From an uncultured Candidatus Saccharibacteria bacterium (GTDB lineage Bacteria; Patescibacteriota; Doudnabacteria; UBA920), in NCBI GenBank assembly GCA_964592725.1, contig CAZQFQ010000002.1, forward strand, positions 1 through 49,130: 49,130 nucleotides of DNA. The letters are read 5' to 3'. Under the pieces are notes generated by a model, which was not told the origin of the DNA, did not search any database, and saw only the letters and a list, made by a program, of their open reading frames with translations. The translations under genes were made by a program, and so were the position numbers. Positions within the stretch are counted from its first letter, which is position 1. Every line of letters begins with the position of its first letter. This document shows positions 1-49,130 of the stretch, one piece after another.

Positions 1-139
1 TGCAAAGCCAAGGACAACCCCGACAAAATATTATAGGGGGAAATTTCCAGGGGGTGCGGCCTGCTCTTTACAAAGCTACTTTGATATAAATTAACCCTGC
101 TTAGCCAAAATTTAAAGGTTGGGCAGAGAAAGGAAAGTT

Positions 140-241
140 ATGAATGATGACACAAAGCCGACAACAGTTACACCGGCACCAACTACATCTGTTGAAACCA
201 AGCCCGCTGATCAAAAACCGGCGACACCGGTTGCGAAATAA
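140..241 (+). CDS. small hypothetical ORF, 33 aa, Thr/Pro/Lys-rich (MNDDTKPTTVTPAPTTSVETKPADQKPATPVAK)
   Basis: ATG 140 preceded by GAAAGGAAAG (SD-like). TAA at 239-241 is followed by a strong hairpin terminator. Below the ORF-track length cutoff. Confidence 0.3.
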   Translation: MNDDTKPTTVTPAPTTSVETKPADQKPATPVAK

Positions 242-243
242 AT

Positions 244-277
244 AAAGAGCCCTTGCTAGAGCAGGGGCTCTTTATTT
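244..277. terminator. bidirectional intrinsic terminator hairpin
   Basis: GAGCCCTTGC-TAGA-GCAGGGGCTC, a 10-bp stem with one G.U, flanked by an A-run upstream and TTTATTT downstream. Lies between the small + ORF and the convergent ArsR gene. Confidence 0.7.
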
Positions 278-328
278 ATATAACATTTTTTCACCGCAAG
301 CCTTTGTAGCTTTGGCTACTAGGGCTTA

Positions 329-640
329 TTATTTAATCAATTTAATTAGAGTTTTTACAATGGGATCTTTTCGCTTCAATTCATAGTAGACTTTTTTCCC
401 TTGTTTTTCTTTTTTTAGCAACCCGTTATCCAGAAGCGTTTTAAGATGCTGGGAGGCTAAAGGTAGAGAAATATTAAGGACTTTAGCCGTATTGCCAACC
501 GATATATGGTCTTCTGTGGCAAACATCCAAAAAATCTTGCATCTGTTAGGTTCACTTAGGGTTTTAAAAACTTTGGTAAGTTCTAAATTTTTGTTAGCGA
601 GTTCTTTTTTAAGTTTAAGTATTTTTTCTTCTGAAAGCAT
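329..640 (-). CDS. ArsR/SmtB-family winged-helix transcriptional regulator
   Basis: 103 aa. LSEPNRCKIF...SVGNTAKVLNISLPLASQHLKTLLDNGLLKKEKQGKKVYYEL matches the ArsR HTH pattern. Confidence 0.85.
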   Translation of the reverse strand: MLSEEKILKLKKELANKNLELTKVFKTLSEPNRCKIFWMFATEDHISVGNTAKVLNISLPLASQHLKTLLDNGLLKKEKQGKKVYYELKRKDPIVKTLIKLIK

Positions 641-807
641 AGGAATAACTGGTTCTTTTCTTAATTTGGATAAACATTAAATAATTAAAAAATCATTTAA
701 CTATTAAATATAATAGTACTCCGCTAAAATAGGCCTGTCAAATCTTCAACCAAATATTAAAAATCCGCATAGAATGAAGGGTTAGAAATGCGTCTTAAAA
801 AACCAGC

Positions 808-813
808 TATAAT
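808..813 (+). promoter_or_regulatory. -10 box (TATAAT) 6 nt upstream of ATG 820, implying a leaderless mRNA
   Basis: gcTATAATataagtATG. No SD is possible in a 6-nt gap, and no good -35 box is present. Confidence 0.35.
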
Positions 814-819
814 ATAAGT

Positions 820-1977
820 ATGCAAAACATACCTTTTCATCTACCCCATATCCTCACAGCCTCTGGCTTTATTTCCTATTGCTCAGATCACGGGGCTATT
901 ATTCATTCTGAGGACTTAGAAGCTTTTCACAAGCAGGGCCTTTTAGTGCCAGTCTTACAGCTTTCAGTCGGAGTAAATAAGTACAGAAAAATTTTAGTTA
1001 ACGTTAAGCATGGGAGCGAAGATAAAAAAGAAGCTTGGCGAAAAGAATGGCAATATATCGCAGCCCAAGACCTTAAAAAATTTAAGTATGAAAAATTTGA
1101 TAAAGCAACTTATTATCATATAAGCAGTCTTGACCGTACCGATCCTAATTGGCTGGATTGGTATAAAAAGCGCAACATGGTTAAATATCCGGCGAAGGAA
1201 AAATTCAAACCCTGGCCCCAGGAACCATTTATTGGCTTTACCACAAAGCCAGACAAAATTAATGACACTATCTTTTTTTACGAAAAGTACCAATTTTTAC
1301 TGCTTAAGGAAATATTCCGACTTCGCGAGGCTTGCGATATCCCAGATAGCAAATACGCTAAACAGCAAGTTAAAAAGATTCTAAAAAACCAGGTCAAGCA
1401 ATTTTATAATTTCATCGGCTTTTATATTGAAGCAGAAAACTACCACCAAAAACTAATTTCGGTAATTTGCAAAGAGCAGCAAGATTTTTTTGCCGACTAT
1501 GGGGAAGTTAACAGAGCGGCAAAAAAGGATTGGCAGCGCCATTTTGATGGGAAATTTCGAGAAATGCTCAAAAGCCAAGTAGAAAATATTTTAAGGAAAT
1601 ACAATATAACCCTTGATGATATAGAGTATTGGCAGTATTGGCTGGCCGGCAAAACCTTGCTTGGCAATCCTGCTTACGCCTCCGCAGTACAGCGGCGCTA
1701 TACCTCAGGATTGGAGGAAAAAATCTTGGTAAAAGCCGAAGAGGCTAACCGCATGATTTTTATATTGAACCAGATTATCTATTTGTTAACTGGAGAAAAG
1801 CATACGGTCAATCAAGTTTTAGGAGACTGGCAAGGAAGTCGCTGCATTATTTGCCACAAATTTTTTGAGCCGACAAAAAAACTGCAATATACTTGCGGCC
1901 AGCCTGATTGCACCCGGAAGCACGAGAATATGATTAAACGCCAAAACCGCAAAACGGGCAAATACAAACCCCGCTGA
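820..1977 (+). CDS. hypothetical protein with C-terminal Cys-rich zinc-ribbon-like tail
   Basis: 385-aa ORF with no recognised family. C-terminus is CIICHKFF...YTCGQPDC plus a basic tail. A hairpin terminator follows. Confidence 0.65.
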   Translation: MQNIPFHLPHILTASGFISYCSDHGAIIHSEDLEAFHKQGLLVPVLQLSVGVNKYRKILVNVKHGSEDKKEAWRKEWQYIAAQDLKKFKYEKFDKATYYHISSLDRTDPNWLDWYKKRNMVKYPAKEKFKPWPQEPFIGFTTKPDKINDTIFFYEKYQFLLLKEIFRLREACDIPDSKYAKQQVKKILKNQVKQFYNFIGFYIEAENYHQKLISVICKEQQDFFADYGEVNRAAKKDWQRHFDGKFREMLKSQVENILRKYNITLDDIEYWQYWLAGKTLLGNPAYASAVQRRYTSGLEEKILVKAEEANRMIFILNQIIYLLTGEKHTVNQVLGDWQGSRCIICHKFFEPTKKLQYTCGQPDCTRKHENMIKRQNRKTGKYKPR

Positions 1978-2026
1978 CAATCCACAGCGGAATAGATGCG
2001 GAATACAAAACCTCCTTGTTTGAAAT

Positions 2027-2056
2027 AGGCTACGCTTATGGTGTAGCTTATTTTTT
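2027..2056 (+). terminator. intrinsic terminator after the 385-aa gene
   Basis: AGGCTAC-9 nt-GTAGCTT stem (one G.U) followed by a T6 run. Confidence 0.55.
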
Positions 2057-2079
2057 AATATATTAACCAAACAAAAAAT

Positions 2080-3378
2080 ATGCAAAAGAAAAACTTTGTC
2101 AAGACCCAGGAACTTAAAATTGTCATGGTCCCAACAGGCGAACTTAAGCCAGCCGACTACAATCCCAGAAGCTGGGACGCATCCGCCATTGAACAACTCA
2201 CACAGAGCATCAAGACCTTTGGTTTGATTGACCCAATTATTTGCAATGGAGCGCCAAACAGAAAAAACGTGGTTATCGGAGGCCACTTCCGTCTTTTCAT
2301 AGCCGGCAAATTGGGCATGACAACTGTACCTGTTTTATATTTGAACCTGCCCAGCCTTGAAAAGGAAAAAGAGCTAAATTTGAGATTAAACCGTAATTTA
2401 GGGAGCTGGGACTTCGAAAAATTAATGCAGGAATTTGATGTTGAGAGTTTACTGGATATCGGCTTTGACGGGCAGGATCTGTCGGCGGCCTGGGACAGTA
2501 TGCTCCAGACCGAGGACGATAATTTTAATGCCGAGGAAGAAATCAAAAAAATTAAGCAACCCAAAACCAAGCCAGGCCAAATGTTTGCCTTGGGCGATTC
2601 GTTTCTACTCTGCGGGGATGCCACAAACGGCAATGACGTCAAAAGATTGGTCGGCAAAAACACAATTGATTTAATCCTCAATGACCCACCTTTTAATTTG
2701 GCTTTAAGCTACGAGAAAGGGTTGGGCGGCCACAAAGATTATGGCGGCACCTTAACCGATGATTCCAAAAGCGAGGAAGATTACAAAAATTTTTTAAAAG
2801 CCTCCTTGAAAAATGCCCTAGCAGTAGCAAAACCAGATTGCCATTGCTTCTACTATATTGATCAAAACAGCATAGGTCTGATGCAGCAGATCTACAAAGA
2901 ATGCGGCCTTATACCAAAAAGGGTTTGCCTGTGGATAAAAGGACCACATAACCCTACGCCCTTGGTCGGTTTTAATAAGTCATATGAGCCTGCCGTGTAC
3001 GGAACGAGAGGACGCCCATATTTATCGCCCACACTTCTTAATCTCAATGAAATCATGAACCGGGAAGTGTCCAGCGGCAACCGGGCCATTGACGACTTGA
3101 TGGACTTGCTGGATTTGTGGCTGGTTCGTAGGCTGCCAGGCAATGAATATATCCATCCGGCAGAAAAACCAGCCAGCCTGCATGACCGGGCTATAAGAAG
3201 ATGCACTAAAGTCGGTGACAATATACTCGACACCTTTGCCGGTAGCGCGTCAACCATGGCTTCGGCACTCCAATTGAAACGAAGAATCTTTTTACTTGAG
3301 CATCAGCCTATTTTTTGCGATTTAATATTAATGAGATATGAGAGGCTCACCAATGAAAAACCTAAACTTATCAGTTAA
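2080..3378 (+). CDS. ParB-like nuclease domain fused to a beta-class N6-adenine/N4-cytosine DNA methyltransferase
   Basis: N-terminus ELKPADYNPRSW...IGGHFRLFIAGKLG is ParB-N-like. Motif IV (LILNDPPFNL) precedes motif I (DTFAGSASTMASA). Confidence 0.85.
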   Translation: MQKKNFVKTQELKIVMVPTGELKPADYNPRSWDASAIEQLTQSIKTFGLIDPIICNGAPNRKNVVIGGHFRLFIAGKLGMTTVPVLYLNLPSLEKEKELNLRLNRNLGSWDFEKLMQEFDVESLLDIGFDGQDLSAAWDSMLQTEDDNFNAEEEIKKIKQPKTKPGQMFALGDSFLLCGDATNGNDVKRLVGKNTIDLILNDPPFNLALSYEKGLGGHKDYGGTLTDDSKSEEDYKNFLKASLKNALAVAKPDCHCFYYIDQNSIGLMQQIYKECGLIPKRVCLWIKGPHNPTPLVGFNKSYEPAVYGTRGRPYLSPTLLNLNEIMNREVSSGNRAIDDLMDLLDLWLVRRLPGNEYIHPAEKPASLHDRAIRRCTKVGDNILDTFAGSASTMASALQLKRRIFLLEHQPIFCDLILMRYERLTNEKPKLIS

Positions 3379-4117
3379 GTTGCACGATCTGTTCCAGGTC
3401 GGCAGCCACCGTGTTATCTGCGACGATGCCCGCGACCCTAAAGCGGTCAAACGCTTGGTCGGCGGCGATAAAATAACCTCGGTAGTCTGTGATCCGCCGT
3501 TCGGGGTAGACGTAAATGCCAGTAAGGCCGGCTTTAAACAAAAATTGTCCATGCCCAAGGATATTTTAAATGATCATTTACAGTCGGACGCGGAGTACCA
3601 AGAGTTCAGTAAAAAATGGCTAGAGGCCGTTATTCCGCATTTGGCCAGGAAAAACTCCATGTATGTATTTAACGCAGATCGGATGGTTTTCGCGCTTCGA
3701 CAGGCCATGATGGAAACGGGCTGTAAAGTTTCGCAAATGCTCATCTGGATAAAATCCCAAGCCGTGGTCGGTCGGCTGGATTATAACCCTCGCCACGAGT
3801 TAATTTTATACGCTTGGTATGGCATCCACCAGTTTTTAAAGAGTAAAGATCAAAGTACCTTGTTTTTTCCGAAACCCTCGAAATCCAAATTACACCCAAC
3901 AATGAAACCGATTCCGCTTATCCGCCATCTGATTTTAAACAGCAGTAAGGTTAACGACGTGATATTTGATAACTTCCTGGGATCAGGGACCGCGCTAATG
4001 GCGGCGGAGCAGACTAAGCGCCGGTGTATGGCTATGGAACTTGACCCTGAGTATTGTAAAACCGCGCTCCAAAGATTTTATAATATCTTTGGCGTTATGC
4101 CTCAAAAAATTAATTAA
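3338..4117 (+). CDS. DNA methyltransferase (beta-class N6A/N4C), second copy
   Basis: Motif IV VVCDPPFGVD and motif I DNFLGSGTALMAAE. Overlaps the upstream methyltransferase by 41 nt, or 26 nt if ATG 3353 is the start. Confidence 0.85.
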   Translation: MRGSPMKNLNLSVKLHDLFQVGSHRVICDDARDPKAVKRLVGGDKITSVVCDPPFGVDVNASKAGFKQKLSMPKDILNDHLQSDAEYQEFSKKWLEAVIPHLARKNSMYVFNADRMVFALRQAMMETGCKVSQMLIWIKSQAVVGRLDYNPRHELILYAWYGIHQFLKSKDQSTLFFPKPSKSKLHPTMKPIPLIRHLILNSSKVNDVIFDNFLGSGTALMAAEQTKRRCMAMELDPEYCKTALQRFYNIFGVMPQKIN

Positions 4118-4130
4118 ACTCCAAACCCAT

Positions 4131-4637
4131 ATGACAAAGGGTAACATCCTGACTGATTCTGACATTCCACCGGCTCTGCCGGAATCGGAATCCAGTCAAA
4201 CTGCCGTTGATATTCGCCAGCAGCAGCAAAAGCAAATGATTATAGACCAGCTACGAAAAATCCCCGTAGTCCAGCTTATGGTAGAAAAAACTGGCATTGG
4301 CCGCACCAGCTACTACCGCTGGCGCAAAGAAGATAAAGAGTTTGCTAAAGCTTGCGATGAAGCCATGGAGCAGGGCTGCACCCTAGTCAATGATTTGGCC
4401 GAGTCCCAGCTCATTTCCGCCATCAAAGATAAAGATTTTCCGGCCATCCGCTTTTGGCTGGTAAACCACCACCCGGCCTATGCCACCAAAGTTCAAATTA
4501 ACGCCAACATTAACAATATCCAAGAACAATTAACCCCCGAACAACAACAAGTTGTCGACGAAGCCTTGCGTTTGCTTTCACTCAGTGAAAGCAACGAAGA
4601 GCCTAAAGGAGAAAATAAAAATGAAACTCACACCTAA
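4131..4637 (+). CDS. putative terminase small subunit / HTH DNA-binding protein
   Basis: The track start 4041 lies inside the methyltransferase gene, and ATG 4131 follows that gene's stop. HTH-like GIGRTSYYRWRKEDKEFAKACDEA. Sits directly upstream of TerL and overlaps it by 17 nt. Confidence 0.5.
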   Translation: MTKGNILTDSDIPPALPESESSQTAVDIRQQQQKQMIIDQLRKIPVVQLMVEKTGIGRTSYYRWRKEDKEFAKACDEAMEQGCTLVNDLAESQLISAIKDKDFPAIRFWLVNHHPAYATKVQINANINNIQEQLTPEQQQVVDEALRLLSLSESNEEPKGENKNETHT

Positions 4638-6195
4638 AATCATAAAACGGATGCATGAAGATCCCGTCATCCGCCGTGCTGTAACCAAGCGCAGCCCCGA
4701 AGCCTTTTTCGGCTTTTATTTGCCTCACTACATGGAGTTCCAGAGCGCACCCTTCCACCAACAGTTATTTAAAATGATTGAGGACGATAGTATAAAGCTC
4801 ATGGTAGTCCAGGGCTTCCGCAACAGCGGTAAGTCCACGATCCTGTCCCAGTGTTTCCCGCTTTGGTCGGCTGTTAGCGGCCGGGCCCAGGAAATCCTGG
4901 TTTTTAGCAAAAACCAGATGTTGTCCCGCCATATCTTAAGGAACATCGGCGACGAGCTCCAGGAAAATGAACTGTTGGTTAATGACTTCCGACCCTTTGA
5001 CTATGAGCGGGACCAATTTGGAGCTTATGCCATTATGTTGCAGCGTTACCATGCAGAAATTTTAGCCGTTAGTCGCGACCAGGCCATCCGCGGTGTCAAG
5101 CGCCGGCAGCATCGGCCCCAGCTTATCATAATCGACGATGTGGACGACACTTCGTCCGTGGCCACCCAGGACAGCCGGGATGCCACCTGGAGCTGGTTTA
5201 CCAGAGACATTGCCCAGCTAGGCAACAGAAACACCCGAATTGTAGTTATTGGTTCGCCCCTGCACGAGGATTCCTTAATTATGCGGCTGGACCGGAAAAT
5301 CAAGGCTGGCGAAATGAAAGGCGTGTCTATTCGTATTCCAATAGTGGACGAGGAAAACAAACCCCTGTGGCCGGCCAAGTTTCCCACGCCGCAGCTTATT
5401 GAAGATGAACGCATGAAGATGGACGAAGTCTCTTGGGCCAGGGAAATGATGTTAAAAATTGTGCCTGAACACGGCCAGTTGATTACCTATGACGATATTG
5501 TTTATTACGACACACAACCGTCCTACAACGGCGAAGAGTATTGCGGCAGCGTCTTGTCCGTGGACTTGGCTTTTAAGGTAAAAGAGTCTTCGGATTACAC
5601 GGCCATGGTCACTGGCGATATTTTTGGCTATGCCGCTGACCGGGTGATTTACATCCAGCCTAACCCATTAAACAAAAGAATGCCGCCTAACGAATCCTTT
5701 GCCGAAGCCAAGGCCAGGGCCACTGATGGCGTGGGCCAACAAAAAAAGATTATTACCGAAGATGTCGGCGGCTTGTACATTTTTATCGACCAACTCAAGC
5801 AAGCCGGGCTACCCGTGGAAGCTTTCCAGATTAAGGGGCAGGACAAGCGCGAGAGGTATTCCTTAATTGTTAACTGGATTAAAACTGGGCGGGTTAGGTT
5901 TCCTAGAAAAGGCTGCGAGCGGCTTATAGAACAAATGGTGGGCTTTGAAATCGAGCGATTTGATGACTTATTGGATGCCGTAGTACAAATGGTCTTGTAC
6001 GTTATGCAAAACAATACTCCTAAACAGGGCGGGTTTGCCTTTATAGATTTAGGACCCACGCCGGATACCGGCGGCCTGTTGCCGCCCGACTATAGTTATA
6101 CCCCTTTAATTGGACGCCGCTCATACGGACGATCCTCAAACTCTGATTTAAACAACCTTTTAAGCGGCGCAGCAAGCAAGTTTCTTAATAGGTAG
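4621..6195 (+). CDS. phage terminase large subunit
   Basis: Start moved to ATG 4621, with AAAGGAG 9 nt upstream. Walker A-like GFRNSGKST and Walker B LIIIDDVDD. The C-terminal half is nuclease-like (SVDLAF...SDYTAMV). Confidence 0.8.
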   Translation: MKLTPKIIKRMHEDPVIRRAVTKRSPEAFFGFYLPHYMEFQSAPFHQQLFKMIEDDSIKLMVVQGFRNSGKSTILSQCFPLWSAVSGRAQEILVFSKNQMLSRHILRNIGDELQENELLVNDFRPFDYERDQFGAYAIMLQRYHAEILAVSRDQAIRGVKRRQHRPQLIIIDDVDDTSSVATQDSRDATWSWFTRDIAQLGNRNTRIVVIGSPLHEDSLIMRLDRKIKAGEMKGVSIRIPIVDEENKPLWPAKFPTPQLIEDERMKMDEVSWAREMMLKIVPEHGQLITYDDIVYYDTQPSYNGEEYCGSVLSVDLAFKVKESSDYTAMVTGDIFGYAADRVIYIQPNPLNKRMPPNESFAEAKARATDGVGQQKKIITEDVGGLYIFIDQLKQAGLPVEAFQIKGQDKRERYSLIVNWIKTGRVRFPRKGCERLIEQMVGFEIERFDDLLDAVVQMVLYVMQNNTPKQGGFAFIDLGPTPDTGGLLPPDYSYTPLIGRRSYGRSSNSDLNNLLSGAASKFLNR

Positions 6196-6272
6196 TGGGT
6201 TGATTTCAATCCTGGACTTCCACTGGCCGTTGCGGTACTGTCTAGCTTGCCTAAAAAGGGCGGAAAGGAGCC

Positions 6273-6301
6273 TTTAATTTAGCATAAATAAGTGGTATAA
6301 T
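6273..6301 (+). promoter_or_regulatory. extended -10 promoter (TTTAAT-17-TGgTATAAT)
   Basis: TGGTATAAT at 6293-6301 with a weak -35 at 6273-6278. Located 185 nt upstream of the next start codon. Confidence 0.45.
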
Positions 6302-6332
6302 TTCTTTAACAACTCAATATGAGTAGCCTAAA

Positions 6333-6455
6333 CCTTAAATAATTTAAGGCATGGTTAAATCCACTGTAATGCAGAGACGGTCACCCGTCTTGTCTTAGCC
6401 ATTACAGTGGTCCCTAATCGAAAGGTTAGGTGGGGCAAGCGGGTGGCCCTTTTTG
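6333..6455 (+). ncRNA. candidate structured leader or small RNA upstream of the DUF4352 gene
   Basis: Hairpins: 6333-6349 (7-bp stem), 6361-6410 (11-bp outer stem CCACTGTAATG/CATTACAGTGG enclosing AGACGG-TCAC-CCGTCT) and 6413-6430 (5 bp). A weak GGGC...GCCC stem plus T5 follows at 6433-6454. Confidence 0.3.
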
Positions 6456-6486
6456 ATAACTAATTCCGCAGAAAGAAAAAGTTTTT

Positions 6487-7125
6487 ATGAAAAAGTGTAA
6501 AGCCTGCCAAAAGGACATTGATCCGAAGGCAAGCAAGTGTCCTTACTGCCAAGCCGACCAGCGAGGCTGGTTTGCTAGGCACAAGGTTCTGACAGGGTTT
6601 TTGGTTCTAGTAGTGTTAATAATTATAATAGTGGCCAGCTCAAGCGGCTCTAAATCCCAAAAGGTCGGGCAGAATGGTAGCACACAAGCAACAACTGCCG
6701 GCCAAAACCAACCGGCAGCACAAGCGACAGTTTACAAGGTCGGCGACCAAATCCAGCTGGGAAATGCCATTATCAGCGTTAACCAAGTCAGCTTCTCCCA
6801 AGGTGGCGAGTTTAGCAAGCCGCAACCGGGAGATGAATGGGTGGATCTAAATATTACTATTCAAAACACCAGTTCCAGCGACCAGTACGTAACTACTTTA
6901 GGCCAGATGTTTATTAGGGACGCTGACGGTAACAGCTATCAAGTCAGTCCTACTGACAAAACCATGACTGATCCGACCCAAGGCCTAGATGGTCAGATCA
7001 TTGCTAACAGCAAGCGTACTGGCTGGGTAGGCTTTGAAGTTAAACAAGGAGCCAAGGGGCTGCAATTTCAGTACAACGCCAGTGTGTTTGGCGGCAACAA
7101 TATCTTAGTGAACTTGGGAAGCTAA
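6487..7125 (+). CDS. zinc-ribbon / single-TM / DUF4352-like domain protein
   Basis: 212 aa. CKACQ...CPYCQ zinc ribbon, a hydrophobic helix, then a beta-rich domain (GDEWVDLNITIQNTSS...RTGWVGFEV). Confidence 0.75.
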   Translation: MKKCKACQKDIDPKASKCPYCQADQRGWFARHKVLTGFLVLVVLIIIIVASSSGSKSQKVGQNGSTQATTAGQNQPAAQATVYKVGDQIQLGNAIISVNQVSFSQGGEFSKPQPGDEWVDLNITIQNTSSSDQYVTTLGQMFIRDADGNSYQVSPTDKTMTDPTQGLDGQIIANSKRTGWVGFEVKQGAKGLQFQYNASVFGGNNILVNLGS

Positions 7126-7134
7126 TTTTTCCAA

Positions 7135-7170
7135 CAAAAAACACGAGGCCAGGAAGCTTCGTGTTTTTTA
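7135..7170. terminator. bidirectional intrinsic terminator between convergent genes
   Basis: A6 run, a 9-bp stem ACACGAGGC/GCTTCGTGT (one G.U) and a T6 run. Confidence 0.75.
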
Positions 7171-7821
7171 GTTCGGGTTTTTGGCGGCTACGGCTTTGAA
7201 TAAGTCATTCATAAGCCTATGTCTTTTTTCTAAAAATTTATCATGCGGCGTGCCAGTATTTTCAGAAAGGAAACTGCCGTACTTGCGATGCCATTCCATG
7301 TTTCCTTTGTCTTTGAGTAGCTTATAGAATTTAAGCTCGCGCTGGAATTCCGGAGAGTTTTCTTCAGTCAAATAAAGATGGAGGCGCGGCAGATTGGTAT
7401 GGGTATCGATGATAACCCGCTTCTTAGTTTTATCTTTGGCTCCGGCGGGTTGGATTTTTCTGGTCCAGTCTTTTTCCACTTGCCAACCCAGAACGTCCTT
7501 AAATAAACGGAAAGAAGTGATTGAAGGAAAGTATTTATCCAAAGCAGATTTATATTTTTTAAAGTCTTTTTTGGAGCAGGTCATATAAATCTGTGGGACA
7601 AACCAATTGCCCAAACCTAAAGCATAGCCATCTATCCAGTGTAATTGAAAATTTTTATCAGGAATAACAGAGTTAATACTATTCATCATTTCTATAACAA
7701 AGTCTTTTACAACAGGCAAAGTATAGGCATAGACAAACCCGTCGATATACCTAAGGGCTTTGGAGCCTTTCACTATCGGTATACGGATCATTGGTACAAA
7801 ATTTTTTCCTTCGTAGCTCAT
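7168..7821 (-). CDS. hypothetical protein (217 aa)
   Basis: Long ORF co-oriented with 7860-8342 and 38 nt downstream of it. No family recognised. Confidence 0.65.
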   Translation of the reverse strand: MSYEGKNFVPMIRIPIVKGSKALRYIDGFVYAYTLPVVKDFVIEMMNSINSVIPDKNFQLHWIDGYALGLGNWFVPQIYMTCSKKDFKKYKSALDKYFPSITSFRLFKDVLGWQVEKDWTRKIQPAGAKDKTKKRVIIDTHTNLPRLHLYLTEENSPEFQRELKFYKLLKDKGNMEWHRKYGSFLSENTGTPHDKFLEKRHRLMNDLFKAVAAKNPN

Positions 7822-7859
7822 ATATTTATGGTACTATTTTTAGGTATTTTTGGCAAAAC

Positions 7860-8342
7860 CTATTTATTGCCAATCTCAAACTTCTGGAGCAATTCTAGAT
7901 ACCCCTTTTGAACAGGAAAAGGCACCCAATTTTCCGATAGAGGGCTAATGTTGCCGGAATTTTCAATGATCAAATGACAGGGCTGGAAGTAAAACCCGGA
8001 TAAAGAAGCAACAAATAACCACGGTGAGTGCCACCTACGGACTAAGTCCTCTGAAATTTGTTTTATTTCAGCATCGTTCAGCTTAGCTCTGTATTTGGTT
8101 TCCAACATAAAAACGTTCCCTTGTTTGGGAGCAATAAGAATAAAATCCGGGGTATGGCGGACATCAGCCAATACCTCTTTGTGTTTATCGAGCAGGTGCT
8201 GGTATTGGGCAAGTTCCGGTGTAATATACTCGTAGCCAAACCGCTGGATGATAAACTCGCCAGACTCTCGGAACATCTGCTCAAAAATAATCTCAGCAAT
8301 TTTCCCTTTAATAAGTTCCTTAGAAAAATCTAAGATTTTCAT
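7860..8342 (-). CDS. hypothetical protein, possible PD-(D/E)XK nuclease fold
   Basis: 160 aa. N-terminal AEIIFEQ, then HTPDFILI ... FMLETKYR, a PD...ExK arrangement. Motif-level evidence only. Confidence 0.45.
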   Translation of the reverse strand: MKILDFSKELIKGKIAEIIFEQMFRESGEFIIQRFGYEYITPELAQYQHLLDKHKEVLADVRHTPDFILIAPKQGNVFMLETKYRAKLNDAEIKQISEDLVRRWHSPWLFVASLSGFYFQPCHLIIENSGNISPLSENWVPFPVQKGYLELLQKFEIGNK

Positions 8343-8368
8343 AGAAATTTTTTTATTTTACTATTAAG

Positions 8369-8590
8369 TTATTCTTCAAACTGAATTTTTCTTAACTGTT
8401 TTTCTTCATCCGCGCTTTGCTTGGCACTTGCGGCGCCCAAATTTAAATCTTTAATAGCTTTTTCAGCAAAGCTCTTCACCCGAGGGTTAGAATCACCCAA
8501 AAATCTCTCTAACTCCTTGGCTCTTTGTTCGTGGGCGCGGGCAATGCCATATTCACCACTAACCACACCAGTCGAAAAAAGTTGAGCTCG
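8369..8590 (-). pseudogene. 3' fragment of an unknown gene, truncated at the IS110 remnant
   Basis: Only about the last 73 codons (...SGEYGIARAHEQRAKELERFLGDSNPRVKSFAEKAIKDL...) lie outside the IS110 frame. The upstream part of the 132-aa track ORF is antisense to the IS110 reading frame. Confidence 0.45.
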
Positions 8591-9389
8591 CAATTGGGAG
8601 GCCGGGCTGGATGTCCGGGTCATCAACCCGCTGATGTCAGCCAAGTACGCCCAGAGCAACATCCGTAAAGTTAAGACCGACAAGGCCGATGCCAGGCTTT
8701 TGGCCAAGATCGCCATAGTGGAATCTGATTTGCCCCATACCTTTGCTTGTAGCCGCCAGGAGGTCAATTACCGCAAGAAAATGAAGCTTTTGGATACTTT
8801 GAGCGACCAGATTACCAGACTACAACTGGCCTTAAAAAATTACCAATCCACCTTAGCACAATTGGGATTGCCCTTAAGCCAAGGCGAGGCCGGACTGCAC
8901 GAAACAATTAAACTTTTAAAAATTCAGAAAAAGCAGCTGCTACAGGAACTGGGACCGAACGCGCCGACTACAAATCCGGAAGAGGCTGAGATGCGGAAGC
9001 GATTGCAAGAAGTTCCCGGCGTATCCGCCCATACCGCCGCTGCGGTCACAATGCTGATGGCAGAGGGACCGGCCACCACCGCCAAGCAATGGATCGCCTA
9101 CACTGGCCTGGATATTTCAATTAAGGAGAGCGGCCAGTGGAAAGGCCGGTGCAAAGTCAGCAAGCGCGGCAACAGCGTCCTCAGGCGGTGGATTTACGGA
9201 GCGGCTTGGGGCGCAGCAATTAACAACGACCAGTTTCGTTCCTACTACGAATATTTAAAAAACAAAGGTCGGCACCATTTTGAATGTCTGATGATTATCG
9301 CCAGAAAATTACTCCGCATAATGTTTAATTTGGTAAAGAACAAGACTAAATTTAATCCGGCGATTCCGCTGATACCGGCGGCAGCATAA
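8586..9389 (+). mobile_element. 5'-truncated IS110-family transposase gene (remnant)
   Basis: The frame is open from 8586. It contains ...VINPL...KTDKADARLLA, then VPGVSAHTAAAV...YTGLDISIKESGQWKG...SKRGNSVLRRWIYGAAW (C-terminal transposase domain). The N-terminal DEDD/RuvC-like portion is absent. Confidence 0.8.
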
Positions 9390-9494
9390 AGCAAGTATTT
9401 CAAGGCTATTTGAGTTATCTACTGCCTGGGTCTGGACACCTCTCCCTTTAACTGGCATTCCTTGTAGTAGAGACTATTAAAAGAAAGGAATAAA

Positions 9495-10844
9495 ATGCAA
9501 GGAATTACAACGATTCCAGCCATGGGGACGGCAACCAACATAACCGTGGCATCGACAATAGCGGCGATACCGGCCAGCTACTGCCTGTACGCCAGAAAAA
9601 GTACGGAACAGGATGAGCGGCAGGCTTTGAGCATCGACAGCCAGATTAAAGAGATGCTGGAGCTGGCAAACCGAGACGGTTTAAATGTAACCGAGGTTCG
9701 TAAGGAAAGTTACAGCGCCAAAGACTCAGGTCAGCGTCCGGTGTTCAACAGCATTATCGCCGACATTCGCAGCGGCAAATTTAACAGCATCCTGACCTGG
9801 GCGCCGGACAGGTGCAGCAGGAACGCCGGGGACTTGGGAGTCTTGGTAGACCTGATGGATCAAGGACTGCTGAAAGAAATCCGAACTCACGGCCAGAGGT
9901 TCAGCAACAACCCAAACGAAAAATTTCTACTGATGATTTTATGCAGCCAAGCCAAATTGGAAAATGACAACAAAAGTTTAAACGTTAAGCGCGGACTTCG
10001 GGCCAAGCTAGAACTAGGCCTCTGGCCTGGGACGGCACCGACCGGCTACCTCAATGAATATAGGACAGACCGCAAGGGCCACCTCTTAGTAGACCACCAG
10101 CGAGCCCCCATAATCAGGCAGATGTTTGAAAAAGTGGGTAACCAAAGCTTAAGCGGCAGACAGGTATATATCTGGCTGAAAGAAACAGATTTTAAAACCA
10201 AAGGCGGCAAACACTTAAGCCTCAGTAATATTTATCTAATTTTAAAAAACAGCTTCTATAGTGGTGTGGTGGAATACCCAGTCGGCAGCGGTAAGTGGTA
10301 TACCGGTAAGCACACCCCACTTATTTCTAAAGAGCTGTTTGAAAAGGTGCAGGAGCGGCTAACACGGGATCATGTGGTCAGGGTTAGCAAGGAGTTTGCC
10401 TTTACCAAGCTAATGACCTGTGGGGTATGCGGCTCTGGCATCTCAGCCGAGGAAAAACATAAAGTATACAAAAACGGTACGGAAAAAACTTATGTTTACT
10501 ACGGTTGCTGCAGGTCTAAATCCAGGGAAAAAAGCTGCGGGTCCGGCTATATCCAAGAGGGTGAACTGGTGAGCCAGCTAGCCAAGATTATAGACCAAAT
10601 TGACATCAACGAACTGGGGATGAAGGCTAAGCTGGAAGAAGAAATCAAGCGAGCAAAATATCTACAGACCACAGTCCTAGGTATGGAAGCCAAAGCCGAA
10701 GACCCAGATATAGAGCAGGTCGATGTTAGGACTTACGCTAAACATATTATTAAGCATGGTAGCCTGATCGACAAGCGCGAACTGTTGGGGTGCCTAAAGA
10801 CCAAGTTATTTTTAACTCACAAAGTGCTGAGCCTACAAAAGTAG
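9495..10844 (+). CDS. large serine recombinase/integrase
   Basis: 449 aa. Resolvase catalytic domain (YCLYARKSTEQDERQALSIDSQ), a recombinase domain and a Cys-rich zinc ribbon (CGVCGSG...YYGCCRSKS). AAAGGAA lies upstream of the ATG. Confidence 0.9.
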   Translation: MQGITTIPAMGTATNITVASTIAAIPASYCLYARKSTEQDERQALSIDSQIKEMLELANRDGLNVTEVRKESYSAKDSGQRPVFNSIIADIRSGKFNSILTWAPDRCSRNAGDLGVLVDLMDQGLLKEIRTHGQRFSNNPNEKFLLMILCSQAKLENDNKSLNVKRGLRAKLELGLWPGTAPTGYLNEYRTDRKGHLLVDHQRAPIIRQMFEKVGNQSLSGRQVYIWLKETDFKTKGGKHLSLSNIYLILKNSFYSGVVEYPVGSGKWYTGKHTPLISKELFEKVQERLTRDHVVRVSKEFAFTKLMTCGVCGSGISAEEKHKVYKNGTEKTYVYYGCCRSKSREKSCGSGYIQEGELVSQLAKIIDQIDINELGMKAKLEEEIKRAKYLQTTVLGMEAKAEDPDIEQVDVRTYAKHIIKHGSLIDKRELLGCLKTKLFLTHKVLSLQK

Positions 10845-10868
10845 GAGAGCAAAAAAGATAGACAAAAA

Positions 10869-10896
10869 ATTACAGGCAAACACCTGTAATTTTTTC
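10869..10896 (+). terminator. intrinsic terminator after the recombinase gene
   Basis: ATTACAGG-CAAACA-CCTGTAAT followed by T5. Confidence 0.8.
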
Positions 10897-11041
10897 TGTA
10901 GAAATAAATTTTAGCTTCCAACTTTTTTTATCGTGATTTTGGTTCGTACCCTAGAGGGGTGAGCAATAACGCACTTAGGACTAGAACTGATTTTCGGGCT
11001 TATTTATGACGCCCGTCGGTCTGTACGATAAGAAAAGTTGG

Positions 11042-11116
11042 TGGCTGGGGCGGTAGGGATCGAACCTACGAATGGGGGCTTCAAAGGCCCCTGCCTTACC
11101 GCTTGGCTACGCCCCA
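11042..11116 (-). tRNA. tRNA-Gln (anticodon UUG), CCA encoded
   Basis: Cloverleaf read by eye: acceptor TGGGGCG/CGCCCCA, anticodon stem GGGGC/GCCCC with loop CTTTGAA, T arm GTAGG-TTCGATC-CCTAC, then G-CCA. Confidence 0.9.
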
Positions 11117-11213
11117 AGGACAAAACGATTAACGATTAACAATTTACAATTAACTTAGGCAACTGATATATTATAAAATAAATTTGTGAAAAAGGAAAGG
11201 CCTCAAGGTAAAC

Positions 11214-12029
11214 ATGGAACCGTGGTATAATCAAATTATGAACTTAATTGATGAACTAACAAAACTGGAGCCTGTATTTATACAAGCCGGGCAAATGGCT
11301 GTTAAAATGCAGGGCGCGGCGAAGCATCACAATAAAACCAATACCGGCCATAATGTGGTGGATATTGTAACCGAAGCGGATTTGGCAGTGCAAGAGTTTT
11401 TGTTGGGAGAGATGGCAAAAACTGATTTAGCGGATTGCCGACTTTTGGCTGAAGAAGATACCGCTTTGACTTCTAAGTTTGCCGGAAAAAATGGTTACTA
11501 CTTGGCAATAGACCCCATTGACGGAACGGCCATTTATGCCAGAGGCGGCAAAACCTTTAATACCATTATCTCCATGCATAATGGAAAAAGTCTGCTTTAT
11601 ACTTTTGAATATTTTCCAATTCTCGGCTGGACTCAAAAAATTATAGAAAAAACTTATTCGTCTATTGGGGTTCAACCAAAATTTGAATCCTCATTTGCAG
11701 ATAAAGGCGTAATTCTTTATTACAGCGGCAGCCCCGAAAAAACCATACCCGATATTTATCAAAACCTTACAGGCAAAGGCCTTAAATTCGTCAATTGCAT
11801 AGAAACACTGGATGACATCCAAGGACAGGCTATGTTTATTTGTAAGCAAGTGGCCGGTTTTTATATTGAAAACCCAAACGCTTACGATGGTTTGGTGGCT
11901 CTCCATGCATCATTAGCCACAAACCGCAGAATTTATTCTGGTGGCCCTGGCGGGCATTTAGACTTTGCCAACATTCAACGACGTGAGACAGGCTTTTATT
12001 ATCCCGGCTACTACTTAGTTTTAAACTAA
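11214..12029 (+). CDS. inositol monophosphatase-family phosphatase
   Basis: VTEADLAVQEFL and YLAIDPIDGT motifs. 271 aa. Confidence 0.8.
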   Translation: MEPWYNQIMNLIDELTKLEPVFIQAGQMAVKMQGAAKHHNKTNTGHNVVDIVTEADLAVQEFLLGEMAKTDLADCRLLAEEDTALTSKFAGKNGYYLAIDPIDGTAIYARGGKTFNTIISMHNGKSLLYTFEYFPILGWTQKIIEKTYSSIGVQPKFESSFADKGVILYYSGSPEKTIPDIYQNLTGKGLKFVNCIETLDDIQGQAMFICKQVAGFYIENPNAYDGLVALHASLATNRRIYSGGPGGHLDFANIQRRETGFYYPGYYLVLN

Positions 12030-12115
12030 TACGGGCTGACTCTTTATTAAAATCATTTCCACTTGGTCAAATAAGGTTAGCCAAAATTATCGATTTAATT
12101 AAATTGGATTCAAAA

Positions 12116-12143
12116 AAGCGCCCCGAAAGGAAGTGCTTTTTTT
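12116..12143 (+). terminator. intrinsic terminator after the IMPase-family gene
   Basis: AAGCGC...GTGCTT stem with an inner CC-GAAA-GG, followed by T7. Confidence 0.6.
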
Positions 12144-12158
12144 GTTTGATTAAAAAGG

Positions 12159-12167
12159 TGGTATAAT
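12159..12167 (+). promoter_or_regulatory. extended -10 box (TGgTATAAT) 6 nt upstream of ATG 12174, implying a leaderless mRNA
   Basis: ggTGgTATAATtaaagtATG. Confidence 0.45.
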
Positions 12168-12173
12168 TAAAGT

Positions 12174-12551
12174 ATGGATCCCGAAAAAGATTTATCAAAA
12201 AAAATAGAGCTTTACCAGAGCGTGGCTAAAGAGAATCCTAATGTGGATGTGGGGATGTTGATGTTAAACGCCCTGCAGAACGAGGACAAAAATAAGGTTT
12301 CGTCCAAAATGAAGCGGTGGTCGTATTTAGTTTCCCTGGCCGCCCCGCCTTTTGGCCTGCTGTTTGCCTTAAAACTTTTTTTGAGCGACGAGGACGACGC
12401 CAAAGACGTAGCCTGGATTTGCGTCACGCTCACAGCCGTGTCCGTGCTAATATTTGCAATCGGATTTAAGCTAATGATGTCCAGCGCGGGGACGAACATG
12501 AGCCAAATTGAAAAAATCACCCCGCAGCAGATTCAGGAGCTGGGACAGTAA
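12174..12551 (+). CDS. hypothetical membrane protein (2 predicted TM helices)
   Basis: 125-aa ORF with hydrophobic segments SLAAPPFGLLFALKLFL and CVTLTAVSVLIFAIGFKLMM. Confidence 0.6.
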   Translation: MDPEKDLSKKIELYQSVAKENPNVDVGMLMLNALQNEDKNKVSSKMKRWSYLVSLAAPPFGLLFALKLFLSDEDDAKDVAWICVTLTAVSVLIFAIGFKLMMSSAGTNMSQIEKITPQQIQELGQ

Positions 12552-12571
12552 ATTCAAGAACATTCTGTCCC

Positions 12572-12595
12572 CATCTCTCCTCTTGAGGAGAGATG
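12572..12595. repeat. perfect 11-2-11 palindrome CATCTCTCCTC-TT-GAGGAGAGATG
   Basis: Read directly. Lies between convergent genes. Confidence 0.8.
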
Positions 12596-12639
12596 TCGCG
12601 AATGCATCTGAGCGACAGAGAGGTTGCAGTATAAGACAA

Positions 12640-12672
12640 CCACTCCCTAACCCTCCCCTCAGAAGGGGAGGG
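12640..12672. repeat. intergenic copy, inverted, of the GGGAGAGGG-type palindromic element
   Basis: Reverse complement reads CCCTCCCCT-TCTG-AGGGGAGGG-TTAGGGAGTGG. This is the same architecture as the copies inside rsmH, rnhA, recJ and eno. Confidence 0.65.
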
Positions 12673-12688
12673 AAAACTGCACTGATAT

Positions 12689-14425
12689 TTATTTTCCCGC
12701 CGGCCGTGTCGGCGGGATTTGCATATAGTTTAAAAGAAACTGGGCGAGCTGGCCCCAAACCGGAGCCGCGGTGCTTTCCGCGAAAGCCACGTCGCGCGGA
12801 TGGTCAATCCTAATAAGCATCACAAACCGCGGATTGTCCACCGGCGCGTAGCCGATAAACGACCCAATGTTGTCGTTGGCAATATATTTGCCGTCCGGAC
12901 CCGCGACCTGCGCCGTGCCGGTCTTGCCGGCGACATAATATCCGGACACGCCGGCTTTTTTTCCTTCACCGTTTTCCACATCATCCACCAGCATACCGGA
13001 AACCGTACCGGCCGCGGCGGGAGAAACAACCTGCCCTAAAGCCGTGGGCTGGGTATTTTTTACTGTACCATCCGGGTAAATTTCAGACTGCACAAGGTAT
13101 GGCTTCATCATTTTTCCGCCGTTGGCCAGGGCCGAATAAGCCTCCAGCATTTGAATCGGGGTCACGGTAATCCCCTGCCCGAAACTCGCGGTATCGTAAT
13201 TCACCTGGATATTGCTGTTAAGGCCGCTTAAATTCCCCACCGCTTCCGGCAACTCAATTCCGGTGGCCTGGCCAAAGCCAAAAGCTTTAACATATTTTAA
13301 AAACTCCTGATTGCCGAGCTGGTTCTCCGCGTAAATAGCCCCTGTGTTCAGGGAAAAATCTATAACCTGGGTCATGCTCTGGACGCCGCGCGCGCCGGGC
13401 AGGGCGTTTTTGATGGTAAAATTATCAACCTTAACCTGTCCCGTATCCGTGTAGGTGGAAGTCGCCGAAACCTTGCCCTGGTCTATGGCCGCGGCCATAG
13501 TGATAGCCTTAAAAGTGGAGCCGGGTTCGTAGTTGCCGGTTACCGCCTCGCTGTTAAAAAGATTCGGGTCCGTGACTTTGCCGTAATTGTTGGGGTCAAA
13601 ATCGGGATAATTGGCAATGGCCAAAATCGCGCCGGTTTTAGGGTCGGCCACAATTACACTGCCGCCGTCCGCGCCGTTTTTGGTTACAGCGTCCTGTAAA
13701 ACGCTTTGGGCTTGGAACTGAACGGTCTTGTCAACGGTCAAAATTAAATTCACGCCGTCTTGGGCCGGCTTCTCGTTCATGGTCGCGCCAAAAATTTGCG
13801 CGCCCGAAGGATCCTGCTCGGCCACCAGCTGGCCGGGAGTACCGCTAAGCTCCGTGTTAAAATATCTTTCCAGGCCGTAAAGGCCGGCCTTTTGACCCGC
13901 GTAGTTGTAGCCGACAAAACCCAAAGTCTGGCTTAACAAATTATTTAGCGGATAGACCCGGGTGTCTTCGGAATCAAAATAAATTCCGGGCAATGCCAGC
14001 TGTTTGATTTTTTGCTGTTCCTGGTCCGTTAACTGTTTTTTTAACGGGACATATTTTTTGCCGCTTTCGTTAATTTTTGACAGCACATCTTTTGGATCCA
14101 TATTCAAAACGGAAGCGAGGCTGTCCGCGGTTAAATTCGGATTTAAAATATCGCCCGGCACCGCGTAAACCAAATAACTTTTAGCATTGGTAGCCACCGG
14201 AATGGTGCTGTTGGAAAATTGATCAACCAGCTCAATTTGCCCGCGGCTGGGATATAATTCCTGATAGATGCTGTGCTGCTGGTCGGCTTCCTGCCGCGCC
14301 CGGGCGCCGTTAATTACCTCCAAATAAAAAAGCCGGTAAACAACCGCGGCAAAAAACAGCAATAAAAAAGCAGTCAAAAGGCCGCTTCTGGAGTTAAAGG
14401 AACTTTGGGCTGTTTTACGGACCAT
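12689..14425 (-). CDS. ftsI: penicillin-binding protein 2 / FtsI-type transpeptidase
   Basis: N-terminal TM helix. Motifs PGSTFK, SLN and KTGTA. Occupies the last dcw position after mraZ, rsmH and the ftsL-like gene. Confidence 0.88.
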   Translation of the reverse strand: MVRKTAQSSFNSRSGLLTAFLLLFFAAVVYRLFYLEVINGARARQEADQQHSIYQELYPSRGQIELVDQFSNSTIPVATNAKSYLVYAVPGDILNPNLTADSLASVLNMDPKDVLSKINESGKKYVPLKKQLTDQEQQKIKQLALPGIYFDSEDTRVYPLNNLLSQTLGFVGYNYAGQKAGLYGLERYFNTELSGTPGQLVAEQDPSGAQIFGATMNEKPAQDGVNLILTVDKTVQFQAQSVLQDAVTKNGADGGSVIVADPKTGAILAIANYPDFDPNNYGKVTDPNLFNSEAVTGNYEPGSTFKAITMAAAIDQGKVSATSTYTDTGQVKVDNFTIKNALPGARGVQSMTQVIDFSLNTGAIYAENQLGNQEFLKYVKAFGFGQATGIELPEAVGNLSGLNSNIQVNYDTASFGQGITVTPIQMLEAYSALANGGKMMKPYLVQSEIYPDGTVKNTQPTALGQVVSPAAAGTVSGMLVDDVENGEGKKAGVSGYYVAGKTGTAQVAGPDGKYIANDNIGSFIGYAPVDNPRFVMLIRIDHPRDVAFAESTAAPVWGQLAQFLLNYMQIPPTRPAGK

Positions 14426-14510
14426 TGTGGAAATAGTTATTGGTTTTAAGTCGTGGCGGCCGGTACAGTCATAAGGTAGAAGTTATAGGGCAACACCGAC
14501 TTACTAGAAA

Positions 14511-14674
14511 TAAGAACCTATTTTAAAAATAATTTGTAGGCGAAATTACAGGATTTTGAGCGGATTGGCCCTTAACAAATTTTGACGTTTAGCCGAAGCT
14601 AAGCGGAAAAATTTTTAAGGCCAAGACGCCAAAATCCTGGAATTGCAGCCCGAAGGATTTTTAAAATAGGTTCT
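14511..14674. repeat. B-family long hairpin element, copy 1 (~165 nt)
   Basis: Core 14523-14664 aligns with 31078-31220. The outer 13-bp stem is AGAACCTATTTTA/TAAAATAGGTTCT. Lies between the ftsL-like stop and the ftsI start. Confidence 0.8.
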
Positions 14675-14726
14675 AACTTATTACCATACCAGCCGCCGCA
14701 ACCTACAACCTATTACTTCCCCAAAG

Positions 14727-15101
14727 CTATCTCTCCGCGACCAGCGGAGCCTGCAAAAAACTTGGCGTTCCCGCCGGAACAAAACCCGCGGCTAAAAAGT
14801 CATTCTGAATTTGCACCATGGACGAAGCTTCGGAAACCTGCAGGGTAATGGCTTTATTGCTGTCACTTAGGCCGCTTAACTGCTTTTGCAGCAATTCAAT
14901 TTGATAACCGGTATTGGCAAACTGGTTGGCGCCGTAAATATAGCTCATTAGCAAAAATGCGTTTGCGGCGATAAGCGTTACGGAAAACCAAAACCTGAAA
15001 GCGCTGTAACGGCTTTCGGTTTTTTTAATTACATGGATTGCCGAAGTTTTGCGGGCGGAAAGCGGCGGCCAAAAATTATCTAAAGCTAGAGCTTTTAACA
15101 T
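14727..15101 (-). CDS. FtsL-like single-pass membrane protein (by position)
   Basis: 124 aa with one TM helix, then a coiled-coil-like segment (IELLQKQLSGL). Sits between rsmH and ftsI. Confidence 0.45.
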   Translation of the reverse strand: MLKALALDNFWPPLSARKTSAIHVIKKTESRYSAFRFWFSVTLIAANAFLLMSYIYGANQFANTGYQIELLQKQLSGLSDSNKAITLQVSEASSMVQIQNDFLAAGFVPAGTPSFLQAPLVAER

Positions 15102-15182
15102 AGTCGTTAATTTTTATTTATAATTTTTATCTTTATTTTTTGTTTAACGCTTTTTTGGGTTTTGATTTTTATTTTCATAAAG

Positions 15183-15283
15183 AAATCGAATCAGCGAATT
15201 AGACGAATCTGCGAATGGCTGCGAATCAACGGATCTCAAATTCGTTGTCATTCGCAGATTCGTTCCATTCGTATATTCGATTT
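15183..15283. repeat. A-family ~100-nt palindromic element, copy A1
   Basis: AAATCGAAT...ATTCGATTT termini built from CGAAT/ATTCG words. Ends 1 nt before the rsmH stop codon. Confidence 0.85.
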
Positions 15284-15284
15284 A

Positions 15285-16226
15285 TTAAAATTTAATTATC
15301 GCCCTTAACTTTGCCGGCTTGCTTTTTGGGTTATGCGCTAATTCGTGCGAATTAGCCGTTACCGGTTTTTTTGTCAAAATTTTGCCTTTTGGATTTCGGC
15401 CGCACAAGCATTGGGGAAATTCCGGCGGACAAATACAGCCTTTGGTTAGTCCGACAAAAAACTGTTTGACGATTCTGTCTTCCAGAGAATGAAAGCTGAC
15501 GACAACCAGCCGTCCGCCGGGAACTAATAAATCAAAGGCTTTTGGCAAAAATTCGGAAAGATTTTCCAACTCATGATTCACTTCTATTCTTAATGCCTGG
15601 AATATTCTTCTGGCGCTGTCATCAGCTTTGTGCTTAACCGGCTTGGGCAGAGCTTCGACAATTATCTGATAAAGCTGATATGTGTGTTTTATTTCTATTT
15701 TATTTCCCCTATTTCTCAATATCCTTCTCGCAATTTGCTTAGAAAATTTCTCCTCGCCGTAATCTTCAAAAATTTTTACCAATCTCTTTTCGTCGTAATT
15801 ATTTAAAATAAACTTCGCGTCCAATTGTTGTGACAAGTCAAACCTCATATCCAGAGGCTGGTTGGTCTGAAAGCTTATTCCGCGGTGTTCCAATTCATAG
15901 GATGACAATCCCAAGTCCGCGACAATTCCATCCGGCGCCGGAAAATTATGATGTTTGATGATTTTATCAACGTGCGCAAAATTTCCCTGTTCAGTTATCA
16001 CCCTCTCCCTCTTGGAGAGGGTCAGGGTGAGGGTCTTAAAATTCTCAACCGCATCCTTATCCAAATCAATCGCCAACAATTTCCCGGTTTCACCAATTTC
16101 TTTTAATACCGCTGATGTATAACCACCTCCACCCAGCGTGGCGTCTACGATATTTTGACCCGGCTTAGGATCCAGGTATTCAAGAACTTCGTTCAGTAAT
16201 ACCGGAGTATGTTCATAATTTTGCAT
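15285..16226 (-). CDS. rsmH: 16S rRNA (cytosine1402-N4)-methyltransferase RsmH
   Basis: HTPVLLNEVLEYL, DATLGGGGYT, DLGLSSYELE and SFHSLEDRIVK. Confidence 0.9.
   Translation of the reverse strand: MQNYEHTPVLLNEVLEYLDPKPGQNIVDATLGGGGYTSAVLKEIGETGKLLAIDLDKDAVENFKTLTLTLSKRERVITEQGNFAHVDKIIKHHNFPAPDGIVADLGLSSYELEHRGISFQTNQPLDMRFDLSQQLDAKFILNNYDEKRLVKIFEDYGEEKFSKQIARRILRNRGNKIEIKHTYQLYQIIVEALPKPVKHKADDSARRIFQALRIEVNHELENLSEFLPKAFDLLVPGGRLVVVSFHSLEDRIVKQFFVGLTKGCICPPEFPQCLCGRNPKGKILTKKPVTANSHELAHNPKSKPAKLRAIIKF
15999..16035 (-). repeat. in-frame GGGAGAGGG-type palindromic element inside rsmH
   Basis: CACCCTCTCC-CTCTT-GGAGAGGG-TCAGGGTGAGGGTC, translated as ...KTLTLTLSKRERVITE... Confidence 0.75.
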
Positions 16227-16252
16227 TTAATTAATTTAAAAAGATTTTATAA

Positions 16253-16486
16253 TCAAATAGCATTGCAAAATTTTAGTAAAACCCATCTTATATGCCACTC
16301 CTCAAACCATACCCCTGTGTAATTGCAGGTAGCACTAAATGTAACATTTTGGTTTTGGGGCAAATCGTAATCACTCCAAAAAAATTTCAAACCAGAATCA
16401 GAAGCTTTAAGATAAATAACAGTCAATAATATTAAAGCTACCAAGACACCGACTACTGTCCAAAAAGTTTTAAATTTTTTATACAT
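16253..16486 (-). CDS. small hypothetical membrane protein
   Basis: 77-aa ORF with one TM helix, between mraZ and rsmH. No SD seen. Confidence 0.4.
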   Translation of the reverse strand: MYKKFKTFWTVVGVLVALILLTVIYLKASDSGLKFFWSDYDLPQNQNVTFSATCNYTGVWFEEWHIRWVLLKFCNAI

Positions 16487-16607
16487 TTAAATTCTTATTG
16501 AACGTTCGAGATGAACCCCTCCGATAACCTGGATTTAGACTTTTGCTTATTTCTGGATCCCGGATATTTTTTACGATTGATGATATGCTTTAGCGTAAAA
16601 AATTCCG

Positions 16608-16688
16608 GGATGACACAGCTGTGTCATTGCGAGGAGTGCATCCGACGAAGCAATCCCATTAAAGTTCGCTTCGGCTGCACTCGCGATG
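16608..16688. repeat. REP-like palindromes: TGACACAGCTGTGTCA plus GTCATTGCGAGGAGTGCATCCGACGAAGC...GCTTCGGCTGCACTCGCGATGAC
   Basis: Inverted arms read directly. The arms are related to the arms of the 128-nt element inside recJ (GTCATCCTGAGGGAGTGCATCCGA). Confidence 0.7.
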
Positions 16689-16697
16689 ACAGACAAG

Positions 16698-17129
16698 CTA
16701 AACTCCCAAGCTCCCCAACTGTTCCGCTATCTGGTTAGACGCCGCTTCCGTTTGCGCTTTGTACGCGGTCCACAATTCTTCGCTCCAAATTTCTATACGA
16801 TTGTATAAACCGGCTACAATTACTTTTTTGCTGATTTTGGCAAAAGTTTTTAAGTAACCGGGGATGATTATGCGGCCTTGTTTGTCTATTTCGCAATCCA
16901 TGGCGCCGGCCAGCATCAGCCGGGAAAAAGCGCGCGTGTTGGCGGTAGAAATTGGGAGACTAGCCAACTTGGTCGCGAGCTTTTTCCATTCTTCTAAACC
17001 ATATAAAAACAGTGAATTATCCAACCCTCTGGTAACAACAACTTTTGATTTCAAACTCGGGCGAAACTTGGCCGGAATGGAAATTCTGCCTTTGTCGTCA
17101 ATGCTTGCCTGATATTCGCCGATGAACAT
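16698..17129 (-). CDS. mraZ: transcriptional regulator MraZ
   Basis: 143 aa. Duplicated halves carry DDKGRISIP and DKQGRIIIP. Confidence 0.9.
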   Translation of the reverse strand: MFIGEYQASIDDKGRISIPAKFRPSLKSKVVVTRGLDNSLFLYGLEEWKKLATKLASLPISTANTRAFSRLMLAGAMDCEIDKQGRIIIPGYLKTFAKISKKVIVAGLYNRIEIWSEELWTAYKAQTEAASNQIAEQLGSLGV

Positions 17130-17133
17130 ATAT

Positions 17134-17251
17134 TCACAGATACACTGATGGGAACAGATGCCACAGATTCTAAACTACGGCAACTGTCTAATTAGTAAAT
17201 GATTTTTGATCTCAAAAACTGTGCCGTCTGTGTTATCCGTGTATCTGTGGA
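17134..17251 (-). repeat. unique long hairpin occupying most of the mraZ 5' UTR
   Basis: CACAGATACAC...GTGTATCTGTG outer stem, with further imperfect pairing built from CACAG/CTGTG words. Confidence 0.6.
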
Positions 17252-17273
17252 CAATAAAATATCCACAGGACTT

Positions 17274-17298
17274 CCCACGTAACCCCACTTTTATCCAC
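17274..17298 (-). promoter_or_regulatory. putative MraZ operator: three GTGG(G/A) direct repeats at 10-bp spacing
   Basis: Minus strand reads aaGTGGAtaaaaGTGGGgttacGTGGGaa. On the plus strand, CCAC falls at 17275, 17285 and 17295. Sits immediately downstream of the -10 box. Confidence 0.55.
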
Positions 17299-17317
17299 TT
17301 TTTACCATTGTTACTAC

Positions 17318-17346
17318 ATTATATACCACAAAAACCCATAAGTCAA
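17318..17346 (-). promoter_or_regulatory. near-consensus sigma70-type promoter for mraZ (TTGACT-17 nt-TATAAT)
   Basis: The minus strand reads TTGACTtatgggtttttgtggtaTATAAT. Confidence 0.65.
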
Positions 17347-17365
17347 AGCCTATAAAACTCCGTCA

Positions 17366-17396
17366 AACAATAAAAATACCCCTTAAACAAGGAGTA
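17366..17396 (-). terminator. intrinsic terminator ending the upstream (trmH-side) transcription unit
   Basis: The minus strand reads TACTCCTT-GTTT-AAGGGGTA followed by TTTTTATTGTTT. Confidence 0.65.
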
Positions 17397-17504
17397 TTTT
17401 AATATTATTTAAATACTATCTAAGCTATATCCACAAGTATAAAAAATAAAAAAAACTTTATCGGATTTCCACTTATTACATCATAATTTAGCGGTTTCCC
17501 AAAA

Positions 17505-18008
17505 TTACCTATCGCCAAGCTGCATATTAGGCCTGTTGGAGCTGATTTTATAGGCCGCAATGCCGAATGCCACGGAAACATTCAGACTTTCTTTTTTGCC
17601 GAGCATGGGGATTTCCACCAATTTATCGCAAAATTTTGTCAGAGATTTATTTATGCCGCCGACTTCTTCTCCCAAAATTAAGGCCAAAGGAAAACGCGGT
17701 TTGAATTTGCCCATGGGTACGCGCTGACCAACATTATTTTCAAGGCCGAAAATGTGAACTTTTTGTTTTTTTAAAACTCGAATAACGGACTGCGCGGATT
17801 TAAAATATTCCCAGTTTACCCAGCTCTCGGCGCCCAGCGCCACCTTGCCGATTTTATTTTTGTGGACGGGATTTGCCGGCGTTCCCGTATAGCCGGTTAA
17901 ATATATTTTGCTTACCCCAAAAGCGTCGGCCGTCCGGAAAATGGAGCCGACGTTATAAAGCGAGCGAATGTTGTGCGCGATAACAAAAAAATTTTCGCTT
18001 TTTGCCAT
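17505..18008 (-). CDS. SpoU/TrmH-family RNA 2'-O-methyltransferase
   Basis: NVGSIFRTADAFG and LILGEEVGGI...IPMLGKKESLNVSVAFGIAAY. Start set at ATG 18008; the track start 18053 would overlap the upstream gene by 28 nt. Confidence 0.8.
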   Translation of the reverse strand: MAKSENFFVIAHNIRSLYNVGSIFRTADAFGVSKIYLTGYTGTPANPVHKNKIGKVALGAESWVNWEYFKSAQSVIRVLKKQKVHIFGLENNVGQRVPMGKFKPRFPLALILGEEVGGINKSLTKFCDKLVEIPMLGKKESLNVSVAFGIAAYKISSNRPNMQLGDR

Positions 18009-18025
18009 TAAAAAAATTGTGCGGA

Positions 18026-18424
18026 CTAACTTTTTATCGGCCCTGCGGTGCAAATCCTATCAATACGTTTTGTCAGAATGCCCATAGTGACGTCAGCCTT
18101 CATAAAATATGCCTCAACCTTAAACTTAGCGGCCCGCCCCATGCTTTCTTTATCGGTCAAATTGGTAATTATTAATACCGAGGTTTGCGCCAAAGCGGGA
18201 TCCGGCATCGCCCGCAATTTTTCCAAAACTCCAAAGCCGTCAATTTTAGGCAACAGCAAATCCAAAACTATTAAATTAGGACGACTTAATTCGACTTGCC
18301 GCAGGGCTTCTTCCCCGTCTCTGGCCGGTACCACCAGATATCGGCCAATCAACTGGCTGATAATTATATTCCTTAACATATCGTCGTCTTCCACCACCAA
18401 TATTTTTTTGTCTGAATATTCCAT
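18026..18424 (-). CDS. single-domain response regulator (CheY-like receiver)
   Basis: KKILVVEDDDMLRN...LIVLDLLLPKIDGFGVLEKLR. Confidence 0.85.
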   Translation of the reverse strand: MEYSDKKILVVEDDDMLRNIIISQLIGRYLVVPARDGEEALRQVELSRPNLIVLDLLLPKIDGFGVLEKLRAMPDPALAQTSVLIITNLTDKESMGRAAKFKVEAYFMKADVTMGILTKRIDRICTAGPIKS

Positions 18425-18431
18425 ATTGAAT

Positions 18432-18851
18432 TTAAGCTAACAAGTTTAAATTAAAATCCGGATTTTGTATGCGTTCCAAAGCGCCGTCCAGCTTGGTTAA
18501 AAATATTTCGCAGGTTACCGAGGCCGTAAGCTTAAAAACATGTCCGCCGACTACCGAAAAAGTATTGTCGCCAAAGGATCCGTGCGCGTGTAAAACAACA
18601 TTGTCCCCCAAAAGCGCGCCGCTGCCGATAAAAGAAATTATTTCCATCTCGTCAATATAAGGTTTTTTCCGGTAATCTTTAAGGTGCGCGTTATAAAATC
18701 CCAGCTCCACACTAGAACAGGCGCCGATGCCAAAAAAAACACAGGCCGAAACAGCCTGCTCTTTCATAAACTTTTGCAACCCTTCCAAAACTTCCTCGTC
18801 CTTATCAAAACGAAGCACGAACTGATTTTTGTCTTGGAGTATAATCTTCAT
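18432..18851 (-). CDS. PPC/DUF296-domain protein
   Basis: MEIISFIGSGAL...VLHAHGSFGDNTFSVVGGHVFKLTASVTCEIFL matches the PPC-domain pattern. Confidence 0.7.
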   Translation of the reverse strand: MKIILQDKNQFVLRFDKDEEVLEGLQKFMKEQAVSACVFFGIGACSSVELGFYNAHLKDYRKKPYIDEMEIISFIGSGALLGDNVVLHAHGSFGDNTFSVVGGHVFKLTASVTCEIFLTKLDGALERIQNPDFNLNLLA

Positions 18852-18856
18852 AAAAG

Positions 18857-18958
18857 AAATCGAATCTACGAATTAGACGAATCTGCGAAGGACAACGAAT
18901 GAACGAATTCAGCAATTCGTAGTTATTCGTTGATTCGTTCCGTTCGTAGATTCGATTT
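18857..18958. repeat. A-family palindromic element, copy A2
   Basis: Fills the whole spacer between the stop of 18961-19344 and the ATG of 18432-18851. Confidence 0.85.
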
Positions 18959-18960
18959 AT

Positions 18961-19344
18961 TTAAGTGAGCTTGACCGAACGCGCCAAAACGTCTTTTACT
19001 TTTTGGATAATATCGTCAACCGACTGGTCGGATTTCAGCAAATAATCCACAGCCCCGGCTTCCACAATCTTACTAATAGTTTCCACATCGCCGATGTTGG
19101 TCAAAACTACCACCGGAACTTTAGCCGTGGAAGGATTGGCTTTAAGCTCCCAAAGTACGGAAATGCCGTCCAACTTAGGCATCATAATGTCCAAAAGCAG
19201 CAAATCCGGCACTACTTCCTTGGCCTTTGCCACTGACTCTTCCCCGTCATAAGCCGGAGTAGGCTCAAATCCTGCTGTTTTGAGGGCCTCACATAGTGAA
19301 TTAGAGATAAGTTTGTCGTCTTCGGCCACTAAAATTTTTGGCAT
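18961..19344 (-). CDS. single-domain response regulator (CheY-like receiver)
   Basis: PKILVAEDDKLISN...LLLLDIMMPKLDGISVLWELK. Confidence 0.85.
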   Translation of the reverse strand: MPKILVAEDDKLISNSLCEALKTAGFEPTPAYDGEESVAKAKEVVPDLLLLDIMMPKLDGISVLWELKANPSTAKVPVVVLTNIGDVETISKIVEAGAVDYLLKSDQSVDDIIQKVKDVLARSVKLT

Positions 19345-19362
19345 TTTTTGGTTTCTCCCTTG

Positions 19363-19446
19363 CTTTACTAACTACTAATCTTTACTAATATACTAAAGCA
19401 CGATATCGAGAATTAGTATATTAGTACCGATTCGTAGTTAGTAAAG
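19363..19446. repeat. unique hairpin built from TACTAA/TTAGTA words
   Basis: CTTTACTAACTAC-7 nt-TACTAATATACTAA ... TTAGTATATTAGTA-7 nt-GTAGTTAGTAAAG, giving 13 + 14 bp of pairing. Lies between the kinase stop and the receiver start. Confidence 0.75.
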
Positions 19447-19477
19447 GCAGTTTTTAGTATACCTTTATTATACTATA

Positions 19478-21145
19478 TTATTTATCCAAAGGCAAAGAAA
19501 AGCAAAAGGTTGACCCTAGATTTTCCCCGGGGCTTTCGGCCCAAATTTTTCCGCCGTGCGCCTCTACAATCCCCTTGCTCACCACCAGCCCAAGCCCAGT
19601 GCCTTTGCGCGAACGGTCACCGGTTTTTAACTGCTTAAATTTGCTGAATAAGTCGGCCAAATCCTCCCGCGACACGCCGATGCCCGTGTCTTTTACCGAA
19701 ACCGTGGCCGTTTTTTCTTCGACGTTGATGTTTAGGTTAATATCAATCTGCCCGCTGTCGCTGTACTTAATCGCGTTGCTGATTAAATTGCCCAGCACCT
19801 GGCCAATCCTGACGCGGTCAAATTTTAACATATACTTTGGCGGGGCGGTGACGTTTATGGCCAGGTGTTTAATTTCCGCCTGCGGCCTAAAAACCTTGGC
19901 CTGATCGTTAATGACCTCAACTATATCGTACTGCTGGAGATTTAAGTCAAACTTTCCCGATTCAATTTTAGCCACGTCCAAAAGGTCATTGACCAGTTCC
20001 AGCATATTGTTGGAAGCCGTTTCAATGGTGACCATAGTGTCTTTGACTTTGGCCTGGTCAACTCCCGAGGCAATGCTCAAATTTTTTATCAAAGATTCCG
20101 AAGACCAGCGCACGGCCGTGAGCGGCGCGCGCAGTTCGTGCACCATCATGGCCGTAAATTCCTGCCTGGTTTTATCCAGAGTTTTTTCCGTGGTAATGTC
20201 GTGGAAAACCGCGCTGGCCGCGATAATTTCCCCCTGGCTGTCTTTAACCGGCGCTATGGTCAGCTCCAAAGCTTTATCTTTTAAAATTACTTCCGGCAGG
20301 GAAATGGCTTTATCCTCGGCAATGGCCTGCTCTATTTTTGTCCTCAAATCCACTTTGCCGGCCAGCCCGTCTACAATGTCGTACATAGTTACGGGCTTGC
20401 CCGAAGCAATGCCTAAAATATCCCGAATGACCGGATTATAAACCACCAGCTGATAGTTTAAATCCACGGTTATAACGCCGTCGGCCAGAGAATAAATAAC
20501 CGCTTCCAGCTTGCCTTTTTCGCTTTGCAAAACCGATTGGAGCTTGGATACTGCCGTGGCCGCCTGGTTGGTGATGGTATATAAAATGGAGGCCTGCTCT
20601 TCGCCGTAACGGCCGCGGTCTTTGGAAGCCACGTTTATCAGCCCGACCAATTTTTGGGAAATTACCACCGGCAAATTAAAAAAAGATTCCACTTTAACTT
20701 TTAGATTATCATTCAAAATATTGCCGGTAATGCTTTCGTCCATGCCCGCTGTTTGGATTTTGCTGTTTAAAATGGCTTCGTAAGACATTAGCATTTTATG
20801 CTTGATGTCTTCTATAAACTGGTGGTTTACGGTATTCTCCACGTGGCATTTAAAAACAACTTTGCCGCCTTCCTCCAAAACCATATAAGACACGGCGTCG
20901 TAATCCAGGAGGTTCCCCAAAGAGCTGGTAATAATATCCACAATTTTGTTGGTGTCCAAAGAGTAGCCGATGCGCTCGCTGATTTCCTTTAACACTTCGG
21001 CCTGATAAACTTTTTGCTGCAGCTCCAAAGACTGGTTGGCTTTGACGCGCAAAAATTTCCGTTCGCGCAAAGACGCGTAAATATACGCGCTGACGACAAC
21101 CGCCAGCATTAAAAAATCTATGATGAGGAGGATATTTACGATCAT
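19478..21145 (-). CDS. sensor histidine kinase (TM, sensory/PAS-like region, HisKA, HATPase)
   Basis: Start moved to ATG 21145 (MIVNILLII...). H-box HELRAPLTAV, G-boxes DTGIGV and GTGLGLVVSKGIVEAHGG. Confidence 0.9.
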   Translation of the reverse strand: MIVNILLIIDFLMLAVVVSAYIYASLRERKFLRVKANQSLELQQKVYQAEVLKEISERIGYSLDTNKIVDIITSSLGNLLDYDAVSYMVLEEGGKVVFKCHVENTVNHQFIEDIKHKMLMSYEAILNSKIQTAGMDESITGNILNDNLKVKVESFFNLPVVISQKLVGLINVASKDRGRYGEEQASILYTITNQAATAVSKLQSVLQSEKGKLEAVIYSLADGVITVDLNYQLVVYNPVIRDILGIASGKPVTMYDIVDGLAGKVDLRTKIEQAIAEDKAISLPEVILKDKALELTIAPVKDSQGEIIAASAVFHDITTEKTLDKTRQEFTAMMVHELRAPLTAVRWSSESLIKNLSIASGVDQAKVKDTMVTIETASNNMLELVNDLLDVAKIESGKFDLNLQQYDIVEVINDQAKVFRPQAEIKHLAINVTAPPKYMLKFDRVRIGQVLGNLISNAIKYSDSGQIDINLNINVEEKTATVSVKDTGIGVSREDLADLFSKFKQLKTGDRSRKGTGLGLVVSKGIVEAHGGKIWAESPGENLGSTFCFSLPLDK

Positions 21146-21154
21146 TTTTGTTTT

Positions 21155-21251
21155 ATAGAAGCGAAGCCAAACGCGAAGTCTGCAACGCGAACCTAAACGC
21201 GAATTCACGGCTTTTTCGCGTCGCTGTATTCGCGTCTTCCTTCGCTTCTAT
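21155..21251. repeat. unique hairpin built from CGCGAA/TTCGCG words
   Basis: ATAGAAGCGAAG...ACGCGAA...TTCGCGT...CTTCGCTTCTAT. Fills the spacer between 21254-21517 and the kinase ATG. Confidence 0.75.
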
Positions 21252-21253
21252 GT

Positions 21254-21517
21254 TTAAACTTTCATCTGCGGATATTTTTCCAAAAGCGAATTTAAAGTCA
21301 TTTGGGCAATCTGGCCGGAAAGTTGCATGTATTCGTTGGCCACGCCTTTTAAAACCATTTGCGGGTCTCCGGACACTTCCAAAACCGTGCCGTCATCGCT
21401 GACCTTTAGCCCCGGAACTTTGCGGGCTTTATCTAAGGCGATATTCGGCCCCAAAACCACCATTTGCTTTTGGATTAAATCGGTTAACATTTGTCCGTAT
21501 TCTACCTGATCCGGCAT
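21254..21517 (-). CDS. small hypothetical protein (87 aa)
   Basis: Has its own extended -10 promoter and a GGAG about 10 nt upstream of the ATG. No family recognised. Confidence 0.65.
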   Translation of the reverse strand: MPDQVEYGQMLTDLIQKQMVVLGPNIALDKARKVPGLKVSDDGTVLEVSGDPQMVLKGVANEYMQLSGQIAQMTLNSLLEKYPQMKV

Positions 21518-21556
21518 ATTTTTATTTCTCCTTTTTTAAAAATTGATTACGCTGAA

Positions 21557-21565
21557 ATTATACCA
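21557..21565 (-). promoter_or_regulatory. extended -10 box (TGgTATAAT) for 21254-21517
   Basis: The minus strand reads tttttaTGgTATAATttc. Confidence 0.5.
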
Positions 21566-21603
21566 TAAAAATTTAAATTCTCAAAAAAATCATCCGATTT
21601 GCA

Positions 21604-21633
21604 GTTTGGAAGAAGTGTCCCTTCTTCCAAACT
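21604..21633. repeat. perfect 12-bp-stem hairpin GTTTGGAAGAAG-TGTCCC-CTTCTTCCAAAC
   Basis: Read directly. Lies about 110 nt past the tnpA remnant stop and could be an IS200/IS605 subterminal hairpin. Confidence 0.5.
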
Positions 21634-21745
21634 GGCTTTGTGTTGTAATAAAGGGCGCCTTTGAATAACACAAAAACGCCCTTTTTTCAACCACTGTCGG
21701 CTAGAAGCCCACAGACTGATTAGCCGATTGGAAATCGGGGGTTAA

Positions 21746-21909
21746 TTAGTTTTCAACTCTGAAGGTATCGTCGGCTTCTGGGCCCTCAAAGTGGTGTTCA
21801 ATGTATTTCTTGATCATCACGGCAGTAACGTTACCGGCGCTGACTGCGAAGTACCCTCGTGCCCAGAGATGCTGTGCCAATACCTTTTCTTCAGTACAGG
21901 AAACTCCAT
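21746..21909 (-). pseudogene. IS200/IS605-family TnpA (Y1 transposase) C-terminal remnant with a frameshift
   Basis: Frame A reads MEFPVLKKRYW. After a 1-nt slip at a GG(G) run, the frame reads QHLWARGYFAVSAGNVTAVMIKKYIEHHFEG...*. Together these match the conserved ...FP.LKKRYWG.HLWARGYF...YI..Q C-terminus. The N-terminal ~80 aa are absent. Confidence 0.6.
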
Positions 21910-21915
21910 AAATTT

Positions 21916-24900
21916 CTACGGCACCTCGTTAATGGTCGGACTGCTTTTGCCCGTACCAAAAGTCAGCCAGGGCGTGGATACGCCTGTCAGGATTGTTGTA
22001 CCGCCGGAATATACGCTAAAACTGTTCTGGAAACGGCTTTGGCTCTGGGTAACGGTGCCAGAAACCGCAAGCTGGGCAGTATAAGTGATATCAGCTATCG
22101 CGCCGACGGCAATGTTGTCCTGGCTGCTGGTAAGATTAAAGACAAGGGTTTGATCCGGCGAAGTGCCATAAGCACAATAATGGTTAGTGCCTGAAGGCGT
22201 GCAGGAACTGCCGGGATTAGCGCCGTCATAATGAAGAGTAACCGGCGAAGAACCGCCGTCGGTATATATGGCACTCCATCCCGCGGACGGCATCTGCAAA
22301 TTTGCCATTGTATCCGTAACCGTAATGTTACTGGTTGTGGCGGTGCCGTTGTCGTTGCAAAGATTAATCTGGAAGCCAATATTATCGCCGGCATTCATGG
22401 CTGCGCCGGCCGGCAGCGGGTCTGTATATCCGTCGCAGGCGCTAGCCCCGGAAACCGCCGTTCCGTTTATGGAAACAATATCTTTATCCGAATCGCCTAA
22501 GTTAGCCGAACAGGCAAGCGGAACCACGGGATTTTGACTACCCGCAGTCGGGCTGGTTTCCACGCCGCCGCTACTGACACCGGTAACCCAATAGTTGTAA
22601 GGCTGGCCTACGGTGGCCGTTGTGTCTGTATAAGTGGTTGTACCGGCGGGTATGGCGGTACTGTTAAGCTTGGAAGCGCCGCTAAAACTACTGCCGGTAC
22701 TGCGGTAAACATTGTAACTGTCCCCGCTTATAGGCGTCCAGCTTAGGCCAATTTGTCCGCAGGTGGCGGTATTATTTAAAGTTACGGTGGCGGGGCCGGA
22801 GCCGCCGCTGCATGAATTTGCGGAAACGCCGCCGGAAAAATTATTACTCGCCGCCACCAAAGTTCCGGTGCCTACGCCGCCACTGGTGCTTTCCACCCAG
22901 TAGTAATAAGGACCGCCGCTTACGTAATTGGTATAGGTTTGGTTTCCGATGTTGCCGTTTATTGGGGACTGGTTGCTCACAATTTTGGTCGCGCTGCTGC
23001 TGACGTTAATCGTATTGCGATAGACGTTGTAGCCGCTAGCGTTGCTGCCCGGCGTCCAGGTAATAACCAGGGTCTGACACTGGGCTCCCGTGCCGGCCGA
23101 AACGGAAATATTGCTTGAACTGCCGCCTCCCGGAGGACCGGGGATCACAACATATGTCACCCCAAGAGTCTGGGGGTTATTAGAAGCGTTAGAATCGGAA
23201 ATCTTAATACTGCAATTGTTAAAGGTACCGACGTTGGAAGGCGAGGTTACCGAGACTGTGACGGTTGACGGGGTGCCGCTTACCGCAACTGTGCCGGAAG
23301 TAGGGCTGACACTGCACCAGGTTCCCGCGCCGGTTGAGGTGGCTGTCCAGTTTAAGGTAGCACTGCCGGTATTACTGATGGTAAGAGTCTGACCGCCAGG
23401 AGTAGCACTTCCGGAAACGCCGTTAAAGGTCATAGAGGATGGGGAAAGGGAAATGGTGGGTGAATAAGAACAGGTGTTTGGGGAAATGCCGCCGGTGGAG
23501 TTAGTGCTGGCCGGGACTTGAATTCCGCTTAAGCCGGCGGAAAGATTGTATGATTGTACCCAGTAAAAGTAAGTACCGAAGGAATTATTATCTGTATAGG
23601 TCTGGTTACCGACATTGCCGTTCTGAACAGACATATTGGTCTGAATTTCGGTAGCCGTGCTTGTGCTATTGCTGGTATTGCGATAAATGTTATAGCCGCC
23701 CGCTCCGCTTCCCGGGGTCCAGGTTAAAACCACGCCTTGTGCCGGGCAAGTAGCCTGGGCGTCGGTAACTGTATTACCGGGACCACCGTCTACTGTTCCG
23801 GGGATCACAACATATGCCACCCCAAGAGTCTGGGGGTTATTAGAAGCGTTAGAATCGGAAATCTTGATACTGCAATTGTTAAAGCTGCCGACGTTGGAAG
23901 GCGAGTTTACCGAGACTGTGACGGTTGACGGGGTGCCGCTTACCGCAACTGTGCCGGAAGTAGGGCTGACACTGCACCAGGTTCCCGCGCCGGTTGAGGT
24001 GGCTGTCCAGTTTAAGGTAGCACTGCCGGTATTACTGATGGTAAGAGTCTGACCGCCAGGAGTAGCACTTCCGGAAACGCCGTTAAAGGTCATAGAGGAT
24101 GGGGAAAGGGAGATTGTAGGCGCAGGAGGAGAACCTGCGTTAACGGTTATTTGCTTGGTGCACTCATCACTGGCAATTGGTTGAAACCAAGTTACTCCCT
24201 CTTGCAACATATCCCAGTCAAATTTGTAAGTGCCGGGCGTAGAAGGAGCTGTTGCCGTGTAAACAAAGACCGCGTTGGCGCCGGGAGCAACGGTATTTGA
24301 AGGCAATTCTACCCGGCCAAATCCCCATGTGCTGTTATCCTGGGGATCCTGGGCGCCTAACCTGTAAGGTTGGGCGGAATCAACATTCACGCTTTTCCAA
24401 GTGTCGCTACCGGTGTTTTCCATAGTAGTGGTAGCGGAAAATTGCTGGCCGACGTAGACAGAAGACGGCGCGACTATGCTGACGCACGCGTCTTGGTGGG
24501 GGGTGGAAGCGGAACATTCAGATGGAAGCCAGACCCAGTTGCTACAACTCCCGCTGGAAGGGCCTGACTGGTTACCTGTTTCGCAACTGCCGCCGGAGTC
24601 TGTGCACCAGCCGCAACTATACCCTGCGTCGTACGGCACAGCACCACTACAATCAGTACAGGAATCTGAATAAGCATTGCAGGGATCTGAAGAAGGAGGA
24701 GTTTGGCAAGTCCCGCCTTGGCAGGTCAGAGTGCCGGTGCAAGGGTTGCCCGAGCTGCAGCAAGCTTTTCCCAATGCGCCACAAGCCGAAGGGGAAGTTA
24801 CCGTAACGCTCGCGCTGGCTGAAGCGGAGCCTCCCGGGCCGGTAGCGGTGTAAGTAAAAGTATAAGTATAGCCGTCCTGGCAAGCAAGGGTAGCGAGATT

Positions 24901-25347
24901 GGGGAGACTTCCCGAAGGGCCGGTTATACTGGAAACCGAACCGTTGGTATTGGCAGGGCTACAGCCATCCGCTCCGCCGGGAGTAATCGTCATCTTCGTA
25001 CTGCCGCCGGTCGCGGCGGTGGAACTCCAAACATATGAAACAGTGCCTACTCCGCCCACAACCGTAGCGGAATTAGAACCATTAACGGTCAGCGAAGCGG
25101 TAGGAACGGGATTAACAACCAAGTTATTAGGAGGAACCAGAGTTAAAGTTAGTACTTGCGATTGTGTCGCCCCTGTGGAGTCTGTTCCTAATACTGTAAC
25201 CGTAACTGTTGTAGCCGTTGTAAACGGGTTAGGGACAACAATTGGAATATCCCCCGTATCGGCGGCTTTAGCCGCCGAACAAACCAGCATCCCGCCTAAA
25301 ATAAAGCAAAACGCCAGCAAATATTTAAATGATTTTTGTTTCGTCAT
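21916..25347 (-). CDS. giant secreted/cell-surface repeat protein (1143 aa)
   Basis: Signal peptide MTKQKSFKYLLAFCFILGGMLVCSAAKA. A Cys-rich knot, two near-identical Ig/BACON-like modules, three Y(N)(V/I)YR(N/S)T Fn3-like modules and a DUF11-like C-terminal region. No C-terminal anchor is present. Confidence 0.85.
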   Translation of the reverse strand: MTKQKSFKYLLAFCFILGGMLVCSAAKAADTGDIPIVVPNPFTTATTVTVTVLGTDSTGATQSQVLTLTLVPPNNLVVNPVPTASLTVNGSNSATVVGGVGTVSYVWSSTAATGGSTKMTITPGGADGCSPANTNGSVSSITGPSGSLPNLATLACQDGYTYTFTYTATGPGGSASASASVTVTSPSACGALGKACCSSGNPCTGTLTCQGGTCQTPPSSDPCNAYSDSCTDCSGAVPYDAGYSCGWCTDSGGSCETGNQSGPSSGSCSNWVWLPSECSASTPHQDACVSIVAPSSVYVGQQFSATTTMENTGSDTWKSVNVDSAQPYRLGAQDPQDNSTWGFGRVELPSNTVAPGANAVFVYTATAPSTPGTYKFDWDMLQEGVTWFQPIASDECTKQITVNAGSPPAPTISLSPSSMTFNGVSGSATPGGQTLTISNTGSATLNWTATSTGAGTWCSVSPTSGTVAVSGTPSTVTVSVNSPSNVGSFNNCSIKISDSNASNNPQTLGVAYVVIPGTVDGGPGNTVTDAQATCPAQGVVLTWTPGSGAGGYNIYRNTSNSTSTATEIQTNMSVQNGNVGNQTYTDNNSFGTYFYWVQSYNLSAGLSGIQVPASTNSTGGISPNTCSYSPTISLSPSSMTFNGVSGSATPGGQTLTISNTGSATLNWTATSTGAGTWCSVSPTSGTVAVSGTPSTVTVSVTSPSNVGTFNNCSIKISDSNASNNPQTLGVTYVVIPGPPGGGSSSNISVSAGTGAQCQTLVITWTPGSNASGYNVYRNTINVSSSATKIVSNQSPINGNIGNQTYTNYVSGGPYYYWVESTSGGVGTGTLVAASNNFSGGVSANSCSGGSGPATVTLNNTATCGQIGLSWTPISGDSYNVYRSTGSSFSGASKLNSTAIPAGTTTYTDTTATVGQPYNYWVTGVSSGGVETSPTAGSQNPVVPLACSANLGDSDKDIVSINGTAVSGASACDGYTDPLPAGAAMNAGDNIGFQINLCNDNGTATTSNITVTDTMANLQMPSAGWSAIYTDGGSSPVTLHYDGANPGSSCTPSGTNHYCAYGTSPDQTLVFNLTSSQDNIAVGAIADITYTAQLAVSGTVTQSQSRFQNSFSVYSGGTTILTGVSTPWLTFGTGKSSPTINEVP
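23141..23460 (-). repeat. intragenic ~320-bp repeat, copy 1
   Basis: Almost identical to 23801-24120, with about 6 substitutions outside the last ~15 nt. Confidence 0.9.
23801..24120 (-). repeat. intragenic ~320-bp repeat, copy 2 (660-bp offset)
   Basis: See copy 1. Encodes PTISLSPSSMTFNGVSGSATPGGQTLTISNTGSATLNWTATSTGAGTWCSVSPTSGTVAVSGTPSTVTVSV... Confidence 0.9.
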
Positions 25348-25377
25348 ATTAAAATTTTATTATTACCCATCAAAATT

Positions 25378-25406
25378 ATTATAGCGATTTTTAACTTTCC
25401 GCGCAA
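25378..25406 (-). promoter_or_regulatory. possible promoter of the giant gene (TTGCGC-17-TATAAT)
   Basis: The minus strand reads TTGCGCggaaagttaaaaatcgcTATAAT, about 30 nt upstream of ATG 25347. Confidence 0.35.
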
Positions 25407-25498
25407 CAAAAGCAAAAGTGGATAATTTTTTAACAAAAATCCCCATTTATCTCCAAAGTTACCAATAAATGCCGTGTTTGAGATAAAAATGAGGATAT

Positions 25499-25522
25499 CA
25501 AAAAACCGCCCAAAGGCGGGAA
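25499..25522 (-). terminator. intrinsic terminator after 25763-26737
   Basis: The minus strand reads CCGCC-TTTG-GGCGG followed by TTTTTTGA. Confidence 0.65.
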
Positions 25523-25573
25523 GTTAAATTTGATGATTTTGGATGACTGTTCCGCGTAAAATTTAGGCAATCA

Positions 25574-25601
25574 ATCCGCGCTTGTCCGACGAAGCTTTAG
25601 C
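25574..25601. repeat. REP-like segment CTTGTCCGACGAAGCTTTAGCGAAGCC
   Basis: Near-identical to CTTGTCCGCCGAAGCTTTAGCGAAGGT inside the recJ insertion (37365-37391). Confidence 0.6.
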
Positions 25602-25762
25602 GAAGCCATGTCCAAATCCTCGTTTATAAAAAATTGGCCGGGGGTGAGTCGGTCTGATTGTCGCAGTGCTTGCGAAATCATTCGAATCACCCCGGTGCGC
25701 TCCCCGAAAATCGGGAGCGGCTTAGATGGTCTTGCGGAGGGCGGTGTCTCATTCGCCGCCTC

Positions 25763-26737
25763 CTATTGAGAATTGCCGCTGCCTGCAATCAAGGCCGACA
25801 AAAACGTTCCTGTCGGCGACGGCGTAAAGTGTACGCTGTATGACCGAGCCACTCTGGCAAAACAAGCCGCGGGAAACAAATCCCCGACAACTTGCCCTGT
25901 CTGAAGAGCGTCCGCGCCGATGGACAGCGTCGGACCCGTGCACACCGGGTTGTTACCGTCGTCGGTAGACAACCAAGTGGTTACGGTGTCGGGAGCCAGT
26001 CCGACGTTTTTGACCACAAACGAAGTTTGTTGTGGATTGCCAACGCCAGCAACAGGAGGCTTGGTCTGAATTTCGCGGCGGACTGTGCCTGCGGGAGATG
26101 GCAATGGCGAAGAAGGATCCGCTATGTTCATCTGAACGCTGACGTCAGCGCCCGCGGCTATATCGCGAACCCTCATCAGTTTAAACACGGCAGTCGGCTG
26201 GCCGTTGTTCATAATAACGGCCTGAAGCGGCGCGTCGCCGGCAATCTCGCAAGCGTCCTGCAACACCGCAAACTGGTCCAGCAATGCCGGGAGCGCGGGA
26301 TCACCGACTGTCCCGTAAGCCTGGACGTACACATCGGCACTGCCGATGAAAGGACCGGGAGCCGGGGCGCTTGTGCCGCCAACACCGATTAGATCCACCC
26401 ATCGGGTGTATGCGACCATGGGCAGGATAATTTGGGGATCCGAAACCGTTCCCCCATTATCGAAAGTCGCCCAAACGCTCGTAGATGACCCGGTTGCCGA
26501 CATATAGTTGGTATGAGCTTCCAACTCTACGGGGTTTCCCGTTTGGTTGATGACCTTCAACCGAGTTTTTGCAGTAGGATAGTTGCCGATGACGACGAGG
26601 GCGTTATACTCGTCGTAGCAACCACTCTCCACAATCCCGTAAATGCCGCAGTTGGCTGGGGCATTGGTTTGCGCTTTCAGAGTCTCCGCGAACAGGAACG
26701 CTAAAAACGCGAGAATAACAAAAACCATGCGCTTCAT
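25763..26737 (-). CDS. secreted hypothetical protein, visibly more GC-rich than its neighbours
   Basis: Start set at ATG 26737, with GGAGGA 7 nt upstream. Signal peptide MKRMVFVILAFLAFLFAETLKAQ. Has its own promoter and terminator. Confidence 0.75.
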   Translation of the reverse strand: MKRMVFVILAFLAFLFAETLKAQTNAPANCGIYGIVESGCYDEYNALVVIGNYPTAKTRLKVINQTGNPVELEAHTNYMSATGSSTSVWATFDNGGTVSDPQIILPMVAYTRWVDLIGVGGTSAPAPGPFIGSADVYVQAYGTVGDPALPALLDQFAVLQDACEIAGDAPLQAVIMNNGQPTAVFKLMRVRDIAAGADVSVQMNIADPSSPLPSPAGTVRREIQTKPPVAGVGNPQQTSFVVKNVGLAPDTVTTWLSTDDGNNPVCTGPTLSIGADALQTGQVVGDLFPAACFARVARSYSVHFTPSPTGTFLSALIAGSGNSQ

Positions 26738-26770
26738 TTTGGGTTCCTCCAACTTTCTTTTTCTGGCAAT

Positions 26771-26799
26771 ATTATGGCATATCTTTATAATTTTGTCAA
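26771..26799 (-). promoter_or_regulatory. promoter TTGACA-17-CATAAT for 25763-26737
   Basis: The minus strand reads TTGACAaaattataaagatatgcCATAAT. Confidence 0.6.
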
Positions 26800-26815
26800 T
26801 AGTTTTAGCGAAATT

Positions 26816-26841
26816 TTAAAAACCCTCTTTATTAAAGAGGG
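26816..26841 (-). terminator. intrinsic terminator after 26877-28103
   Basis: The minus strand reads CCCTCTTT-AAT-AAAGAGGG followed by TTTTTAAAA. Confidence 0.8.
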
Positions 26842-26876
26842 CTTTAGTGCTTTAAATAAATATTTTGTTATTGCTC

Positions 26877-28103
26877 CTAATTATTTACACTCGGCAAAGA
26901 TTGGCTACTGCAATTCGGTATGCAAGCAGGATAAAGCCAGGAACAAGAACAACCCGGACTTGTTATTAAACTGCCTGCGGGGCCGGTGTTGGAATAATTT
27001 AAATTTGGGTCAATATGCTGCCCCGGAGTGACAGTCATAGTTTCGGAGCTAGTCCCGGTGTCTTTCCACACGGCGTTAAGTACCCCGGGAGGGAGGACGG
27101 TGATTGTGATGGCATCAAGCGTTCCCGCGCTGTTAGCCAATTCTTCGTTGGTCCCATAACCATCATAACCATAGAGGGTGTAGGTGTAAGTGCCGGGGGC
27201 AAGTCCGGAATCGGTAAGACTGCCGGTTGTGGACGAACTGGTAAAAGTTTTGCCGGAAGTTCCGGTTCTAACAATTTGAACGCCATCGGCCGGATTGCTG
27301 TTGCTGGTCCAGCTGATTACCGGAGAGTTGGGAGTAGTCGTAGCGGCGCTCATGGTGCCGGTAACCGTAACGCAGTCACCGCCGGTATTTATTTCCCCGG
27401 GAGCGCATTGAACACCTTCCACACTGTAAAGAGCGTAAACGTCAAAAGAACCATACCCGCTATATCCCACGCCTCTTGATGACGCAGTCAAATAAATGTT
27501 CGCGGTATAGTTGTGGGAATCTACCGCATAGTTATTATAAGAAGTTTGAAGTGTCCGAACCCAGTAAGCCGAGCTGTAAGCAATCCCTCCATTACAGCTA
27601 TTTGAGCCACAAGGGCAGCTCGGAGGAGGTACCAAGTAATATTGAGACGCTTCCCCAGTTATCTCAGGGTAGATATTATAATCAAAAGATGATAAGTTGT
27701 TTGCCCCACTACCACCTTCCACATCTATCGTAAAGTCACCCTGGGCATTATTCCAGGCTAAATTCGTAGAGAGGCAACCTGAAGGTGTTGTACAAACATA
27801 TCCGGCGGTCCCCTGGTAGCTATAATAGCCGCCATAGCCATAACCTCCGGTATCCCCCTGATAGACTCTGGTAAGATACTTGGTAGTGTCATCGGAAATA
27901 CTCAATTCCTGATTGGAACCATTTTGGTCGCAGGCAGTATTAGTGCCGCTAGACTGCAAACTATAACTATCAATAAACGGAGTATCTGCCGAAGTGTCAG
28001 CCCGCGAATGGCGGGCGGAGACCATAAAAAGGCCGGCAACCGCCAGGATGAGTAAACAGGTTCTTATTGTATTTTTCCAAAAAGGGTGCGCGTAAAATTC
28101 CAT
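26877..28103 (-). CDS. secreted hypothetical protein (408 aa), Gly/Tyr/Ser/Thr-rich
   Basis: N-terminal hydrophobic signal/anchor TCLLILAVAGLFMVSA. Starts 4 nt downstream of the TPR gene. Confidence 0.75.
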   Translation of the reverse strand: MEFYAHPFWKNTIRTCLLILAVAGLFMVSARHSRADTSADTPFIDSYSLQSSGTNTACDQNGSNQELSISDDTTKYLTRVYQGDTGGYGYGGYYSYQGTAGYVCTTPSGCLSTNLAWNNAQGDFTIDVEGGSGANNLSSFDYNIYPEITGEASQYYLVPPPSCPCGSNSCNGGIAYSSAYWVRTLQTSYNNYAVDSHNYTANIYLTASSRGVGYSGYGSFDVYALYSVEGVQCAPGEINTGGDCVTVTGTMSAATTTPNSPVISWTSNSNPADGVQIVRTGTSGKTFTSSSTTGSLTDSGLAPGTYTYTLYGYDGYGTNEELANSAGTLDAITITVLPPGVLNAVWKDTGTSSETMTVTPGQHIDPNLNYSNTGPAGSLITSPGCSCSWLYPACIPNCSSQSLPSVNN

Positions 28104-28107
28104 ATAT

Positions 28108-28974
28108 TTACTGTTGATTATAATTTATGGAAGCCATTACTACTTTTGACTCCTGGTTTAGGGAAACTATGTAGCTCGCCTTTTTGTCGGGCAAACTTTT
28201 GTGGAAAGTTACCAGGCCTTTTACCGTAGATGTCGCGGCGCTGTCCGGAGCCTGGCCCAGGGCGCTTGTAAGATATTTTGTGACCGCGGCCAAAGACATT
28301 GCTGAACTGTAGTTAGCCGTGGTGGTTTGGGTACTCCCCTGCTGTGGCGGAAAACTAAAGGCCGAGGCAAAAGACAATTTTTGGGGGTCAAACTGCACTC
28401 CTAACTCGGCTTCAAAATCTTTTTGGGCCACGGGAGTAAGAATTATCCGCGTAACTCCCGGACCCGGAAGCTCGGATTCGTATTTTTTTGCGGGAGCGGA
28501 ATTCGGGTCCAAAGCCAAAACCTTGTCAAAGCTCGCTTTGGCCTGGGTGAACTGGTTAAGCTGGAATTCGGCTATGCCCTTAAACAGCCAGACATCCGAA
28601 ACGTTGGGAAATGTCTGTGACATTTGAGTGGCCTGGGTCAGTGCGCCGGCATAATCTTTTTTATCCATTAACAGCTGTTGCAACTGCAGGCGGTCGGCGG
28701 CGGTAAACTGCGGCGGTAATGGTATGGGCTTTACGGGTCCGGGAGCCGAAGACCGATAAAAGAAAAATCCGGCAACCGCGACTATAACTATTACCACTGC
28801 CGACCAAATCCAAAAACGCTTCCGCGATAATTTGGGGGAAAGCGGCGTAAGAAGTTTATGCGGAACCGGAACGGGAGGCATCGGACTCATCGGACTTACC
28901 GGAGGCGCAGGACTTACCGGAGTTACGGGAGGAACCGGATTTGGGGCAATCGGAATCGGATGATATTCTTCCAT
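28108..28974 (-). CDS. membrane-anchored TPR-repeat protein with Pro-rich N-terminus
   Basis: PIPIAPNPVPPVTPVSPAPPVSPMSPMPPVPVP, a TM helix IWSAVVIVIVAVAGFFF, and a TPR-like segment GIAEFQLNQFTQAKASFDKVLALDPNSAPA. Confidence 0.75.
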   Translation of the reverse strand: MEEYHPIPIAPNPVPPVTPVSPAPPVSPMSPMPPVPVPHKLLTPLSPKLSRKRFWIWSAVVIVIVAVAGFFFYRSSAPGPVKPIPLPPQFTAADRLQLQQLLMDKKDYAGALTQATQMSQTFPNVSDVWLFKGIAEFQLNQFTQAKASFDKVLALDPNSAPAKKYESELPGPGVTRIILTPVAQKDFEAELGVQFDPQKLSFASAFSFPPQQGSTQTTTANYSSAMSLAAVTKYLTSALGQAPDSAATSTVKGLVTFHKSLPDKKASYIVSLNQESKVVMASINYNQQ

Positions 28975-29187
28975 TTTTTTGTTTCTTGCCTAAATTTTAA
29001 ACCTAATTTATTATAGCATATTTTAAAAGACACTTAAAAGGGGCTTGCCTAATAAGTAATCCACAGGCAAATTAAAGGGAATTTCTTTAAATAATGAAAG
29101 GGCTTATGGGTTTGGTTCCCTCCCCCTTTGAGTTTTATCGAATGGGTCAAGGGAGGGGAAAAAAGCGTAAACGCGTAAGTCCTATAA

Positions 29188-30528
29188 CTATAACTCCTTT
29201 ACCCTCCCAAACCCGATGGAATCGCTAAAGGCTTTGCCGGCCGGGAGCATTTGCGCGCGGAGGATGGTAAACTCGCCGTATTTATTGTTGATTTTGTCCA
29301 GGGCTAAAAGCAGGCGTTTTTGGCGTTCCGCGTCGCCGAACAAACTTAATTGGTTTTCGTGCAGTCTCAACCCGGCTACCGTAACGCCGATGAGTTTGGT
29401 ACCCTCCGTAGGGGAGGGTTTCAAACCCTCCCCTACGCCGCCTGTCATCATCTTCTCGCATTCCAAAAATATCTCCCGTCCATCCTGCAAAAAATATCCC
29501 AGCTTAATACTCTTACCAAACCCTTCATAATTTTTATCGTGGCAATAAAAATGAATAACATTCCCCATCAGCCCTTTTTTGCGCAAACGCCGGCCGACCA
29601 TTTCGCACAATTTATACAGCACGGGCATAAAAAATTCCGGCTTGCGAAATTCCACGGGCAAAGTATACATATGCCCCATTGATTTTATCTCTTGTTCCTG
29701 ATGAACGAGCTCTTTCCAGGTTCCCTCAAGTTGCCCGATGTTATACAAATGATGCCCCATAATATTGCCAAACCGGCTGACCAAATGGCTTTTGGGATAA
29801 TCCCGCAAATCCTTGAGCGTGCGGATGCCGAGCGCGTTTAAATTTTTTTCCTGCCTCCGGCCGATGCCCGGGATGTCTATCAACCGCAATTGATCGTACA
29901 ATTGATTTTTAATCAAAATGTCGCAATTGCCATCGCCGTAGGGGCGGGTTTGAAACCCGCCCCTACAATGGCCATAAGGCAAGATCACAACAAGTCCATC
30001 CGGCTTTTTCATATCCGACCCGATTTTGGCGAGCAGTTTATTTTCCGCGATGCCGATACTGCACCTTAGCCAGTCCCCGACCTCGGTTTTAAACCGCCGC
30101 TTAATTTCTTGCGCGATGCTTACGGCTTCTTCAAAGGGGTCTACCAGCTGATATGCTGATAAGCTGATCAGCTGATCAGCTGTCCTGACATTACACGCCT
30201 TGGTCAAATCCGCGAACACCTCGTCTATGCTGTAAACTTCCACCGCTGATGTGTAGTCGGACACCACCTTGACCATCAACCGATTAAAATGCCGGTAACG
30301 CTCCGGCCGCGTGGGCGTAAGAATAATTTTCGGGTAAAGTTTTACGGCTTCCCAAACCGGCGTGCCGGTTTTAACGCCCCATTTTTTTGCCTCCACGCTG
30401 GCCGCGATTATTATGCCGCCCAAATGCTCGCACACGCCTAAGGGCTTGCCGCGCCAGGCTAAATTATCCTGCTGTTCAACAGAGGCAAAGTAGCTGTTCA
30501 TATCAAGATGCATAATAACGGTCTGCAT
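29188..30528 (-). CDS. dinB: DNA polymerase IV (Y-family)
   Basis: Start set at ATG 30528 (MQTVIMHLDMNSYFASVEQ). IDEVFADLT and SIGIAENKLLAKIGSDMKKPDGL. The track's N-terminal extension is a translation of the leader hairpin. Confidence 0.9.
   Translation of the reverse strand: MQTVIMHLDMNSYFASVEQQDNLAWRGKPLGVCEHLGGIIIAASVEAKKWGVKTGTPVWEAVKLYPKIILTPTRPERYRHFNRLMVKVVSDYTSAVEVYSIDEVFADLTKACNVRTADQLISLSAYQLVDPFEEAVSIAQEIKRRFKTEVGDWLRCSIGIAENKLLAKIGSDMKKPDGLVVILPYGHCRGGFQTRPYGDGNCDILIKNQLYDQLRLIDIPGIGRRQEKNLNALGIRTLKDLRDYPKSHLVSRFGNIMGHHLYNIGQLEGTWKELVHQEQEIKSMGHMYTLPVEFRKPEFFMPVLYKLCEMVGRRLRKKGLMGNVIHFYCHDKNYEGFGKSIKLGYFLQDGREIFLECEKMMTGGVGEGLKPSPTEGTKLIGVTVAGLRLHENQLSLFGDAERQKRLLLALDKINNKYGEFTILRAQMLPAGKAFSDSIGFGRVKEL
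29407..29437 (-). repeat. in-frame perfect palindrome CGTAGGGGAGGGTTT-C-AAACCCTCCCCTACG inside dinB
   Basis: 15-bp arms, translated as GGVGEGLKPSPTEG. Confidence 0.8.
29938..29966 (-). repeat. in-frame perfect palindrome GTAGGGGCGGGTTT-G-AAACCCGCCCCTAC inside dinB
   Basis: 14-bp arms, translated in a different frame as CRGGFQTRPYG. Differs from 29407-29437 by a compensated A/T to C/G change in the arms. Confidence 0.8.
30145..30183 (-). repeat. in-frame tandem 8-mer / palindromic tract (NAGCTGAT)x4-5 inside dinB
   Basis: CAGCTGATATGCTGATAAGCTGATCAGCTGATCAGCTG, translated as TADQLISLSAYQLV. Confidence 0.7.
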
Positions 30529-30604
30529 ATCCTTTATCCTTAATCCCTTATCCTTTACCACTGCATGCGATCAAGGATGAAAGATAAAAGATTAAGGATA
30601 ATTC
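30529..30604 (-). promoter_or_regulatory. dinB 5' UTR consisting of one hairpin that pairs AAGGAU (SD-like) words with AUCCUU words
   Basis: 12 perfect bp, then about 14 more. Four C.A mismatches on the plus strand become G.U pairs in minus-strand RNA. The hairpin ends at the start codon. Confidence 0.5.
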
Positions 30605-30605
30605 T

Positions 30606-30634
30606 ATAGTATACTTTCGTTCACCTTTTGTCAA
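30606..30634 (-). promoter_or_regulatory. dinB promoter TTGACA-17-TACTAT
   Basis: The minus strand reads TTGACAaaaggtgaacgaaagtaTACTAT. Confidence 0.65.
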
Positions 30635-30666
30635 TAATAAAAAACGGCGTCATTATTCCGCCGTTT
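30635..30666 (-). terminator. intrinsic terminator after the GNAT gene
   Basis: The minus strand reads AACGGCG-GAATAATGA-CGCCGTT followed by TTTTATTATT. Confidence 0.7.
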
Positions 30667-30680
30667 GGATAATGTCAAGG

Positions 30681-31058
30681 CTATTTTAAGATTTTCAACA
30701 GCGCGTATTTTTCGTTATTAAACATTTTAAATCCCTGATTTTCAAACAACAGCACCGAGCCGGTAATGCCCAAAACTTCGTGGATCTTTAACTTTTTTGC
30801 TTTTTTTAAGCATTCCTTAATTAACCCGCCGCCAATCCCCTGCCGCCAATAACGCTCTTCCACCACCAGGCTCCGGATTTCCGCCATCCGTTTGGAATAC
30901 ACCTGCAAAGCACAGCACGCGATAATTTCCCCGTTTTTTTCCGCCACAAAAAACTCCTTCAGCCTCGGCAGATTAGTTTGAATAAGCTGTCTTGGATATT
31001 TGGCGATTAGCGCTTTAATTTTTTTACGGTCTTTTGGAAGAGACGGTCTTATGTTCAT
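30681..31058 (-). CDS. GNAT-family N-acetyltransferase
   Basis: 125 aa. RSLVVEERYWRQGIGGGLIKECLKKAKK matches acetyl-CoA-binding motif A. Confidence 0.8.
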   Translation of the reverse strand: MNIRPSLPKDRKKIKALIAKYPRQLIQTNLPRLKEFFVAEKNGEIIACCALQVYSKRMAEIRSLVVEERYWRQGIGGGLIKECLKKAKKLKIHEVLGITGSVLLFENQGFKMFNNEKYALLKILK

Positions 31059-31066
31059 TTTAACTC

Positions 31067-31231
31067 TAGAAGCTGTCTTAAAAATAATTTGTAGGCTAAA
31101 TTTTCAGAATTTTGAGCGGATTGGTCCAAATAAATTTTGACGTTTAGCCCAAAGCTAAGCGGAAAAATTTTTTGGGCCAAGACGCCAAAATTCTGGAAAT
31201 TTAGCCCGAAGGATTTTTAAGATAGCTTCTA
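31067..31231. repeat. B-family long hairpin element, copy 2
   Basis: Core 31078-31220 aligns with 14523-14664. The outer stem TAGAAGCTGTCTTA/TAAGATAGCTTCTA differs from copy 1 but still pairs. Confidence 0.8.
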
Positions 31232-31609
31232 ATGATGCCCTTGCATTTGCCGGCGAATATGTATGTGGTGTTTTTTATGGCAAACCATAATTGAAGCAAT
31301 CATAATAAATAATCCCGTCCAATACTCCATGCCGGAAAAAATAGATAAGCCGGCGTAAGGGCTTAACAATATCAAATCTAAAAGCAAGTCGCCCAAAGTC
31401 CAGGCAATAACCACAATAAAAGCTTCCAAAAAACTTATGGGGCCGAACCGCCGCGCCAAAGCCGCGGTAATAATTATGGTGGCGGCCCAAAAAGCCAACT
31501 GCTGCAGTCCGGCGTTGGCAAAAATTTGATACTTAAAAATCAAGCCTTTAAGCAAAGCCAGAAACAGCCATTGGAGAAAAAAAATTAGCAGGAATTTTTT
31601 GGGAGTCAT
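31229..31609 (-). CDS. hypothetical polytopic membrane protein
   Basis: 126 aa, about 4 hydrophobic helices. Confidence 0.6.
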   Translation of the reverse strand: MTPKKFLLIFFLQWLFLALLKGLIFKYQIFANAGLQQLAFWAATIIITAALARRFGPISFLEAFIVVIAWTLGDLLLDLILLSPYAGLSIFSGMEYWTGLFIMIASIMVCHKKHHIHIRRQMQGHH

Positions 31610-31616
31610 GGAGGCA

Positions 31617-31663
31617 AGTCGTTAGACTATAGACTATAGACTAAGAACTAAAGTCTAACTACT
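31617..31663. repeat. unique hairpin built from TAGAC/GTCTA words
   Basis: AGTCGTTAGAC...GTCTAACTACT with TAGACTATAGACTATAGACTAAG between the arms. Fills the spacer between two membrane-protein genes. Confidence 0.6.
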
Positions 31664-32135
31664 AAAGACTGTTTAATTTTTTTTGCGCTTTCTTGCTCGC
31701 CGCCCGCCGCTTAATAGGCGCAGGCGAAACGACGGCGGTAAAAACCGCCGGGCTTTGGGCTAATTCTTCCAACTGCCACAAATTATCCTCCAGGCGCTCC
31801 CTGACTTCGGCCATTTTGCTTTCCGGCGTTTTAGGTTTGGAGCCCGGAAAATAATTCACGGCCACGTGATGGACAAATCCGCGGTGGCTTTTTTCTTCGT
31901 AAACTTTTTCAAACCAATAAAGCCCCAGCCAAATACCGTACCACGCGCCAAGCATCAGCATTACAATCAAGACAAAATATTCAAGCACAAAAAACTGATT
32001 GTAATTTATGGCCGTGCTAATAACTCCGGCGCCGACCATATAAATAAAAACAAAAAACACCACCTGGCACACAATAGCAAACAGCATCATCCCCAAAATC
32101 CCGGTCATTAGCAAATACAAAGATTTTTTCGCCAT
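31662..32135 (-). CDS. hypothetical membrane protein (157 aa)
   Basis: Three N-terminal hydrophobic helices and a charged C-terminal tail. Confidence 0.6.
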   Translation of the reverse strand: MAKKSLYLLMTGILGMMLFAIVCQVVFFVFIYMVGAGVISTAINYNQFFVLEYFVLIVMLMLGAWYGIWLGLYWFEKVYEEKSHRGFVHHVAVNYFPGSKPKTPESKMAEVRERLEDNLWQLEELAQSPAVFTAVVSPAPIKRRAASKKAQKKLNSL

Positions 32136-32199
32136 ATAATTTTGTTACTTTTTTATTATAGGATAGTTCTAATTTTAAAGCAACTTCTAAAAAACACTT

Positions 32200-32228
32200 C
32201 ACAAAAACCGCTCCCATTTGGAAGCGGT
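32200..32228 (-). terminator. intrinsic terminator after the 57-aa ORF
   Basis: The minus strand reads ACCGCTTCC-AAAT-GGGAGCGGT followed by TTTTTGTG. One G.U pair forms only on the minus strand. Confidence 0.7.
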
Positions 32229-32230
32229 GA

Positions 32231-32404
32231 TTAGACGGTCTGCTCGTATTGTTTAAGCATTGCCCGTTGATCTTGGTTGGCTTTTCTGACAACACCTTCC
32301 ATTACCCTTCGTTTTTCTTCCGGCGTAGCATCGTTAAAAAATGAGGAAAAATCTTTTTTCTCTTGCTTAGGCTTGCCAAATAACCGTTTTAGCTTTGTGA
32401 TCAT
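32231..32404 (-). CDS. small ORF (57 aa) translationally coupled to the zeta-like kinase gene
   Basis: MITKLKRLFGKPKQEKKDFSSFFNDATPEEKRRVMEGVVRKANQDQRAMLKQYEQTV. Its ATG overlaps the upstream TGA (ATGA), and a terminator follows 2 nt after its stop. Below the ORF-track cutoff. Confidence 0.45.
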   Translation of the reverse strand: MITKLKRLFGKPKQEKKDFSSFFNDATPEEKRRVMEGVVRKANQDQRAMLKQYEQTV

Positions 32405-33099
32405 AAAATGTTCTCCAATTCTTCCTTAGTATACACCTTAGGCAAATATTTATCAACGCAGTCTATATTATCAAAAAGTTGTTCAATATTTCTGGTGAAA
32501 TCCTTAATTATTAAGTTGAGTTCCACTCTATCCCCAAAGTGCGTTTTGGCCATGCTGACATTTTCACGCGCGCGAACAAAAGAGTGGATAAACACTTCTT
32601 TTGAAACTCTTCGACCTTCTTTTTCCTCACGGGCTTTAGTAAACGTCCAGGCAACCATCGGGTCTTGAAATAAATAGTAAATAATTACCAGACGATTATG
32701 TTTAAGTGAGCGTTCAATATTTTCCATCGCCCGTTCATAAGCAAACGTACCGTCCAATATGGCGTTGATGTTGTTGTACAAAACATAATCAAAAAGTTTG
32801 TTTACCCCAATGGTACAGGCGCTCTGAAAAATGTGTGAATTGGCGCCGCTGTAATTTGGAAAAATTACGCGAATATCATCGGCGTCAATTCTTACCGGAA
32901 GGTTGCCGGTAAACAACTCTATCAAACGTTTGGATACTTCGGTTTTACCGGCACCGGGCGATCCTGCCATAAACAAAGATATGGGATTTGAGTTGAAATA
33001 ATAAACCTTAGGGTCAGCAAAACGGGTTATAAGCTCGTCTTTGTGCTCTTTAATATAACTTTCAGCTTCTTTAATCAATTTTTGTTCTTCATCTGACAT
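32401..33099 (-). CDS. zeta-toxin-family P-loop kinase
   Basis: Walker A MAGSPGAGKTEV, then RIDADDIR and ILDGTFA spaced as in zeta/AAA_33 kinases. Confidence 0.6.
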   Translation of the reverse strand: MSDEEQKLIKEAESYIKEHKDELITRFADPKVYYFNSNPISLFMAGSPGAGKTEVSKRLIELFTGNLPVRIDADDIRVIFPNYSGANSHIFQSACTIGVNKLFDYVLYNNINAILDGTFAYERAMENIERSLKHNRLVIIYYLFQDPMVAWTFTKAREEKEGRRVSKEVFIHSFVRARENVSMAKTHFGDRVELNLIIKDFTRNIEQLFDNIDCVDKYLPKVYTKEELENIL

Positions 33100-33162
33100 T
33101 TAAGTTAGTTTTTAAAATTTTTTGATACAGCCTAAAAAGCAGATTTTGCCAAATTCAGCCTT

Positions 33163-34047
33163 TTAACCACAAAGTCTCATAACAAACGCGGGGAAATCTT
33201 TAAGAATTGTTTGCGTTTGATCTTTGGACAGGCCAAGTTTTTGCGGAGAGACCGTTTCATCCAAAACTTCCAAACAGCTGTGACGTTCAACAACAAAGCC
33301 GAGATTTTCAAAAAACTCGCGCGCGGATTGTTCGTCTTTAAAACGGTTTTCCGTTAAATCGGCGCCGGTTATCTCTTTCATCCGCTTATGACGTTCTTTT
33401 ATTTTTTCAGCGGATTGTCCAAACAAGCCCTCGGACAAATCCGGGGTTATCCAGACGCCGCCAAAACGTTCCAAAAGCTGATGGACATTCGCGGCAACAA
33501 TGGCTTTTTCTTTAAAATCCAAATAACGAAGCAAGCCCTCGGTCACAACAGTAATCGGCTCTTGTCTAAATGGTATTACCGCCGTTAAGAGTTCCCGCGC
33601 GTTAAGAGCGTTTCCGTCAACAAGATGCAGGTTGGGTTCGCGCGGAACTTTTGATTGTGCCGCCAGCGTTTCTACAATGTCTCTCTTGTCATTTATTACG
33701 CCGGGCAAATCAGCCTCAACAAATTCCACTGACGGATCTTGCGCCATTTCAATGCCCCGCGAAGAAAAACCGGCGGCGATTTCAAAAATTTGTTTGCTTC
33801 CGCTTGCTTTTACCAAACGGCTCACCAGCCTAAAACGCGCTTCTATTATTGGCGCGGCTTCCGGGTGTTTTAATACCTCAAATTCCTGAAGTTCCTCCGC
33901 CGAATATGACCGCCGCATTATTTTATCAAGCTCGTCAAAAATTTCCTTTGAAAATGGAATTTCGGCCAATGTCCTCCGGTAAGCCACGCCCCAAGCAGTC
34001 GGGCTTATCTTATCGTACGCATCCGTTCTTTGTTCTAAGGAATCCAT
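33163..34047 (-). CDS. class I SAM-dependent methyltransferase (leucine carboxyl MTase/TcmP-like pattern)
   Basis: ISPTAWGVAYRR..., IFEIAAGFSSRG..., VEFVEADLPGVINDK..., VVTEGLLRYL. Confidence 0.65.
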   Translation of the reverse strand: MDSLEQRTDAYDKISPTAWGVAYRRTLAEIPFSKEIFDELDKIMRRSYSAEELQEFEVLKHPEAAPIIEARFRLVSRLVKASGSKQIFEIAAGFSSRGIEMAQDPSVEFVEADLPGVINDKRDIVETLAAQSKVPREPNLHLVDGNALNARELLTAVIPFRQEPITVVTEGLLRYLDFKEKAIVAANVHQLLERFGGVWITPDLSEGLFGQSAEKIKERHKRMKEITGADLTENRFKDEQSAREFFENLGFVVERHSCLEVLDETVSPQKLGLSKDQTQTILKDFPAFVMRLCG

Positions 34048-34053
34048 ACAATT

Positions 34054-35061
34054 TTATTTCGCGCTCAAGATGCTTTTTTTGTAACTATCAAGATTATCCA
34101 ACGCCACGCCGGTGCCTTTGGCGACACATAATAATGGCTCTTCGGCCACAAAGCACGGGACGCCCACGCTTTGGGCGATGAAGTGGTCAAGATTACGAAG
34201 GAGCGCCGTGCCGCCGGTCAAAACCATGCCTTTGTCGATGATGTCCGAAGCCAGCTCCGGAGGCGTTTCCTGGAGCACGCTTTTTACCGCTTTGGCGATT
34301 TCCGTGAGATCTTCGGTAATAGCCGAAACCACCTCGTTTGAGGCAACTGTCACGGTTTTGGGCAGGCCGGAAATCATATCGCGGCCTTTGACTTCCATCA
34401 CTTCCTCTTCATTTAAAATTACGGCACTGCCGATGTTGATTTTAATTTCCTCGGCCGTGCGGTCACCGATGGCCAGGCCGTGCCGCCGCCGGACAAAATC
34501 GACGATAGCTTGGTCCAACCGGTTGCCGGCCACGCGCACCGAAGTGGAATTGACAATACCGCCGAGCGATAATACAGCCACGTCCGTGGTGCCGCCGCCG
34601 ATATCAATTACCAAATTTCCCCTGGCTTCGGAAATGGGGATTCCCGCGCCGATGGCCGCGGCCACGGTTTCCTTTATTACATAAGCCGCCTTGGCGCCGG
34701 CCGCCATAGCCGCGTCCACAACCGCGCGTCTTTCGGTTGAGGTAATTCCGCCGGGCACCGATATCATAACCTCGGGCCGAAAAAACCTGACGTTGCCCAA
34801 AGCTTTGTTTATAAAATAGCGGAGCATGGCTTCGGTGACGCGGTAGTCGGCAATGACGCCGTCTTTCATCGGCCGTGAGGCCACAATGGTTTCCGGCGTC
34901 CGGCCGAGCATTTCCTTGGCTTCCTGGCCCACCGCCAAAACGCGGTTGTCTTCCAAAGAAATGGCGACCACCGTAGGCTCATTAATAATAATCCCCCGCT
35001 TGGGCAGATAAACCAAAGTGTTGGCCGTGCCCAGGTCTATGCCGATTTTCGTTTCAAACAT
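34054..35061 (-). CDS. mreB: rod-shape-determining actin homologue MreB
   Basis: IGIDLGTANTLVY, NEPTVVA and DIGGGTTDVAVLSLGG. Confidence 0.95.
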   Translation of the reverse strand: MFETKIGIDLGTANTLVYLPKRGIIINEPTVVAISLEDNRVLAVGQEAKEMLGRTPETIVASRPMKDGVIADYRVTEAMLRYFINKALGNVRFFRPEVMISVPGGITSTERRAVVDAAMAAGAKAAYVIKETVAAAIGAGIPISEARGNLVIDIGGGTTDVAVLSLGGIVNSTSVRVAGNRLDQAIVDFVRRRHGLAIGDRTAEEIKINIGSAVILNEEEVMEVKGRDMISGLPKTVTVASNEVVSAITEDLTEIAKAVKSVLQETPPELASDIIDKGMVLTGGTALLRNLDHFIAQSVGVPCFVAEEPLLCVAKGTGVALDNLDSYKKSILSAK

Positions 35062-35064
35062 AAT

Positions 35065-35165
35065 AAATCGAATCTGCGAATTAGACGAATCTACGAATGA
35101 CTACGAATTAACGAATTCGTACTTCGTAGGGATTCGTTGATTCGTTCCATTCGTAGATTCGATTT
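35065..35165. repeat. A-family palindromic element, copy A3
   Basis: Spans from about the predicted mreB transcription start to 4 nt before the mreB ATG. Has a central ACGAATTCGT. Confidence 0.85.
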
Positions 35166-35170
35166 ATTGA

Positions 35171-35199
35171 ATTATAGCAACATAACGGCATTGAAACAA
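35171..35199 (-). promoter_or_regulatory. mreB promoter (TTGTTT-17-TGcTATAAT)
   Basis: The minus strand reads TTGTTTcaatgccgttatgtTGcTATAAT. Confidence 0.5.
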
Positions 35200-35219
35200 G
35201 GCTCAAAATGAGGTAAAAT
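35191..35219 (+). promoter_or_regulatory. promoter TTGAAA-17-TAAAAT for the PEGA gene; ATG lies 8 nt after the -10 box (leaderless)
   Basis: TTGAAAcaaggctcaaaatgaggTAAAATtaacccatATG. Confidence 0.6.
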
Positions 35220-35227
35220 TAACCCAT

Positions 35228-36628
35228 ATGACCCAAAGAACCCGCTATTTGCTAATTCTTGCCGGCTTTGTGTTTTTTTTAATGGCCGCTCCGCTGATGG
35301 TGCTGTACGTCCGCGGCATAACTTACGACTTTGCCACTAAAACTTTTGTAAAAACCGGAATTATGGGCGTTAGGACCAGTCCGTCCGACGCGACCGTTTT
35401 TATAAACGGAAAGGTTAAACGCCAAAGCCAGGGCGACATCGGGTTTTTAGTTCCCGGCGCGTACCAGGTGGAAATAAAAAAAACCGGCTACTCGGACTGG
35501 AGCAAACGGCTGAATGTGGACGCGGGCCAGGTAACCTGGGCCAACCCTTCTTTTGGCAGTATTTATTTATTTTTAAAAAACCCTCCGGCGCAAAATCTGG
35601 CGCAGGGGGTTTTGGATTTTTACAGCCAAAACGGAAACTTAGTTTATCTTACGCCGCAGAGCGCCGTCGTCGCCGCTTCCGATAATTTATCCTCGCGGCA
35701 AGTCTATCCCCTGCCCAAAAATGTCACCGAAATTTTGACCGAGGATGCCTCGGGTCAAAATTTCATTTTATCAAACAATTCGGCCGCGACTTCAACTCCC
35801 GAATTTTTGGTATTTAATAAAACGTCCGGCACATTTATCGATATAAGTTCCCTTTTCCCGAATGCCGTTAACCCCGTTAGGGAACCGTCGGCGGTAAACA
35901 GTAACCATCTCCAAAATAATTTACAATCAATGCCGGCTTCGTCAGCGGCATCCTCTAACGGGGTTAAGTTTCAATTCGGCTCAAACGGGGAGCTTTATGC
36001 TTTAAGCGATAATTTTTTATATTCGGTTGACTTGGAAAATAAAATTAAAACCGCCATTTTTAACGGCGTGAGATCTTTTTATTTCCAGGGCGGAGAATTA
36101 TATTACATTCAACAGACCGGGCAAAGCTACGGGCTTTTTGACAGCCAGGCGCCTTTTAGCCAAAACCAGCTTCTGGTGGCCGGCCTGCCCGACTTTGATT
36201 CGGGCGATTTGTTTGTAACTCTTGAAAAGGAAGTTTTTTTGCTGGCGGACAATAAACTTTATTTAGTAAGCTCCAATATGCGGCAGATTTCCGACAACAT
36301 TTCCATCTTTAATTTTGACCCGAACAGCTCTCTTATATCGCTAATCCAGTCCGGGGAATTTGATTACTACGATCCGGTCGGAATGAATTTAAATTTTGTT
36401 ACCCGCAGCAGCGAAACTTTGGCCAATCCGCGCGTGCTAACCGGCATCGGCAACGCCTTTTTCCTGCAAGACGAAAAGCTTATGGTCATAGAGCTTGACG
36501 CGCGCGACAACCAAAACCAGTACCAGCTTTATCAGGGAGCCAATGTTAAAAAGTTTTTTGTGGACGGCGCGGGAAAAAATGTTCTGCTTTTGGACAACGG
36601 GGAGTTAAAAAGTTTGGTTGTTAGATAA
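35228..36628 (+). CDS. PEGA-domain membrane-anchored protein
   Basis: N-terminal TM helix. PEGA-like TSPSDATVFINGKVKR...VPGAYQVEIKKTGYSDWSKRLNV. Confidence 0.8.
   Translation: MTQRTRYLLILAGFVFFLMAAPLMVLYVRGITYDFATKTFVKTGIMGVRTSPSDATVFINGKVKRQSQGDIGFLVPGAYQVEIKKTGYSDWSKRLNVDAGQVTWANPSFGSIYLFLKNPPAQNLAQGVLDFYSQNGNLVYLTPQSAVVAASDNLSSRQVYPLPKNVTEILTEDASGQNFILSNNSAATSTPEFLVFNKTSGTFIDISSLFPNAVNPVREPSAVNSNHLQNNLQSMPASSAASSNGVKFQFGSNGELYALSDNFLYSVDLENKIKTAIFNGVRSFYFQGGELYYIQQTGQSYGLFDSQAPFSQNQLLVAGLPDFDSGDLFVTLEKEVFLLADNKLYLVSSNMRQISDNISIFNFDPNSSLISLIQSGEFDYYDPVGMNLNFVTRSSETLANPRVLTGIGNAFFLQDEKLMVIELDARDNQNQYQLYQGANVKKFFVDGAGKNVLLLDNGELKSLVVR
35868..35967 (+). repeat. ~100-nt inverted-repeat element inside the PEGA-domain CDS
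   Basis: TTAACCCCGTTAG (35868-35880) and CTAACGGGGTTAA (35955-35967) are perfect 13-bp inverted arms. The region is translated as ...NAVNPVREPSAVNSNHLQNNLQSMPASSAASSNGVKF... Confidence 0.65.
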
Positions 36629-36648
36629 TGTCAAATCTGCTGTGCCGT

Positions 36649-37098
36649 CTATGCCGCTTCGTCTATGACCTGATTAACCAATTTGTCCGCTTCCTTATTT
36701 TGTTCCCTTGGAACGTGATGAAATGTCACGTTTTTAAATTGGTTGCGGAGTTTTAAAACTTCCGCGGCCAACAGCTTAAGCGTCGGTTCTTTTATTTTAT
36801 ATTGGCCAATCATTTGGCGCACAACAAGTTCGCTGTCCATGCGGATCTCGAGGTCAACTTTATTCCCCTCTCCCTTTGGGAGAGGGGTCAGGGGTGAGGG
36901 TTTTTTCGATAATTCCCTAGCCTTCTCCAACGCTAAAATCAGCGCCTTGTATTCGGCCACGTTATTTGTCGCCTCGCCGATGTATTGCTTATATTCGCCG
37001 ATGATTTGGTTATCATCAGCGCGAATAACCACGCCAATCCCCGCCGGCCCGGGATTTCCCCTGGCCCCGCCGTCTGTATTTATAATTAGTTTTGACAT
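36649..37098 (-). CDS. rnhA: ribonuclease HI
   Basis: INTDGGARGNPGPAGIG, NNVAEYKALILAL, MDSELVV and HVPREQNKEADKLVNQ. Confidence 0.85.
   Translation of the reverse strand: MSKLIINTDGGARGNPGPAGIGVVIRADDNQIIGEYKQYIGEATNNVAEYKALILALEKARELSKKPSPLTPLPKGEGNKVDLEIRMDSELVVRQMIGQYKIKEPTLKLLAAEVLKLRNQFKNVTFHHVPREQNKEADKLVNQVIDEAA
36865..36902 (-). repeat. in-frame GGGAGAGGG-type palindromic element inside rnhA
   Basis: CCCCTCTCCC-TTT-GGGAGAGGGG-TCAGGGGTGAGGGTT, translated as KKPSPLTPLPKGEGNKV. Confidence 0.8.
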
Positions 37099-37159
37099 TT
37101 AAAATTTATAATTTGAAATTATTTTGAATAATTAGACCTATTAGAAATTAGAATAATTC

Positions 37160-39148
37160 CTAATCCGATTTTCTAACATCAATAACCCTCAATTTTACCC
37201 CTTCCCTTCCGTTCCAATTGTCCGCGATAAGTTCCGCAGCTACGTCTACAGTATCGCCGATTTTTAAACTTTTGGCAAAATCCGGGGCGTTAAACATAAT
37301 TCCGGATATTTCCTGGCCGCCTCCACCACCTACGGCGTCATCCTGAGGGAGTGCATCCGACCGGCTTGTCCGCCGAAGCTTTAGCGAAGGTGGAAGGATC
37401 CCTTTATCCGCAATCTGAGATTCTTCCCCCTCGCTCGGATGCACTCGCTCGGGGTCAGAATGACGCCGGAAAAACGATACAAACTTTATCTGCAAATGCT
37501 GATTTTGCTTGCCGACCATGCGCACCGATGATACTTGGAGGTTAGGAATCAAAAATTTGGGCGTAACATTATCCACCCCAAAAGGTTCTAGCCGAAGCAA
37601 CAATTGACAATTAACGATTGACAATTGACCGGGGGACAACTCCGCTTCCAGCTCCAAAACTTTTTGCGACTTTTCATTATTTATATTTTCCTCGGCGTAT
37701 ACCAGAAGCTTCTGGTAAAAAAGCTCAAATTGATCGGCTTGCAAACTCAATCCCGCGGCTTGCTTGTGGCCGCCGAATTTGGACAAATGTGCGGAAGAAA
37801 ATTTCAACGCCTCCAACATATTAAACTCGCCGGCTGTCCTGGCCGATCCTGTGCACAAGTTTTCCGTCCTCTCCAAAACAATGGTCGGCTTATAAAATTC
37901 CTCGGCCAGTTTTCCCGCCACCAAACCCATTATGCCTTTTGGCCAGCCCTCGCCCACCAACGCCAAAACTTTTCGCTCTTTAAGCAGTAAAACTTTTTCT
38001 TTGGCTTCGCTCAAAACCGAGGCCGTCAGTCCCTGCCGCCGCGCGTTTATAGCTTCCAGATTGCGGGCTTTTTCTTGCGCCTGATGAAGGTCTGTTTCCA
38101 TCAACAAATTCAAAGCAATCCCGGCGTGCTCCAGCCGTCCGGCGGCGTTTAAGCGAGGCGCTATAATAAAGCCAAGTGTATAAGTATCAAGCTTAACGAG
38201 GGTAACCCTCGGAGCCCGAGGGTTACCCTCGTTAATTAACCCGGCTGATTCCATCAAGGCGCGAAGGCCAATCCATTTAGTTTTAGCCAATACCTGCAAG
38301 CCATATTTTACCAATATGCGATTTTCGCCAAGCAGGCTGTGGCAGTCGGCCACGGTGCCAATAGCTACGAGATCCAGGAGCCATTTTTCCCAGCCTTTAA
38401 TTCCCTGCTGCCTGTTGCCTACTGCCTTTCCCCTGCTCAATATTCCGCAAGCCAGCTTAAAAGCCACCCCAACCCCGGTAATTTCCCGGTACGGATAGCC
38501 GTCATCAGAATTTTTAGGATTTATCAGCGCGTAAGCTTTTGGAACTTCGCCGATAATTTCGTGGTGGTCGGTGATAATTAAATCTATTTGATTTGCTTTA
38601 CAAAATTCCGCGGCGTCAACGGAATTCGTCCCGCAGTCAACGGTAATGATTATCTTTGATCCTTCATCCTTTATCTTTTGTAATGCCTCAATATTGACTC
38701 CGTATCCTTCCGAAAAACGATCCGGAATATATGACGCCACTTCAACCCCTAAATATCTAAAAGTCTGCCCCAAAACAGCGTTGGCGGTTATGGCGTCGGC
38801 ATCGTAATCACCGTAAACGCAAATTTTTTCCCGGCTGTCTATTGCCTTCCAAATCCGCTCCACCGCTTTTTCCATATCCTGAAACAAAAACGGGCTGTGC
38901 AAGTTTTCGTATTTCGGCTCCAAAAAATCCTGAATCTGCTCTTTCTCAAGCAGCCCTCTATTATAAAGCAACTGCGCCAGCAATACCTGATCCCCCTCTC
39001 CCTTTGGAAGAGGGTCAGGGTGAGGGTTTGATGATAAAAAACCGATGATCTTTCCCTTAGCCTCCTCCGGCACCCCTGGTTTTAATTTCCAAATTTTTGC
39101 CATATACTCTATTTTATCAGTTAAAGTCAATAAAGTGTAGTCTATCAA
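37160..39148 (-). CDS. recJ: single-stranded-DNA-specific exonuclease RecJ
   Basis: VYGDYDADAIT, ITVDCGT, IITDHH and GGHKQAAG (DHH/DHHA1). An alternative start is ATG 39103. Confidence 0.9.
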   Translation of the reverse strand: MIDYTLLTLTDKIEYMAKIWKLKPGVPEEAKGKIIGFLSSNPHPDPLPKGEGDQVLLAQLLYNRGLLEKEQIQDFLEPKYENLHSPFLFQDMEKAVERIWKAIDSREKICVYGDYDADAITANAVLGQTFRYLGVEVASYIPDRFSEGYGVNIEALQKIKDEGSKIIITVDCGTNSVDAAEFCKANQIDLIITDHHEIIGEVPKAYALINPKNSDDGYPYREITGVGVAFKLACGILSRGKAVGNRQQGIKGWEKWLLDLVAIGTVADCHSLLGENRILVKYGLQVLAKTKWIGLRALMESAGLINEGNPRAPRVTLVKLDTYTLGFIIAPRLNAAGRLEHAGIALNLLMETDLHQAQEKARNLEAINARRQGLTASVLSEAKEKVLLLKERKVLALVGEGWPKGIMGLVAGKLAEEFYKPTIVLERTENLCTGSARTAGEFNMLEALKFSSAHLSKFGGHKQAAGLSLQADQFELFYQKLLVYAEENINNEKSQKVLELEAELSPGQLSIVNCQLLLRLEPFGVDNVTPKFLIPNLQVSSVRMVGKQNQHLQIKFVSFFRRHSDPERVHPSEGEESQIADKGILPPSLKLRRTSRSDALPQDDAVGGGGGQEISGIMFNAPDFAKSLKIGDTVDVAAELIADNWNGREGVKLRVIDVRKSD
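37337..37464 (-). repeat. ~128-nt REP-like inverted-repeat element inside the recJ 3' region
   Basis: The arms are GTCATCCTGAGGGAGTGCATCCGA and TCGGATGCACTCGCTCGGGGTCAGAATGAC. Translated as ...RRHSDPERVHPSEGEESQIADKGILPPSLKLRRTSRSDALPQDDAV... Confidence 0.75.
38195..38233 (-). repeat. in-frame perfect 18-3-18 palindrome inside recJ
   Basis: AACGAGGGTAACCCTCGG-AGC-CCGAGGGTTACCCTCGTT, translated as NEGNPRAPRVTLV. Confidence 0.8.
38992..39028 (-). repeat. in-frame GGGAGAGGG-type palindromic element inside the recJ 5' region
   Basis: CCCCCTCTCCC-TTT-GGAAGAGGG-TCAGGGTGAGGGTT, translated as NPHPDPLPKGEGDQ. Confidence 0.8.
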
Positions 39149-39167
39149 ATATCGCTTTTACGGCCAA

Positions 39168-39218
39168 AATAAAAAAAATCCTTTTGCATTAACGTACTAG
39201 TACACTAATGCAAAAGGA
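39168..39218 (-). terminator. strong intrinsic terminator after gpmI
   Basis: 13-bp stem TCCTTTTGCATTA/TAATGCAAAAGGA. On the minus strand it is followed by T8. Confidence 0.8.
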
Positions 39219-39225
39219 ATGATAT

Positions 39226-40848
39226 TCATCTTCTCCTGGGCACCTCGTCCATTTCAGTAAAAAGACTGACGCCCGTCATTTCCACTGGCTTGGGCAAACC
39301 AAGAAGTTCTAAAATTGTCGGCGCCACGTCGGAAATCGCGCCGGCGGGGACAAAAGTGGATAAAAATTCGTAATTTATACCAACGGTTTTGGAAAATTTA
39401 AATTCATTGGCTATGAGCAAAAACGGCACGGGATTGGTGGTGTGGTCTTTGTCTATGTCGCCGGTTTTGGGATTTATCATCTGCTCGCAATTGCCGTGGT
39501 CGGCCGTAATTATCAGCGCGGCGTCGGCCATGAGGCACGCGTCCATAACTTTTTTTAAACACCGGTCCAAAAATTCCACGGCCTTTATGCCGGCAGTCAA
39601 ACTGCCGGTGTGTCCCACCATATCGGCGTTGGCAAAGTTGGCCGCAAAAAAATTGGTTTCCGTGGAAATTATTTTTTTTGTCAGAATATCCGTCAGTTTT
39701 TCCGCTGACATTTCCGGATGGTCAGCATAATTACGGCTGTTGTTTTCGGGACTGCTGATAATTTCCTGCTCCTCGCCCGGAAACTTTTCCGTCCGTCCGC
39801 AGTTAAAAAATGCCGTCACATGAGCGTATTTTTCGCTCTCGGCAATATGAAATTGGCTTAAATGACTTTGGGATATTACTTCGGCCAGATTATTTTTTAA
39901 ACTTATATGATCAAAGGCGACTTTCACGGGCAACTCCGGCGCGTATTCGGTCATAGTGGCAAAATACAAATTCTGCAGAGGTTTTTGCGGCCTAAATTCG
40001 GCCGGCAACGCATCCGGCTGAACAAAAGCCCGTGTAAGCTGGAGCGCGCGGTCGGAACGAAAATTTATAAAAATCACGGCGTCGTTATCGGAAATTTTGC
40101 CAACCGGCAAACCGCCTTCGTCAACAATAACCGTGGGCTTTATCATTTCGTCAAAAATTTGGGATTGATAACTTTTTTTTACCGCCTCTTCGGCCGAATG
40201 CGCGGTATCGCCCTTGCCGTAAACCAGCGCCTGATAAGTCATCAGCGTTTGCCCAAAATGGCCGCCTCTGTCCATTGAATAAAACCTGCCGGTGACTGTG
40301 GCCACTTTGCCAACGCCGGCTAATGAGATTCTTTCATTAAGCGTTTTTAAAGTTTCCGGCGCGATTTTCTGGTCAGTGTCCCGGCCGTCGGTAAACATAT
40401 GGATGTACACTTTTTTTTGCCCGTTGTTCGCGGCCATAGAAAGCAGGGCATACAGATGCTCATCAAAACTGTGTACGCCGCCCGGGCTGACAAGCCCCAT
40501 TAAATGCAAAGCCGAATGATTGTTTTTGGCGTGGTTTATGGCTTCCAAAAAAATCGGATTTTTAAAAAACTCCCCGCTTTGGATGGCGGCGGTTATGCGC
40601 GGCAAATCCTGGCCCACAATCCGTCCGGCTCCCAAATTTAAATGGCCTACTTCGCTGTTGCCCATTTCGCCCCAGGGCAAACCGACCAAAGGGCCGCTCG
40701 CCTGCAAAGTCAAAGAAGGAAAATTGCTGACAATAAAATTCAGGTTCGGAGTTTTGGCCCGCGAGATAGCATTACCAAAACCCTCCGGCGCTACGCCGAA
40801 GCCGTCTAAAATTATAAGTGTGACTTTTTTGTAAATTTTGTGTTTCAT
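39226..40848 (-). CDS. gpmI: 2,3-bisphosphoglycerate-independent phosphoglycerate mutase
   Basis: LIILDGFG, GEMGNSEVGHLNLGAGR and ADMVGHTG. 540 aa. Confidence 0.95.
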   Translation of the reverse strand: MKHKIYKKVTLIILDGFGVAPEGFGNAISRAKTPNLNFIVSNFPSLTLQASGPLVGLPWGEMGNSEVGHLNLGAGRIVGQDLPRITAAIQSGEFFKNPIFLEAINHAKNNHSALHLMGLVSPGGVHSFDEHLYALLSMAANNGQKKVYIHMFTDGRDTDQKIAPETLKTLNERISLAGVGKVATVTGRFYSMDRGGHFGQTLMTYQALVYGKGDTAHSAEEAVKKSYQSQIFDEMIKPTVIVDEGGLPVGKISDNDAVIFINFRSDRALQLTRAFVQPDALPAEFRPQKPLQNLYFATMTEYAPELPVKVAFDHISLKNNLAEVISQSHLSQFHIAESEKYAHVTAFFNCGRTEKFPGEEQEIISSPENNSRNYADHPEMSAEKLTDILTKKIISTETNFFAANFANADMVGHTGSLTAGIKAVEFLDRCLKKVMDACLMADAALIITADHGNCEQMINPKTGDIDKDHTTNPVPFLLIANEFKFSKTVGINYEFLSTFVPAGAISDVAPTILELLGLPKPVEMTGVSLFTEMDEVPRRR

Positions 40849-40853
40849 AAATA

Positions 40854-40954
40854 TGATACCAATATACTAAATATACGAATGATACCAATAATACTAATCT
40901 TGAGTAATCCGTATTATTAGTATCATCAGTATTTAAATTCGTATATTAGTATCA
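40854..40954. repeat. unique hairpin built from GATAC/AATA/TACTAA words in the eno-gpmI spacer
   Basis: TGATACCAATATA...GATACCAATAATAC pairs with GTATTATTAGTATC...TATATTAGTATCA. The C.A mismatches become G.U pairs on the minus (sense) strand. Confidence 0.65.
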
Positions 40955-42235
40955 TATAATTGCTTCTATCTCCAGCAACCGATTATATTTCGCCAACCGT
41001 TCCCCGCGACAAGGCGCGCCGGCTTTTATGTATTCCGCGTTCACAGCCACGGCCAGGTCGGCGATAAAATCATCTGATGTCTCCCCGCTTCTGTGCGAAA
41101 TGACGATTTTATATTTATTTTTTTGCGAAAGTCTAACGGCCGCCAAAGTTTCCGTTAGCGTGCCGATTTGGTTTAGTTTGATTAAAACCGCGTTGGCGAT
41201 TTTTTGGGTGATGCCCATTTGGATTCGTTGCGGATTGGTCACAAACAAATCGTCGCCGATGAGCAAAGTTTTATCGCCCAAATTTTGAGTTAAAAATTTC
41301 CAGCCCAACAAATCGTCCTGCGCGCAACCGTCTTCTATTGCCATAAGCGGATATTTGGCCAGCCATTTTTTGTAGACTTGATAAATGTTGGCCGACGTGG
41401 CGGACATTTTGCCGGCCTTGAATTCGTAAATGCCTTTTTTCTCGTTAAAAAACTCGCTGGATGCCGCGTCCAGTCCCAAAGCAAAATCCCTCCCTAGTTT
41501 ATATTTTGCCGATTTTATTGCGGCCTCAAGTTGTTTAAACGCGTCTTCATTGGAAGAAAGTTTTGGCGCGAACCCGCCCTCATCGCCTACCGAAGTTGCG
41601 AGCCCCTTAGCCGCGAGTTGCGATTTTAACGCGTGATACACTTCCGCGCCCATTCTTAGCTTATTGGCAAAATTTCCCCTAAGCGGAACAAGGAAAAACT
41701 CCTGCACATCCAAACCGCTGTCCGCGTGCACCCCGCCGTTTATAACATTAAAAAACGGGGTCGGTATTTTATACGCTTCCCTCCCCCTCTGGGGGAGGGT
41801 CAGGGAGAGGGTTTCATCGTCTGGCAAATACATCCCCCTCAAATACTCAAAAAGCTCCCTTTTTTGGCATTTTGCGGCCAGCCTGGCCGAAGCGAGCGAA
41901 ACCGATAAAATGGCGTTCGCGCCAAGTTTGGCCTTATTGTCCGTGCCGTCCAGCTCTATCATCATTTCGTCAATTTTTTGCTGATCCCCGCAAGATATCC
42001 CCTTAACAGCCTTAAATATCTTTTCTTCCACATTCCGGCAAGCCTTAAGCACGCCCTTACCGCCATACCGCTTTTTATCCCCATCCCGGAGCTCCAAAGC
42101 CTCATGCACCCCGGTAGAAGCCCCGCTGGGCACGCTGGCCTTAGCGCTAATATCTCCCGCCCAAACCGTGGTCTCCACCGTCGGATTTCCCCTACTATCC
42201 AACACCTCCAAAGCCCTAATTTTTGTTATCTTCAT
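40952..42235 (-). CDS. eno: enolase
   Basis: ITKIRALEVLDSRGNPTVETTVW, SVPSGASTGVHEALELRDGD and ISHRSGETSD. Confidence 0.95.
   Translation of the reverse strand: MKITKIRALEVLDSRGNPTVETTVWAGDISAKASVPSGASTGVHEALELRDGDKKRYGGKGVLKACRNVEEKIFKAVKGISCGDQQKIDEMMIELDGTDNKAKLGANAILSVSLASARLAAKCQKRELFEYLRGMYLPDDETLSLTLPQRGREAYKIPTPFFNVINGGVHADSGLDVQEFFLVPLRGNFANKLRMGAEVYHALKSQLAAKGLATSVGDEGGFAPKLSSNEDAFKQLEAAIKSAKYKLGRDFALGLDAASSEFFNEKKGIYEFKAGKMSATSANIYQVYKKWLAKYPLMAIEDGCAQDDLLGWKFLTQNLGDKTLLIGDDLFVTNPQRIQMGITQKIANAVLIKLNQIGTLTETLAAVRLSQKNKYKIVISHRSGETSDDFIADLAVAVNAEYIKAGAPCRGERLAKYNRLLEIEAII
41779..41812 (-). repeat. in-frame GGGAGAGGG-type palindromic element inside eno
   Basis: CCCTCCCCC-TCT-GGGGGAGGG-TCAGGGAGAGGGT, translated as DDETLSLTLPQRGREAY just before the conserved P.P..NViNGG segment. 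Confidence 0.8.
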
Positions 42236-42270
42236 TGGTTTTGATGTCTTAATTGCGTTTTAATACCCAT

Positions 42271-42279
42271 ATTATAGCA
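42271..42279 (-). promoter_or_regulatory. extended -10 box (TGcTATAAT) upstream of eno
   Basis: The minus strand reads tgTGcTATAATatggg, about 35 nt upstream of ATG 42235. Confidence 0.5.
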
Positions 42280-42280
42280 C

Positions 42281-42303
42281 AAAAACGCCTGCAAAGCGTT
42301 TAT
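42281..42303 (-). terminator. weak hairpin terminator after the membrane-protein cluster
   Basis: AACGC-7 nt-GCGTT with flanking T/A runs. Confidence 0.4.
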
Positions 42304-42335
42304 TTTTAAATTTAATGAACTGATAATATATGTGG

Positions 42336-42656
42336 CTAACCTTGTTTATTTTTTTCACTTCTAATTCCCGCAAGCAAAGCTACCGCCACCACCAAACAAA
42401 CCAGTATAGAAAAAATCAATTCTTCCAAGTTGCTCTTACCAATATAAATCCCCAAGGTTTTGCTTCTATCAAAATTCCAAGCGTTCCAAAACGTAGCTAT
42501 GGGGTCTACGATAAAAAACAAAACAACTCCCGCAAAAGTCGAAAACCAAATAAATTTTTTATTTTCTGAAATTAATTTTTTGTACTTCAAAAATGCAAAA
42601 ATTAATACCGGGGCAAAAAAGACGAAATCCAAAAATAAATAGCTAAATTTAATCAT
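42336..42656 (-). CDS. lycopene-cyclase-domain small membrane protein (106 aa)
   Basis: About 3 TM helices. VDPIATFWNAWNFDRSKTLGIYIGKSNLEELIFSILV fits the CrtYc/Yd-type D...W.....G.....(P)hEE pattern. Confidence 0.55.
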   Translation of the reverse strand: MIKFSYLFLDFVFFAPVLIFAFLKYKKLISENKKFIWFSTFAGVVLFFIVDPIATFWNAWNFDRSKTLGIYIGKSNLEELIFSILVCLVVAVALLAGIRSEKNKQG

Positions 42657-42966
42657 ACATTTTTTTATAACACAGCAATAAGATAACGCACAACTCTTGG
42701 GGAACCAGCAATAAAAATATGTATTCCTCCAAGGGAAGCCCCAGGAAAAAAGAACCTATTGTATTGTCATAGTACCAAACATGCAAGGCCGTGCTGGCAA
42801 CTAAATTAAATATCAGACCCCAAATAAATGACAAGGTCGCAATTTCTAAAATAATTTTTTTAAATTTTATCAAATAACGCCACCACAGCGCCCACAAAAT
42901 GATAGAGGGAGTAATCACAAAAATAAGATGCCAGCGTAAATAAGGCAAGCCGTTCCAAATGTTCAT
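42649..42966 (-). CDS. lycopene-cyclase-domain small membrane protein (105 aa)
   Basis: Start set at ATG 42966, which overlaps the upstream TGA (ATGA). ...HVWYYDNTIGSFFLGLPLEEYIFLLLVP. Confidence 0.55.
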   Translation of the reverse strand: MNIWNGLPYLRWHLIFVITPSIILWALWWRYLIKFKKIILEIATLSFIWGLIFNLVASTALHVWYYDNTIGSFFLGLPLEEYIFLLLVPQELCVILLLCYKKMYD

Positions 42967-43361
42967 AGATGAACCCATTGGCCTATTAAATAAAAGAGCA
43001 CCCCTGCTCCGCCCCAAAATGGAATGCTAAAATAGCTGGTGTAATCGCCAAGCTTGGCGTAACTATAGCTATAAATCTTATGCCTAAAAACTGAAGCGGC
43101 AAACCATCCCAGTAAATATTCAGCGCCGGTTCCAACCAGTGCAGAATAAAGAAACAGACCCAAATAATCGGTGCTGGATTTTATAATTAAAGCCAACAAA
43201 CCCCAGATTGGAATCGAAATAAAACTAATCTGTTCAGCTCCGACAAATCGGTTATGCAAGCGAACCGGTTTTTGAAAAAATTTATTTACCACACGATAAA
43301 AAATAAACTCTAAAACAAATCCTGTCAGTATCACGCCAAGAAAAAGTTTAAAATCGCTCAT
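42963..43361 (-). CDS. polytopic membrane protein, DUF1113 / putative ABC-transporter type IV-like
   Basis: 132 aa. GTGAEYLLGW...KIYSYSYAKLGDYTSYFSIPFWGGAG. A paralogue of 43380-43758. Confidence 0.4.
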   Translation of the reverse strand: MSDFKLFLGVILTGFVLEFIFYRVVNKFFQKPVRLHNRFVGAEQISFISIPIWGLLALIIKSSTDYLGLFLYSALVGTGAEYLLGWFAASVFRHKIYSYSYAKLGDYTSYFSIPFWGGAGVLFYLIGQWVHL

Positions 43362-43379
43362 ATTTTTATTTCAAAGCTT

Positions 43380-43758
43380 CTAATACTTCGCCCAAATCTT
43401 GATTAATTCATTTAAAGCCCAAGTACCTAAACCGGCAAATGCCCAAAATGGAGCCGAAAGATAGGAAGTTGTGCGGTTGAGTATCCCGTATCTCTCATAA
43501 ATCCACAAATGCTTGCCGGTTATGTTCAAATAAGTGTAGCCAATTGTCGCTTCCAAAAATGGCCCTAAAATCAACCACGCTAAAAAAACTAATATCACTA
43601 CCCCCCCCCTCATACAAATATAAAAAATAGGAGCTGATTAAAGGGATAATAAAAATCAAAAGAAACTCTGTAAAAAATAACTTCTTTTTTATACCCAGAT
43701 AATACGAGGTTAACAGCAAACCGGCCGGGACAGATAAAATATAAATTACGTAAACCAT
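43380..43758 (-). pseudogene. paralogous membrane-protein gene split by a frameshift in a G9 (plus-strand C9) tract
   Basis: Track ORFs 43495-43758 and 43380-43613 overlap in different frames across 43601-43609. Removing one G fuses them into a ~125-aa protein ending GPFLEATIGY...HLWIYERYGILNRTTSYLSAPFWAFAG. Confidence 0.6.
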
Positions 43759-43763
43759 AATTA

Positions 43764-44060
43764 TTAGTTTAATTTTTTATTGACAATTTTATACAACACA
43801 ATCACAAAATAAGGCACGACTATCATAAACAAATTTTCTTCAATTGGCACGTTAAAAACACGAATACCGATAGTTCCGGTTCCGGGAAAGCTCCATATGC
43901 CTTTCGATACAGCATAAAAATCCATTGGCATCGTCAAGATCCATACTAAAAGAAAAAAAACGATTCCTTCTTTAAAGGAGTTAAATAAACGAATTTTAAA
44001 AGCTAACTGCAGTAACAAACCCATCAAAAAACAAATTGATAATAGAGTAAAGTATATCAT
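43764..44060 (-). CDS. lycopene-cyclase-domain small membrane protein (98 aa)
   Basis: TMPMDFYAVSKGIWSFPGTGTIGIRVFNVPIEENLFMIVVPY. Confidence 0.55.
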   Translation of the reverse strand: MIYFTLLSICFLMGLLLQLAFKIRLFNSFKEGIVFFLLVWILTMPMDFYAVSKGIWSFPGTGTIGIRVFNVPIEENLFMIVVPYFVIVLYKIVNKKLN

Positions 44061-44064
44061 ATTT

Positions 44065-44100
44065 TTATTTCAAAGCCTCAATCCCCGGCAGTTTTTTGCC
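44065..44100 (-). repeat. 36-bp duplicate of the pgk 3' end (encodes GKKLPGIEALK*)
   Basis: Minus strand reads GGCAAAAAACTGCCGGGGATTGAGGCTTTGAAATAA, against pgk GGCAAAAAACTTCCCGGGATTGAGGCTTTAAAGTAA. There are 4 differences, all synonymous. Confidence 0.85.
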
Positions 44101-44109
44101 GATGATTGC

Positions 44110-44502
44110 TTATTCAAGATCCACCAGGCCCAGGCTGATTTCCAGGGCTGTGTTTAGTTTTTGGAATTCGGAGCCAGAAATCCTGCCCAGATGTTTTATT
44201 AACCTGCTTTTGTCTATGGTACGCAACTGATTAAGCAAAATTTTAGATTCAACTTCAAGCCCTCTTAAGCCGCCGCCGGAAAGTAAAACTTCAGTCGGAT
44301 ACAAATCTTCCGTATTTTTGGAGGTTATGGCGGCCACTATGGTAACCGGGCTGTAACGGTTGGCAATATTGTTTTGCAATATCAAGGCCGGCCTGGTCTT
44401 TTTTATTTCCGCGCCGATTGTCGGGTCAAAATTCACCAAATAGATTTCTCCCCGTTTGGGAAAAATTATTTCTTGTTTTTTTGTTTTTTTTCTTTTTGCC
44501 AT
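44110..44502 (-). CDS. mazF: MazF/PemK-family endoribonuclease toxin
   Basis: Start set at ATG 44502. RGEIYLVNFDPTIGAEIKKTRPALILQNN. Confidence 0.85.
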   Translation of the reverse strand: MAKRKKTKKQEIIFPKRGEIYLVNFDPTIGAEIKKTRPALILQNNIANRYSPVTIVAAITSKNTEDLYPTEVLLSGGGLRGLEVESKILLNQLRTIDKSRLIKHLGRISGSEFQKLNTALEISLGLVDLE

Positions 44503-44726
44503 ATATCTTCCTCTAAAGGAAACCACTGCCGGGCCAAATCCAAATCACGCCCAGCGTTGGCTAAGGAGCCTTGTTTTAACTTCTGCCTTAAGCCGGCTTT
44601 CTGTTGGGATTGAAAATAATAATTTATGGCGGAAACTATAAAATTACTCCGCTCCCCGGGTCTTGCCGCATGGTCTAAGGTCTTTATGGTTTCCTCCGGA
44701 AGCATAATGTTTATTCTTTTGTGCAT
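44466..44726 (-). CDS. ribbon-helix-helix (CopG/MazE-like) antitoxin
   Basis: INIMLPEETIKTLDHAARPGERSNFIVSAINYY. Overlaps the mazF start by 37 nt. Confidence 0.75.
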   Translation of the reverse strand: MHKRINIMLPEETIKTLDHAARPGERSNFIVSAINYYFQSQQKAGLRQKLKQGSLANAGRDLDLARQWFPLEEDIWQKEKKQKNKK

Positions 44727-44752
44727 ATTATTGGAAATTAACTCTTTATGTC

Positions 44753-44781
44753 ATTATACACACCTTTTGTGTGTATGTCAA
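44753..44781 (-). promoter_or_regulatory. consensus promoter TTGACA-17-TATAAT of the mazEF cassette, with a 7-5-7 inverted repeat in the spacer
   Basis: The minus strand reads TTGACAtacacacaaaaggtgtgTATAAT. The IR TACACAC/GTGTGTA is a likely antitoxin operator. The -35 box begins 5 nt after the pgk stop. Confidence 0.7.
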
Positions 44782-44786
44782 ATGAG

Positions 44787-44822
44787 TTACTTTAAAGCCT
44801 CAATCCCGGGAAGTTTTTTGCC
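44787..44822 (-). repeat. pgk 3' end, partner of the 44065-44100 duplicate
   Basis: See 44065-44100. Confidence 0.85.
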
Positions 44823-46010
44823 GGCGAGGTACTCAAGCATGGCGCCGCCGCCGGTAGAGACGTGGTCGTAGTGCTCAAATTGGTGGGCCTGGCGGATGGC
44901 GTCAACGGTTTCCCCTCCTCCGGCCACCACATAGGCAAAACCTTTGCCGCGGCCGCCTATAAGCCGCGCCAGGGACATAGTGCCGGTATCAAACGGCTTT
45001 TTTTCAAACATACCAAGCGGTCCGCTCCAGACAATGGTTTTGGCTTCTTTGATTATTTTAGCGTAGGCTAAAATTGTTTTGGGGCCGATGTCCAAAACCA
45101 TTTCGGTATTTTTTATTTCATAAGGCGCGCAAACACGGATGGAATCTTTTTCCATTTTTTCGTTGGTCACGACAACATCCAGCGGCAAGTTTAACTTATC
45201 TTTAAAATTCTTTTCAATTTTCCACGCGGTTTTCTCCTCGGATTCTTCAATTTTGGATAATCCGACTTCCAAACCTTTTGCCTTAAACATCAAACTGGCC
45301 ACGCCGCCGCCGGTTAAAATTTGATCCGCCTTTTCCCCCAAATGCTCCAGCGCCCCGACTTTTTCCGAAAGCTTGATTCCGCCGGTCATAAGCACAAACG
45401 GCGGTTTGCTATGCTTAAGCAAAATATCCAGCGCTTTAATTTCTCTTTCCAAAAGCAGGCCGCAATAACTTTCCAAATGCTTGGTCACACCGACTGTGGA
45501 AGCACTGGCGCGATGGTCCACGCCAAAGGCGTCGTTAACGTAAACATCGGCAAAGCTTGAAAGTTTTTTTGCGAATATCGGATCGTTTTCTTCCTCGCCC
45601 GGATAAAAGCGCAAGTTCTCCAAAAGTATTACGTCCTTGCGCGGAGCCATAGAAAGCCGTTCGTGGTGCTTCTCGTCGGTAATATCGCCTTTATAAAAAA
45701 TTAGATGGTTAATTTGATAATCAGGCAAAGCGTAATCAGTTTCCACAAATTTGTAACCCAAAAGCTCCGCCATTACCCGCGCCACGGGTTCCAGGCTAAA
45801 GGCCGGATCTTTTTTACCTTTTGGCCTGCCCAAATGCCCGCAAACTATTACCGTATTGCCGTCGGCCTGCAAATGTTTGATGGTTGGAATAATCTGCTCA
45901 ATCCTAAAAGCGTCGCTAACCTTGCCATTATCTATCGGCACGTTAACGTCTACGCGCAAGAGGACGGTTTTATTTTGGATTTTTGAAGTTCTAAGATATT
46001 TAACGGCCAT
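44787..46010 (-). CDS. pgk: phosphoglycerate kinase
   Basis: VLLRVDVNVPI, GHLGRPKG and STGGGAMLEYL. Confidence 0.95.
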   Translation of the reverse strand: MAVKYLRTSKIQNKTVLLRVDVNVPIDNGKVSDAFRIEQIIPTIKHLQADGNTVIVCGHLGRPKGKKDPAFSLEPVARVMAELLGYKFVETDYALPDYQINHLIFYKGDITDEKHHERLSMAPRKDVILLENLRFYPGEEENDPIFAKKLSSFADVYVNDAFGVDHRASASTVGVTKHLESYCGLLLEREIKALDILLKHSKPPFVLMTGGIKLSEKVGALEHLGEKADQILTGGGVASLMFKAKGLEVGLSKIEESEEKTAWKIEKNFKDKLNLPLDVVVTNEKMEKDSIRVCAPYEIKNTEMVLDIGPKTILAYAKIIKEAKTIVWSGPLGMFEKKPFDTGTMSLARLIGGRGKGFAYVVAGGGETVDAIRQAHQFEHYDHVSTGGGAMLEYLAGKKLPGIEALK

Positions 46011-46308
46011 AATGCGGGAGGCTTGAAAAGATGAAAAAAATTCTAATTGACGCGAGTAATGAAGGCAAAATATAAACCAAAAATGTTAAGATTAAGTAAC
46101 GGGTCAATAACCGCTCTTGGTTTTGCCTAAACAAATAAGCGATAGCCGCAACAAACACAGAAAGGCTCACCGCACCGTTTATAACATAATTGATAATTCC
46201 AATTGACGGTAAATACTGGAAATAAATTACCGAGCCGGACTGCAAGAGAATTATCAATATCGCGCAGACGGCGGCAAGTACCAAATTAACAAGAAACCAT
46301 ATCTTCAT
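46000..46308 (-). CDS. small hypothetical membrane protein (102 aa) between gap and pgk
   Basis: Three hydrophobic helices. Overlaps the pgk start by 11 nt. Confidence 0.55.
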   Translation of the reverse strand: MKIWFLVNLVLAAVCAILIILLQSGSVIYFQYLPSIGIINYVINGAVSLSVFVAAIAYLFRQNQERLLTRYLILTFLVYILPSLLASIRIFFIFSSLPHYGR

Positions 46309-46312
46309 ATTT

Positions 46313-47469
<1,157 letters not shown>

Positions 47470-47473
47470 CTTA

Positions 47474-48490
47474 TTAATCTTTTTTCTTGCTGACCATCTC
47501 CATTATTTCTTTTTTTATTTTTTCATCCGCTATTTCAATAACCTTAAAATCTTTTAACCTTTTCAGCTCGGCTTCCATCTCGTGCTTTTTAAGCAACCCC
47601 GCTTGCGGCCCGACCTCTTGGACAACGGAGCCGGCGTTAATGGGACCCCAACGCAGGGCCTCACGATGAGGCAAGCCGTGAGCCAAAGCCGCAATATAGG
47701 CTGTGGTAAACGCGTCGCCCGCGCCCGTGGCTTCAATAAGCGGGCCGGGATATTCCGCGATATAATAAAATCCTTCTTTGCTGTAACTATAAGCGCCGCG
47801 GCGGCCGTCGGTCAAGGCGATTGCCTTGGGTCCCAACTTCATCAGCTTTTTACAAAGCTCCTCCGGGTCGCGCCCGCTTTCGCCCACCCAGCTTTGCGCT
47901 TCTTCCACGTTTACCGATAATAAATCTGTATGCCCCAACATCAGTTTATTTTCTTCCGGCCCGGCCCTAAGCTGAAAAGTCCCCGGGTTAAAACCCAAAC
48001 GAACATTATAGCGGTCCAGATATTTTGCCAAATCCTGATAAATTGTTTCAAAACCCAAACCCATGCTCGTTAAGTATATCCACGATGAATGGACAAACGG
48101 CGGCAATTTATATTTCCGGTGTTCGTGGTAAACAAAAATCGTGCGTTCGCCGTCGTGGCTCAGTACCGTAGAAGCATTGGTCGGGTGTTTGTCATTTTTG
48201 ATAATGTAGCGGGTGGACACGCCTTCCTTTTCCATTTTGTGCACAATTTCGCGTCCGCCGGTGTCGTGCGCCACCACGCAATAATACGCCGTCCTAAGGC
48301 CCAGTCGGCTGCTTCCCACGGCGTTATTGGCCGCGTTGCCGGCCACGGTGCGATAGAATTTGTCCACAGGCAATTTATCGCCCCAATTAATTATAGCTTT
48401 TTTAACGCCGCCAATTTCCTTTATTTCCACGTCCTTAACAATCAAGAACGTGTCTATTGTCGGATCGCCGATGCTGATAATATCAAACAT
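47474..48490 (-). CDS. PfkB-family carbohydrate/nucleoside kinase
   Basis: 338 aa. GAGDAFTTAYIAAL (PfkB signature 2) and an N-terminal GD.T.D.F pattern. Confidence 0.8.
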   Translation of the reverse strand: MFDIISIGDPTIDTFLIVKDVEIKEIGGVKKAIINWGDKLPVDKFYRTVAGNAANNAVGSSRLGLRTAYYCVVAHDTGGREIVHKMEKEGVSTRYIIKNDKHPTNASTVLSHDGERTIFVYHEHRKYKLPPFVHSSWIYLTSMGLGFETIYQDLAKYLDRYNVRLGFNPGTFQLRAGPEENKLMLGHTDLLSVNVEEAQSWVGESGRDPEELCKKLMKLGPKAIALTDGRRGAYSYSKEGFYYIAEYPGPLIEATGAGDAFTTAYIAALAHGLPHREALRWGPINAGSVVQEVGPQAGLLKKHEMEAELKRLKDFKVIEIADEKIKKEIMEMVSKKKD

Positions 48491-48504
48491 AAGCTAGTGA
48501 TTAG

Positions 48505-48531
48505 TGCTTAGCGAATAGAGAATAGGATAAG
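48505..48531. repeat. left arm of the inverted repeat enclosing the four-helix-bundle gene
   Basis: GTGCTTAG-cgaatag-AGAATAGGATAAG pairs with 48908-48930 (CTTATCCTATTCT-CTAAGCAC). Confidence 0.75.
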
Positions 48532-48900
48532 TCACCACTTTTTTTCGGATAATTTAGTGTTTTTAATTAAACTGGCCAACATTTTCTGGACTTCAATAAC
48601 CAAGCCATCTGCTTTTGAATAATCAATATTCTGATATTGCGACTTTGCAACTATGAGATGAGTTTCCAATTCCGTAGCAGATCCGAATGAAATATTTAAA
48701 AATCTTATAAACTCAATCTTATGATTTCTCGCCCAGCCTTCCGCTATATTTGCCGCAATGGAAATTGCCGCTCTTATCATCTGTGGAACCAAAATAAACT
48801 TTTCCTCAGATGGCAACTGTTTGCAAATCTTATAAATATCCTTTACTAATTCAATTGCCTTTTGCCAAACTATCAAATCTTTATAACTTTTTATTGGCAT
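48532..48900 (-). CDS. four-helix-bundle protein of the 23S rRNA intervening-sequence protein family
   Basis: 122 aa. YKDLIVWQKAIELVKDIYKICKQLPSEEKF.LV.QMIRAAISIAANIAEGWAR...EFIRFLNISFGSATELETHLIVA is the family hallmark. Confidence 0.85.
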   Translation of the reverse strand: MPIKSYKDLIVWQKAIELVKDIYKICKQLPSEEKFILVPQMIRAAISIAANIAEGWARNHKIEFIRFLNISFGSATELETHLIVAKSQYQNIDYSKADGLVIEVQKMLASLIKNTKLSEKKW

Positions 48901-48907
48901 ATATCGT

Positions 48908-48930
48908 GTCTTATCCTATTCTCTAAGCAC
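48908..48930. repeat. right arm of the inverted repeat enclosing the four-helix-bundle gene
   Basis: See 48505-48531. Starts about 8 nt upstream of ATG 48900. Confidence 0.75.
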
Positions 48931-48948
48931 TATTCTCTATGCACTTCT

Positions 48949-49130
48949 TTAGCTTTTTCTTTTTAGCACCTTCCTCACCGCCGCGATAACCGCCGTTTTT
49001 CCCATCCCAAATTTTTCTATCAGCTGGTCCGGCTCGCCGGACTCGCCAAAAGTGTTGGGCATGCCGACCATTTCCACCGGCACCGGATAATTCATCGCCA
49101 GCGCCTCGCACACCGCCCTACCGCAGCCGG
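48949..49130 (-). CDS. transketolase-family C-terminal domain, 3' end (partial, runs off the window)
   Basis: A frame not listed in the track reads ...AMNYPVPVEMVGMPNTFGESGEPDQLIEKFGMGKTAVIAAVRKVLKRKS*. The FGESG...L...G pattern is typical of transketolase C-termini. Confidence 0.65.
   Translation of the reverse strand, partial: GCGRAVCEALAMNYPVPVEMVGMPNTFGESGEPDQLIEKFGMGKTAVIAAVRKVLKRKS

Follow-up and report, generated by a model that had tools for sequence, protein, structure and literature searches.

Palindromic repeat families lying in frame within conserved genes of a Doudnabacteria-like CPR bacterium

Ten GC-rich palindromic segments lie in frame inside six conserved genes (rsmH, dinB, a PEGA-domain gene, rnhA, recJ and eno) within the 49-kb stretch of DNA analysed here, hereafter called the window, which comes from an uncultivated Doudnabacteria-like CPR bacterium with a gene-dense and moderately AT-rich genome. 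A preliminary description of this DNA had made the same claim, and sequence inspection and Pfam, by which all six host genes were confirmed, bear it out; the reading frames of all insert-bearing genes are open and free of stops, as had also been stated. The segments belong to several families of GC-rich structure-forming sequences, namely the BoxC/PIT/TMECO repeat (Family 1), a GTAG-tagged REP-like palindrome (Family 2), an 80-134 nt MITE-like element (Family 3) and two single palindromes (Table 1). We consider it likely that structured DNA repeats colonised the coding DNA of this gene-dense genome and that selection kept those copies that were in frame and situated in tolerant loops. Since in-frame insertions of REPs and of Rickettsia palindromic elements (RPEs) are already documented, what is new here is the setting in which a known kind of selfish or neutral repeat occurs, and not the kind of system. 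The density of elements, which had been called unusual, looks typical of the clade across the survey, which covered the window and about 100 kb of relatives' DNA.

Table 1. Palindromic elements in the window, with their host genes and encoded peptides.
Element	Position	Strand	Host gene (position, strand)	Sequence or peptide	Remarks
Family 1, degenerate copy	12643-12675	+		CCACTCCCTAACCCTCCCCTCAGAAGGGGAGGG	between convergent genes
Family 1 copy	16001-16033	-	rsmH (15285-16226, minus)	TLTLTLSKRER (residues 65-75)	motif match
Family 2, perfect palindrome CGTAGGGGAGGGTTTCAAACCCTCCCCTACG	29407-29437		dinB (29188-30561, minus)	GVGEGLKPSPTE	
Family 2 copy GTAGGGGCGGGTTTGAAACCCGCCCCTAC	29938-29966		dinB	CRGGFQTRPYG	
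Octamer tandem with palindromic words	30142-30182		dinB	CAGCTGAT...	hot spot A
MITE-like element, 100 nt	35868-35967		PEGA-domain gene (35228-36628, plus)		
Family 1 copy	36866-36900	-	rnhA (36649-37098, minus)	PSPLTPLPKGEG	motif match
Family 3, nested palindrome, 134 nt	37334-37467		recJ (37160-39148, minus)	RRHSDPERVHPSEGEES...SLKLRRTSRSDALPQDDA	OB domain
Perfect palindrome, 43 nt	38193-38235		recJ	NEGNPRAPRVTLV	20-bp stem; RNA fold z = -7.6
Family 1 copy	38992-39026	-	recJ	NPHPDPLPKGEG	near N-terminus
Insert, 51 nt	41777-41827	-	eno (40952-42235, minus)	LPDDETLSLTLPQRGRE (residues 137-153)	
Family 1 motif proper inside the eno insert	41779-41811	-	eno		motif match

Element families in the window

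A Family 1 copy was found at each of the four places where one had been described (rsmH, rnhA, recJ and eno), always in the same orientation relative to the gene, and the stems differ between copies yet stay complementary (CCCTCTCC/GGAGAGGG, CCCCTCTCCC/GGGAGAGGGG and CCCTCCCCC/GGGGGAGGG), as had been noted; the stem of the recJ copy contains one mismatch, which in the mRNA strand amounts to a G-U pair. A relaxed search for the three-block motif returned four matches in the window against none in 200 dinucleotide-preserving shuffles, and the 15-mer tail of the family matched five times against 0.46 expected. The degenerate copy at 12643-12675 is in the orientation opposite to that of the four genic copies and is intergenic, so Family 1 is not exclusively genic. 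Two reading frames are used for one and the same DNA, which confirms another earlier observation: the rnhA and recJ copies give P-x-P-L-P-K-G-E-G, those of rsmH and eno T-L-T-L-T-L-S-K-R-E-R. The third frame of the C-rich strand contains a TGA or TAA stop, and the copies use just the two open frames. The C-rich strand is the sense strand in seven of the seven genic Family 1 copies of the window and its relatives, which amount to about five independent events. Loop 2 is TGA in all four genic copies of the window, compared with 24% of the pan-bacterial scan copies, and TAA in the orthologous eno copies of relatives; we take the loop-2 base to mark a genome-specific subfamily of Family 1.

Judged by its sequence, Family 1 fits the published intrastrand-triplex consensus of BoxC/PIT/TMECO, CCCTCNCCC N3-6 GGGNGAGGG N3 GGGNGAGGG (Holder et al. 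2015, PMC4666352), a motif described as forming such a triplex in vitro, which the copies here may do as well. With one mismatch tolerated as the criterion of membership, the eno copy matches the consensus exactly and the other three depart from it by at most one change per block or by one to two bases of spacing: block 2 contains one mismatch in rsmH and likewise in recJ, the latter copy has a first loop of N3-6 if the blocks are set on the inner register, and the rnhA copy is a 10-nt-block version of the motif. The family is not private to this genome; it is this known cosmopolitan repeat. A 41-mer related to the family, drawn from an Enterobacteriaceae match in a genome scan, occurs in 5426 of 5426 complete E. 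coli genomes, at a median of 19 places. Among the matches listed in that scan the motif occurs in more than ten phyla, with copies in Planctomycetota, Alpha-, Beta- and Gammaproteobacteria, deltaproteobacterial lineages, Chloroflexota, Acidobacteriota, Nitrospirota, Cyanobacteria, Elusimicrobiota and Patescibacteria, and in 98 of the 131 matches listed the leader is followed by a perfect hairpin of 7 bp or more. The majority of the copies among these matches is extragenic; it should be noted that long stop-free stretches in GC-rich scan matches are poor evidence of a genic location.

The Family 1 elements share with the catalogued repeat a three-block architecture of nearly the same sequence (CCCTCNCCC, loop, GGGNGAGGG, N3, GGGNGAGGG), a dispersed distribution in many copies, with four to five in 49 kb and related copies in relatives, and the occurrence of inverted dimers, one of which is found in rsmH of P0133. 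They differ in loop 2, which is TCA here and TTA or CCG there, in host, the repeat having been catalogued in proteobacteria and cyanobacteria and being found here in a CPR bacterium, and in location, since the motif is reported to be always intergenic in E. coli K-12 (PMC4666352) whereas four of the five copies of the window lie inside ORFs, in frame in conserved CPR genes. No link of the E. coli motif to mobile elements was found by Holder et al. (PMC4666352). As a separate observation, "always intergenic" is a description of one species (E. coli K-12) and is not defining for BoxC/PIT/TMECO.

Three palindromes had been reported in dinB, of which two are perfect; that at 30142-30182 is the weakest of the ten segments and is really an octamer tandem. 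The two perfect ones, which are the two Family 2 copies of the window, represent a single 29-31 nt palindrome in opposite orientations (the orientation at 29938-29966 being judged by the flank), with RNA fold z values of -3.7 at 29407-29437 and -6.0 at 29938-29966. GTAG-tagged REPs are defined as palindromes of 20-40 bp with a GTAG tag at one end and a stem of 6-13 bp, and Family 2 has this form, the stem of GTAGGGGCGGGTTTGAAACCCGCCCCTAC being 13-14 bp. Such REPs are usually numerous in a genome and accompanied by a RAYT (REPtron). Family 2 is also widespread across metagenomes, the contigs among the matches listed having 36-73% GC; a literature search for its sequence gave nothing relevant. 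Intragenic GTAG- and CGTC-tagged REPs, many of them in replication and repair genes, have been described (Di Nocera et al. 2013, PMC3733652), and the elements of the window resemble them in being 20-40 nt palindromes in ORFs, often of replication or repair genes, that add about 10-30 residues, Family 2 also beginning with GTAG. They differ in their CPR host, in that elements of several unrelated families are found together at the same loops, nested in one another, and in that no Y1/RAYT transposase or REPtron was found among the window ORFs scanned; the transposase search of these ORFs returned a partial IS110-family domain and a serine recombinase only, both in an unrelated island.

The two further palindromes claimed for recJ and the one claimed for the PEGA-domain gene were recovered by direct sequence analysis. 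Family 3 comprises MITE-like elements of 80-134 nt with 13-nt terminal inverted repeats (GGCGTCATYCTGA and TCAGRATGACGCC in the recJ element), of which there are eight copies in the window and the relatives L006 and L007 taken together; the copies of L006 and L007 measure 80-100 nt and are both intergenic and genic (recJ, dinB), and Family 3 is missing from recJ of L003 and L008. In the PEGA element, perfect terminal inverted repeats of 13 bp (TTAACCCCGTTAG and CTAACGGGGTTAA) enclose 74 nt, and the RNA fold z is -4.3. The element has no further copy among the loci compared, the sole match, L001, being the same contig. MITEs are marked by terminal inverted repeats, a lack of coding capacity, multiple copies and target-site duplications; the inverted repeats are seen in the multi-copy Family 3 and in the single-copy PEGA element, with no clear target-site duplication. 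At the codon position of the 43-nt recJ palindrome, L003 and L006 have different perfect palindromes and L007 and L008 have none.

At gathering thresholds Rfam matched a tRNA and a LOOT RNA only, with no match at the palindromic elements, and a literature search for reports of in-frame palindromic repeats in CPR/Patescibacteria gave nothing relevant. The RPEs, which had been put forward as the precedent, are a fair analogy, but intragenic REPs are closer for the elements of 30-40 nt. As with the RPEs, the palindromic repeats here are inserted in frame in genes of a small genome, leaving the ORF intact and the gene functional (in-frame RPE insertions: PMC3733652), and Family 3 and the 100-nt PEGA element are similar in size to RPEs. 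Unlike the RPEs, which are restricted to Rickettsia, the commonest elements here are much shorter (33-45 nt) and belong to cosmopolitan families; because of the CPR host and the matches to other named families we have not filed them as RPEs, which we take here by their description. Yeast mitochondrial GC clusters and byps are likewise GC-rich hairpins in the coding DNA of an AT-rich compact genome. The coding palindromes of Nematomorpha mitochondria offer a similar case of GC-rich hairpins invading the coding DNA of such a genome (PMC6649704). Some of these organelle elements are bypassed by the ribosome, whereas here the frame is kept and there are no stops. Introns and translational bypass were rejected on the grounds that all inserts keep the frame and carry no stops, and diversification of the DGR type because the sequence pattern is wrong.

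Filled and empty sites and the encoded loops

Comparison with orthologues identifies the inserts as lineage-specific in-frame insertions and not as ancestral sequence, with rsmH showing no net insertion; the earlier claim that the segments interrupt conserved sequence thus stands for eno, rnhA, recJ, the PEGA-domain gene and dinB, whose closest orthologues are without the inserts, but not for rsmH. Each insert is a minority state, carried by 3-10 of the 120 closest orthologues, and for eno a related insert is found in only four of 120. In P0002, the closest enolase orthologue, with 92% identity outside the site, ...LYGYQIKGLPTP... stands in place of the ...MYLPDDETLSLTLPQRGREAYKIPTP... of the window. 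Neither the 15-aa rnhA insert nor the 32-aa PEGA insert, by which this site is longer than that of relatives, is present in the syntenic relatives L006 and L007; L008 also lacks the PEGA insert, and at its rnhA site there is a short remnant, SPTPL, that looks decayed. The recJ inserts are present or missing depending on the relative: Family 1 is missing from its site in L006 and L008, is degenerate in L007 and has a nested extra element in L003, where the Family 1 copy in eno contains this extra element at an identical internal position. The sites of the two perfect dinB palindromes are hot spots that are empty in most orthologues (L006, for example, is without eight residues at the 29938-29966 site), and hot spot A is hypervariable in 35 of 120 orthologues. 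RsmH measures 313 aa, compared with 310-312 aa in most orthologues, so the motif occupies a hypervariable loop without net gain; a check at the DNA level found it in relatives in the frame TLTPTLSQRER, in the frame NPHSDPLPKGEG or as the inverted dimer of P0133. The enolase of P0004 carries three tandem hairpins. Taken together, the inserts are concentrated in a few hot-spot loops, differ between close relatives and nest in one another. In a simple NJ tree built with the insert excluded the four insert-bearing enolases are dispersed, although certain flanking residues are common to them (L-x-D-D-x-T, and an R three residues upstream), and for this reason we do not claim independent insertions; the scatter may be due to loss, recombination or tree error.

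When mapped on structures the inserts fall in loops, as had been anticipated. The AlphaFold2 (AF2) model of enolase has a mean pLDDT of 94.5, and its only stretch below 50 is residues 140-151, a coil between H128-136 and the following strand; the RsmH segment is modelled as a helix end and coil in which pLDDT dips to 73-81. PDB homologues have a gap of 11 aa at the rnhA insert site (RNase H), another of 11 aa at the 38193-38235 site of RecJ, and are also gapped at the dinB insert site. The PDB alignment of RsmH suggested almost no insertion because the site is, in the orthologue set, a hypervariable loop of constant length. The enolase of the window keeps 79 of 79 invariant alignment columns. 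As every insert is in frame and stop-free, the inserts appear to be translated as extra surface loops.

Origin of the inserts

According to the mechanism that we propose, repeats that are intergenic in most bacteria would have entered coding DNA in a Doudnabacteria-like genome and passed a selective filter that retained insertions of a multiple of three bases with a stop-free frame in a permissive surface loop, the outcome being short translated loops rich in P/G/E or in T/L/S/R. The peptides would be by-products of the DNA sequence, which would explain the use of two frames for one DNA. That the entity exists at the DNA level is supported by these two frames, by the different frames and the inverted dimer at the rsmH site of relatives, and by the identical stems of three orthologous eno copies. 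A loop already holding an element may serve as a landing pad for more, and this would account for the different, tandem or nested elements at hot spots in close relatives. Insertion or copying may have been directed by structure, through a single-strand hairpin, and would depend on a trans-acting enzyme encoded outside the window. The preference for the C-rich strand as mRNA may arise because the G-rich strand (GGGAGAGGGTCAGGGTGAGGG), which has four G3 tracts, would fold into a quadruplex or a purine triplex in the mRNA. Against the proposed mechanism stand the missing target-site duplications, the lack of a Y1/RAYT transposase among the window ORFs scanned and the finding of no link to mobile elements in E. 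coli.

An origin in situ, in which template switching (quasi-palindrome correction) during replication or repair turns the DNA of hypervariable loops into perfect palindromes, could account for the 43-nt site of recJ, where three relatives have different and equally perfect long palindromes, for the PEGA and 43-nt recJ palindromes having no second copy among the loci compared, and for the outcome of comparing filled and empty sites of eno, rnhA, the PEGA-domain gene and recJ, where neither convincing target-site duplications nor clean boundaries were seen. Families 1, 2 and 3, however, are near-identical at unrelated loci, in unrelated genes and phyla, a recurrence that is beyond local template switching, and the subfamily-specific base is common to all four genic Family 1 copies of the window; we regard this origin as unlikely. 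That hairpins or triplexes have a selected function in mRNA or DNA, for example in pausing, mRNA stability, recombination or as mutational hot spots, would agree with three orthologous eno copies of the element, in which the stems are identical and loops and leader are variable, with two stem mismatches that are G-U pairs on the mRNA strand, with RNA folds (of the hairpin part only) that are more stable than those of shuffles (z from -1.7 to -7.6), and with the local genome instability associated with the motif in E. coli (PMC4666352). It is made quite improbable by the sporadic distribution among close orthologues, by the decaying copies in recJ of L007 and rnhA of L008, and by earlier work in which the E. 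coli motif had no promoter, terminator or polymerase-blocking activity in vivo (PMC4666352).

Selection on the peptides themselves, as adaptive loops such as linkers or interaction sites, is consistent with the location in surface loops of intact host genes, but the two frames of one DNA give unrelated peptides, orthologues also carry the element at that position in inverted form, most other bacteria have this DNA between genes, and the AF2 confidence of the enolase insert falls below 50; we hold such a role to be very improbable. GC-rich hairpins are able to cause assembly errors, but the same kinds of insert are found at the same sites in independent assemblies (JGI, ENA, NCBI, Logan) and all reading frames are open, which makes an assembly or sequencing artefact hardly credible. 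Colonisation of coding DNA by structured repeats, followed by selection for in-frame copies, is thus the explanation that we prefer.

To our knowledge, the function and mobility of the BoxC/TMECO motif have been unsettled since the 1990s. It is possible, though we put this forward as a doubtful suggestion, that this motif and other cosmopolitan GC-rich palindromes are active mobile DNA that targets structure. If so, the coding sequences of CPR bacteria would be the first datable record of their gains and losses, because each copy there has empty sites in orthologues with which it can be compared, and this record would also cover genome-specific amplification and the use of landing pads by secondary elements. 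The old E. coli repeat BoxC/PIT/TMECO is here linked to the phenomenon of RPEs and intragenic REPs, as a motif tolerated inside essential genes. Coding sites have empty alleles that can be aligned, so that gain, loss, nesting and orientation bias become measurable, whereas such turnover is hard to measure in intergenic DNA. Many odd loops rich in P/G/E or T/L/S/R, and many differences in length among CPR proteins, would be explained in this way, and for CPR genomics the elements are a warning that such segments may be derived from repeats and not be functional motifs.

The repeat families and their hosts

Four copies of Family 1 had been described within rsmH, rnhA, recJ and eno, and all four were read directly in the sequence at those positions; a relaxed search of the window for the three-block motif returned exactly these copies, and 0 in 200 dinucleotide-preserving shuffles. 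The preliminary description was also borne out in that the stems vary among copies yet remain complementary, in the shared orientation of all four genic copies (the C-rich strand being the mRNA), and in the use of two reading frames, of which one gives PxPLPKGEG (rnhA, recJ) and the other TLTLTLSKRER (rsmH, eno). A TGA stop closes the remaining frame of the C-rich strand. Pfam agrees with the naming of the six host genes (rsmH, dinB, the PEGA-domain gene, rnhA, recJ and eno), and the closest named relatives of the enolase, RsmH and DinB are from Candidatus Doudnabacteria and other Patescibacteria (CPR) genomes. The window, which belongs to the 59.6-kb JGI metagenome contig Ga0455670_0004723, has a GC content of 37-53%, against which the GC-rich elements are conspicuous.

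The window copies fit the consensus CCCTCNCCC N3-6 GGGNGAGGG N3 GGGNGAGGG (PMC4666352), and by sequence Family 1 is the BoxC/PIT/"TMECO" intrastrand triplex motif (Holder et al., 2015). This motif, reported 3610 times in 262 proteobacterial genomes, forms triplexes in vitro, has no known function and no link to known mobile elements, and is tied to local genome instability (PMC4666352). In E. coli K-12 it is without exception intergenic (PMC4666352), whereas in the window four copies are genic and one is intergenic. Scanning one genome per species with a 20-nt degenerate pattern gave, among the matches listed, copies in Planctomycetota, Proteobacteria, Chloroflexota, Acidobacteriota, Nitrospirota, Cyanobacteria, Elusimicrobiota, Patescibacteria and others, almost all with a leader block, a 3-nt loop and then the hairpin. 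A related 41-mer from an Enterobacteriaceae match was present in 5426 of 5426 complete E. coli genomes at a median of 19 places; the one example inspected was intergenic.

The palindromes described in other genes were likewise found: two oppositely oriented copies of a perfect palindrome of 29-31 nt in dinB, one perfect (43 nt) and one nested (134 nt) palindrome in recJ, and in the PEGA-domain gene a 100-nt element whose terminal inverted repeats are perfect over 13 bp. The third dinB palindrome is present but weaker, being an octamer tandem. As RNA, all elements folded better than shuffled controls (z -1.7 to -7.6). Family 2 (GTAGGGGCGGGTTTGAAACCCGCCCCTAC), the dinB palindrome, shares its GTAG tag and its stem length with the REP superfamily, members of which also occur within genes, many of them for replication and repair (Di Nocera et al., 2013; PMC3733652). 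Among the matches listed in an exact-pattern metagenome scan, the contigs carrying it had 36-73% GC, and most copies fell outside long open frames. Family 3, with terminal inverted repeats GGCGTCATYCTGA, is represented by eight copies (80-134 nt) across the window and the syntenic relatives L006 and L007, both intergenic and in frame (recJ, dinB). A few Family 1 or 2 copies lie in very long open frames of non-CPR genomes and metagenome contigs (L017, L029, L090, L196, L240), such as one of >1100 codons in a Devosia MAG; CPR may thus not be the only group with in-frame copies. The intergenic CGAAT-type palindromes of the window, with two arms of ~50 nt made of repeated words, form a family distinct from the GC-rich elements.

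Coordinates of repeats and other features (in the window unless a locus is named)
Feature	Position	Context
Family 1, genic	16001-16033; 36866-36900; 38992-39026; 41779-41811	rsmH; rnhA; recJ; eno
Family 1, fifth copy, degenerate	12643-12675	between convergent genes; orientation opposite to genic four
CGAAT-type palindromes, ~115 nt	15180-15294; 18854-18964; 35062-35176; 47361-47475	four related copies, immediately beside gene ends; 35078-35171 and 47358-47451 99% complementary
Further CGAAT-type palindromes	19363-19446; 21155-21251	intergenic
Loci with secondary element CCTGCACCAGTCGTC...CTCCGGTGCAGGGCAAGC	L003 10001-11323; 13156-15138	loop 2 of triplex-motif copies, eno and recJ
rsmH of P0123	L250 699-1664	AAATTTC tandem
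GIY-YIG ORFs	L006 4467-4715, 7160-7453; L008 4106-4396, 5987-6274	between glycolysis genes
Lower-GC island	1-11116	38% GC in first 2 kb; ends at tRNA-Gln (11042-11116)
LOOT RNA (RF03000)	6325-6449	inside putative island; Rfam, 63 bits, above gathering score
Partial IS110-family transposase domain	8634-9389	in island
Serine recombinase	9495-10844	in island
122-aa gene	48532-48900	51-nt inverted repeats at 48485-48535 and 48906-48956
1143-aa Ser/Thr/Gly-rich protein	21916-25347	300-nt duplication, 23138-23437 and 23798-24097, 98% identical, 660 nt apart

Filled and empty sites in orthologues

Orthologue alignments showed the segments to be inserts and not ancestral sequence in eno, rnhA, the PEGA-domain gene, recJ and dinB, as had been proposed; in rsmH there is no net insertion. 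Nearly all of the 120 closest enolases read LYGYxxKxLPTP where the window has 17 additional residues, and the site is empty in the closest orthologue (P0002), which is 92% identical elsewhere. A related insert is present in three further enolases, as three tandem hairpins in one and with a nested extra hairpin in another. Every invariant residue of the family alignment is present in the window enolase. The rnhA/PEGA/recJ region is syntenic in four relatives (L003, L006, L007 and L008): the 15-aa rnhA insert is missing from L006 and L007 and reduced to a short remnant in L008, and the 32-aa PEGA insert is missing from all three relatives having the gene. The recJ gene has five variable sites whose occupants differ by relative, and L003 and L006 carry Family 1 at a recJ site where the window has none. 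Across 120 dinB orthologues three hot spots are hypervariable, and a few of these orthologues have Family 2 peptides at the same site. In rsmH the motif occupies a loop that is hypervariable clade-wide, where relatives read it in either of the two frames or carry it as an inverted dimer (confirmed at the DNA level). Every insert is the minority state among orthologues.

In the rsmH encoding the homologue P0123, ~4 units of the heptanucleotide AAATTTC directly precede the triplex motif and shift its reading frame; they encode FQISNFK, a peptide that many CPR RsmH proteins share at this site. Many called enolases (P0007, P0010, P0014, P0025, P0029, P0036 and others) have similar N-terminal extensions (MSRGAGSxSAGK, MSAKGGSASGGK), probably derived from a conserved repeat upstream that gene callers have read through. 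The window lacks, at the equivalent positions, the small GIY-YIG domain ORFs of L006 and L008.

AlphaFold2 models of enolase and RsmH built from the orthologue alignments were confident (mean pLDDT 94.5 and 90.8). The enolase insert was expected to lie in a loop, and the only residues with pLDDT <50 (140-151) fall within it, in a coil that links the N-terminal domain to the barrel. In RsmH the motif encodes a helix end and coil, where confidence dips. The rnhA, recJ and dinB sites correspond to gaps in PDB homologues.

Turnover, nesting and origin

All four genic window copies have G in loop 2 (C-rich strand), which is found in 24% of copies elsewhere among the matches listed. In two relatives the corresponding eno copy has A instead, so that the window copies seem to form a genome-specific subfamily, putatively arising by amplification or homogenisation within the genome. 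In L003 one secondary element sits at the identical internal position of the Family 1 copies in eno and recJ, the recJ one containing a further nested piece, and another element lies within the hairpin loop of a third Family 1 copy. This recurrence suggests that the motif is a landing pad. Site 4 of recJ holds three different perfect palindromes in three relatives, and decaying copies were seen in L007 recJ and L008 rnhA.

No target-site duplications were seen at the filled and empty sites compared, and the window ORFs scanned include no Y1/RAYT transposase, only a partial IS110-family domain in an unrelated island. That island also encodes two N6/N4 DNA methylases, of which one is a ParB-N fusion, and resembles an integrated element. 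Near the other end of the window, the 122-aa gene flanked by inverted repeats has a 122-aa counterpart on the same contig recorded with Pfam 23S_rRNA_IVP, an Avd-like family. For the spread of the repeats we tentatively favor structure-directed single-strand insertion or copying; template switching may have generated the singleton perfect palindromes. The G-rich strand of Family 1 has four G3 tracts at 3-base spacing, and the sequence has been discussed as a quadruplex-hairpin switch (preprint 10.1101/032615). The exclusively sense C-rich strand fits avoidance of mRNA forming G-quadruplexes or purine triplexes, as we infer from about five independent events.

In-frame palindromic repeats (RPEs, intragenic REPs) and the BoxC/TMECO motif were already known. 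The literature searched yielded no case of the triplex motif inside conserved genes or of its translation in two frames, nor of a CPR lineage in which several families nest at hot spots. On the account best supported here, structured DNA repeats of cosmopolitan distribution colonised the coding DNA of a compact genome, and selection would then have sieved the copies by frame, lack of stops and loop location, the inserted peptides probably being by-products.

Follow-up and report, generated by a model that had tools for sequence, protein, structure and literature searches.

The dinB gene, which encodes DNA polymerase IV of the Y family, lies on the minus strand at 29188..30528 of the window, the whole stretch of 49,130 nucleotides that was analyzed. 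The gene belongs to a tiny uncultivated Patescibacteria bacterium, and its intact reading frame of 446 aa contains three hairpin-forming inserts, each translated as an additional surface loop. In the Pfam analysis, IMS (3e-36), IMS_C, and IMS_HHH_1 were all intact, and every Y-family Pol IV feature was present: the IMS palm/fingers with the catalytic D and DE, the HhH thumb, and the little finger. The catalytic residues D9 and D102-E103 occupy invariant or nearly invariant alignment columns. The AF2 model of DinB reached a pLDDT of 87.9, and Foldseek matched it to E. coli Pol IV and Dpo4 with a TM of 0.86. The Pol IV fold was retained in this model, with confidence dipping at the inserts only, and the polymerase is probably still active despite them. 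The identical DinB protein was recorded on two contigs. A further inverted repeat, at 30526-30601, includes the dinB start codon.

A first-pass annotation had described three palindromic or low-complexity inserts in dinB, and all three were present at the coordinates it gave and were read through in the minus-strand dinB frame, giving the peptides it had listed. Insert 1 (29407-29437; core 29408-29436) is a 15+1+15 perfect palindrome, the AG/CT variant of a 29-bp GTAG-tagged element with a complementary C/G pair outside the 29-bp core. Its translation, VGEGLKPSPT (residues 365-374), lies in a little-finger loop. Insert 2, a 14+1+14 perfect palindrome at 29938-29966, is the CG/CG variant that is commonest across phyla, and is translated as CRGGFQTRPYG (residues 188-198) between the palm and the thumb. 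The AF2 pLDDT was 61 for both regions (blocks 361-370 and 191-200). The proposal that these two inserts are one element with a compensated substitution was confirmed, as they differ by one compensated pair (A/T versus C/G) and by the center base (C versus G); translation also confirmed a different reading frame for each 29-mer. Insert 3 (30145-30183) is a degenerate (CAGCTGAT)n tract that is tandem as well as palindromic and lies just past the catalytic DE strand. Its 8-bp unit is repeated 4.6 times over 30146-30182 with an 89% match, and a perfect 10+0+10 palindromic core lies at 30162-30181. The resulting peptide, TADQLISLSAYQLV (residues 116-129), is predicted to form a beta-hairpin (E115-117 and E126-128; AF2 pLDDT 75-80).

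As ssDNA, inserts 1, 2, and 3 had folding energies of -17.1, -18.1, and -13.4 kcal/mol, with z values of -6.8, -6.2, and -4.2, respectively. The 29-mer pattern matched twice in the window compared with 0 matches in 100 shuffles, and the three inserts far exceed what chance would produce. An intron or spliced element was rejected, since the dinB frame continues through every insert and deletion of 29 nt would cause a frameshift. Known RNA families were likewise rejected, as an Rfam search over 28900-30800 returned sub-threshold chance matches only.

The three sites were then compared among DinB orthologues. Solved structures of Pol IV, Dpo4, and Dbh (PDB) were gapped at 3/3 insert sites when aligned to DinB, and distant Patescibacteria orthologues (40-58% identity) had short loops, with only 2-8 residues at site 3, six ('VRPEDK') at site 2, and ~12-13 at site 1. 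Homologous residues at the three sites were absent from other clades, and the claim that these segments are insertions relative to other Y-family polymerases therefore stands. Across ~180 Patescibacteria DinB orthologues, the three sites were hypervariable loops with many different palindromic inserts, and close relatives had the same element, another palindrome, or none. At site 1, two orthologues (L121, AC/GT; L123, CG/CG) had the 29-mer at nearly the position of insert 1 and read in its frame, a third (L130) had a different GTAGG palindrome, and the net loop gain ranged from 9 to 39 nt. The occurrence of three site-1 29-mers in one frame fits equally well with one old insertion kept palindromic by another process. 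At site 2, L124 and L131 had 43-nt perfect palindromes that differ at 6 positions, all compensated, and no such palindromes were found outside dinB. Perfect stems of at least 8 occurred in 13/63 DinB loops versus 16/570 control windows, and those of at least 10 in 9/63 versus 0/570 (p = 5e-7). The 29-mers of orthologues were identical at 26-27 of 29 positions, while their dinB genes were only 66-69% identical; the element is thus better conserved than the gene that carries it. Insert 3 was shared by the close orthologues P0002, 3, 6, 13, 21, 26, and 30, and a 13-residue length class recurred at site 3 in many orthologues. No further AGCTGATCAGCT was present in the 1.48 Mb of fetched loci, and the insert 3 type is confined to dinB site 3.

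The first-pass annotation had also raised a census of GTAGGGG(A/C)GGGTTT copies. The element common to inserts 1 and 2 is a perfect, sharply bounded 29-bp palindrome, GTAGGGG(C/A)GGGTTT-N-AAACCC(G/T)CCCCTAC, with GTAG/CTAC at both ends, a GC-rich stem, and a TTT-N-AAA center. The results showed that this palindrome occupies at least 120 loci, spread over more than 10 phyla, with unrelated flanks; its hosts include Chloroflexota, Nitrospirota, Desulfobacterota, Actinomycetota, Planctomycetota, Omnitrophota, Pseudomonadota, and Patescibacteria, among others. The variable arm pairs were compensated in 113/127 copies (CG/CG in 88, CA/TG in 14, and AG/CT in 8), and the insert 2 29-mer is identical to 88 of the 127 copies, which come from other phyla. 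Because both dinB sub-variants (CG/CG and AG/CT) occur independently in other phyla, the dinB copies more likely go back to two independent arrivals of a dispersed element; duplication with a later compensatory change is the less likely origin.

The flanks of the 29-mer had a pyrimidine at -1 in 101/126 copies and a purine at +1 in 88/126. No target duplication was seen at the 29-mer, and flanking direct repeats of 1-4 nt were at or near chance expectation. The 29-mer was nested at the center of other palindromes at three loci (L071, L022, and L102), and 120/127 copies were the sole copy in the fetched locus (up to 8 kb). No flanking transposase was found between paired copies lying ~820-840 bp apart (L042, L079, and L236). 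Open frames of at least 250 codons contained 43/127 copies compared with 88/120 random controls. In several phyla, in-frame 29-mers were found in genes for CheA, MMPL, tRNA-U5 methyltransferase, DUF1015, MurF, and AMP-ligase, and further copies lay in intergenic DNA and unrelated genes. Two frames of the 29-mer are stop-free, giving VGAGxKPAPT and RGGFxTRPY, and the third opens with TAG. A CRISPR repeat, dif/Xer site, attC, and uptake sequence were each rejected, since the copies are solitary and the arm/spacer geometry is wrong; we know of no uptake sequences that are shared across phyla. Phage carriage was not supported as a spreading route, as only 23 stretches were found in 2.9 million viral contigs, 0 of them with RayT.

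In other phyla, the 29-mer was associated with RAYT genes (Y1/HUH, PF01797), both inside the genes and directly past the stop. Perfect copies lay inside Y1_Tnp genes at L094, L095, L126-L128, and L129, and in L126/L128, a second 29-mer was located 2 nt past the RayT stop codon. Among the best 120 relatives of the L094 RayT, 120/120 showed the motif, intact or degenerate, downstream of the HUH motif, a count biased by a word-based search whose query itself contained the motif. A word-free search, with a query lacking a clean motif, recovered it in 17 of 96 parsed loops under a strict pattern and in 27 under a loose one. By eye, many other RayT loops translate sister palindromes, such as VGATHASPL, GTACRAPT, and xTRPY. 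Since the 29-mer lies within the RayT coding sequence, past the HUH motif, in a very large Y1 clade, we assign it to the GTAG-tagged REP-like elements. In the source genome, tblastn with RayT or the Y1 gene against the window and 20 kb more of the same genome gave nothing convincing for a RayT of this clade. The ~69 kb of this genome contained 2 copies of the 29-mer, both in dinB. This number is far below classical REP copy numbers.

Taken together, these results make it probable that inserts 1 and 2 are REP-like palindromes that were moved by RayT and survive in tolerant loops and that insert 3 is a separate local tract. According to this model, the element would fold as a hairpin on single-stranded DNA, for example at the replication fork, where a RayT-type HUH/Y1 transposase would recognize the hairpin and its GTAG tag, cut it, and re-join it elsewhere. 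Re-joining would leave the target unduplicated and would favor sites with a pyrimidine 5' and a purine 3' of the element. An intragenic copy would persist only if it sits in a stop-free frame (VGAGxKPAPT or RGGFxTRPY), if the overall change in length is divisible by three from the start or is made so later, and if the site is a tolerant surface loop, all three being required. The dinB sites would be such loops, acting as repeated landing and replacement sites for many palindromes in the clade. Several observations count against this model: the ~69 kb of the source genome yielded no RayT of this clade and few 29-mers, the tag is base-paired at both ends, and the three site-1 copies share a frame. 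The lengths also do not fit a clean insertion, as 29 nt is not a multiple of three and site 1 gains 9 to 39 nt, so that each in-frame copy needs extra indels. No pair of filled and empty sites was found, and we therefore infer the movement of the 29-mer; RayT as its mover and the dates of the insertions are likewise inferred. Insert 3 is not from the 29-mer family. It is a local 8-bp tandem/palindromic tract, most likely produced by slippage or template switching, that is inherited within the clade, with its frame kept open by a TGA-to-TTA change. The separate origin of insert 3 and the membership of the other two inserts in a cross-phylum RayT-associated family were both missed by the first-pass annotation.

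Palindromes could also have been made and kept perfect locally, without transposition, if template switching (quasi-palindrome correction) or intra-hairpin gene conversion homogenized the arms in tolerant loops. The 43-nt palindromes of L124/L131, with 6 compensated differences and restricted to dinB, are consistent with such a process, as are the confinement of insert 3 and its relatives to site 3 and the three compensated 29-mer variants in one frame at site 1. However, a local process cannot account for the same sharp-bordered 29-mer in unrelated contexts from more than 10 phyla and in RayT genes, and both dinB sub-variants already exist elsewhere; we therefore regard it as an unlikely source of the inserts. 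Retention of the hairpins as dinB regulators, whereby RNA or DNA structure would slow transcription or translation or provide RNase sites and so limit or switch a mutagenic polymerase, appears improbable. The hairpins are stable (-17.1, -18.1, and -13.4 kcal/mol), their palindromy is better conserved than the host gene, both copies in the ~69 kb of genome fall in dinB, an inverted repeat covers its start codon (30526-30601), and published intragenic REPs are concentrated in repair genes. The same 29-mer, however, is present in unrelated genes and intergenic DNA, and strong hairpins are missing from these sites in many orthologues. In this explanation, insert 3 could be a slippage-prone frame switch, given that a perfect (CAGCTGAT)n has TGA in all frames, but it contains only ~2.5 perfect units, and relatives conserve it at the protein level, which makes active slippage unlikely.

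We think it very unlikely that the inserts are selected protein features, that is, new loops for partner binding or DNA contact. In-frame translation, the predicted beta-hairpin of insert 3, and the recurring 13-residue class at site 3 would agree with this, and human Pol kappa has a long disordered insert at the palm position matching insert 3; in the PDB alignments, the Pol kappa match showed only a break into two segments, with query residue 113 as the end of the first. However, a single DNA element yields two unrelated peptides at two sites, close orthologues have unrelated sequences at each site, conservation is at the level of DNA symmetry, and model confidence is low at sites 1 and 2. 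Chimeric palindromes from library preparation or assembly are hardly credible. Although the data are metagenomic and multiple-displacement amplification can yield palindromes, the identical protein is found on two contigs, both window ends were recovered in a JGI and an ENA assembly, the reading frame is retained, orthologues from other samples have same-site variants, and the element occurs in hundreds of independent MAGs and in long-read chromosomes.

The favored reading, RayT-moved palindromes in tolerant loops plus a local tract, has a broader form that we put forward with considerable doubt. Each lineage of a very large, multi-phylum RayT clade may keep its own cognate member of a GTAGGGG...CCCCTAC superfamily in frame, in the loop past the HUH motif. 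The 27-29-bp double-tagged units would then be the smallest autonomous-looking mobile units known, moving or being replaced at preferred hairpin sites that include repair-gene loops such as those of dinB, with their perfect symmetry kept actively and not by chance. If true, this would represent a REP-RAYT architecture and host range so far undescribed, and reduced genomes would have a route by which selfish hairpins reshape, or tune, an error-prone polymerase.

Odd low-complexity stretches are common in the proteins of uncultivated bacteria with small genomes, and this case shows some of them to be translated selfish hairpins rather than sequencing noise or adaptive domains. Recognizing such elements will aid gene calling, the annotation of domains, and structure prediction for metagenomic proteins. 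One hairpin tied to a specific transposase clade offers a testable pair, RayT and a 29-nt substrate, for REP movement. Literature searches for GTAGGGGCGGGTTT-type strings and the GLKPAPT and FETRPY peptides returned nothing relevant, and those for in-frame palindromic repeats mentioning Patescibacteria returned nothing on such dinB inserts. In-frame REPs in repair genes were known before (Di Nocera 2013); the literature searched makes no mention of the double-tagged cross-phylum palindrome, of its copy within RayT genes, or of perfect palindromes turning over in the loops of dinB.

Several known systems resemble this element. Like a MITE, it is a short non-autonomous inverted-repeat element able to enter genes, formally two 14-bp repeats with nothing between; unlike a MITE, it has no target-site duplication and no matching DDE transposase and is far shorter. 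The small dispersed repeats of heterocyst-forming cyanobacteria that Elhai et al. reportedly described in 2008 are said to be ~20-30 nt long, hairpin-like, nesting, and in some cases intragenic; they reportedly have different sequences, occur in cyanobacteria only, and carry no claimed RayT link. RPE-1, a Rickettsia palindromic element (RPE), is ~100-150 bp long. RPEs share with the present inserts the character of palindromic selfish DNA that is translated in frame within coding genes at tolerant surface sites. RPE-1 is a longer insertion than a REP (Di Nocera 2013; RPEs are also named in Blanc 2007, PMC1779305), and the RPEs described there are rickettsial with no known RayT link, whereas the 29-bp element is cross-phylum and differs from them in sequence.

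The closest likeness is to the GTAG-tagged REPs and their RAYT/TnpA(REP) transposases (Nunvar 2010, PMC2817692; Di Nocera 2013, PMC3733652; Messing 2012, PMC3479197). Both are short GC-rich hairpins with GTAG, have sub-families that arise by complementary stem changes, and are linked to Y1/HUH transposase genes annotated as RayT; the 29-mer, with 14-bp arms and a dG of -17 to -18 kcal/mol, corresponds to the short (20-40 bp) GC-rich stem-loop palindrome of a REP. Both have intragenic copies that lengthen the protein by 10-30 residues, notably in genes of replication and repair, and intragenic GTAG REPs are concentrated in such genes, including error-prone polymerases (Di Nocera 2013, PMC3733652). 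The recurrence of palindromes in repair genes, dinB here and uvr, rec, and dnaE2 genes in earlier work, raises the question of whether such inserts alter mutation rates. In described REP families, GTAG (or GTGG) lies 5' of the hairpin and is normally an unpaired tag at one end, whereas here it is stem-paired on both strands. With GTAG paired at both ends, the 29-mer is a perfect palindrome, and either of its strands can be read as a tagged REP. REPINs consist of two inverted REPs and a spacer, whereas the 29-mer copies are singletons without REPIN organization. Classical REPs often exceed 100 copies per genome and are mostly extragenic, whereas the copy number here looks low (2 in ~69 kb), with both copies intragenic. 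Finally, in contrast to lineage-specific REPs, nearly the same 29-mer is found in more than 10 phyla, a copy lies within the RayT open reading frame rather than merely adjoining it, and the host gene is a Patescibacteria dinB.

The dinB gene occupies positions 29188-30528 on the minus strand (446 codons; the ORF lister placed the start at a GTG at 30561). Its product carries three Y-family modules in Pfam (IMS, 3e-36; IMS_HHH_1; IMS_C), and among solved structures it is closest to Pol IV, Dbh, and Dpo4 from bacteria and archaea. The first-pass annotation had described three in-frame inserts in this gene, and its translations of all three were correct. Insert 1 (29407-29437) is a perfect 15+1+15 palindrome read as VGEGLKPSPT (residues 365-374), and insert 2 (29938-29966) is a perfect 14+1+14 palindrome read as CRGGFQTRPYG (residues 188-198). 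Insert 3 (30146-30182) has an 8-bp period repeated 4.6 times and forms a palindrome with a perfect 10+0+10 core, read as TADQLISLSAYQLV (residues 116-129). The 29-bp pattern shared by inserts 1 and 2 matched twice in the window and never in 100 shuffles, and folding predicted a strong single-strand hairpin for each of the three inserts. In a HMMER alignment with Y-family polymerases, the solved structures showed gaps exactly at all three sites. The observation is real, and its interpretation as inserts stands.

The AlphaFold model of DinB, built from 118 sequences, had a mean pLDDT of 87.9 and a pTM of 0.80. The dips in pLDDT were confined to the insert blocks (residues 111-130, insert 3, a predicted small beta-hairpin, 75-80; residues 191-200, insert 2, 61; residues 361-370, insert 1, 61), residues 271-280, and the C-terminal tail. 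Foldseek matched the model to E. coli Pol IV and Dpo4 (TM 0.86 on target), and the alignment columns that hold the catalytic residues are invariant or nearly so. On these grounds, the inserts look like tolerated loops in a predicted structure that keeps the Pol IV fold.

The protein search returned thousands of DinB relatives of 413-542 aa, which, where named, are from Patescibacteria or Doudnabacteria. Alignments of 41 and 120 relatives showed very high conservation except at the three sites, whose lengths, anchors included, ranged from 16 to 93 aa at site 3 (after DEVFxDLTKxCN), from 19 to 89 aa at site 2 (after KKPDGLVVI), and from 25 to 62 aa at site 1 in the little finger (common short length, 28). 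The extra residues resemble translated repeats of many kinds ('CHSDRPSAAEGVEESL', 'KCKVLSAKW', 'NPAFAQGYGGQGQ', 'ISNFQFPNKFQ', and 'PCAAQGxPLW'). In more distant orthologues (40-58% identity), site 3 has 2-8 residues and site 2 is the six-residue 'VRPEDK', indicating that the loop expansions are clade specific. DNA was fetched for about 60 orthologues, and conserved parts of the same genes served as control windows. Perfect inverted repeats were enriched in the loop DNA, with stems of at least 8 in 13 of 63 loops versus 16 of 570 controls and stems of at least 10 in 9 versus 0 (Fisher p = 5e-7). On a rough tree (neighbour-joining, loops masked), each insert type was scattered, which implies repeated gain, loss, or replacement.

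At site 1, the 29-mers of the window and of two orthologous loci (L121 and L123) share one frame, lie within a couple of codons of each other, and represent three compensated variants (AG/CT, AC/GT, and CG/CG). In the closest relative (L130, 80% identity), the site is occupied by another perfect GTAGG palindrome (15+0+15). The 29-mers at this site are identical at 26-27 of 29 positions, whereas their host genes share 66-69% DNA identity; the element at this site is conserved better than the gene that carries it. The copies are either recent insertions that recurred at a preferred site, or they descend from a single old insertion whose symmetry was held by selection or by an arm-homogenising process. 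The same two alternatives apply to the 43-nt perfect palindromes (21+1+21) at site 2 of L124 (10600-10642) and L131 (about 3672-3714), which encode the '...PCAAQGxPLW'-type loop and differ at six arm positions, all compensated; no copies of them were found outside dinB. On the L130 contig, 18-bp GTAGG(G/C)TC..GA(C/G)CCTAC palindromes occur at 320, 926, and 4111, and the one at dinB site 1 is nested within an outer GTAGG...CCTAC pair.

Insert 3 is of another kind. In 1.48 Mb of fetched DNA, AGCTGATCAGCT was limited to the window and its nearest relatives, always at dinB site 3, and scattered close orthologues share the peptide 'DQLISLSA'. We read this insert as an inherited product of local slippage or template switching, not as a dispersed element. 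A perfect (CAGCTGAT)n contains TGA in every frame on both strands, and direct reading of the window's insert 3 gave TTA at the expected TGA codon. An active frame switch is unlikely, since only about 2.5 perfect units are present. In addition, an inverted repeat (TATCCTT)n / (AAGGATA)n at 30526-30601 covers both the start codon and the ribosome-binding region of dinB, and reads KDKGLRIKD if translation begins at the upstream GTG; this peptide type also occurs at site 2 of L133 and L139 and at the N-terminus of the related protein P0003.

One genome per species was scanned for GTAGGGGNNGGTTTNAAACCNNCCCCTAC. At least 120 loci were found, spanning Dehalococcoidia, Anaerolineae, Nitrospirota, Thermodesulfobacteriota, Rubrobacter, Binatia, Brocadia, Omnitrophota, Alpha- and Betaproteobacteria, Rhodothermales, Spirochaetia, and Patescibacteria. 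The borders were sharp, and because the flanks share nothing between copies, the unit is exactly the 29-mer. Among the matches listed, the free positions were compensated in 113 of 127 copies (CG/CG 88, CA/TG 14, AG/CT 8); both dinB variants therefore exist outside dinB. A pyrimidine preceded the element in 101 of 126 listed copies and a purine followed it in 88 of 126, a preference that both dinB copies fit (C...G and T...G). About one third of the listed copies lie within long open frames, and Pfam confirmed in-frame copies in a CheA linker, an MMPL transporter, a tRNA-U5 methyltransferase domain, DUF1015, MurF, and an AMP-ligase. Only two reading frames are used in genes, VGAGxKPAPT and RGGFxTRPY; the third starts with TAG. 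The 29-mer sits at the centre of other palindromes in three loci (L071, L022, and L102), and sister elements of 27-29 nt in the same loci have identical GTAGGGGC...GCCCCTAC ends and different cores. The listed copies showed no target duplication at their flanks, which rules out a MITE; an RPE was also rejected.

The 29-mer was further found inside RayT-type Y1/HUH transposase genes. Perfect in-frame copies follow the HUH motif in the 190-aa gene of L094 (6412-6987, minus) and L095 (about 2070-2612, minus), and in the genes of L126/L128 (10001-10606) and L129 (10001-10546); in L126/L128 another perfect copy lies 2 nt past the stop codon. The best 120 relatives of the L094 protein belong to PF01797, and JGI names several of them 'REP element-mobilizing transposase RayT'. 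In all of them, the stretch from the HUH motif to the following helix contains VGAG[FL]KPAPT, whether intact, degenerate or multiplied. This search was biased, being word-based with a motif-containing query. A less biased HMMER search of 1.84 billion representatives, queried with the sole member lacking a clean motif, revealed a huge family (17,426 representatives at E<1e-10). Some members of this clade have no insert in the post-HUH loop and others have over 100 residues, often with multiplied or sister palindromes. The motif occurred in 17 (strict pattern) to 27 (loose pattern) of 96 parsed loops; by eye, many others contain translated sister palindromes (VGATHASPL, GTACRAPT, GAIHRAPT, and xTRPY). 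The RAYT/REP literature describes REPs flanking RAYT genes and GTAG recognition, and we found in it no mention of a REP inside a RAYT reading frame. No RayT was seen in the window's genome fragment.

L126, L127, and L128 share the same RayT gene and right-hand neighbours (acetyl-CoA synthetase, HicB, and Uma2). On the left, each of the three has a different context, with resolvases and DDE transposases among the neighbours, which suggests rearrangement at the edge of the RayT gene. Downstream of dinB, L124 (11408-12133, 43 bp away) and L131 (5495-6166, about 1.1 kb away) have another kind of Y1_Tnp gene, of 241 aa (HUH 'MPNHWHMV'), which is absent from the window. In L124 this gene is flanked by 17-bp inverted repeats (AAAAGGTGTCAGGAACC), and two partial copies of it lie at 13640-14035.

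The window contains 19 perfect hairpins with stems of at least 9, versus 0-3 in shuffles, and 12 of them lie within ORFs, including enolase, RecJ (20+3+20), RNase H, and a methyltransferase. With so many in-frame palindromes, dinB is one case of a general habit, but no other gene in about 69 kb has the GTAGGGG element, of which dinB holds two copies. In the RecJ-like ORF (37160-39148, minus), the 43-bp palindrome (38193-38235, TTAACGAGGGTAACCCTCGG...) reads in frame as INEGNPRAPRVTLVK, and about 50 residues at the C-terminus ('RRHSDPERVHPSEGEESQ...DALPQDDAVGGGGGQ') resemble the dinB site 3 inserts of the related proteins P0008, P0099, and P0101. A second hairpin family, CCCTC(C/T)CC-loop-GG(G/A)GAGGG, occurs in frame in housekeeping genes and between genes (41779-41799, enolase; 36865-36887, RNase H; 16000-16022, methyltransferase ORF 15285-16226; 12651-12672, intergenic; and 4277-4297 of L210) and translates as TLPQRGRE, TPLPKGEG, and TLSKRERV. 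Intergenic arrays at 15187-15279, 35069-35161, and 47368-47456 consist of CGAATC-type 8-bp units followed by inverted GATTCG-type units, forming large imperfect palindromes. The left part of the window (820-6195, covered by the L212 annotation) and its right part are on different public contigs. The left end has ParB-N6/N4 methyltransferase genes, a large ORF (4552-6195) that looks terminase-like by eye, and a stem-11 hairpin (4572-4594), and may be a prophage or mobile island.

Taken together, these results make it fairly probable that the dinB inserts are RayT-type REP-like palindromes surviving in permissive loops, which they would have reached by movement, plus one local tandem palindrome. 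The closest precedent is the system of GTAG-tagged REPs with their RAYT transposases. Intragenic REPs that encode 20-30 residues have been reported, and many of them lie in genes for replication and repair, error-prone polymerases among them (Di Nocera et al. 2013, PMC3733652). In-gene REPs in repair genes were thus already known, whereas the 29-mer differs from GTAG REPs in its symmetric double tag, its organisation as singletons, its presence as one sequence in many phyla, its copy inside the RayT reading frame, and, in Patescibacteria DinB, three fixed loops at which perfect palindromes turn over.

Follow-up and report, generated by a model that had tools for sequence, protein, structure and literature searches.

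Small repeats lying in-frame within bacterial genes are known from Rickettsia, where the palindromic elements (RPEs), of approximately 150 bp, occupy unrelated housekeeping genes and encode peptides judged compatible with fold and function (Ogata et al. 2000, as described in PMC10969869). In-frame fusions are also formed by bacterial MITEs, among them ERIC, QMITE1 of Coxiella and the Anabaena MITEs (PMC10969869, PMC5896051). REP sequences are by definition predominantly extragenic (Bertels & Rainey 2011, PMC3337134, PMC3116915). They have been linked to RAYT transposases (Nunvar et al. 2010, cited in PMC3337134), and in Pseudomonas the REP doublets that form hairpins, REPINs, have spacers of tens of nucleotides (PMC3337134, PMC3116915). 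A further class, the intrastrand triplex motif TM_ECO (earlier called 'PIT'), is reported to be always intergenic in E. coli and to show no strand bias (PMC4666352; Holder et al. 2015). The E. coli consensus forms a stable triplex in vitro, the motif marks unstable E. coli loci, and TM/PIT motifs showed neither promoter nor terminator activity; the published counts cover proteobacterial genomes (PMC4666352).

We analysed a recJ gene in a 49,130-nt stretch of DNA (the window) from a Doudnabacteria-like member of the candidate phyla radiation. A first-pass annotation had claimed that this gene carries three inserts from three different repeat families. All three are present, at the positions given or a few bases away; each family is dispersed, and none is expected by chance. 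We consider it very likely that this recJ, itself probably functional, hosts members of three structure-forming, non-autonomous repeat families that have colonised three of its permissive surface loops. The features of the gene are as follows.

37160 to 39103, minus strand: recJ coding sequence, 647 aa, ATG at 39103
38994 to 39026, plus strand: insert 1, triplex-type motif (family 1, TM_ECO-like), 33 nt, in-frame in recJ
38193 to 38235, no strand assigned: insert 2, perfect 20-3-20 palindrome, 43 nt, in-frame in recJ
37333 to 37468, minus strand: insert 3, MITE-like hairpin (family 3), 136 nt, splitting the OB fold
37370 to 37389, minus strand: core of a fourth small repeat, CTTCGCTAAAGCTTCGGCGG-ACAAG, nested in insert 3 and encoding part of PPSLKLRRTS
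37316 to 37480, minus strand: whole variable block at the OB site, residues 542-596, VSFF...GGGGG

The assignment of the gene to recJ was borne out. DHH, DHHA1 and RecJ_OB were matched above cutoff (Pfam), RecJ_OB in two stretches split by insert 3, and solved RecJ structures were matched with E = 3.5e-87. The catalytic motifs are all present (DYDAD at 99, TDHH at 178, GTVAD at 249, GGHKQ at 444). By domain architecture and catalytic DHH motifs the product thus belongs to RecJ, the bacterial 5′-3′ ssDNA exonuclease of the DHH superfamily, and it is presumably an active enzyme. The TTG at 39148 proposed by the ORF tool is probably not the start, since orthologue N-termini read M-x-K-I-W-K. As had been stated, the reading frame is open across all three inserts, and conserved RecJ sequence picks up after each. 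An intein, an intron or a recoding signal was considered and rejected: the frame runs on uninterrupted, and the gene has no motif of these kinds.

The product exceeds insert-free orthologues by 74 residues, exactly the length that the three inserts contribute. Net gains relative to empty sites are +48, +21 and +153 nt, or 74 aa; 647 aa minus the inserts leaves 573 aa, and insert-free relatives have 567-577 aa. In the AlphaFold model, pLDDT falls below 50 exactly at the inserts (residues 27-36 for insert 1, 293-298 for insert 2, and approximately 30 over residues 546-595 at the OB site, between strands at 536-543 and 598-603). The remainder superposes on solved RecJ, with a TM-score of 0.78 against S. 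aureus RecJ 8y30 (Foldseek superposition). The structure modelling that had been proposed as a check thus agrees with the claim: as modelled, the three inserts are low-confidence loops on an otherwise RecJ-like fold.

Amplification chimeras can produce perfect palindromes, and a repeat-laden gene might also be a decaying pseudogene. We regard both an assembly or amplification artefact and a pseudogene as extremely improbable. The full-length allele with all three inserts recurs unchanged on another contig, of 45,425 nt, and a third contig, of 981 nt, has an identical stretch of the C-terminus including insert 3; equivalent inserts occupy the same sites in assemblies of independent ENA, JGI and Logan samples. 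The ORF is intact, with every invariant RecJ residue retained in the orthologue alignment, and the predicted fold is preserved.

Insert 1 reads CCCTCTCCC-TTT-GGAAGAGGG-TCA-GGGTGAGGG, a C-block, loop, G-block, TCA and second G-block, with the G-rich strand as the recJ template strand. It encodes NPHPDPLPKGEGD, residues 26-38 (38990-39028), and repeat similarity around it spans 38985-39044. The first-pass annotation placed the element at 38992-39028 with the peptide PHPDPLPKGEGD; element and peptide stand, and the motif bounds are refined to 38994-39026. The site gains 48 nt relative to that of L001, which is empty. Four copies of family 1 were found in the window (0.00 expected; 0 matches in 100 shuffles), the other three being in-frame in the following genes, the first of which adjoins recJ.

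36866 to 36898, plus strand: family-1 copy in the RNase H gene (rnhA, 36649-37098, minus strand), peptide PSPLTPLPKGEGN
41779 to 41811, plus strand: family-1 copy in the enolase gene (eno, 40952-42235, minus strand), peptide TLSLTLPQRGRE
16001 to 16033, plus strand: family-1 copy in the rsmH/mraW methyltransferase gene (15285-16226, minus strand), peptide TLTLTLSKRERV

For rnhA, L001 and L004 have an empty site; for eno, L001, L003 and L004 do. All four window copies fit the TM_ECO pattern CCCTCNCCC-N3-6-GGGNGAGGG-N3-GGGNGAGGG, as quoted from PMC4666352 with one stem mismatch allowed, with 0-3 mismatches (recJ 1, eno 0). Judged by its sequence, insert 1 is a copy of this cosmopolitan G/C-rich motif; the triplex itself is a prediction, our folding having covered the hairpin part. 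The published association of TM_ECO with local genomic variability parallels the variable sites of these recJ loci. There are also differences. The four window copies are all in-frame in genes of a candidate phyla radiation bacterium, whereas those of E. coli MG1655 are described as intergenic, and the second loop has TCA in place of the published TTA or CCG, the triplex data being for the E. coli consensus. Family 1 also shows a strong strand bias, unlike the motif in E. coli: of 21 copies in approximately 250 kb of related contigs (in recJ, rnhA, eno, rsmH and dinB, among others), 20 have the C-rich strand as sense strand, which comes to about 11 of 12 when independent sites are counted, a bias for which stop codons alone are insufficient to account. 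Outside these contigs, enterobacterial plasmids carry unannotated intergenic sequence that matches the family-1 core at 92-95% identity over 40 nt. Viral contigs gave 87 matches, mostly in high-GC contigs; their orientations were set aside because ORF-based calls are unreliable there.

Insert 2 had been described as a perfect 18-3-18 palindrome at 38195-38233 encoding NEGNPRAPRVTLV. The perfect palindrome and the peptide (residues 291-303) hold, and the arms are longer, 20-3-20 at 38193-38235. It is built from a pair of 17-nt palindromic units, one inverted relative to the other, (A)CGAGGGTAACCCTCGG and CCGAGGGTTACCCTCG(T), with the unit CCGAGGGTWACCCTCGG and a 3-nt spacer, and the DNA folds into a perfect 20-bp stem (-24.2 kcal/mol, z = -9.3). 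Because insert 2 is single-copy within the 49-kb window, its status as a member of a repeat family needed data from outside, and these data support it. The doublet is in-frame in AtpG, UvrC, AlaRS, a Mur ligase, Dus and EngA, on nine contigs of one metagenome sample that are not assignable to one genome, and also occurs in LigA of a Doudnabacteria genome. Like the window copy, most of the metagenome copies are in-frame inside long ORFs. A scan of a genome collection with GAGGGN3CCCTC...GAGGGN3CCCTC was too permissive, the matches listed being dominated by GC-rich actinobacterial hairpins; among those listed, the low-GC ones were informative (LigA, DnaG, MiaA and others). Viral contigs and plasmid records gave no match to family 2.

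Family 2 is associated with transposase genes. On contig L126 a Y1_Tnp gene (1411-2058) has doublets on both sides (1372-1409 and 2072-2109), with 55-nt inverted arms, and on L144 a second Y1_Tnp gene has doublets downstream plus one in-frame within the gene. For both, the best NCBIfam match is REP-associated tyrosine transposase, with scores below the curated cutoff, and named homologues come from Paceibacterota and Ryanbacteria. The link is drawn from metagenome contigs of uncertain taxonomy, not from the window's own genome. A search of the window found no transposase of any kind, and tblastn with the L005 Y1 protein gave no match. The L005 Y1 gene is bordered by its own inverted repeat, which is unrelated to family 2.

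Insert 2 thus resembles a miniature REP doublet, to judge from its sequence, and would be REPIN-like though intragenic. As in REPINs, two short inverted palindromic units form a hairpin, and as with REPs and RAYTs, Y1 (HUH) genes are flanked by such doublets in L126 and similarly in L144. Unlike REPs, family 2 copies lie in-frame in genes rather than extragenically; the spacer is 3 nt rather than the tens of nucleotides found in Pseudomonas; and the window yielded no RAYT.

It is nevertheless conceivable that the palindromes are not mobile copies but formed within recJ from local sequence, through template switching during replication or hairpin-primed inverted duplication. Compared with the empty sites of L002, L004 and L005, insert 2 adds 21 nt, about half of its 43 nt, so that a simple insertion needs a loss of host codons, or else the palindrome originated partly in place. 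One arm overlaps host-like codons, T-L-V-K against T-L-I-K in empty L005, and the palindrome runs 3 bp past the 17-nt unit of the family on either side. Each lineage filled at the middle site has its own palindrome, perfect yet different in sequence, which calls for repeated independent insertions or a symmetrising process and is unlike neutral passengers from one insertion. An origin in place nonetheless appears improbable: the 16-17-nt unit recurs in the same doublet layout in many unrelated genes and beside Y1 transposase genes, a distribution that comes close to refuting it, and families 1 and 3 are clearly dispersed.

Insert 3 had been taken for an REP-like element of approximately 128 nt at 37337-37464. 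An element is indeed present, with refined bounds of 37333-37468 (136 nt), and it is MITE-like and composite. Its terminal inverted repeats, CGGCGTCATYCTGA, are 14 nt long with 93% complementarity; inside them are a second stem, GAGTGCATCCGA, and an inner stem, GAAGAATCTC/GGGATCCTTC, and the predicted fold of the whole is a long hairpin with imperfect pairing (-37 kcal/mol, z = -5.1). The hairpin itself carries the nested fourth repeat, further copies of which were found at 25586-25605 in the window and in L005, L006 (three), L008 and L131 (two). The shorter elements at the orthologous OB site of L001, L004 and L008 lack it. The variable block stands in place of four codons (K-T-G-N) of insert-free orthologues, 195 against 42 nt (net +153). 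The GGGGG run, previously counted as part of the insert, lies just beyond its inverted repeats (37316-30), yet within the block that insert-free orthologues lack.

At least 12 copies of family 3 occur in related loci, in coding and intergenic DNA and in both orientations (L001, L003, L004, L005, L007, L008). One relative is intergenic within the window.

16620 to 16693, plus strand: intergenic family 3 relative, GTCATTGCGAGGAGTGCATCCGA... subtype, hairpin of approximately 74 nt

The family matches MITEs in having terminal inverted repeats, a length of 85-140 nt, a hairpin and no coding capacity of its own, and in being multi-copy at intergenic and intragenic positions. It differs in that no target-site duplication or parent insertion sequence was found for it, the flanks being much diverged, and in that two asymmetric stem mismatches are common to the nine copies compared by eye. 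Plasmid records and viral contigs gave no match to family 3.

The gene order enolase-iPGM-recJ-RNase H is kept in L001-L008, and each insert site varies among them. None of the three segments is present in every close syntenic orthologue: the middle site holds no insert in L002, L004 and L005, nor does the OB site in L002, L006 and L007; P0014 has an empty N-terminal site. In the recJ tree, presence and absence differ between sister sequences. The OB site of L005 holds a different family (VIARSASDEAI...LLAMT), further variants occur in P0013 and P0034, and relatives show a fourth hot spot, unoccupied in this recJ. On these comparisons the insert sites are recurrent hot spots, at which other lineages carry other families. 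Degraded copies were seen at the N-terminal site in L004 and L008 and at the middle site in L008, which fits elements that are not maintained once inserted. At the N-terminal site, a simple insertion does not explain all the differences between filled and empty alleles, and neither target-site duplications nor clean insertion boundaries were visible in the filled-versus-empty comparisons, where flanks are highly diverged.

These comparisons bear on whether the segments could be lineage-specific functional insertions of RecJ, such as interaction loops, with the palindromy of the DNA incidental. All insert-bearing orthologues keep the frame, and the peptides found at corresponding sites are related (PLPxGEG; GSPLG..RGTL; RRHSD..EESQ..QDDA). 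Against this, family-1 DNA is read in different frames by different genes, as PHPDPLPKGEG, TLTLTLSKRER and PSPLTPLPKGEG, which largely refutes such a role. Unrelated families occupy the same site, neither solved structures of RecJ nor its distant sequences have the segments, and pLDDT is low over all three. The orthologue alignment proposed in the first-pass annotation, under which finding the segments in unrelated lineages would count against the inserts, thus came out in their favour. A functional insertion is accordingly a very unlikely explanation.

A role at the nucleic-acid level is somewhat easier to entertain, although still improbable. The inserts might have been exapted as RNA hairpins acting in mRNA stability or translation, as RNase III sites, or as recombination-promoting or protein-binding DNA structures. 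The stems are nearly always perfect, with paired (compensatory) variants between copies, family 1 is strongly biased in orientation relative to the gene, and the triplex and unstable loci reported for TM_ECO (PMC4666352) would suit a DNA structure. Synonymous-site identity in the OB element (0.71) moderately exceeds that of the recJ core (0.49); that of the N-terminal element (0.48), however, equals the gene background. Family 1 mismatches are too few for a comparison of G·U with A·C to show the strand of an RNA structure. None of the three elements was matched by an Rfam family, either in the whole window (gathering thresholds) or in the recJ region (E<=1), the sites are empty in close relatives of the same gene order, families replace one another at one site, some copies have decayed, and the lack of promoter or terminator activity in TM/PIT motifs (PMC4666352) also speaks against such a role.

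In the reading that we prefer, repeats that colonise permissive loops, family 2 would be moved in trans, as hairpins of single-stranded DNA, by a Y1 (HUH) tyrosine transposase of REP-associated type whose gene lies elsewhere. The elements would insert throughout the gene-dense genome, and the survivors would be those insertions that keep the frame and fall in tolerant loops. The encoded peptides, disordered and rich in Pro, Gly, Ser and Arg, may be passengers rather than functional domains, and the fourth small repeat would have landed in insert 3. By the description of RPEs in PMC10969869, the likeness is one of behaviour: palindromic, non-autonomous repeats lie in-frame, with several families coexisting in a small gene-dense genome. 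The host, however, belongs to the candidate phyla radiation rather than Rickettsia, with no known sequence relationship; two of the three recJ inserts, at 33-43 nt, are far shorter than the approximately 150 bp described there; and in recJ loci one loop is reused by different families and elements nest within elements.

Literature searches by sequence string gave matches for family 1 only, and we found no paper tying MITEs, REPINs or RAYTs to repeats of candidate phyla radiation genomes. Colonisation of coding sequence by selfish repeats is ordinary in kind, dense here, and apparently undescribed for this lineage. Such tiny genomes have almost no intergenic space, and selfish repeats can persist in them within permissive loops of housekeeping proteins. 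TM_ECO, described as intergenic, and REP-type doublets, described as extragenic, are both now found in coding sequence, and the doublets are tied to Y1 transposase genes whose close named homologues come from candidate phyla radiation bacteria. A broader proposal is more speculative, and we hold it to be possible rather than probable: that Doudnabacteria-like genomes harbour several structure-forming families (triplex motifs, REPIN-like mini-doublets with RAYT-type transposases, MITE-like hairpins and nested elements) systematically inside essential genes, repeatedly hitting the same loops and each other's hairpin loops. If so, a machinery targeting hairpins or single-stranded DNA would be implied, the repeats would be a main driver of protein-length variation in the candidate phyla radiation, and lineage-specific perfect palindromes at one site would reflect repeated re-invasion or active symmetrising.

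Such inserts account for length variation among orthologues, inflate and destabilise marker-gene alignments, and are open to mis-annotation as low-complexity domains; they are also usable as presence/absence markers in strain tracking. A triplex motif and a perfect 20-bp palindrome in a DNA-repair gene offer natural test cases for tolerance in replication, transcription and translation. Examples of predicted tryptic peptides spanning the junctions of the recJ inserts are IIGFLSSNPHPDPLPK, ALMESAGLINEGNPR and VHPSEGEESQIADK.

The recJ reading frame was called at 37160-39148 on the minus strand. As all orthologues open with M-x-K-I-W-K, we place the true start at the ATG at 39103, giving a protein of 647 aa. 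Pfam recognised DHH, DHHA1 and RecJ_OB domains, the OB match being split into two stretches, and the product matched the solved RecJ structures of S. aureus (8y30, E = 3.5e-87) and D. radiodurans (5f54, E = 1.3e-57). All invariant RecJ residues are kept (DYDAD 99-103, TDHH 178-181, GTVAD 249-253, GGHKQ 444-448). Named relatives, at ~55% identity, are Candidatus Doudnabacteria or Patescibacteria group bacteria, which places the host in the candidate phyla radiation (CPR). Three inserts interrupt the gene at N-terminal, middle and OB-fold sites.

38994-39026: insert 1, CCCTCTCCC-TTT-GGAAGAGGG-TCA-GGGTGAGGG, family 1 motif
38193-38235: insert 2, perfect 20-3-20 palindrome
37333-37468: insert 3, 136 nt, ends formed by inverted repeats CGGCGTCATYCTGA

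All three features proved to be real. The insert 1 motif occurs four times in the window versus none in shuffled sequence, insert 2 folds as DNA with z = -9.3, and insert 3 folds into a long imperfect hairpin (z = -5.1). The middle palindrome, single-copy within the window, is perfect as first described, though slightly larger than the 18-3-18 then assigned. A second contig (45,425 nt) carries an identical recJ allele with all three inserts, and a 981-nt contig an identical C-terminal fragment including insert 3, which argues against a one-off assembly artefact. Copies elsewhere and orthologue comparison upheld the view that the in-frame inserts come from three different repeat families, and a fourth family is nested besides. 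An Rfam search returned no family match for any recJ element.

We aligned 29 RecJ orthologues (59-78% identity) as proteins, and fetched and codon-aligned the DNA of eight syntenic loci (enolase-iPGM-recJ-RNase H-PEGA-mreB; L001-L008).

N-terminal site: window 105 nt, empty allele 57 nt (L001), net +48
Middle site: window 69 nt, empty allele 48 nt (L002, L004, L005), net +21
OB-fold site: window 195 nt, empty allele 42 nt (L002, L006, L007), net +153

The summed net gain is 74 codons, and 647 - 74 = 573 agrees with insert-free relatives (567-577 aa). Close relatives vary at all three sites, and sister sequences in a neighbour-joining tree are unlike in insert state. Across lineages the OB site holds at least three unrelated element types (RRHSD...EESQ...QDDA, VIARSASDEAI...LLAMT, and others in orthologues P0013 and P0034). 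A fourth hot spot, after GILS, is empty in the window; relatives carry family 1, family 3 or other repeats there. In an AlphaFold model built on the orthologue alignment (mean pLDDT 71.6), pLDDT fell below 50 at residues 27-36, 293-298 and 546-595, corresponding to the three inserts, and also at 226-235, the fourth hot spot. The OB insert is bordered by β-strands on either side. The model superposed on 8y30 with a TM-score of 0.78 and on D. radiodurans RecJ with 0.69-0.71. Given the low pLDDT and this superposition, the inserts look like disordered surface loops in the model, the remainder being a normal RecJ.

A literature search with the sequence string led from family 1 to the triplex motif TM_ECO, defined as CCCTCNCCC-N3-6-GGGNGAGGG-N3-GGGNGAGGG and present in 3610 copies in 262 proteobacterial genomes; its triplex is stable in vitro and it is associated with locally unstable loci (Holder et al. 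2015, PMC4666352). The four window copies match this pattern with 0-3 mismatches. Intergenic, unannotated DNA of Klebsiella, Aeromonas, Citrobacter and Enterobacter plasmids matches the recJ copy at 92-95% identity over 40 nt, and 87 IMG/VR contigs contain an exact version of 30 bases. Judged by sequence, family 1 is TM_ECO, a known motif, here in a coding context not reported before. In E. coli MG1655 the motif is described as 'always' intergenic, without strand bias (PMC4666352), whereas all four window copies lie in-frame within genes (rsmH, RNase H, recJ and enolase), in differing reading frames (PHPDPLPKGEG, TLTLTLSKRER, PSPLTPLPKGEG); L001 and L004 lack the element in both RNase H and enolase. 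Also in contrast to E. coli, strand bias here is strong. In ~250 kb of related contigs (L001-L008, L135-L156) the C-rich strand is the sense strand in 20 of 21 copies, the G-rich strand thus being the template, or ~11/12 by independent site. Stop codons do not explain this, because either orientation leaves two of three frames open; the bias could stem from insertion specific to one replication strand, or from selection disfavouring a G-rich sense strand. The family 1 copies of L008 RNase H (5601-6143) and L006 enolase (6846-8168) share one extra peptide, PCTSRLTPVQGK, nested at an identical position. Its presence in two genes of two genomes suggests that another small element may target the triplex motif itself.

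Insert 2 resembles REP/REPIN elements, consisting of two 17-nt palindromic units, CCGAGGGTWACCCTCGG, inverted around a 3-nt spacer. A metagenome scan found this doublet in 34 stretches, in-frame in long ORFs on nine contigs of one sample, with six Pfam-confirmed hosts (AtpG, UvrC, AlaRS, a Mur ligase, Dus and EngA); LigA of a Doudnabacteria genome also contains it. Family 2 copies accompany Y1 transposase genes of the REP-associated type. On metagenome contig L126, doublets lie on both sides of a Y1_Tnp gene, with inverted arms of 55 nt and 84% complementarity. Contig L144 has a Y1 (REP-associated-type) transposase gene at 6-689, with one of its own doublets, RAEGNPLQNRRGLPSV, in-frame in the coding sequence at 171-208 and further doublets downstream, at 705-770 and 2274-2329. 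For both proteins the top NCBIfam match is REP-associated tyrosine transposase, scoring below the curated cutoff; relatives of the transposase family number in the thousands, and some of them carry names from Paceibacterota and Ryanbacteria. Apart from the intragenic position of family 2 copies and their tiny spacer, the arrangement is the REP-RAYT architecture of Bertels and Rainey (PMC3337134). No Y1 gene was found in the 49-kb window. Syntenic locus L005 carries a Y1_Tnp gene at 18861-19535 (74.8 bits to NCBIfam REP-associated tyrosine transposase), bordered by an inverted repeat of its own, AAAGGTGTCAGGAGCC / GGCTCCTGACACCTTT, which bears no relation to the recJ elements.

Family 3 is a family of MITE-like hairpins, whose copies (85-146 nt, in either orientation) have three nested stems in common, GGCGTCATYCTGA, GAGTGCATCCGA and GAAGRATCTC. 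Coding copies are found at the recJ OB site, in dinB and at the fourth recJ hot spot, and others lie between genes, including window 16620-16693. Nine copies, compared by eye, share two identical asymmetric stem mismatches, a pattern suggestive of a founder copied faithfully or of strand-specific recognition. Insert 3 is composite, containing a nested small repeat, CTTCGCTAAAGCTTCGGCGGACAAG, that is missing from shorter orthologous elements; elsewhere this repeat occurs alone and, at other loci, within loops of family 1 copies. A stand-alone copy, CTTCGCTAAAGCTTCGTCGGACAAG, lies at window 25586-25605, between ORFs 21916-25347 and 25763-26752.

Several observations do not sit easily with a simple account. 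Middle-site palindromes are perfect in five of six carriers (arms 19-22 nt; the sixth, in L008, is degraded), yet their sequences differ by lineage, with changes mirrored on both arms. To account for this, related subfamilies must have inserted into one loop independently and more than once, or a symmetrising mechanism must be at work. The middle-site net gain is only half of the palindrome length. At the N-terminal site more than one indel separates filled and empty alleles, and the empty allele of orthologue P0014 resembles that of distant lineages. No target-site duplications were seen. Synonymous-site identity was 0.49 for the recJ core, 0.48 for the N-terminal element and 0.71 for the OB element.

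These findings are best explained if selfish, structure-forming repeats have colonised permissive loops of the protein, in a genome where intergenic space is scarce. The recJ inserts behave like Rickettsia palindromic elements, known for such colonisation (PMC10969869); our literature search found no report of such repeats in CPR genomes.

The window contains further repeats and RNA features.

29407-29437 and 29938-29966: in-frame palindromes GTAGGGG(A/C)GG-GTTTSAAAC-CC(T/G)CCCCTAC
15180-15294, 18854-18964, 35062-35176 and 47361-47475: AT-rich, CGAAT-rich palindromic repeat, ~115 nt, four copies
6325-6449, plus strand: LOOT RNA (Rfam, 63 bits, above gathering score)
11045-11116, minus strand: tRNA (Rfam, 64.8 bits, above gathering score)
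23138-23437 and 23798-24097: 300-nt direct repeats, 98% identity, 660 nt apart

The first two lie in a dinB-like gene (29188-30561, minus strand) and encode GGFQTRPY and VGEGLKPSPT. As VGEGLKPSPT or VGAGLKPAPT also occurs in UvrC, Dus, EngA and a Mur ligase (Ga0181520 contigs), these palindromes form a further dispersed in-frame family. The CGAAT-rich family is distinct from the three recJ families; two copies are 99% complementary over 94 nt, and the copies appear to lie between genes. The direct repeats, with a weaker 97-nt pair, fall inside a 1143-aa ORF (21916-25347, minus strand) and point to an internally repetitive large protein.

Follow-up and report, generated by a model that had tools for sequence, protein, structure and literature searches.

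The four-helix-bundle (4HB) protein family was reportedly first found inside the 23S rRNA of Leptospira in 1993, and to our knowledge it has been without an assigned function since that discovery. Intervening sequences (IVSs) of 23S rRNA with an S23p / 4HB open reading frame (ORF) are known from Coxiella burnetii, Leptospira, Xanthomonas and Brucella. In the Coxiella IVS, tandem heptamers precede the homologous ORF, and RNase III cuts within the stem (PMC4990558). The 4HB cassette was described in rRNA helices (PMC11270868), and 4HB genes were also reported in a cas operon between cmr3 and cmr2 (PMC3936711), between gmk and nadD in Flavobacterium (PMC5524665) and as a strain-specific accessory gene (PMC8700078). 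Both the rRNA IVSs with a 4HB ORF and the wide distribution of the family are already known, and published work treats the gene as an accessory or "cas-associated" one.

Among the long simple repeats of bacteria, heptamers form the most abundant class, ascribed to polymerase slippage; their excess among bacterial simple repeats was reportedly noted in 2007, and the cyanobacterial STRR are said to have been known since 1990. The STRR consist of 7-bp units and form hairpins between hupS and hupL (PMC2670836), Xanthomonas harbors GGGAATC repeats in 70 convergent pairs and Nostoc GGGGA(T/C)T repeats (PMC4692102), and TAACTGA repeats were described in Beggiatoaceae (PMC4679880). Repeat #15 of the Xanthomonas set (PMC4692102 supplement) is located 6 nt from accB (XCC0517) and overlaps the start of XCC0516, which is the 4HB protein of PDB 2gsc, the structure that defines the family. 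The three heptamer-repeat papers (PMC2670836, PMC4692102, PMC4679880) contain no mention of the 4HB family. A literature search of partial coverage, in which a prior description may have been missed, likewise yielded no paper with the IVS-like layout outside rRNA or with a link between heptamers and 4HB genes.

The stretch of DNA analyzed here (49,130 nt, referred to as the window) ends with three genes on the minus strand, encoding the C-terminal subunit of a transketolase, a 122-aa protein and a PfkB-family kinase. The locus comprises the following features:

47474..48490, minus strand: gene for a PfkB-family sugar kinase, the downstream host gene; its ATG lies at 48488-48490
48491..48535, minus strand: downstream (3') arm, CTTATC CTATTCT CTATTCG CTAAGCA CTAATCA CTAGCTT; pyrimidine-rich complementary heptamers
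48532..48900, minus strand: gene for the 4HB protein (122 aa, TIGR02436 / PF05635, pI 9.3, R-x3-S-x3-N-x2-E motif)
48906..48955, minus strand: upstream (5') arm, in sense orientation GTGCATAG AGAATAG TGCTTAG AGAATAG GATAAG ACAC; purine-rich tandem heptamers
48949..49130, minus strand: 3' end of the gene for the transketolase C-terminal subunit, the upstream host gene, which continues past the window edge; its TAA stop codon lies at 48949-48951

The first-pass annotation had assigned the 122-aa ORF to the 23S rRNA IVS protein family and had placed it between the end of a transketolase gene and a PfkB gene. Both assignments were confirmed by profile matches, as the ORF scored 116.3 bits against PF05635 (cut-off 33.8) and 117 bits against TIGR02436 (cut-off 24) and both neighbors were recognized. 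The source contig measures 59.6 kb and stems from a metagenome-derived Patescibacteria genome. The transketolase subunit (324 aa on the source contig) consists of Transket_pyr and Transketolase_C and is the C-terminal part of a split transketolase. The 4HB gene is co-oriented with both neighbors, and the spacers that flank it (48 and 41 nt) are both taken up by arms built from tandem 7-nt words of the type NNNNTAG / CTANNNN. Without gaps the inverted repeat covers 51 nt with 73% identity (48485-48535 / 48906-48956). In a gapped alignment 48491-48535 pairs with 48906-48955; the arms are imperfect, and a 7-nt word and a 2-nt gap set them apart. The arms seen at first pass were present and the inverted repeat is real, but their positions are shifted by 1-2 nt from those given, GTGCTTAG beginning at 48504 and CTTATCC at 48910, and the repeat is longer than had been proposed, extending over 48491-48535 / 48906-48955. 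At its outer end the stem abuts the pfkB start codon on one side and overlaps the transketolase stop codon on the other, and on the inside it takes in the 4HB stop codon and ends 5-9 nt short of the 4HB ATG. Because the stem reaches the stop and start codons of the neighbors and the stop codon of the 4HB gene, both spacers consist of arm and nothing else.

The complementarity of the arms might be an artefact of chance or low complexity, caused by the AT-rich, purine-skewed composition of the spacers, and the arms are indeed of low complexity with a gapless identity of merely 73%. However, the arm alignment score of 34 compares with 14.4 in shuffles (z 8.8) and was reached in 0 of 100 shuffles, copies at other sites have conserved arms with an identical block of 29 nt, and only 3.4% of control genes show such a feature. 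An origin by chance or low complexity is refuted by these three lines of evidence, leaving it a vanishing probability. The joined arms gave a folding energy of -46.4 kcal/mol, and in RNA folding of the 481-nt sense RNA the stem closes the ORF in the MFE as well as the centroid structure (z -4.7). No consensus promoter was found on the minus strand in the two spacers, the consensus being one that may not fit promoters of this phylum, and no intrinsic terminator (a short GC-rich stem with a T run) was found in the spacers, where the arms are AT-rich and 370 nt apart. An Rfam search revealed no rRNA in the window. The idea of an IVS-like layout outside rRNA stood, with the ORF in the loop of a real inverted repeat that is conserved in other copies.

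The 4HB protein matched PDB 2gsc (pentameric XCC0516) in sequence with an E-value of 2e-15, and also matched 2rld. The conserved family motif GxxRxxxSxxxNxxE (PMC3936711) is present in the 122-aa protein with R43, S47, N51 and E54; across 28 homologues R43, N51 and E54 are invariant and S47 is nearly so (90% or more). The nearest named homologues are from Doudnabacteria. Comparison with five homologues yielded a dN/dS of 0.03-0.08, and among six CPR copies synonymous sites were saturated (pS 0.55-0.94) at a dN of about 0.1. By these substitution patterns, the basic 4HB protein is under strong purifying selection and functional, and the copies, as well as the moves between sites, are old; no recent transposition was seen among the compared copies. 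Nucleic-acid binding is the most likely activity of the protein, with its own arms as a possible target. An identity with the DGR accessory protein Avd, a pentamer that binds nucleic acid and reverse transcriptase (PMC10053308), was rejected, as NF033474 scored 30.7 bits against an equivalog cut-off of 80. The two proteins are alike in fold and superfamily, both are basic, and the 4HB protein matches PF22296 at E 1e-5. No reverse transcriptase, template repeat or variable repeat was found beside the 4HB gene, whose neighbors are transketolase and PfkB.

Homologues that are 81-88% identical carry the same arms in other tight, co-oriented operon spacers, so that gene and arms together occupy four different sites: tkt/pfkB, ATPase/mscL, femAB or trmB/glmS, and SHMT/cofD. 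The ATPase at the second site is a cation ATPase, and the trmB gene at the glmS site is trmB-like. The junctions between arm and gene are conserved across copies at different sites. In the L010 copy at SHMT/cofD, a 29-nt block of the upstream arm is identical to that of the window and the downstream arm is identical at 35/41 nt. The arms of L001, which is the window's contig, and L010 are 86% identical despite saturated synonymous sites, so that arm sequence, beyond pairing, is constrained and conserved past synonymous saturation. In three relatives (PfkB 86-90% identical, same operon) the tkt/pfkB spacer is without a 4HB gene; one spacer measures 22 nt, one contains an unrelated GC-rich hairpin and one a small GIY-YIG gene, and none of the three harbors a heptamer hairpin. 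A comparison of this spacer in relatives had been suggested at first pass, and it showed three relatives lacking the gene and the gene present at other spacers elsewhere. Two genomes showed reciprocal occupancy. L091 has the gene at SHMT/cofD, and its glmS-upstream spacer, which holds the 4HB gene in L005, L006, L012 and L013, contains just a gene-less hairpin with the same arms. The reverse was found in L006, with the gene at glmS and a gene-less hairpin of TAG-ending heptamers at SHMT/cofD. No target-site duplication was discernible at the filled and empty sites and junctions compared, and no transposase, integrase or recombinase was linked to the cassette in the contexts read.

A family-wide survey covered about 170 loci from CPR, Bacteroidota, cyanobacteria, soil bacteria and viral contigs, sampled from metagenomes (79), species-representative genomes (80, mostly Patescibacteria and Bacteroidota), viral contigs (12) and cyanobacterial plasmids (4). 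Significant flank inverted repeats were obtained for 50-58% of about 155 family copies versus 3% of control genes. At the strict threshold, they were present in 57% of 77 metagenome copies and in 3.4% of 206 control ORFs drawn from the same loci (Mann-Whitney p 5e-15). With z at least 4 they were detected in 58% of 78 species-representative genomes; 9-10 of the 12 viral-contig copies had them, as did cyanobacterial plasmid copies. The layout of an ORF within an inverted repeat is the rule for the 4HB family. Testing other 4HB genes for flanking repeats had been suggested by the first-pass annotation; in about 40-50% of family members no flank inverted repeat was detected at the thresholds used. 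A location of the sampled copies inside rRNA was rejected, since none of six conserved rRNA motifs turned up beside the 4HB gene when the about 170 loci were crudely scanned.

The flanks showed a period-7 (lag 7) autocorrelation with a mean of 0.44-0.47, compared with 0.29 in controls. In every lineage the arms are tandem heptamers whose sequence differs by lineage (CGGGACA, GGGATTC/GGGGTTA, GTTTTAG, GAGGAGC, GGCATTG, CAGGAGT, GTAGGGA, TTTAGGG), and the median arm length is 30 nt. Polymerase slippage is an ordinary explanation for arm growth in 7-nt steps. Of 64 arms on the 5' side, 58 were purine-rich. This polarity is a property of the repeat itself, is identical on either strand and puts a Shine-Dalgarno-like sequence ahead of the loop gene. 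The upstream neighbor was co-oriented in 118 of 127 cases (93%) versus 76% of control gene pairs (p 3e-6), while co-orientation of the downstream neighbor was at control level, and the spacers around 4HB genes have a median of about 54 nt. Upstream co-orientation and short spacers are what a promoter-less cassette fed by read-through predicts.

Paralogues within one genome carry different arm words, as exemplified by the his operon of Carboxylicivirga linearis, in which three copies, each with its own word, are found in the order ahpC/4HB/hisH-hisA/4HB/hisF/4HB/hisIE. Elements with the same word have a protein identity of 0.69, and those with words differing at three or more positions of about 0.42. 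Since paralogues differ in their words and the word tracks protein similarity, the words belong to element lineages and not to genomes. Co-inheritance accounts for the general agreement between word and protein, which is no proof of recognition. A rule by which the same word would mean a related protein across phyla was discarded, because Bacteroidota and cyanobacteria-like contigs both have AAGGCAG arms, but with proteins that are unrelated.

Gene-less hairpins with the arms of the element were found as well. The hairpin in the glmS-upstream spacer of L091 (4706-4799) is 92 nt long. Its arms are those of the element, and a 32-nt stretch of them is identical to the upstream arm of the window. 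The loop retains GGTG, matching the last bases of the ORF (..TGGTGA), which is what deletion of the gene would leave. A second, degenerate gene-less arm pair of the same family is located on the window's contig at L001 481-541, upstream of dnaX and about 9.5 kb past the window end. Among periodic-arm hairpins in 1.3 Mb of loci, period 7 dominates with 59 versus 4-15 for any other period. Local 4HB arm words recurred within 10 kb in 11 of 32 loci versus 2.2% across genomes (p 5e-11), and most of the recurring copies that were read through sit in gene-less hairpins. Within the window, one gene-less hairpin has the word style and polarity of the cassette arms, a likeness of style:

31617..31663, no strand assigned: short gene-less hairpin of TAG-ending heptamers, GTCGTTAG ACTATAG ACTATAG ...; lag-7 autocorrelation 0.81, -15 kcal/mol

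It is the only one of its kind there. The window's four large CGAAT-word hairpins have no word in common with the arms, and their period is 8-10 nt. The ACTAA-, CGCGAA- and ATACTAA-word hairpins differ from the arms in word and period as well; for the CGAAT-, ACTAA- and CGCGAA-word hairpins together, the periods are 8-13 nt. The sampled 4HB genes of CPR or Bacteroidota relatives included none with CGAAT-type arms. The large CGAAT-word hairpins were therefore rejected as kin of the cassette, having no common words, a period other than 7 and no 4HB gene so armed; they are a different family. The first-pass annotation had likened the arms, as being built from short words, to the gene-less spacer hairpins elsewhere in the window; the conspicuous ones among these share no words with the arms and have periods of 8-13 nt instead of 7. 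The further idea that spacer hairpins may be empty versions of the element proved right in general, given the L091 hairpin, the words recurring in 11 of 32 genomes and the dominance of period 7, but it does not apply to the window's large hairpins.

The order of events might also be the opposite, with heptamer hairpins pre-existing in operon spacers as host RNA elements or small repeats and the 4HB gene entering the loop as cargo, by site-specific homing or by gene conversion through arm homology; the inverted repeat would then be a split target and not the ends of an element. In line with this, gene-less hairpins of the local word (in 11 of 32 20-kb neighborhoods) appear commoner than second 4HB genes, which 11 of 173 loci contained; about 80 of the 173 loci span 20 kb. 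The empty SHMT/cofD spacer of L006 has its TAG-ending heptamer hairpin in the same style, and gene-less copies in two different genomes have similar short loops, GGTG and GGCA. Moreover, inverted repeats also bracket other small genes of a selfish type in the same operon spacers. In L094 these are GIY-YIG genes (z 17 and 6.5), and the window's contig has a DUF559 gene of this kind (z 10.8). This favors either RNA looping or hairpin loops as insertion targets. However, entry into existing hairpins is at odds with the conserved arm/gene junctions between sites, with the L091 loop that matches the ORF end as after a deletion, with the orthologous tkt/pfkB spacers of three relatives that have no heptamer hairpin, and with arm words that track protein similarity. 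We regard this order of events as a serious but rather unlikely alternative.

Another question is whether the arms act in RNA or in DNA. In 42 stems, 35 G-U and 40 A-C mismatches were counted, and as G-U is not in excess over A-C there is no signature of selection specific to the sense RNA. Selection at the RNA level is neither supported nor excluded by this result, and a role in DNA or neutral decay of once-perfect arms fits equally well. The arms could be terminal inverted repeats, or single-stranded or cruciform hairpins, recognized by a recombinase in trans or by the 4HB protein itself, with the gene-less copies as MITE-like derivatives and the RNA stem as incidental. Apart from the lacking G-U bias, such a role would account for the retention of arm sequence, and not of pairing alone, beyond synonymous saturation, for words shared between gene-less copies and the gene-bearing copy of the same genome, and for the separate words of each paralogue. 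What it does not account for is the strong upstream co-orientation, unless selection filters insertions afterwards; in addition, the filled and empty sites compared showed no target-site duplication and no recombinase was linked to the cassette in any context read. We regard arms that act in DNA as rather unlikely, though a serious alternative.

Strong purifying selection, the basic pI, the conserved arm sequence and the many same-word gene-less hairpins in operon spacers would also be compatible with a resident regulator. The 4HB protein would then bind heptamer hairpins in trans and control processing, stability or translational coupling in many operons, with its own hairpin serving autoregulation and presence or absence reflecting loss rather than mobility. 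This is distinctly improbable, because related genomes have the gene in different spacers and are reciprocally empty at the corresponding sites, and paralogues with different words coexist in one genome and even in one operon, as the three in the Carboxylicivirga his operon. The gene also resides within rRNA genes, cas operons, plasmids and viral contigs (PMC11270868, PMC3936711) and was reported as a strain-specific accessory gene (PMC8700078).

We favor, and consider probable with some reservation, a reading in which 48491-48955 of the window constitutes a single copy of a widespread IVS-type gene cassette, which has no promoter and is made to loop out of the host transcript by the pairing of its arms. 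The cassette would consist of the 4HB gene bounded by imperfect inverted arms of about 30-50 nt, with four to seven tandem heptamers each, and would occupy the whole transketolase/pfkB spacer of a sugar-phosphate operon (Patescibacteria, Doudnabacteria-like). It is presumably transcribed by read-through from the upstream transketolase gene. Pairing of the arms in the transcript would loop out the ORF and set the transketolase stop codon beside the pfkB start codon, and in bringing these codons together the insert would harm the operon little. By analogy with the 23S rRNA IVSs, the stem is probably a substrate of RNase III, whose cutting would release the 4HB message; the 20 window ORFs scanned included no RNase III gene, a 49-kb window being too small to be informative on this point. 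The stem covers the likely ribosome-binding region of the 4HB gene, and as the protein is selected nonetheless, the stem cannot stay closed permanently. Hairpins that have these arm words but no gene would be gene-deleted derivatives or empty partners of the cassette. A cassette that loops out would explain why it is tolerated in rRNA helices and in cas, gmk-nadD, his, acc and glycolytic operons.

Two long-unexplained features, the proteins of 23S rRNA IVSs and the heptamer repeats of bacteria, are tied together by these results, and the rRNA-IVS layout emerges as the normal habitat of 4HB genes in ordinary operons across phyla. As a tentative and somewhat doubtful extension, bacterial heptamer repeats may have their missing partners in the 4HB proteins, with each paralogue recognizing its own 7-nt word and thereby binding, processing, maintaining or mobilizing its own arms and the same-word gene-less hairpins. 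The TRAP protein binds triplet repeats, and by analogy one word might perhaps be recognized per subunit of the pentameric ring. If true, this would be a new genetic element of protein plus repeat, based on neither a transposase nor an integrase, and it could jointly explain rRNA IVSs and STRR/GGGAATC-type repeats, or at any rate such repeats as have a word in common with a 4HB gene. Testable pairs of protein and cognate word are supplied, several per genome, and cultivable hosts are available with Nostoc punctiforme, PCC 7120, Xanthomonas campestris (XCC0516) and Carboxylicivirga linearis (his operon). Annotators should regard a 4HB gene that they meet in a cas, his or acc operon as a probable insertion rather than a functional partner.

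Several known systems resemble the cassette in part. Like MITEs with their autonomous transposons, or REP sequences with RAYT, it combines many short gene-less intergenic copies with fewer gene-bearing ones that share their ends within one genome, and the window locus has both terminal inverted arms and a second gene-less arm pair on the same contig. It differs in that the enclosed 4HB gene is no known transposase, in the lack of a target-site duplication and of a cognate transposase, and in the internal period of 7 in its arms. With homing-endonuclease genes and integron cassettes it has in common that small promoter-less genes are wedged co-oriented between host genes, and free-standing homing-endonuclease genes are matched further by the GIY-YIG genes in the same spacers of a relative, which are likewise flanked by inverted repeats. 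No nuclease or integrase domain was detected in the 4HB protein, and integron cassettes have a single attC hairpin at the 3' end, in contrast to two arms around the 4HB ORF.

The likeness to the heptamer repeats is closer. These are tandem 7-nt intergenic units that often form convergent, hairpin-capable pairs between co-transcribed genes and are transcribed (PMC2670836, PMC4692102, PMC4679880). The window's arms are also tandem 7-nt units in a spacer that can form a hairpin with an inverted partner, and the arms around soil-bacterial and Nostoc 4HB genes are themselves heptamers of the GGGAATC / GGGGA(T/C)T / STRR type. In those papers the repeats are seen as forming G-quadruplexes, as arising by slippage or as regulatory motifs, whereas here they bracket a gene.

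The closest counterpart is the 23S rRNA IVS, in which a homologous ORF lies in the loop of a long inverted-repeat stem, in sense orientation and with no promoter of its own; the window cassette likewise has its ORF within a long stem and in sense orientation, with no consensus promoter (that of the phylum may differ). Tandem heptamers stand just upstream of the ORF in both, GACAGAT x2-3 in Coxiella and NNNNTAG x5 in the window (PMC4990558). Unlike an insertion in helix 25 or 45 of 23S rRNA, or in a helix of 16S rRNA, the window copy occupies the spacer of an mRNA operon. Moreover, the Coxiella ORF was reported as decaying and untranslated, whereas the window protein is, by its substitution pattern, under strong purifying selection, and excision by RNase III, shown for the Coxiella IVS, is for the window cassette suggested by analogy. 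Taken together, the heptamer-armed 4HB cassette in operon spacers, with its gene-less counterparts, is a variant of the known rRNA IVS, and the window locus is one more member.

Spacers of the operon that carries the four-helix-bundle (4HB) gene also house other small genes of selfish type, found in the relative L094 and in L001, the window's own source contig:

L094 2725-2973, GIY-YIG gene, spacer between tkt and pfkB
L094 5418-5711, GIY-YIG gene, spacer between gap and pgk
L001 7600-7956 (beyond the window), DUF559 gene, spacer between rpe and tktN

Both GIY-YIG genes are flanked by inverted repeats that were significant (z 6.5 and 17), and significant flanking repeats were likewise obtained for the DUF559 gene (z 10.8).

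Hairpins without a gene were observed in further spacers. Four of those in the window form one family, whose repeated words contain CGAAT and recur every 8-10 nt; each is ~100 nt long, occupies the entire intergenic spacer and has a folding energy between -40 and -57 kcal/mol. The spacer between pfkB and gap holds a word-built hairpin in the relatives L092 and L094 as well, with drifting words. Additional spacer hairpins of the window each use a different word, and the one built from TTATCC has a period of 7 and an arm polarity that is the reverse of the 4HB arms. A GC-rich hairpin of ~90 nt (GGCGTCATTCTGA...TCAGGATGACGCC), present in two copies in L092, represents a further separate family.

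15180-15286, 18853-18962, 35062-35168 and 47361-47450, CGAAT-word hairpins
L092 4017-4154, pfkB-gap hairpin, word CGGAT
L094 4131-4234, pfkB-gap hairpin, word CCGAAT
19363-19446, ACTAA
21155-21251, CGCGAA
40851-40957, ATACTAA/ATACCAA
30528-30600, TTATCC
L092 1798-1900, GC-rich hairpin, spacer between tktN and tktC
L092 2910-3001, GC-rich hairpin, spacer between tkt and pfkB

Two near-identical palindromic units of ~150 nt (TTTTAAAAATAATTTGTAGGC...TTTTGACGTTTAGC; 14517-14670 and 31076-31222) constitute a distinct family of dispersed repeats. Two GC-rich palindromes of the GTAGGGGAGGGTTTCAAACCCTCCCCTAC type (29401-29443 and 29927-29982), separated by 493 nt, both lie within the minus-strand ORF 29188-30561, which encodes a Y-family DNA polymerase. 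Housekeeping genes surround a zeta-toxin gene (32401-33099) and, in L001, a PemK-family toxin gene (14399-14791). The first 11,200 nt of the window (1-11200) are likely an integrated element with a tRNA gene beside it:

2080-4117, two DNA methylases, one fused to a ParB-N domain
6325-6449, LOOT RNA
8634-9389, IS110-family transposase fragment
9495-10844, large serine recombinase
11045-11116, tRNA gene beside the putative element

Among other genomes, the cultured bacterium Carboxylicivirga linearis FB218 carries three 4HB genes inside its histidine biosynthesis operon (L138 8207-11555), and these insertions differ in their heptamer arms. A Staskawiczbacteria genome (L127) harbors a gene-less hairpin of TTTAGGG words (13066-13142); the same word, which is the plant-telomere heptamer, also builds the arms of the 4HB gene of L127.
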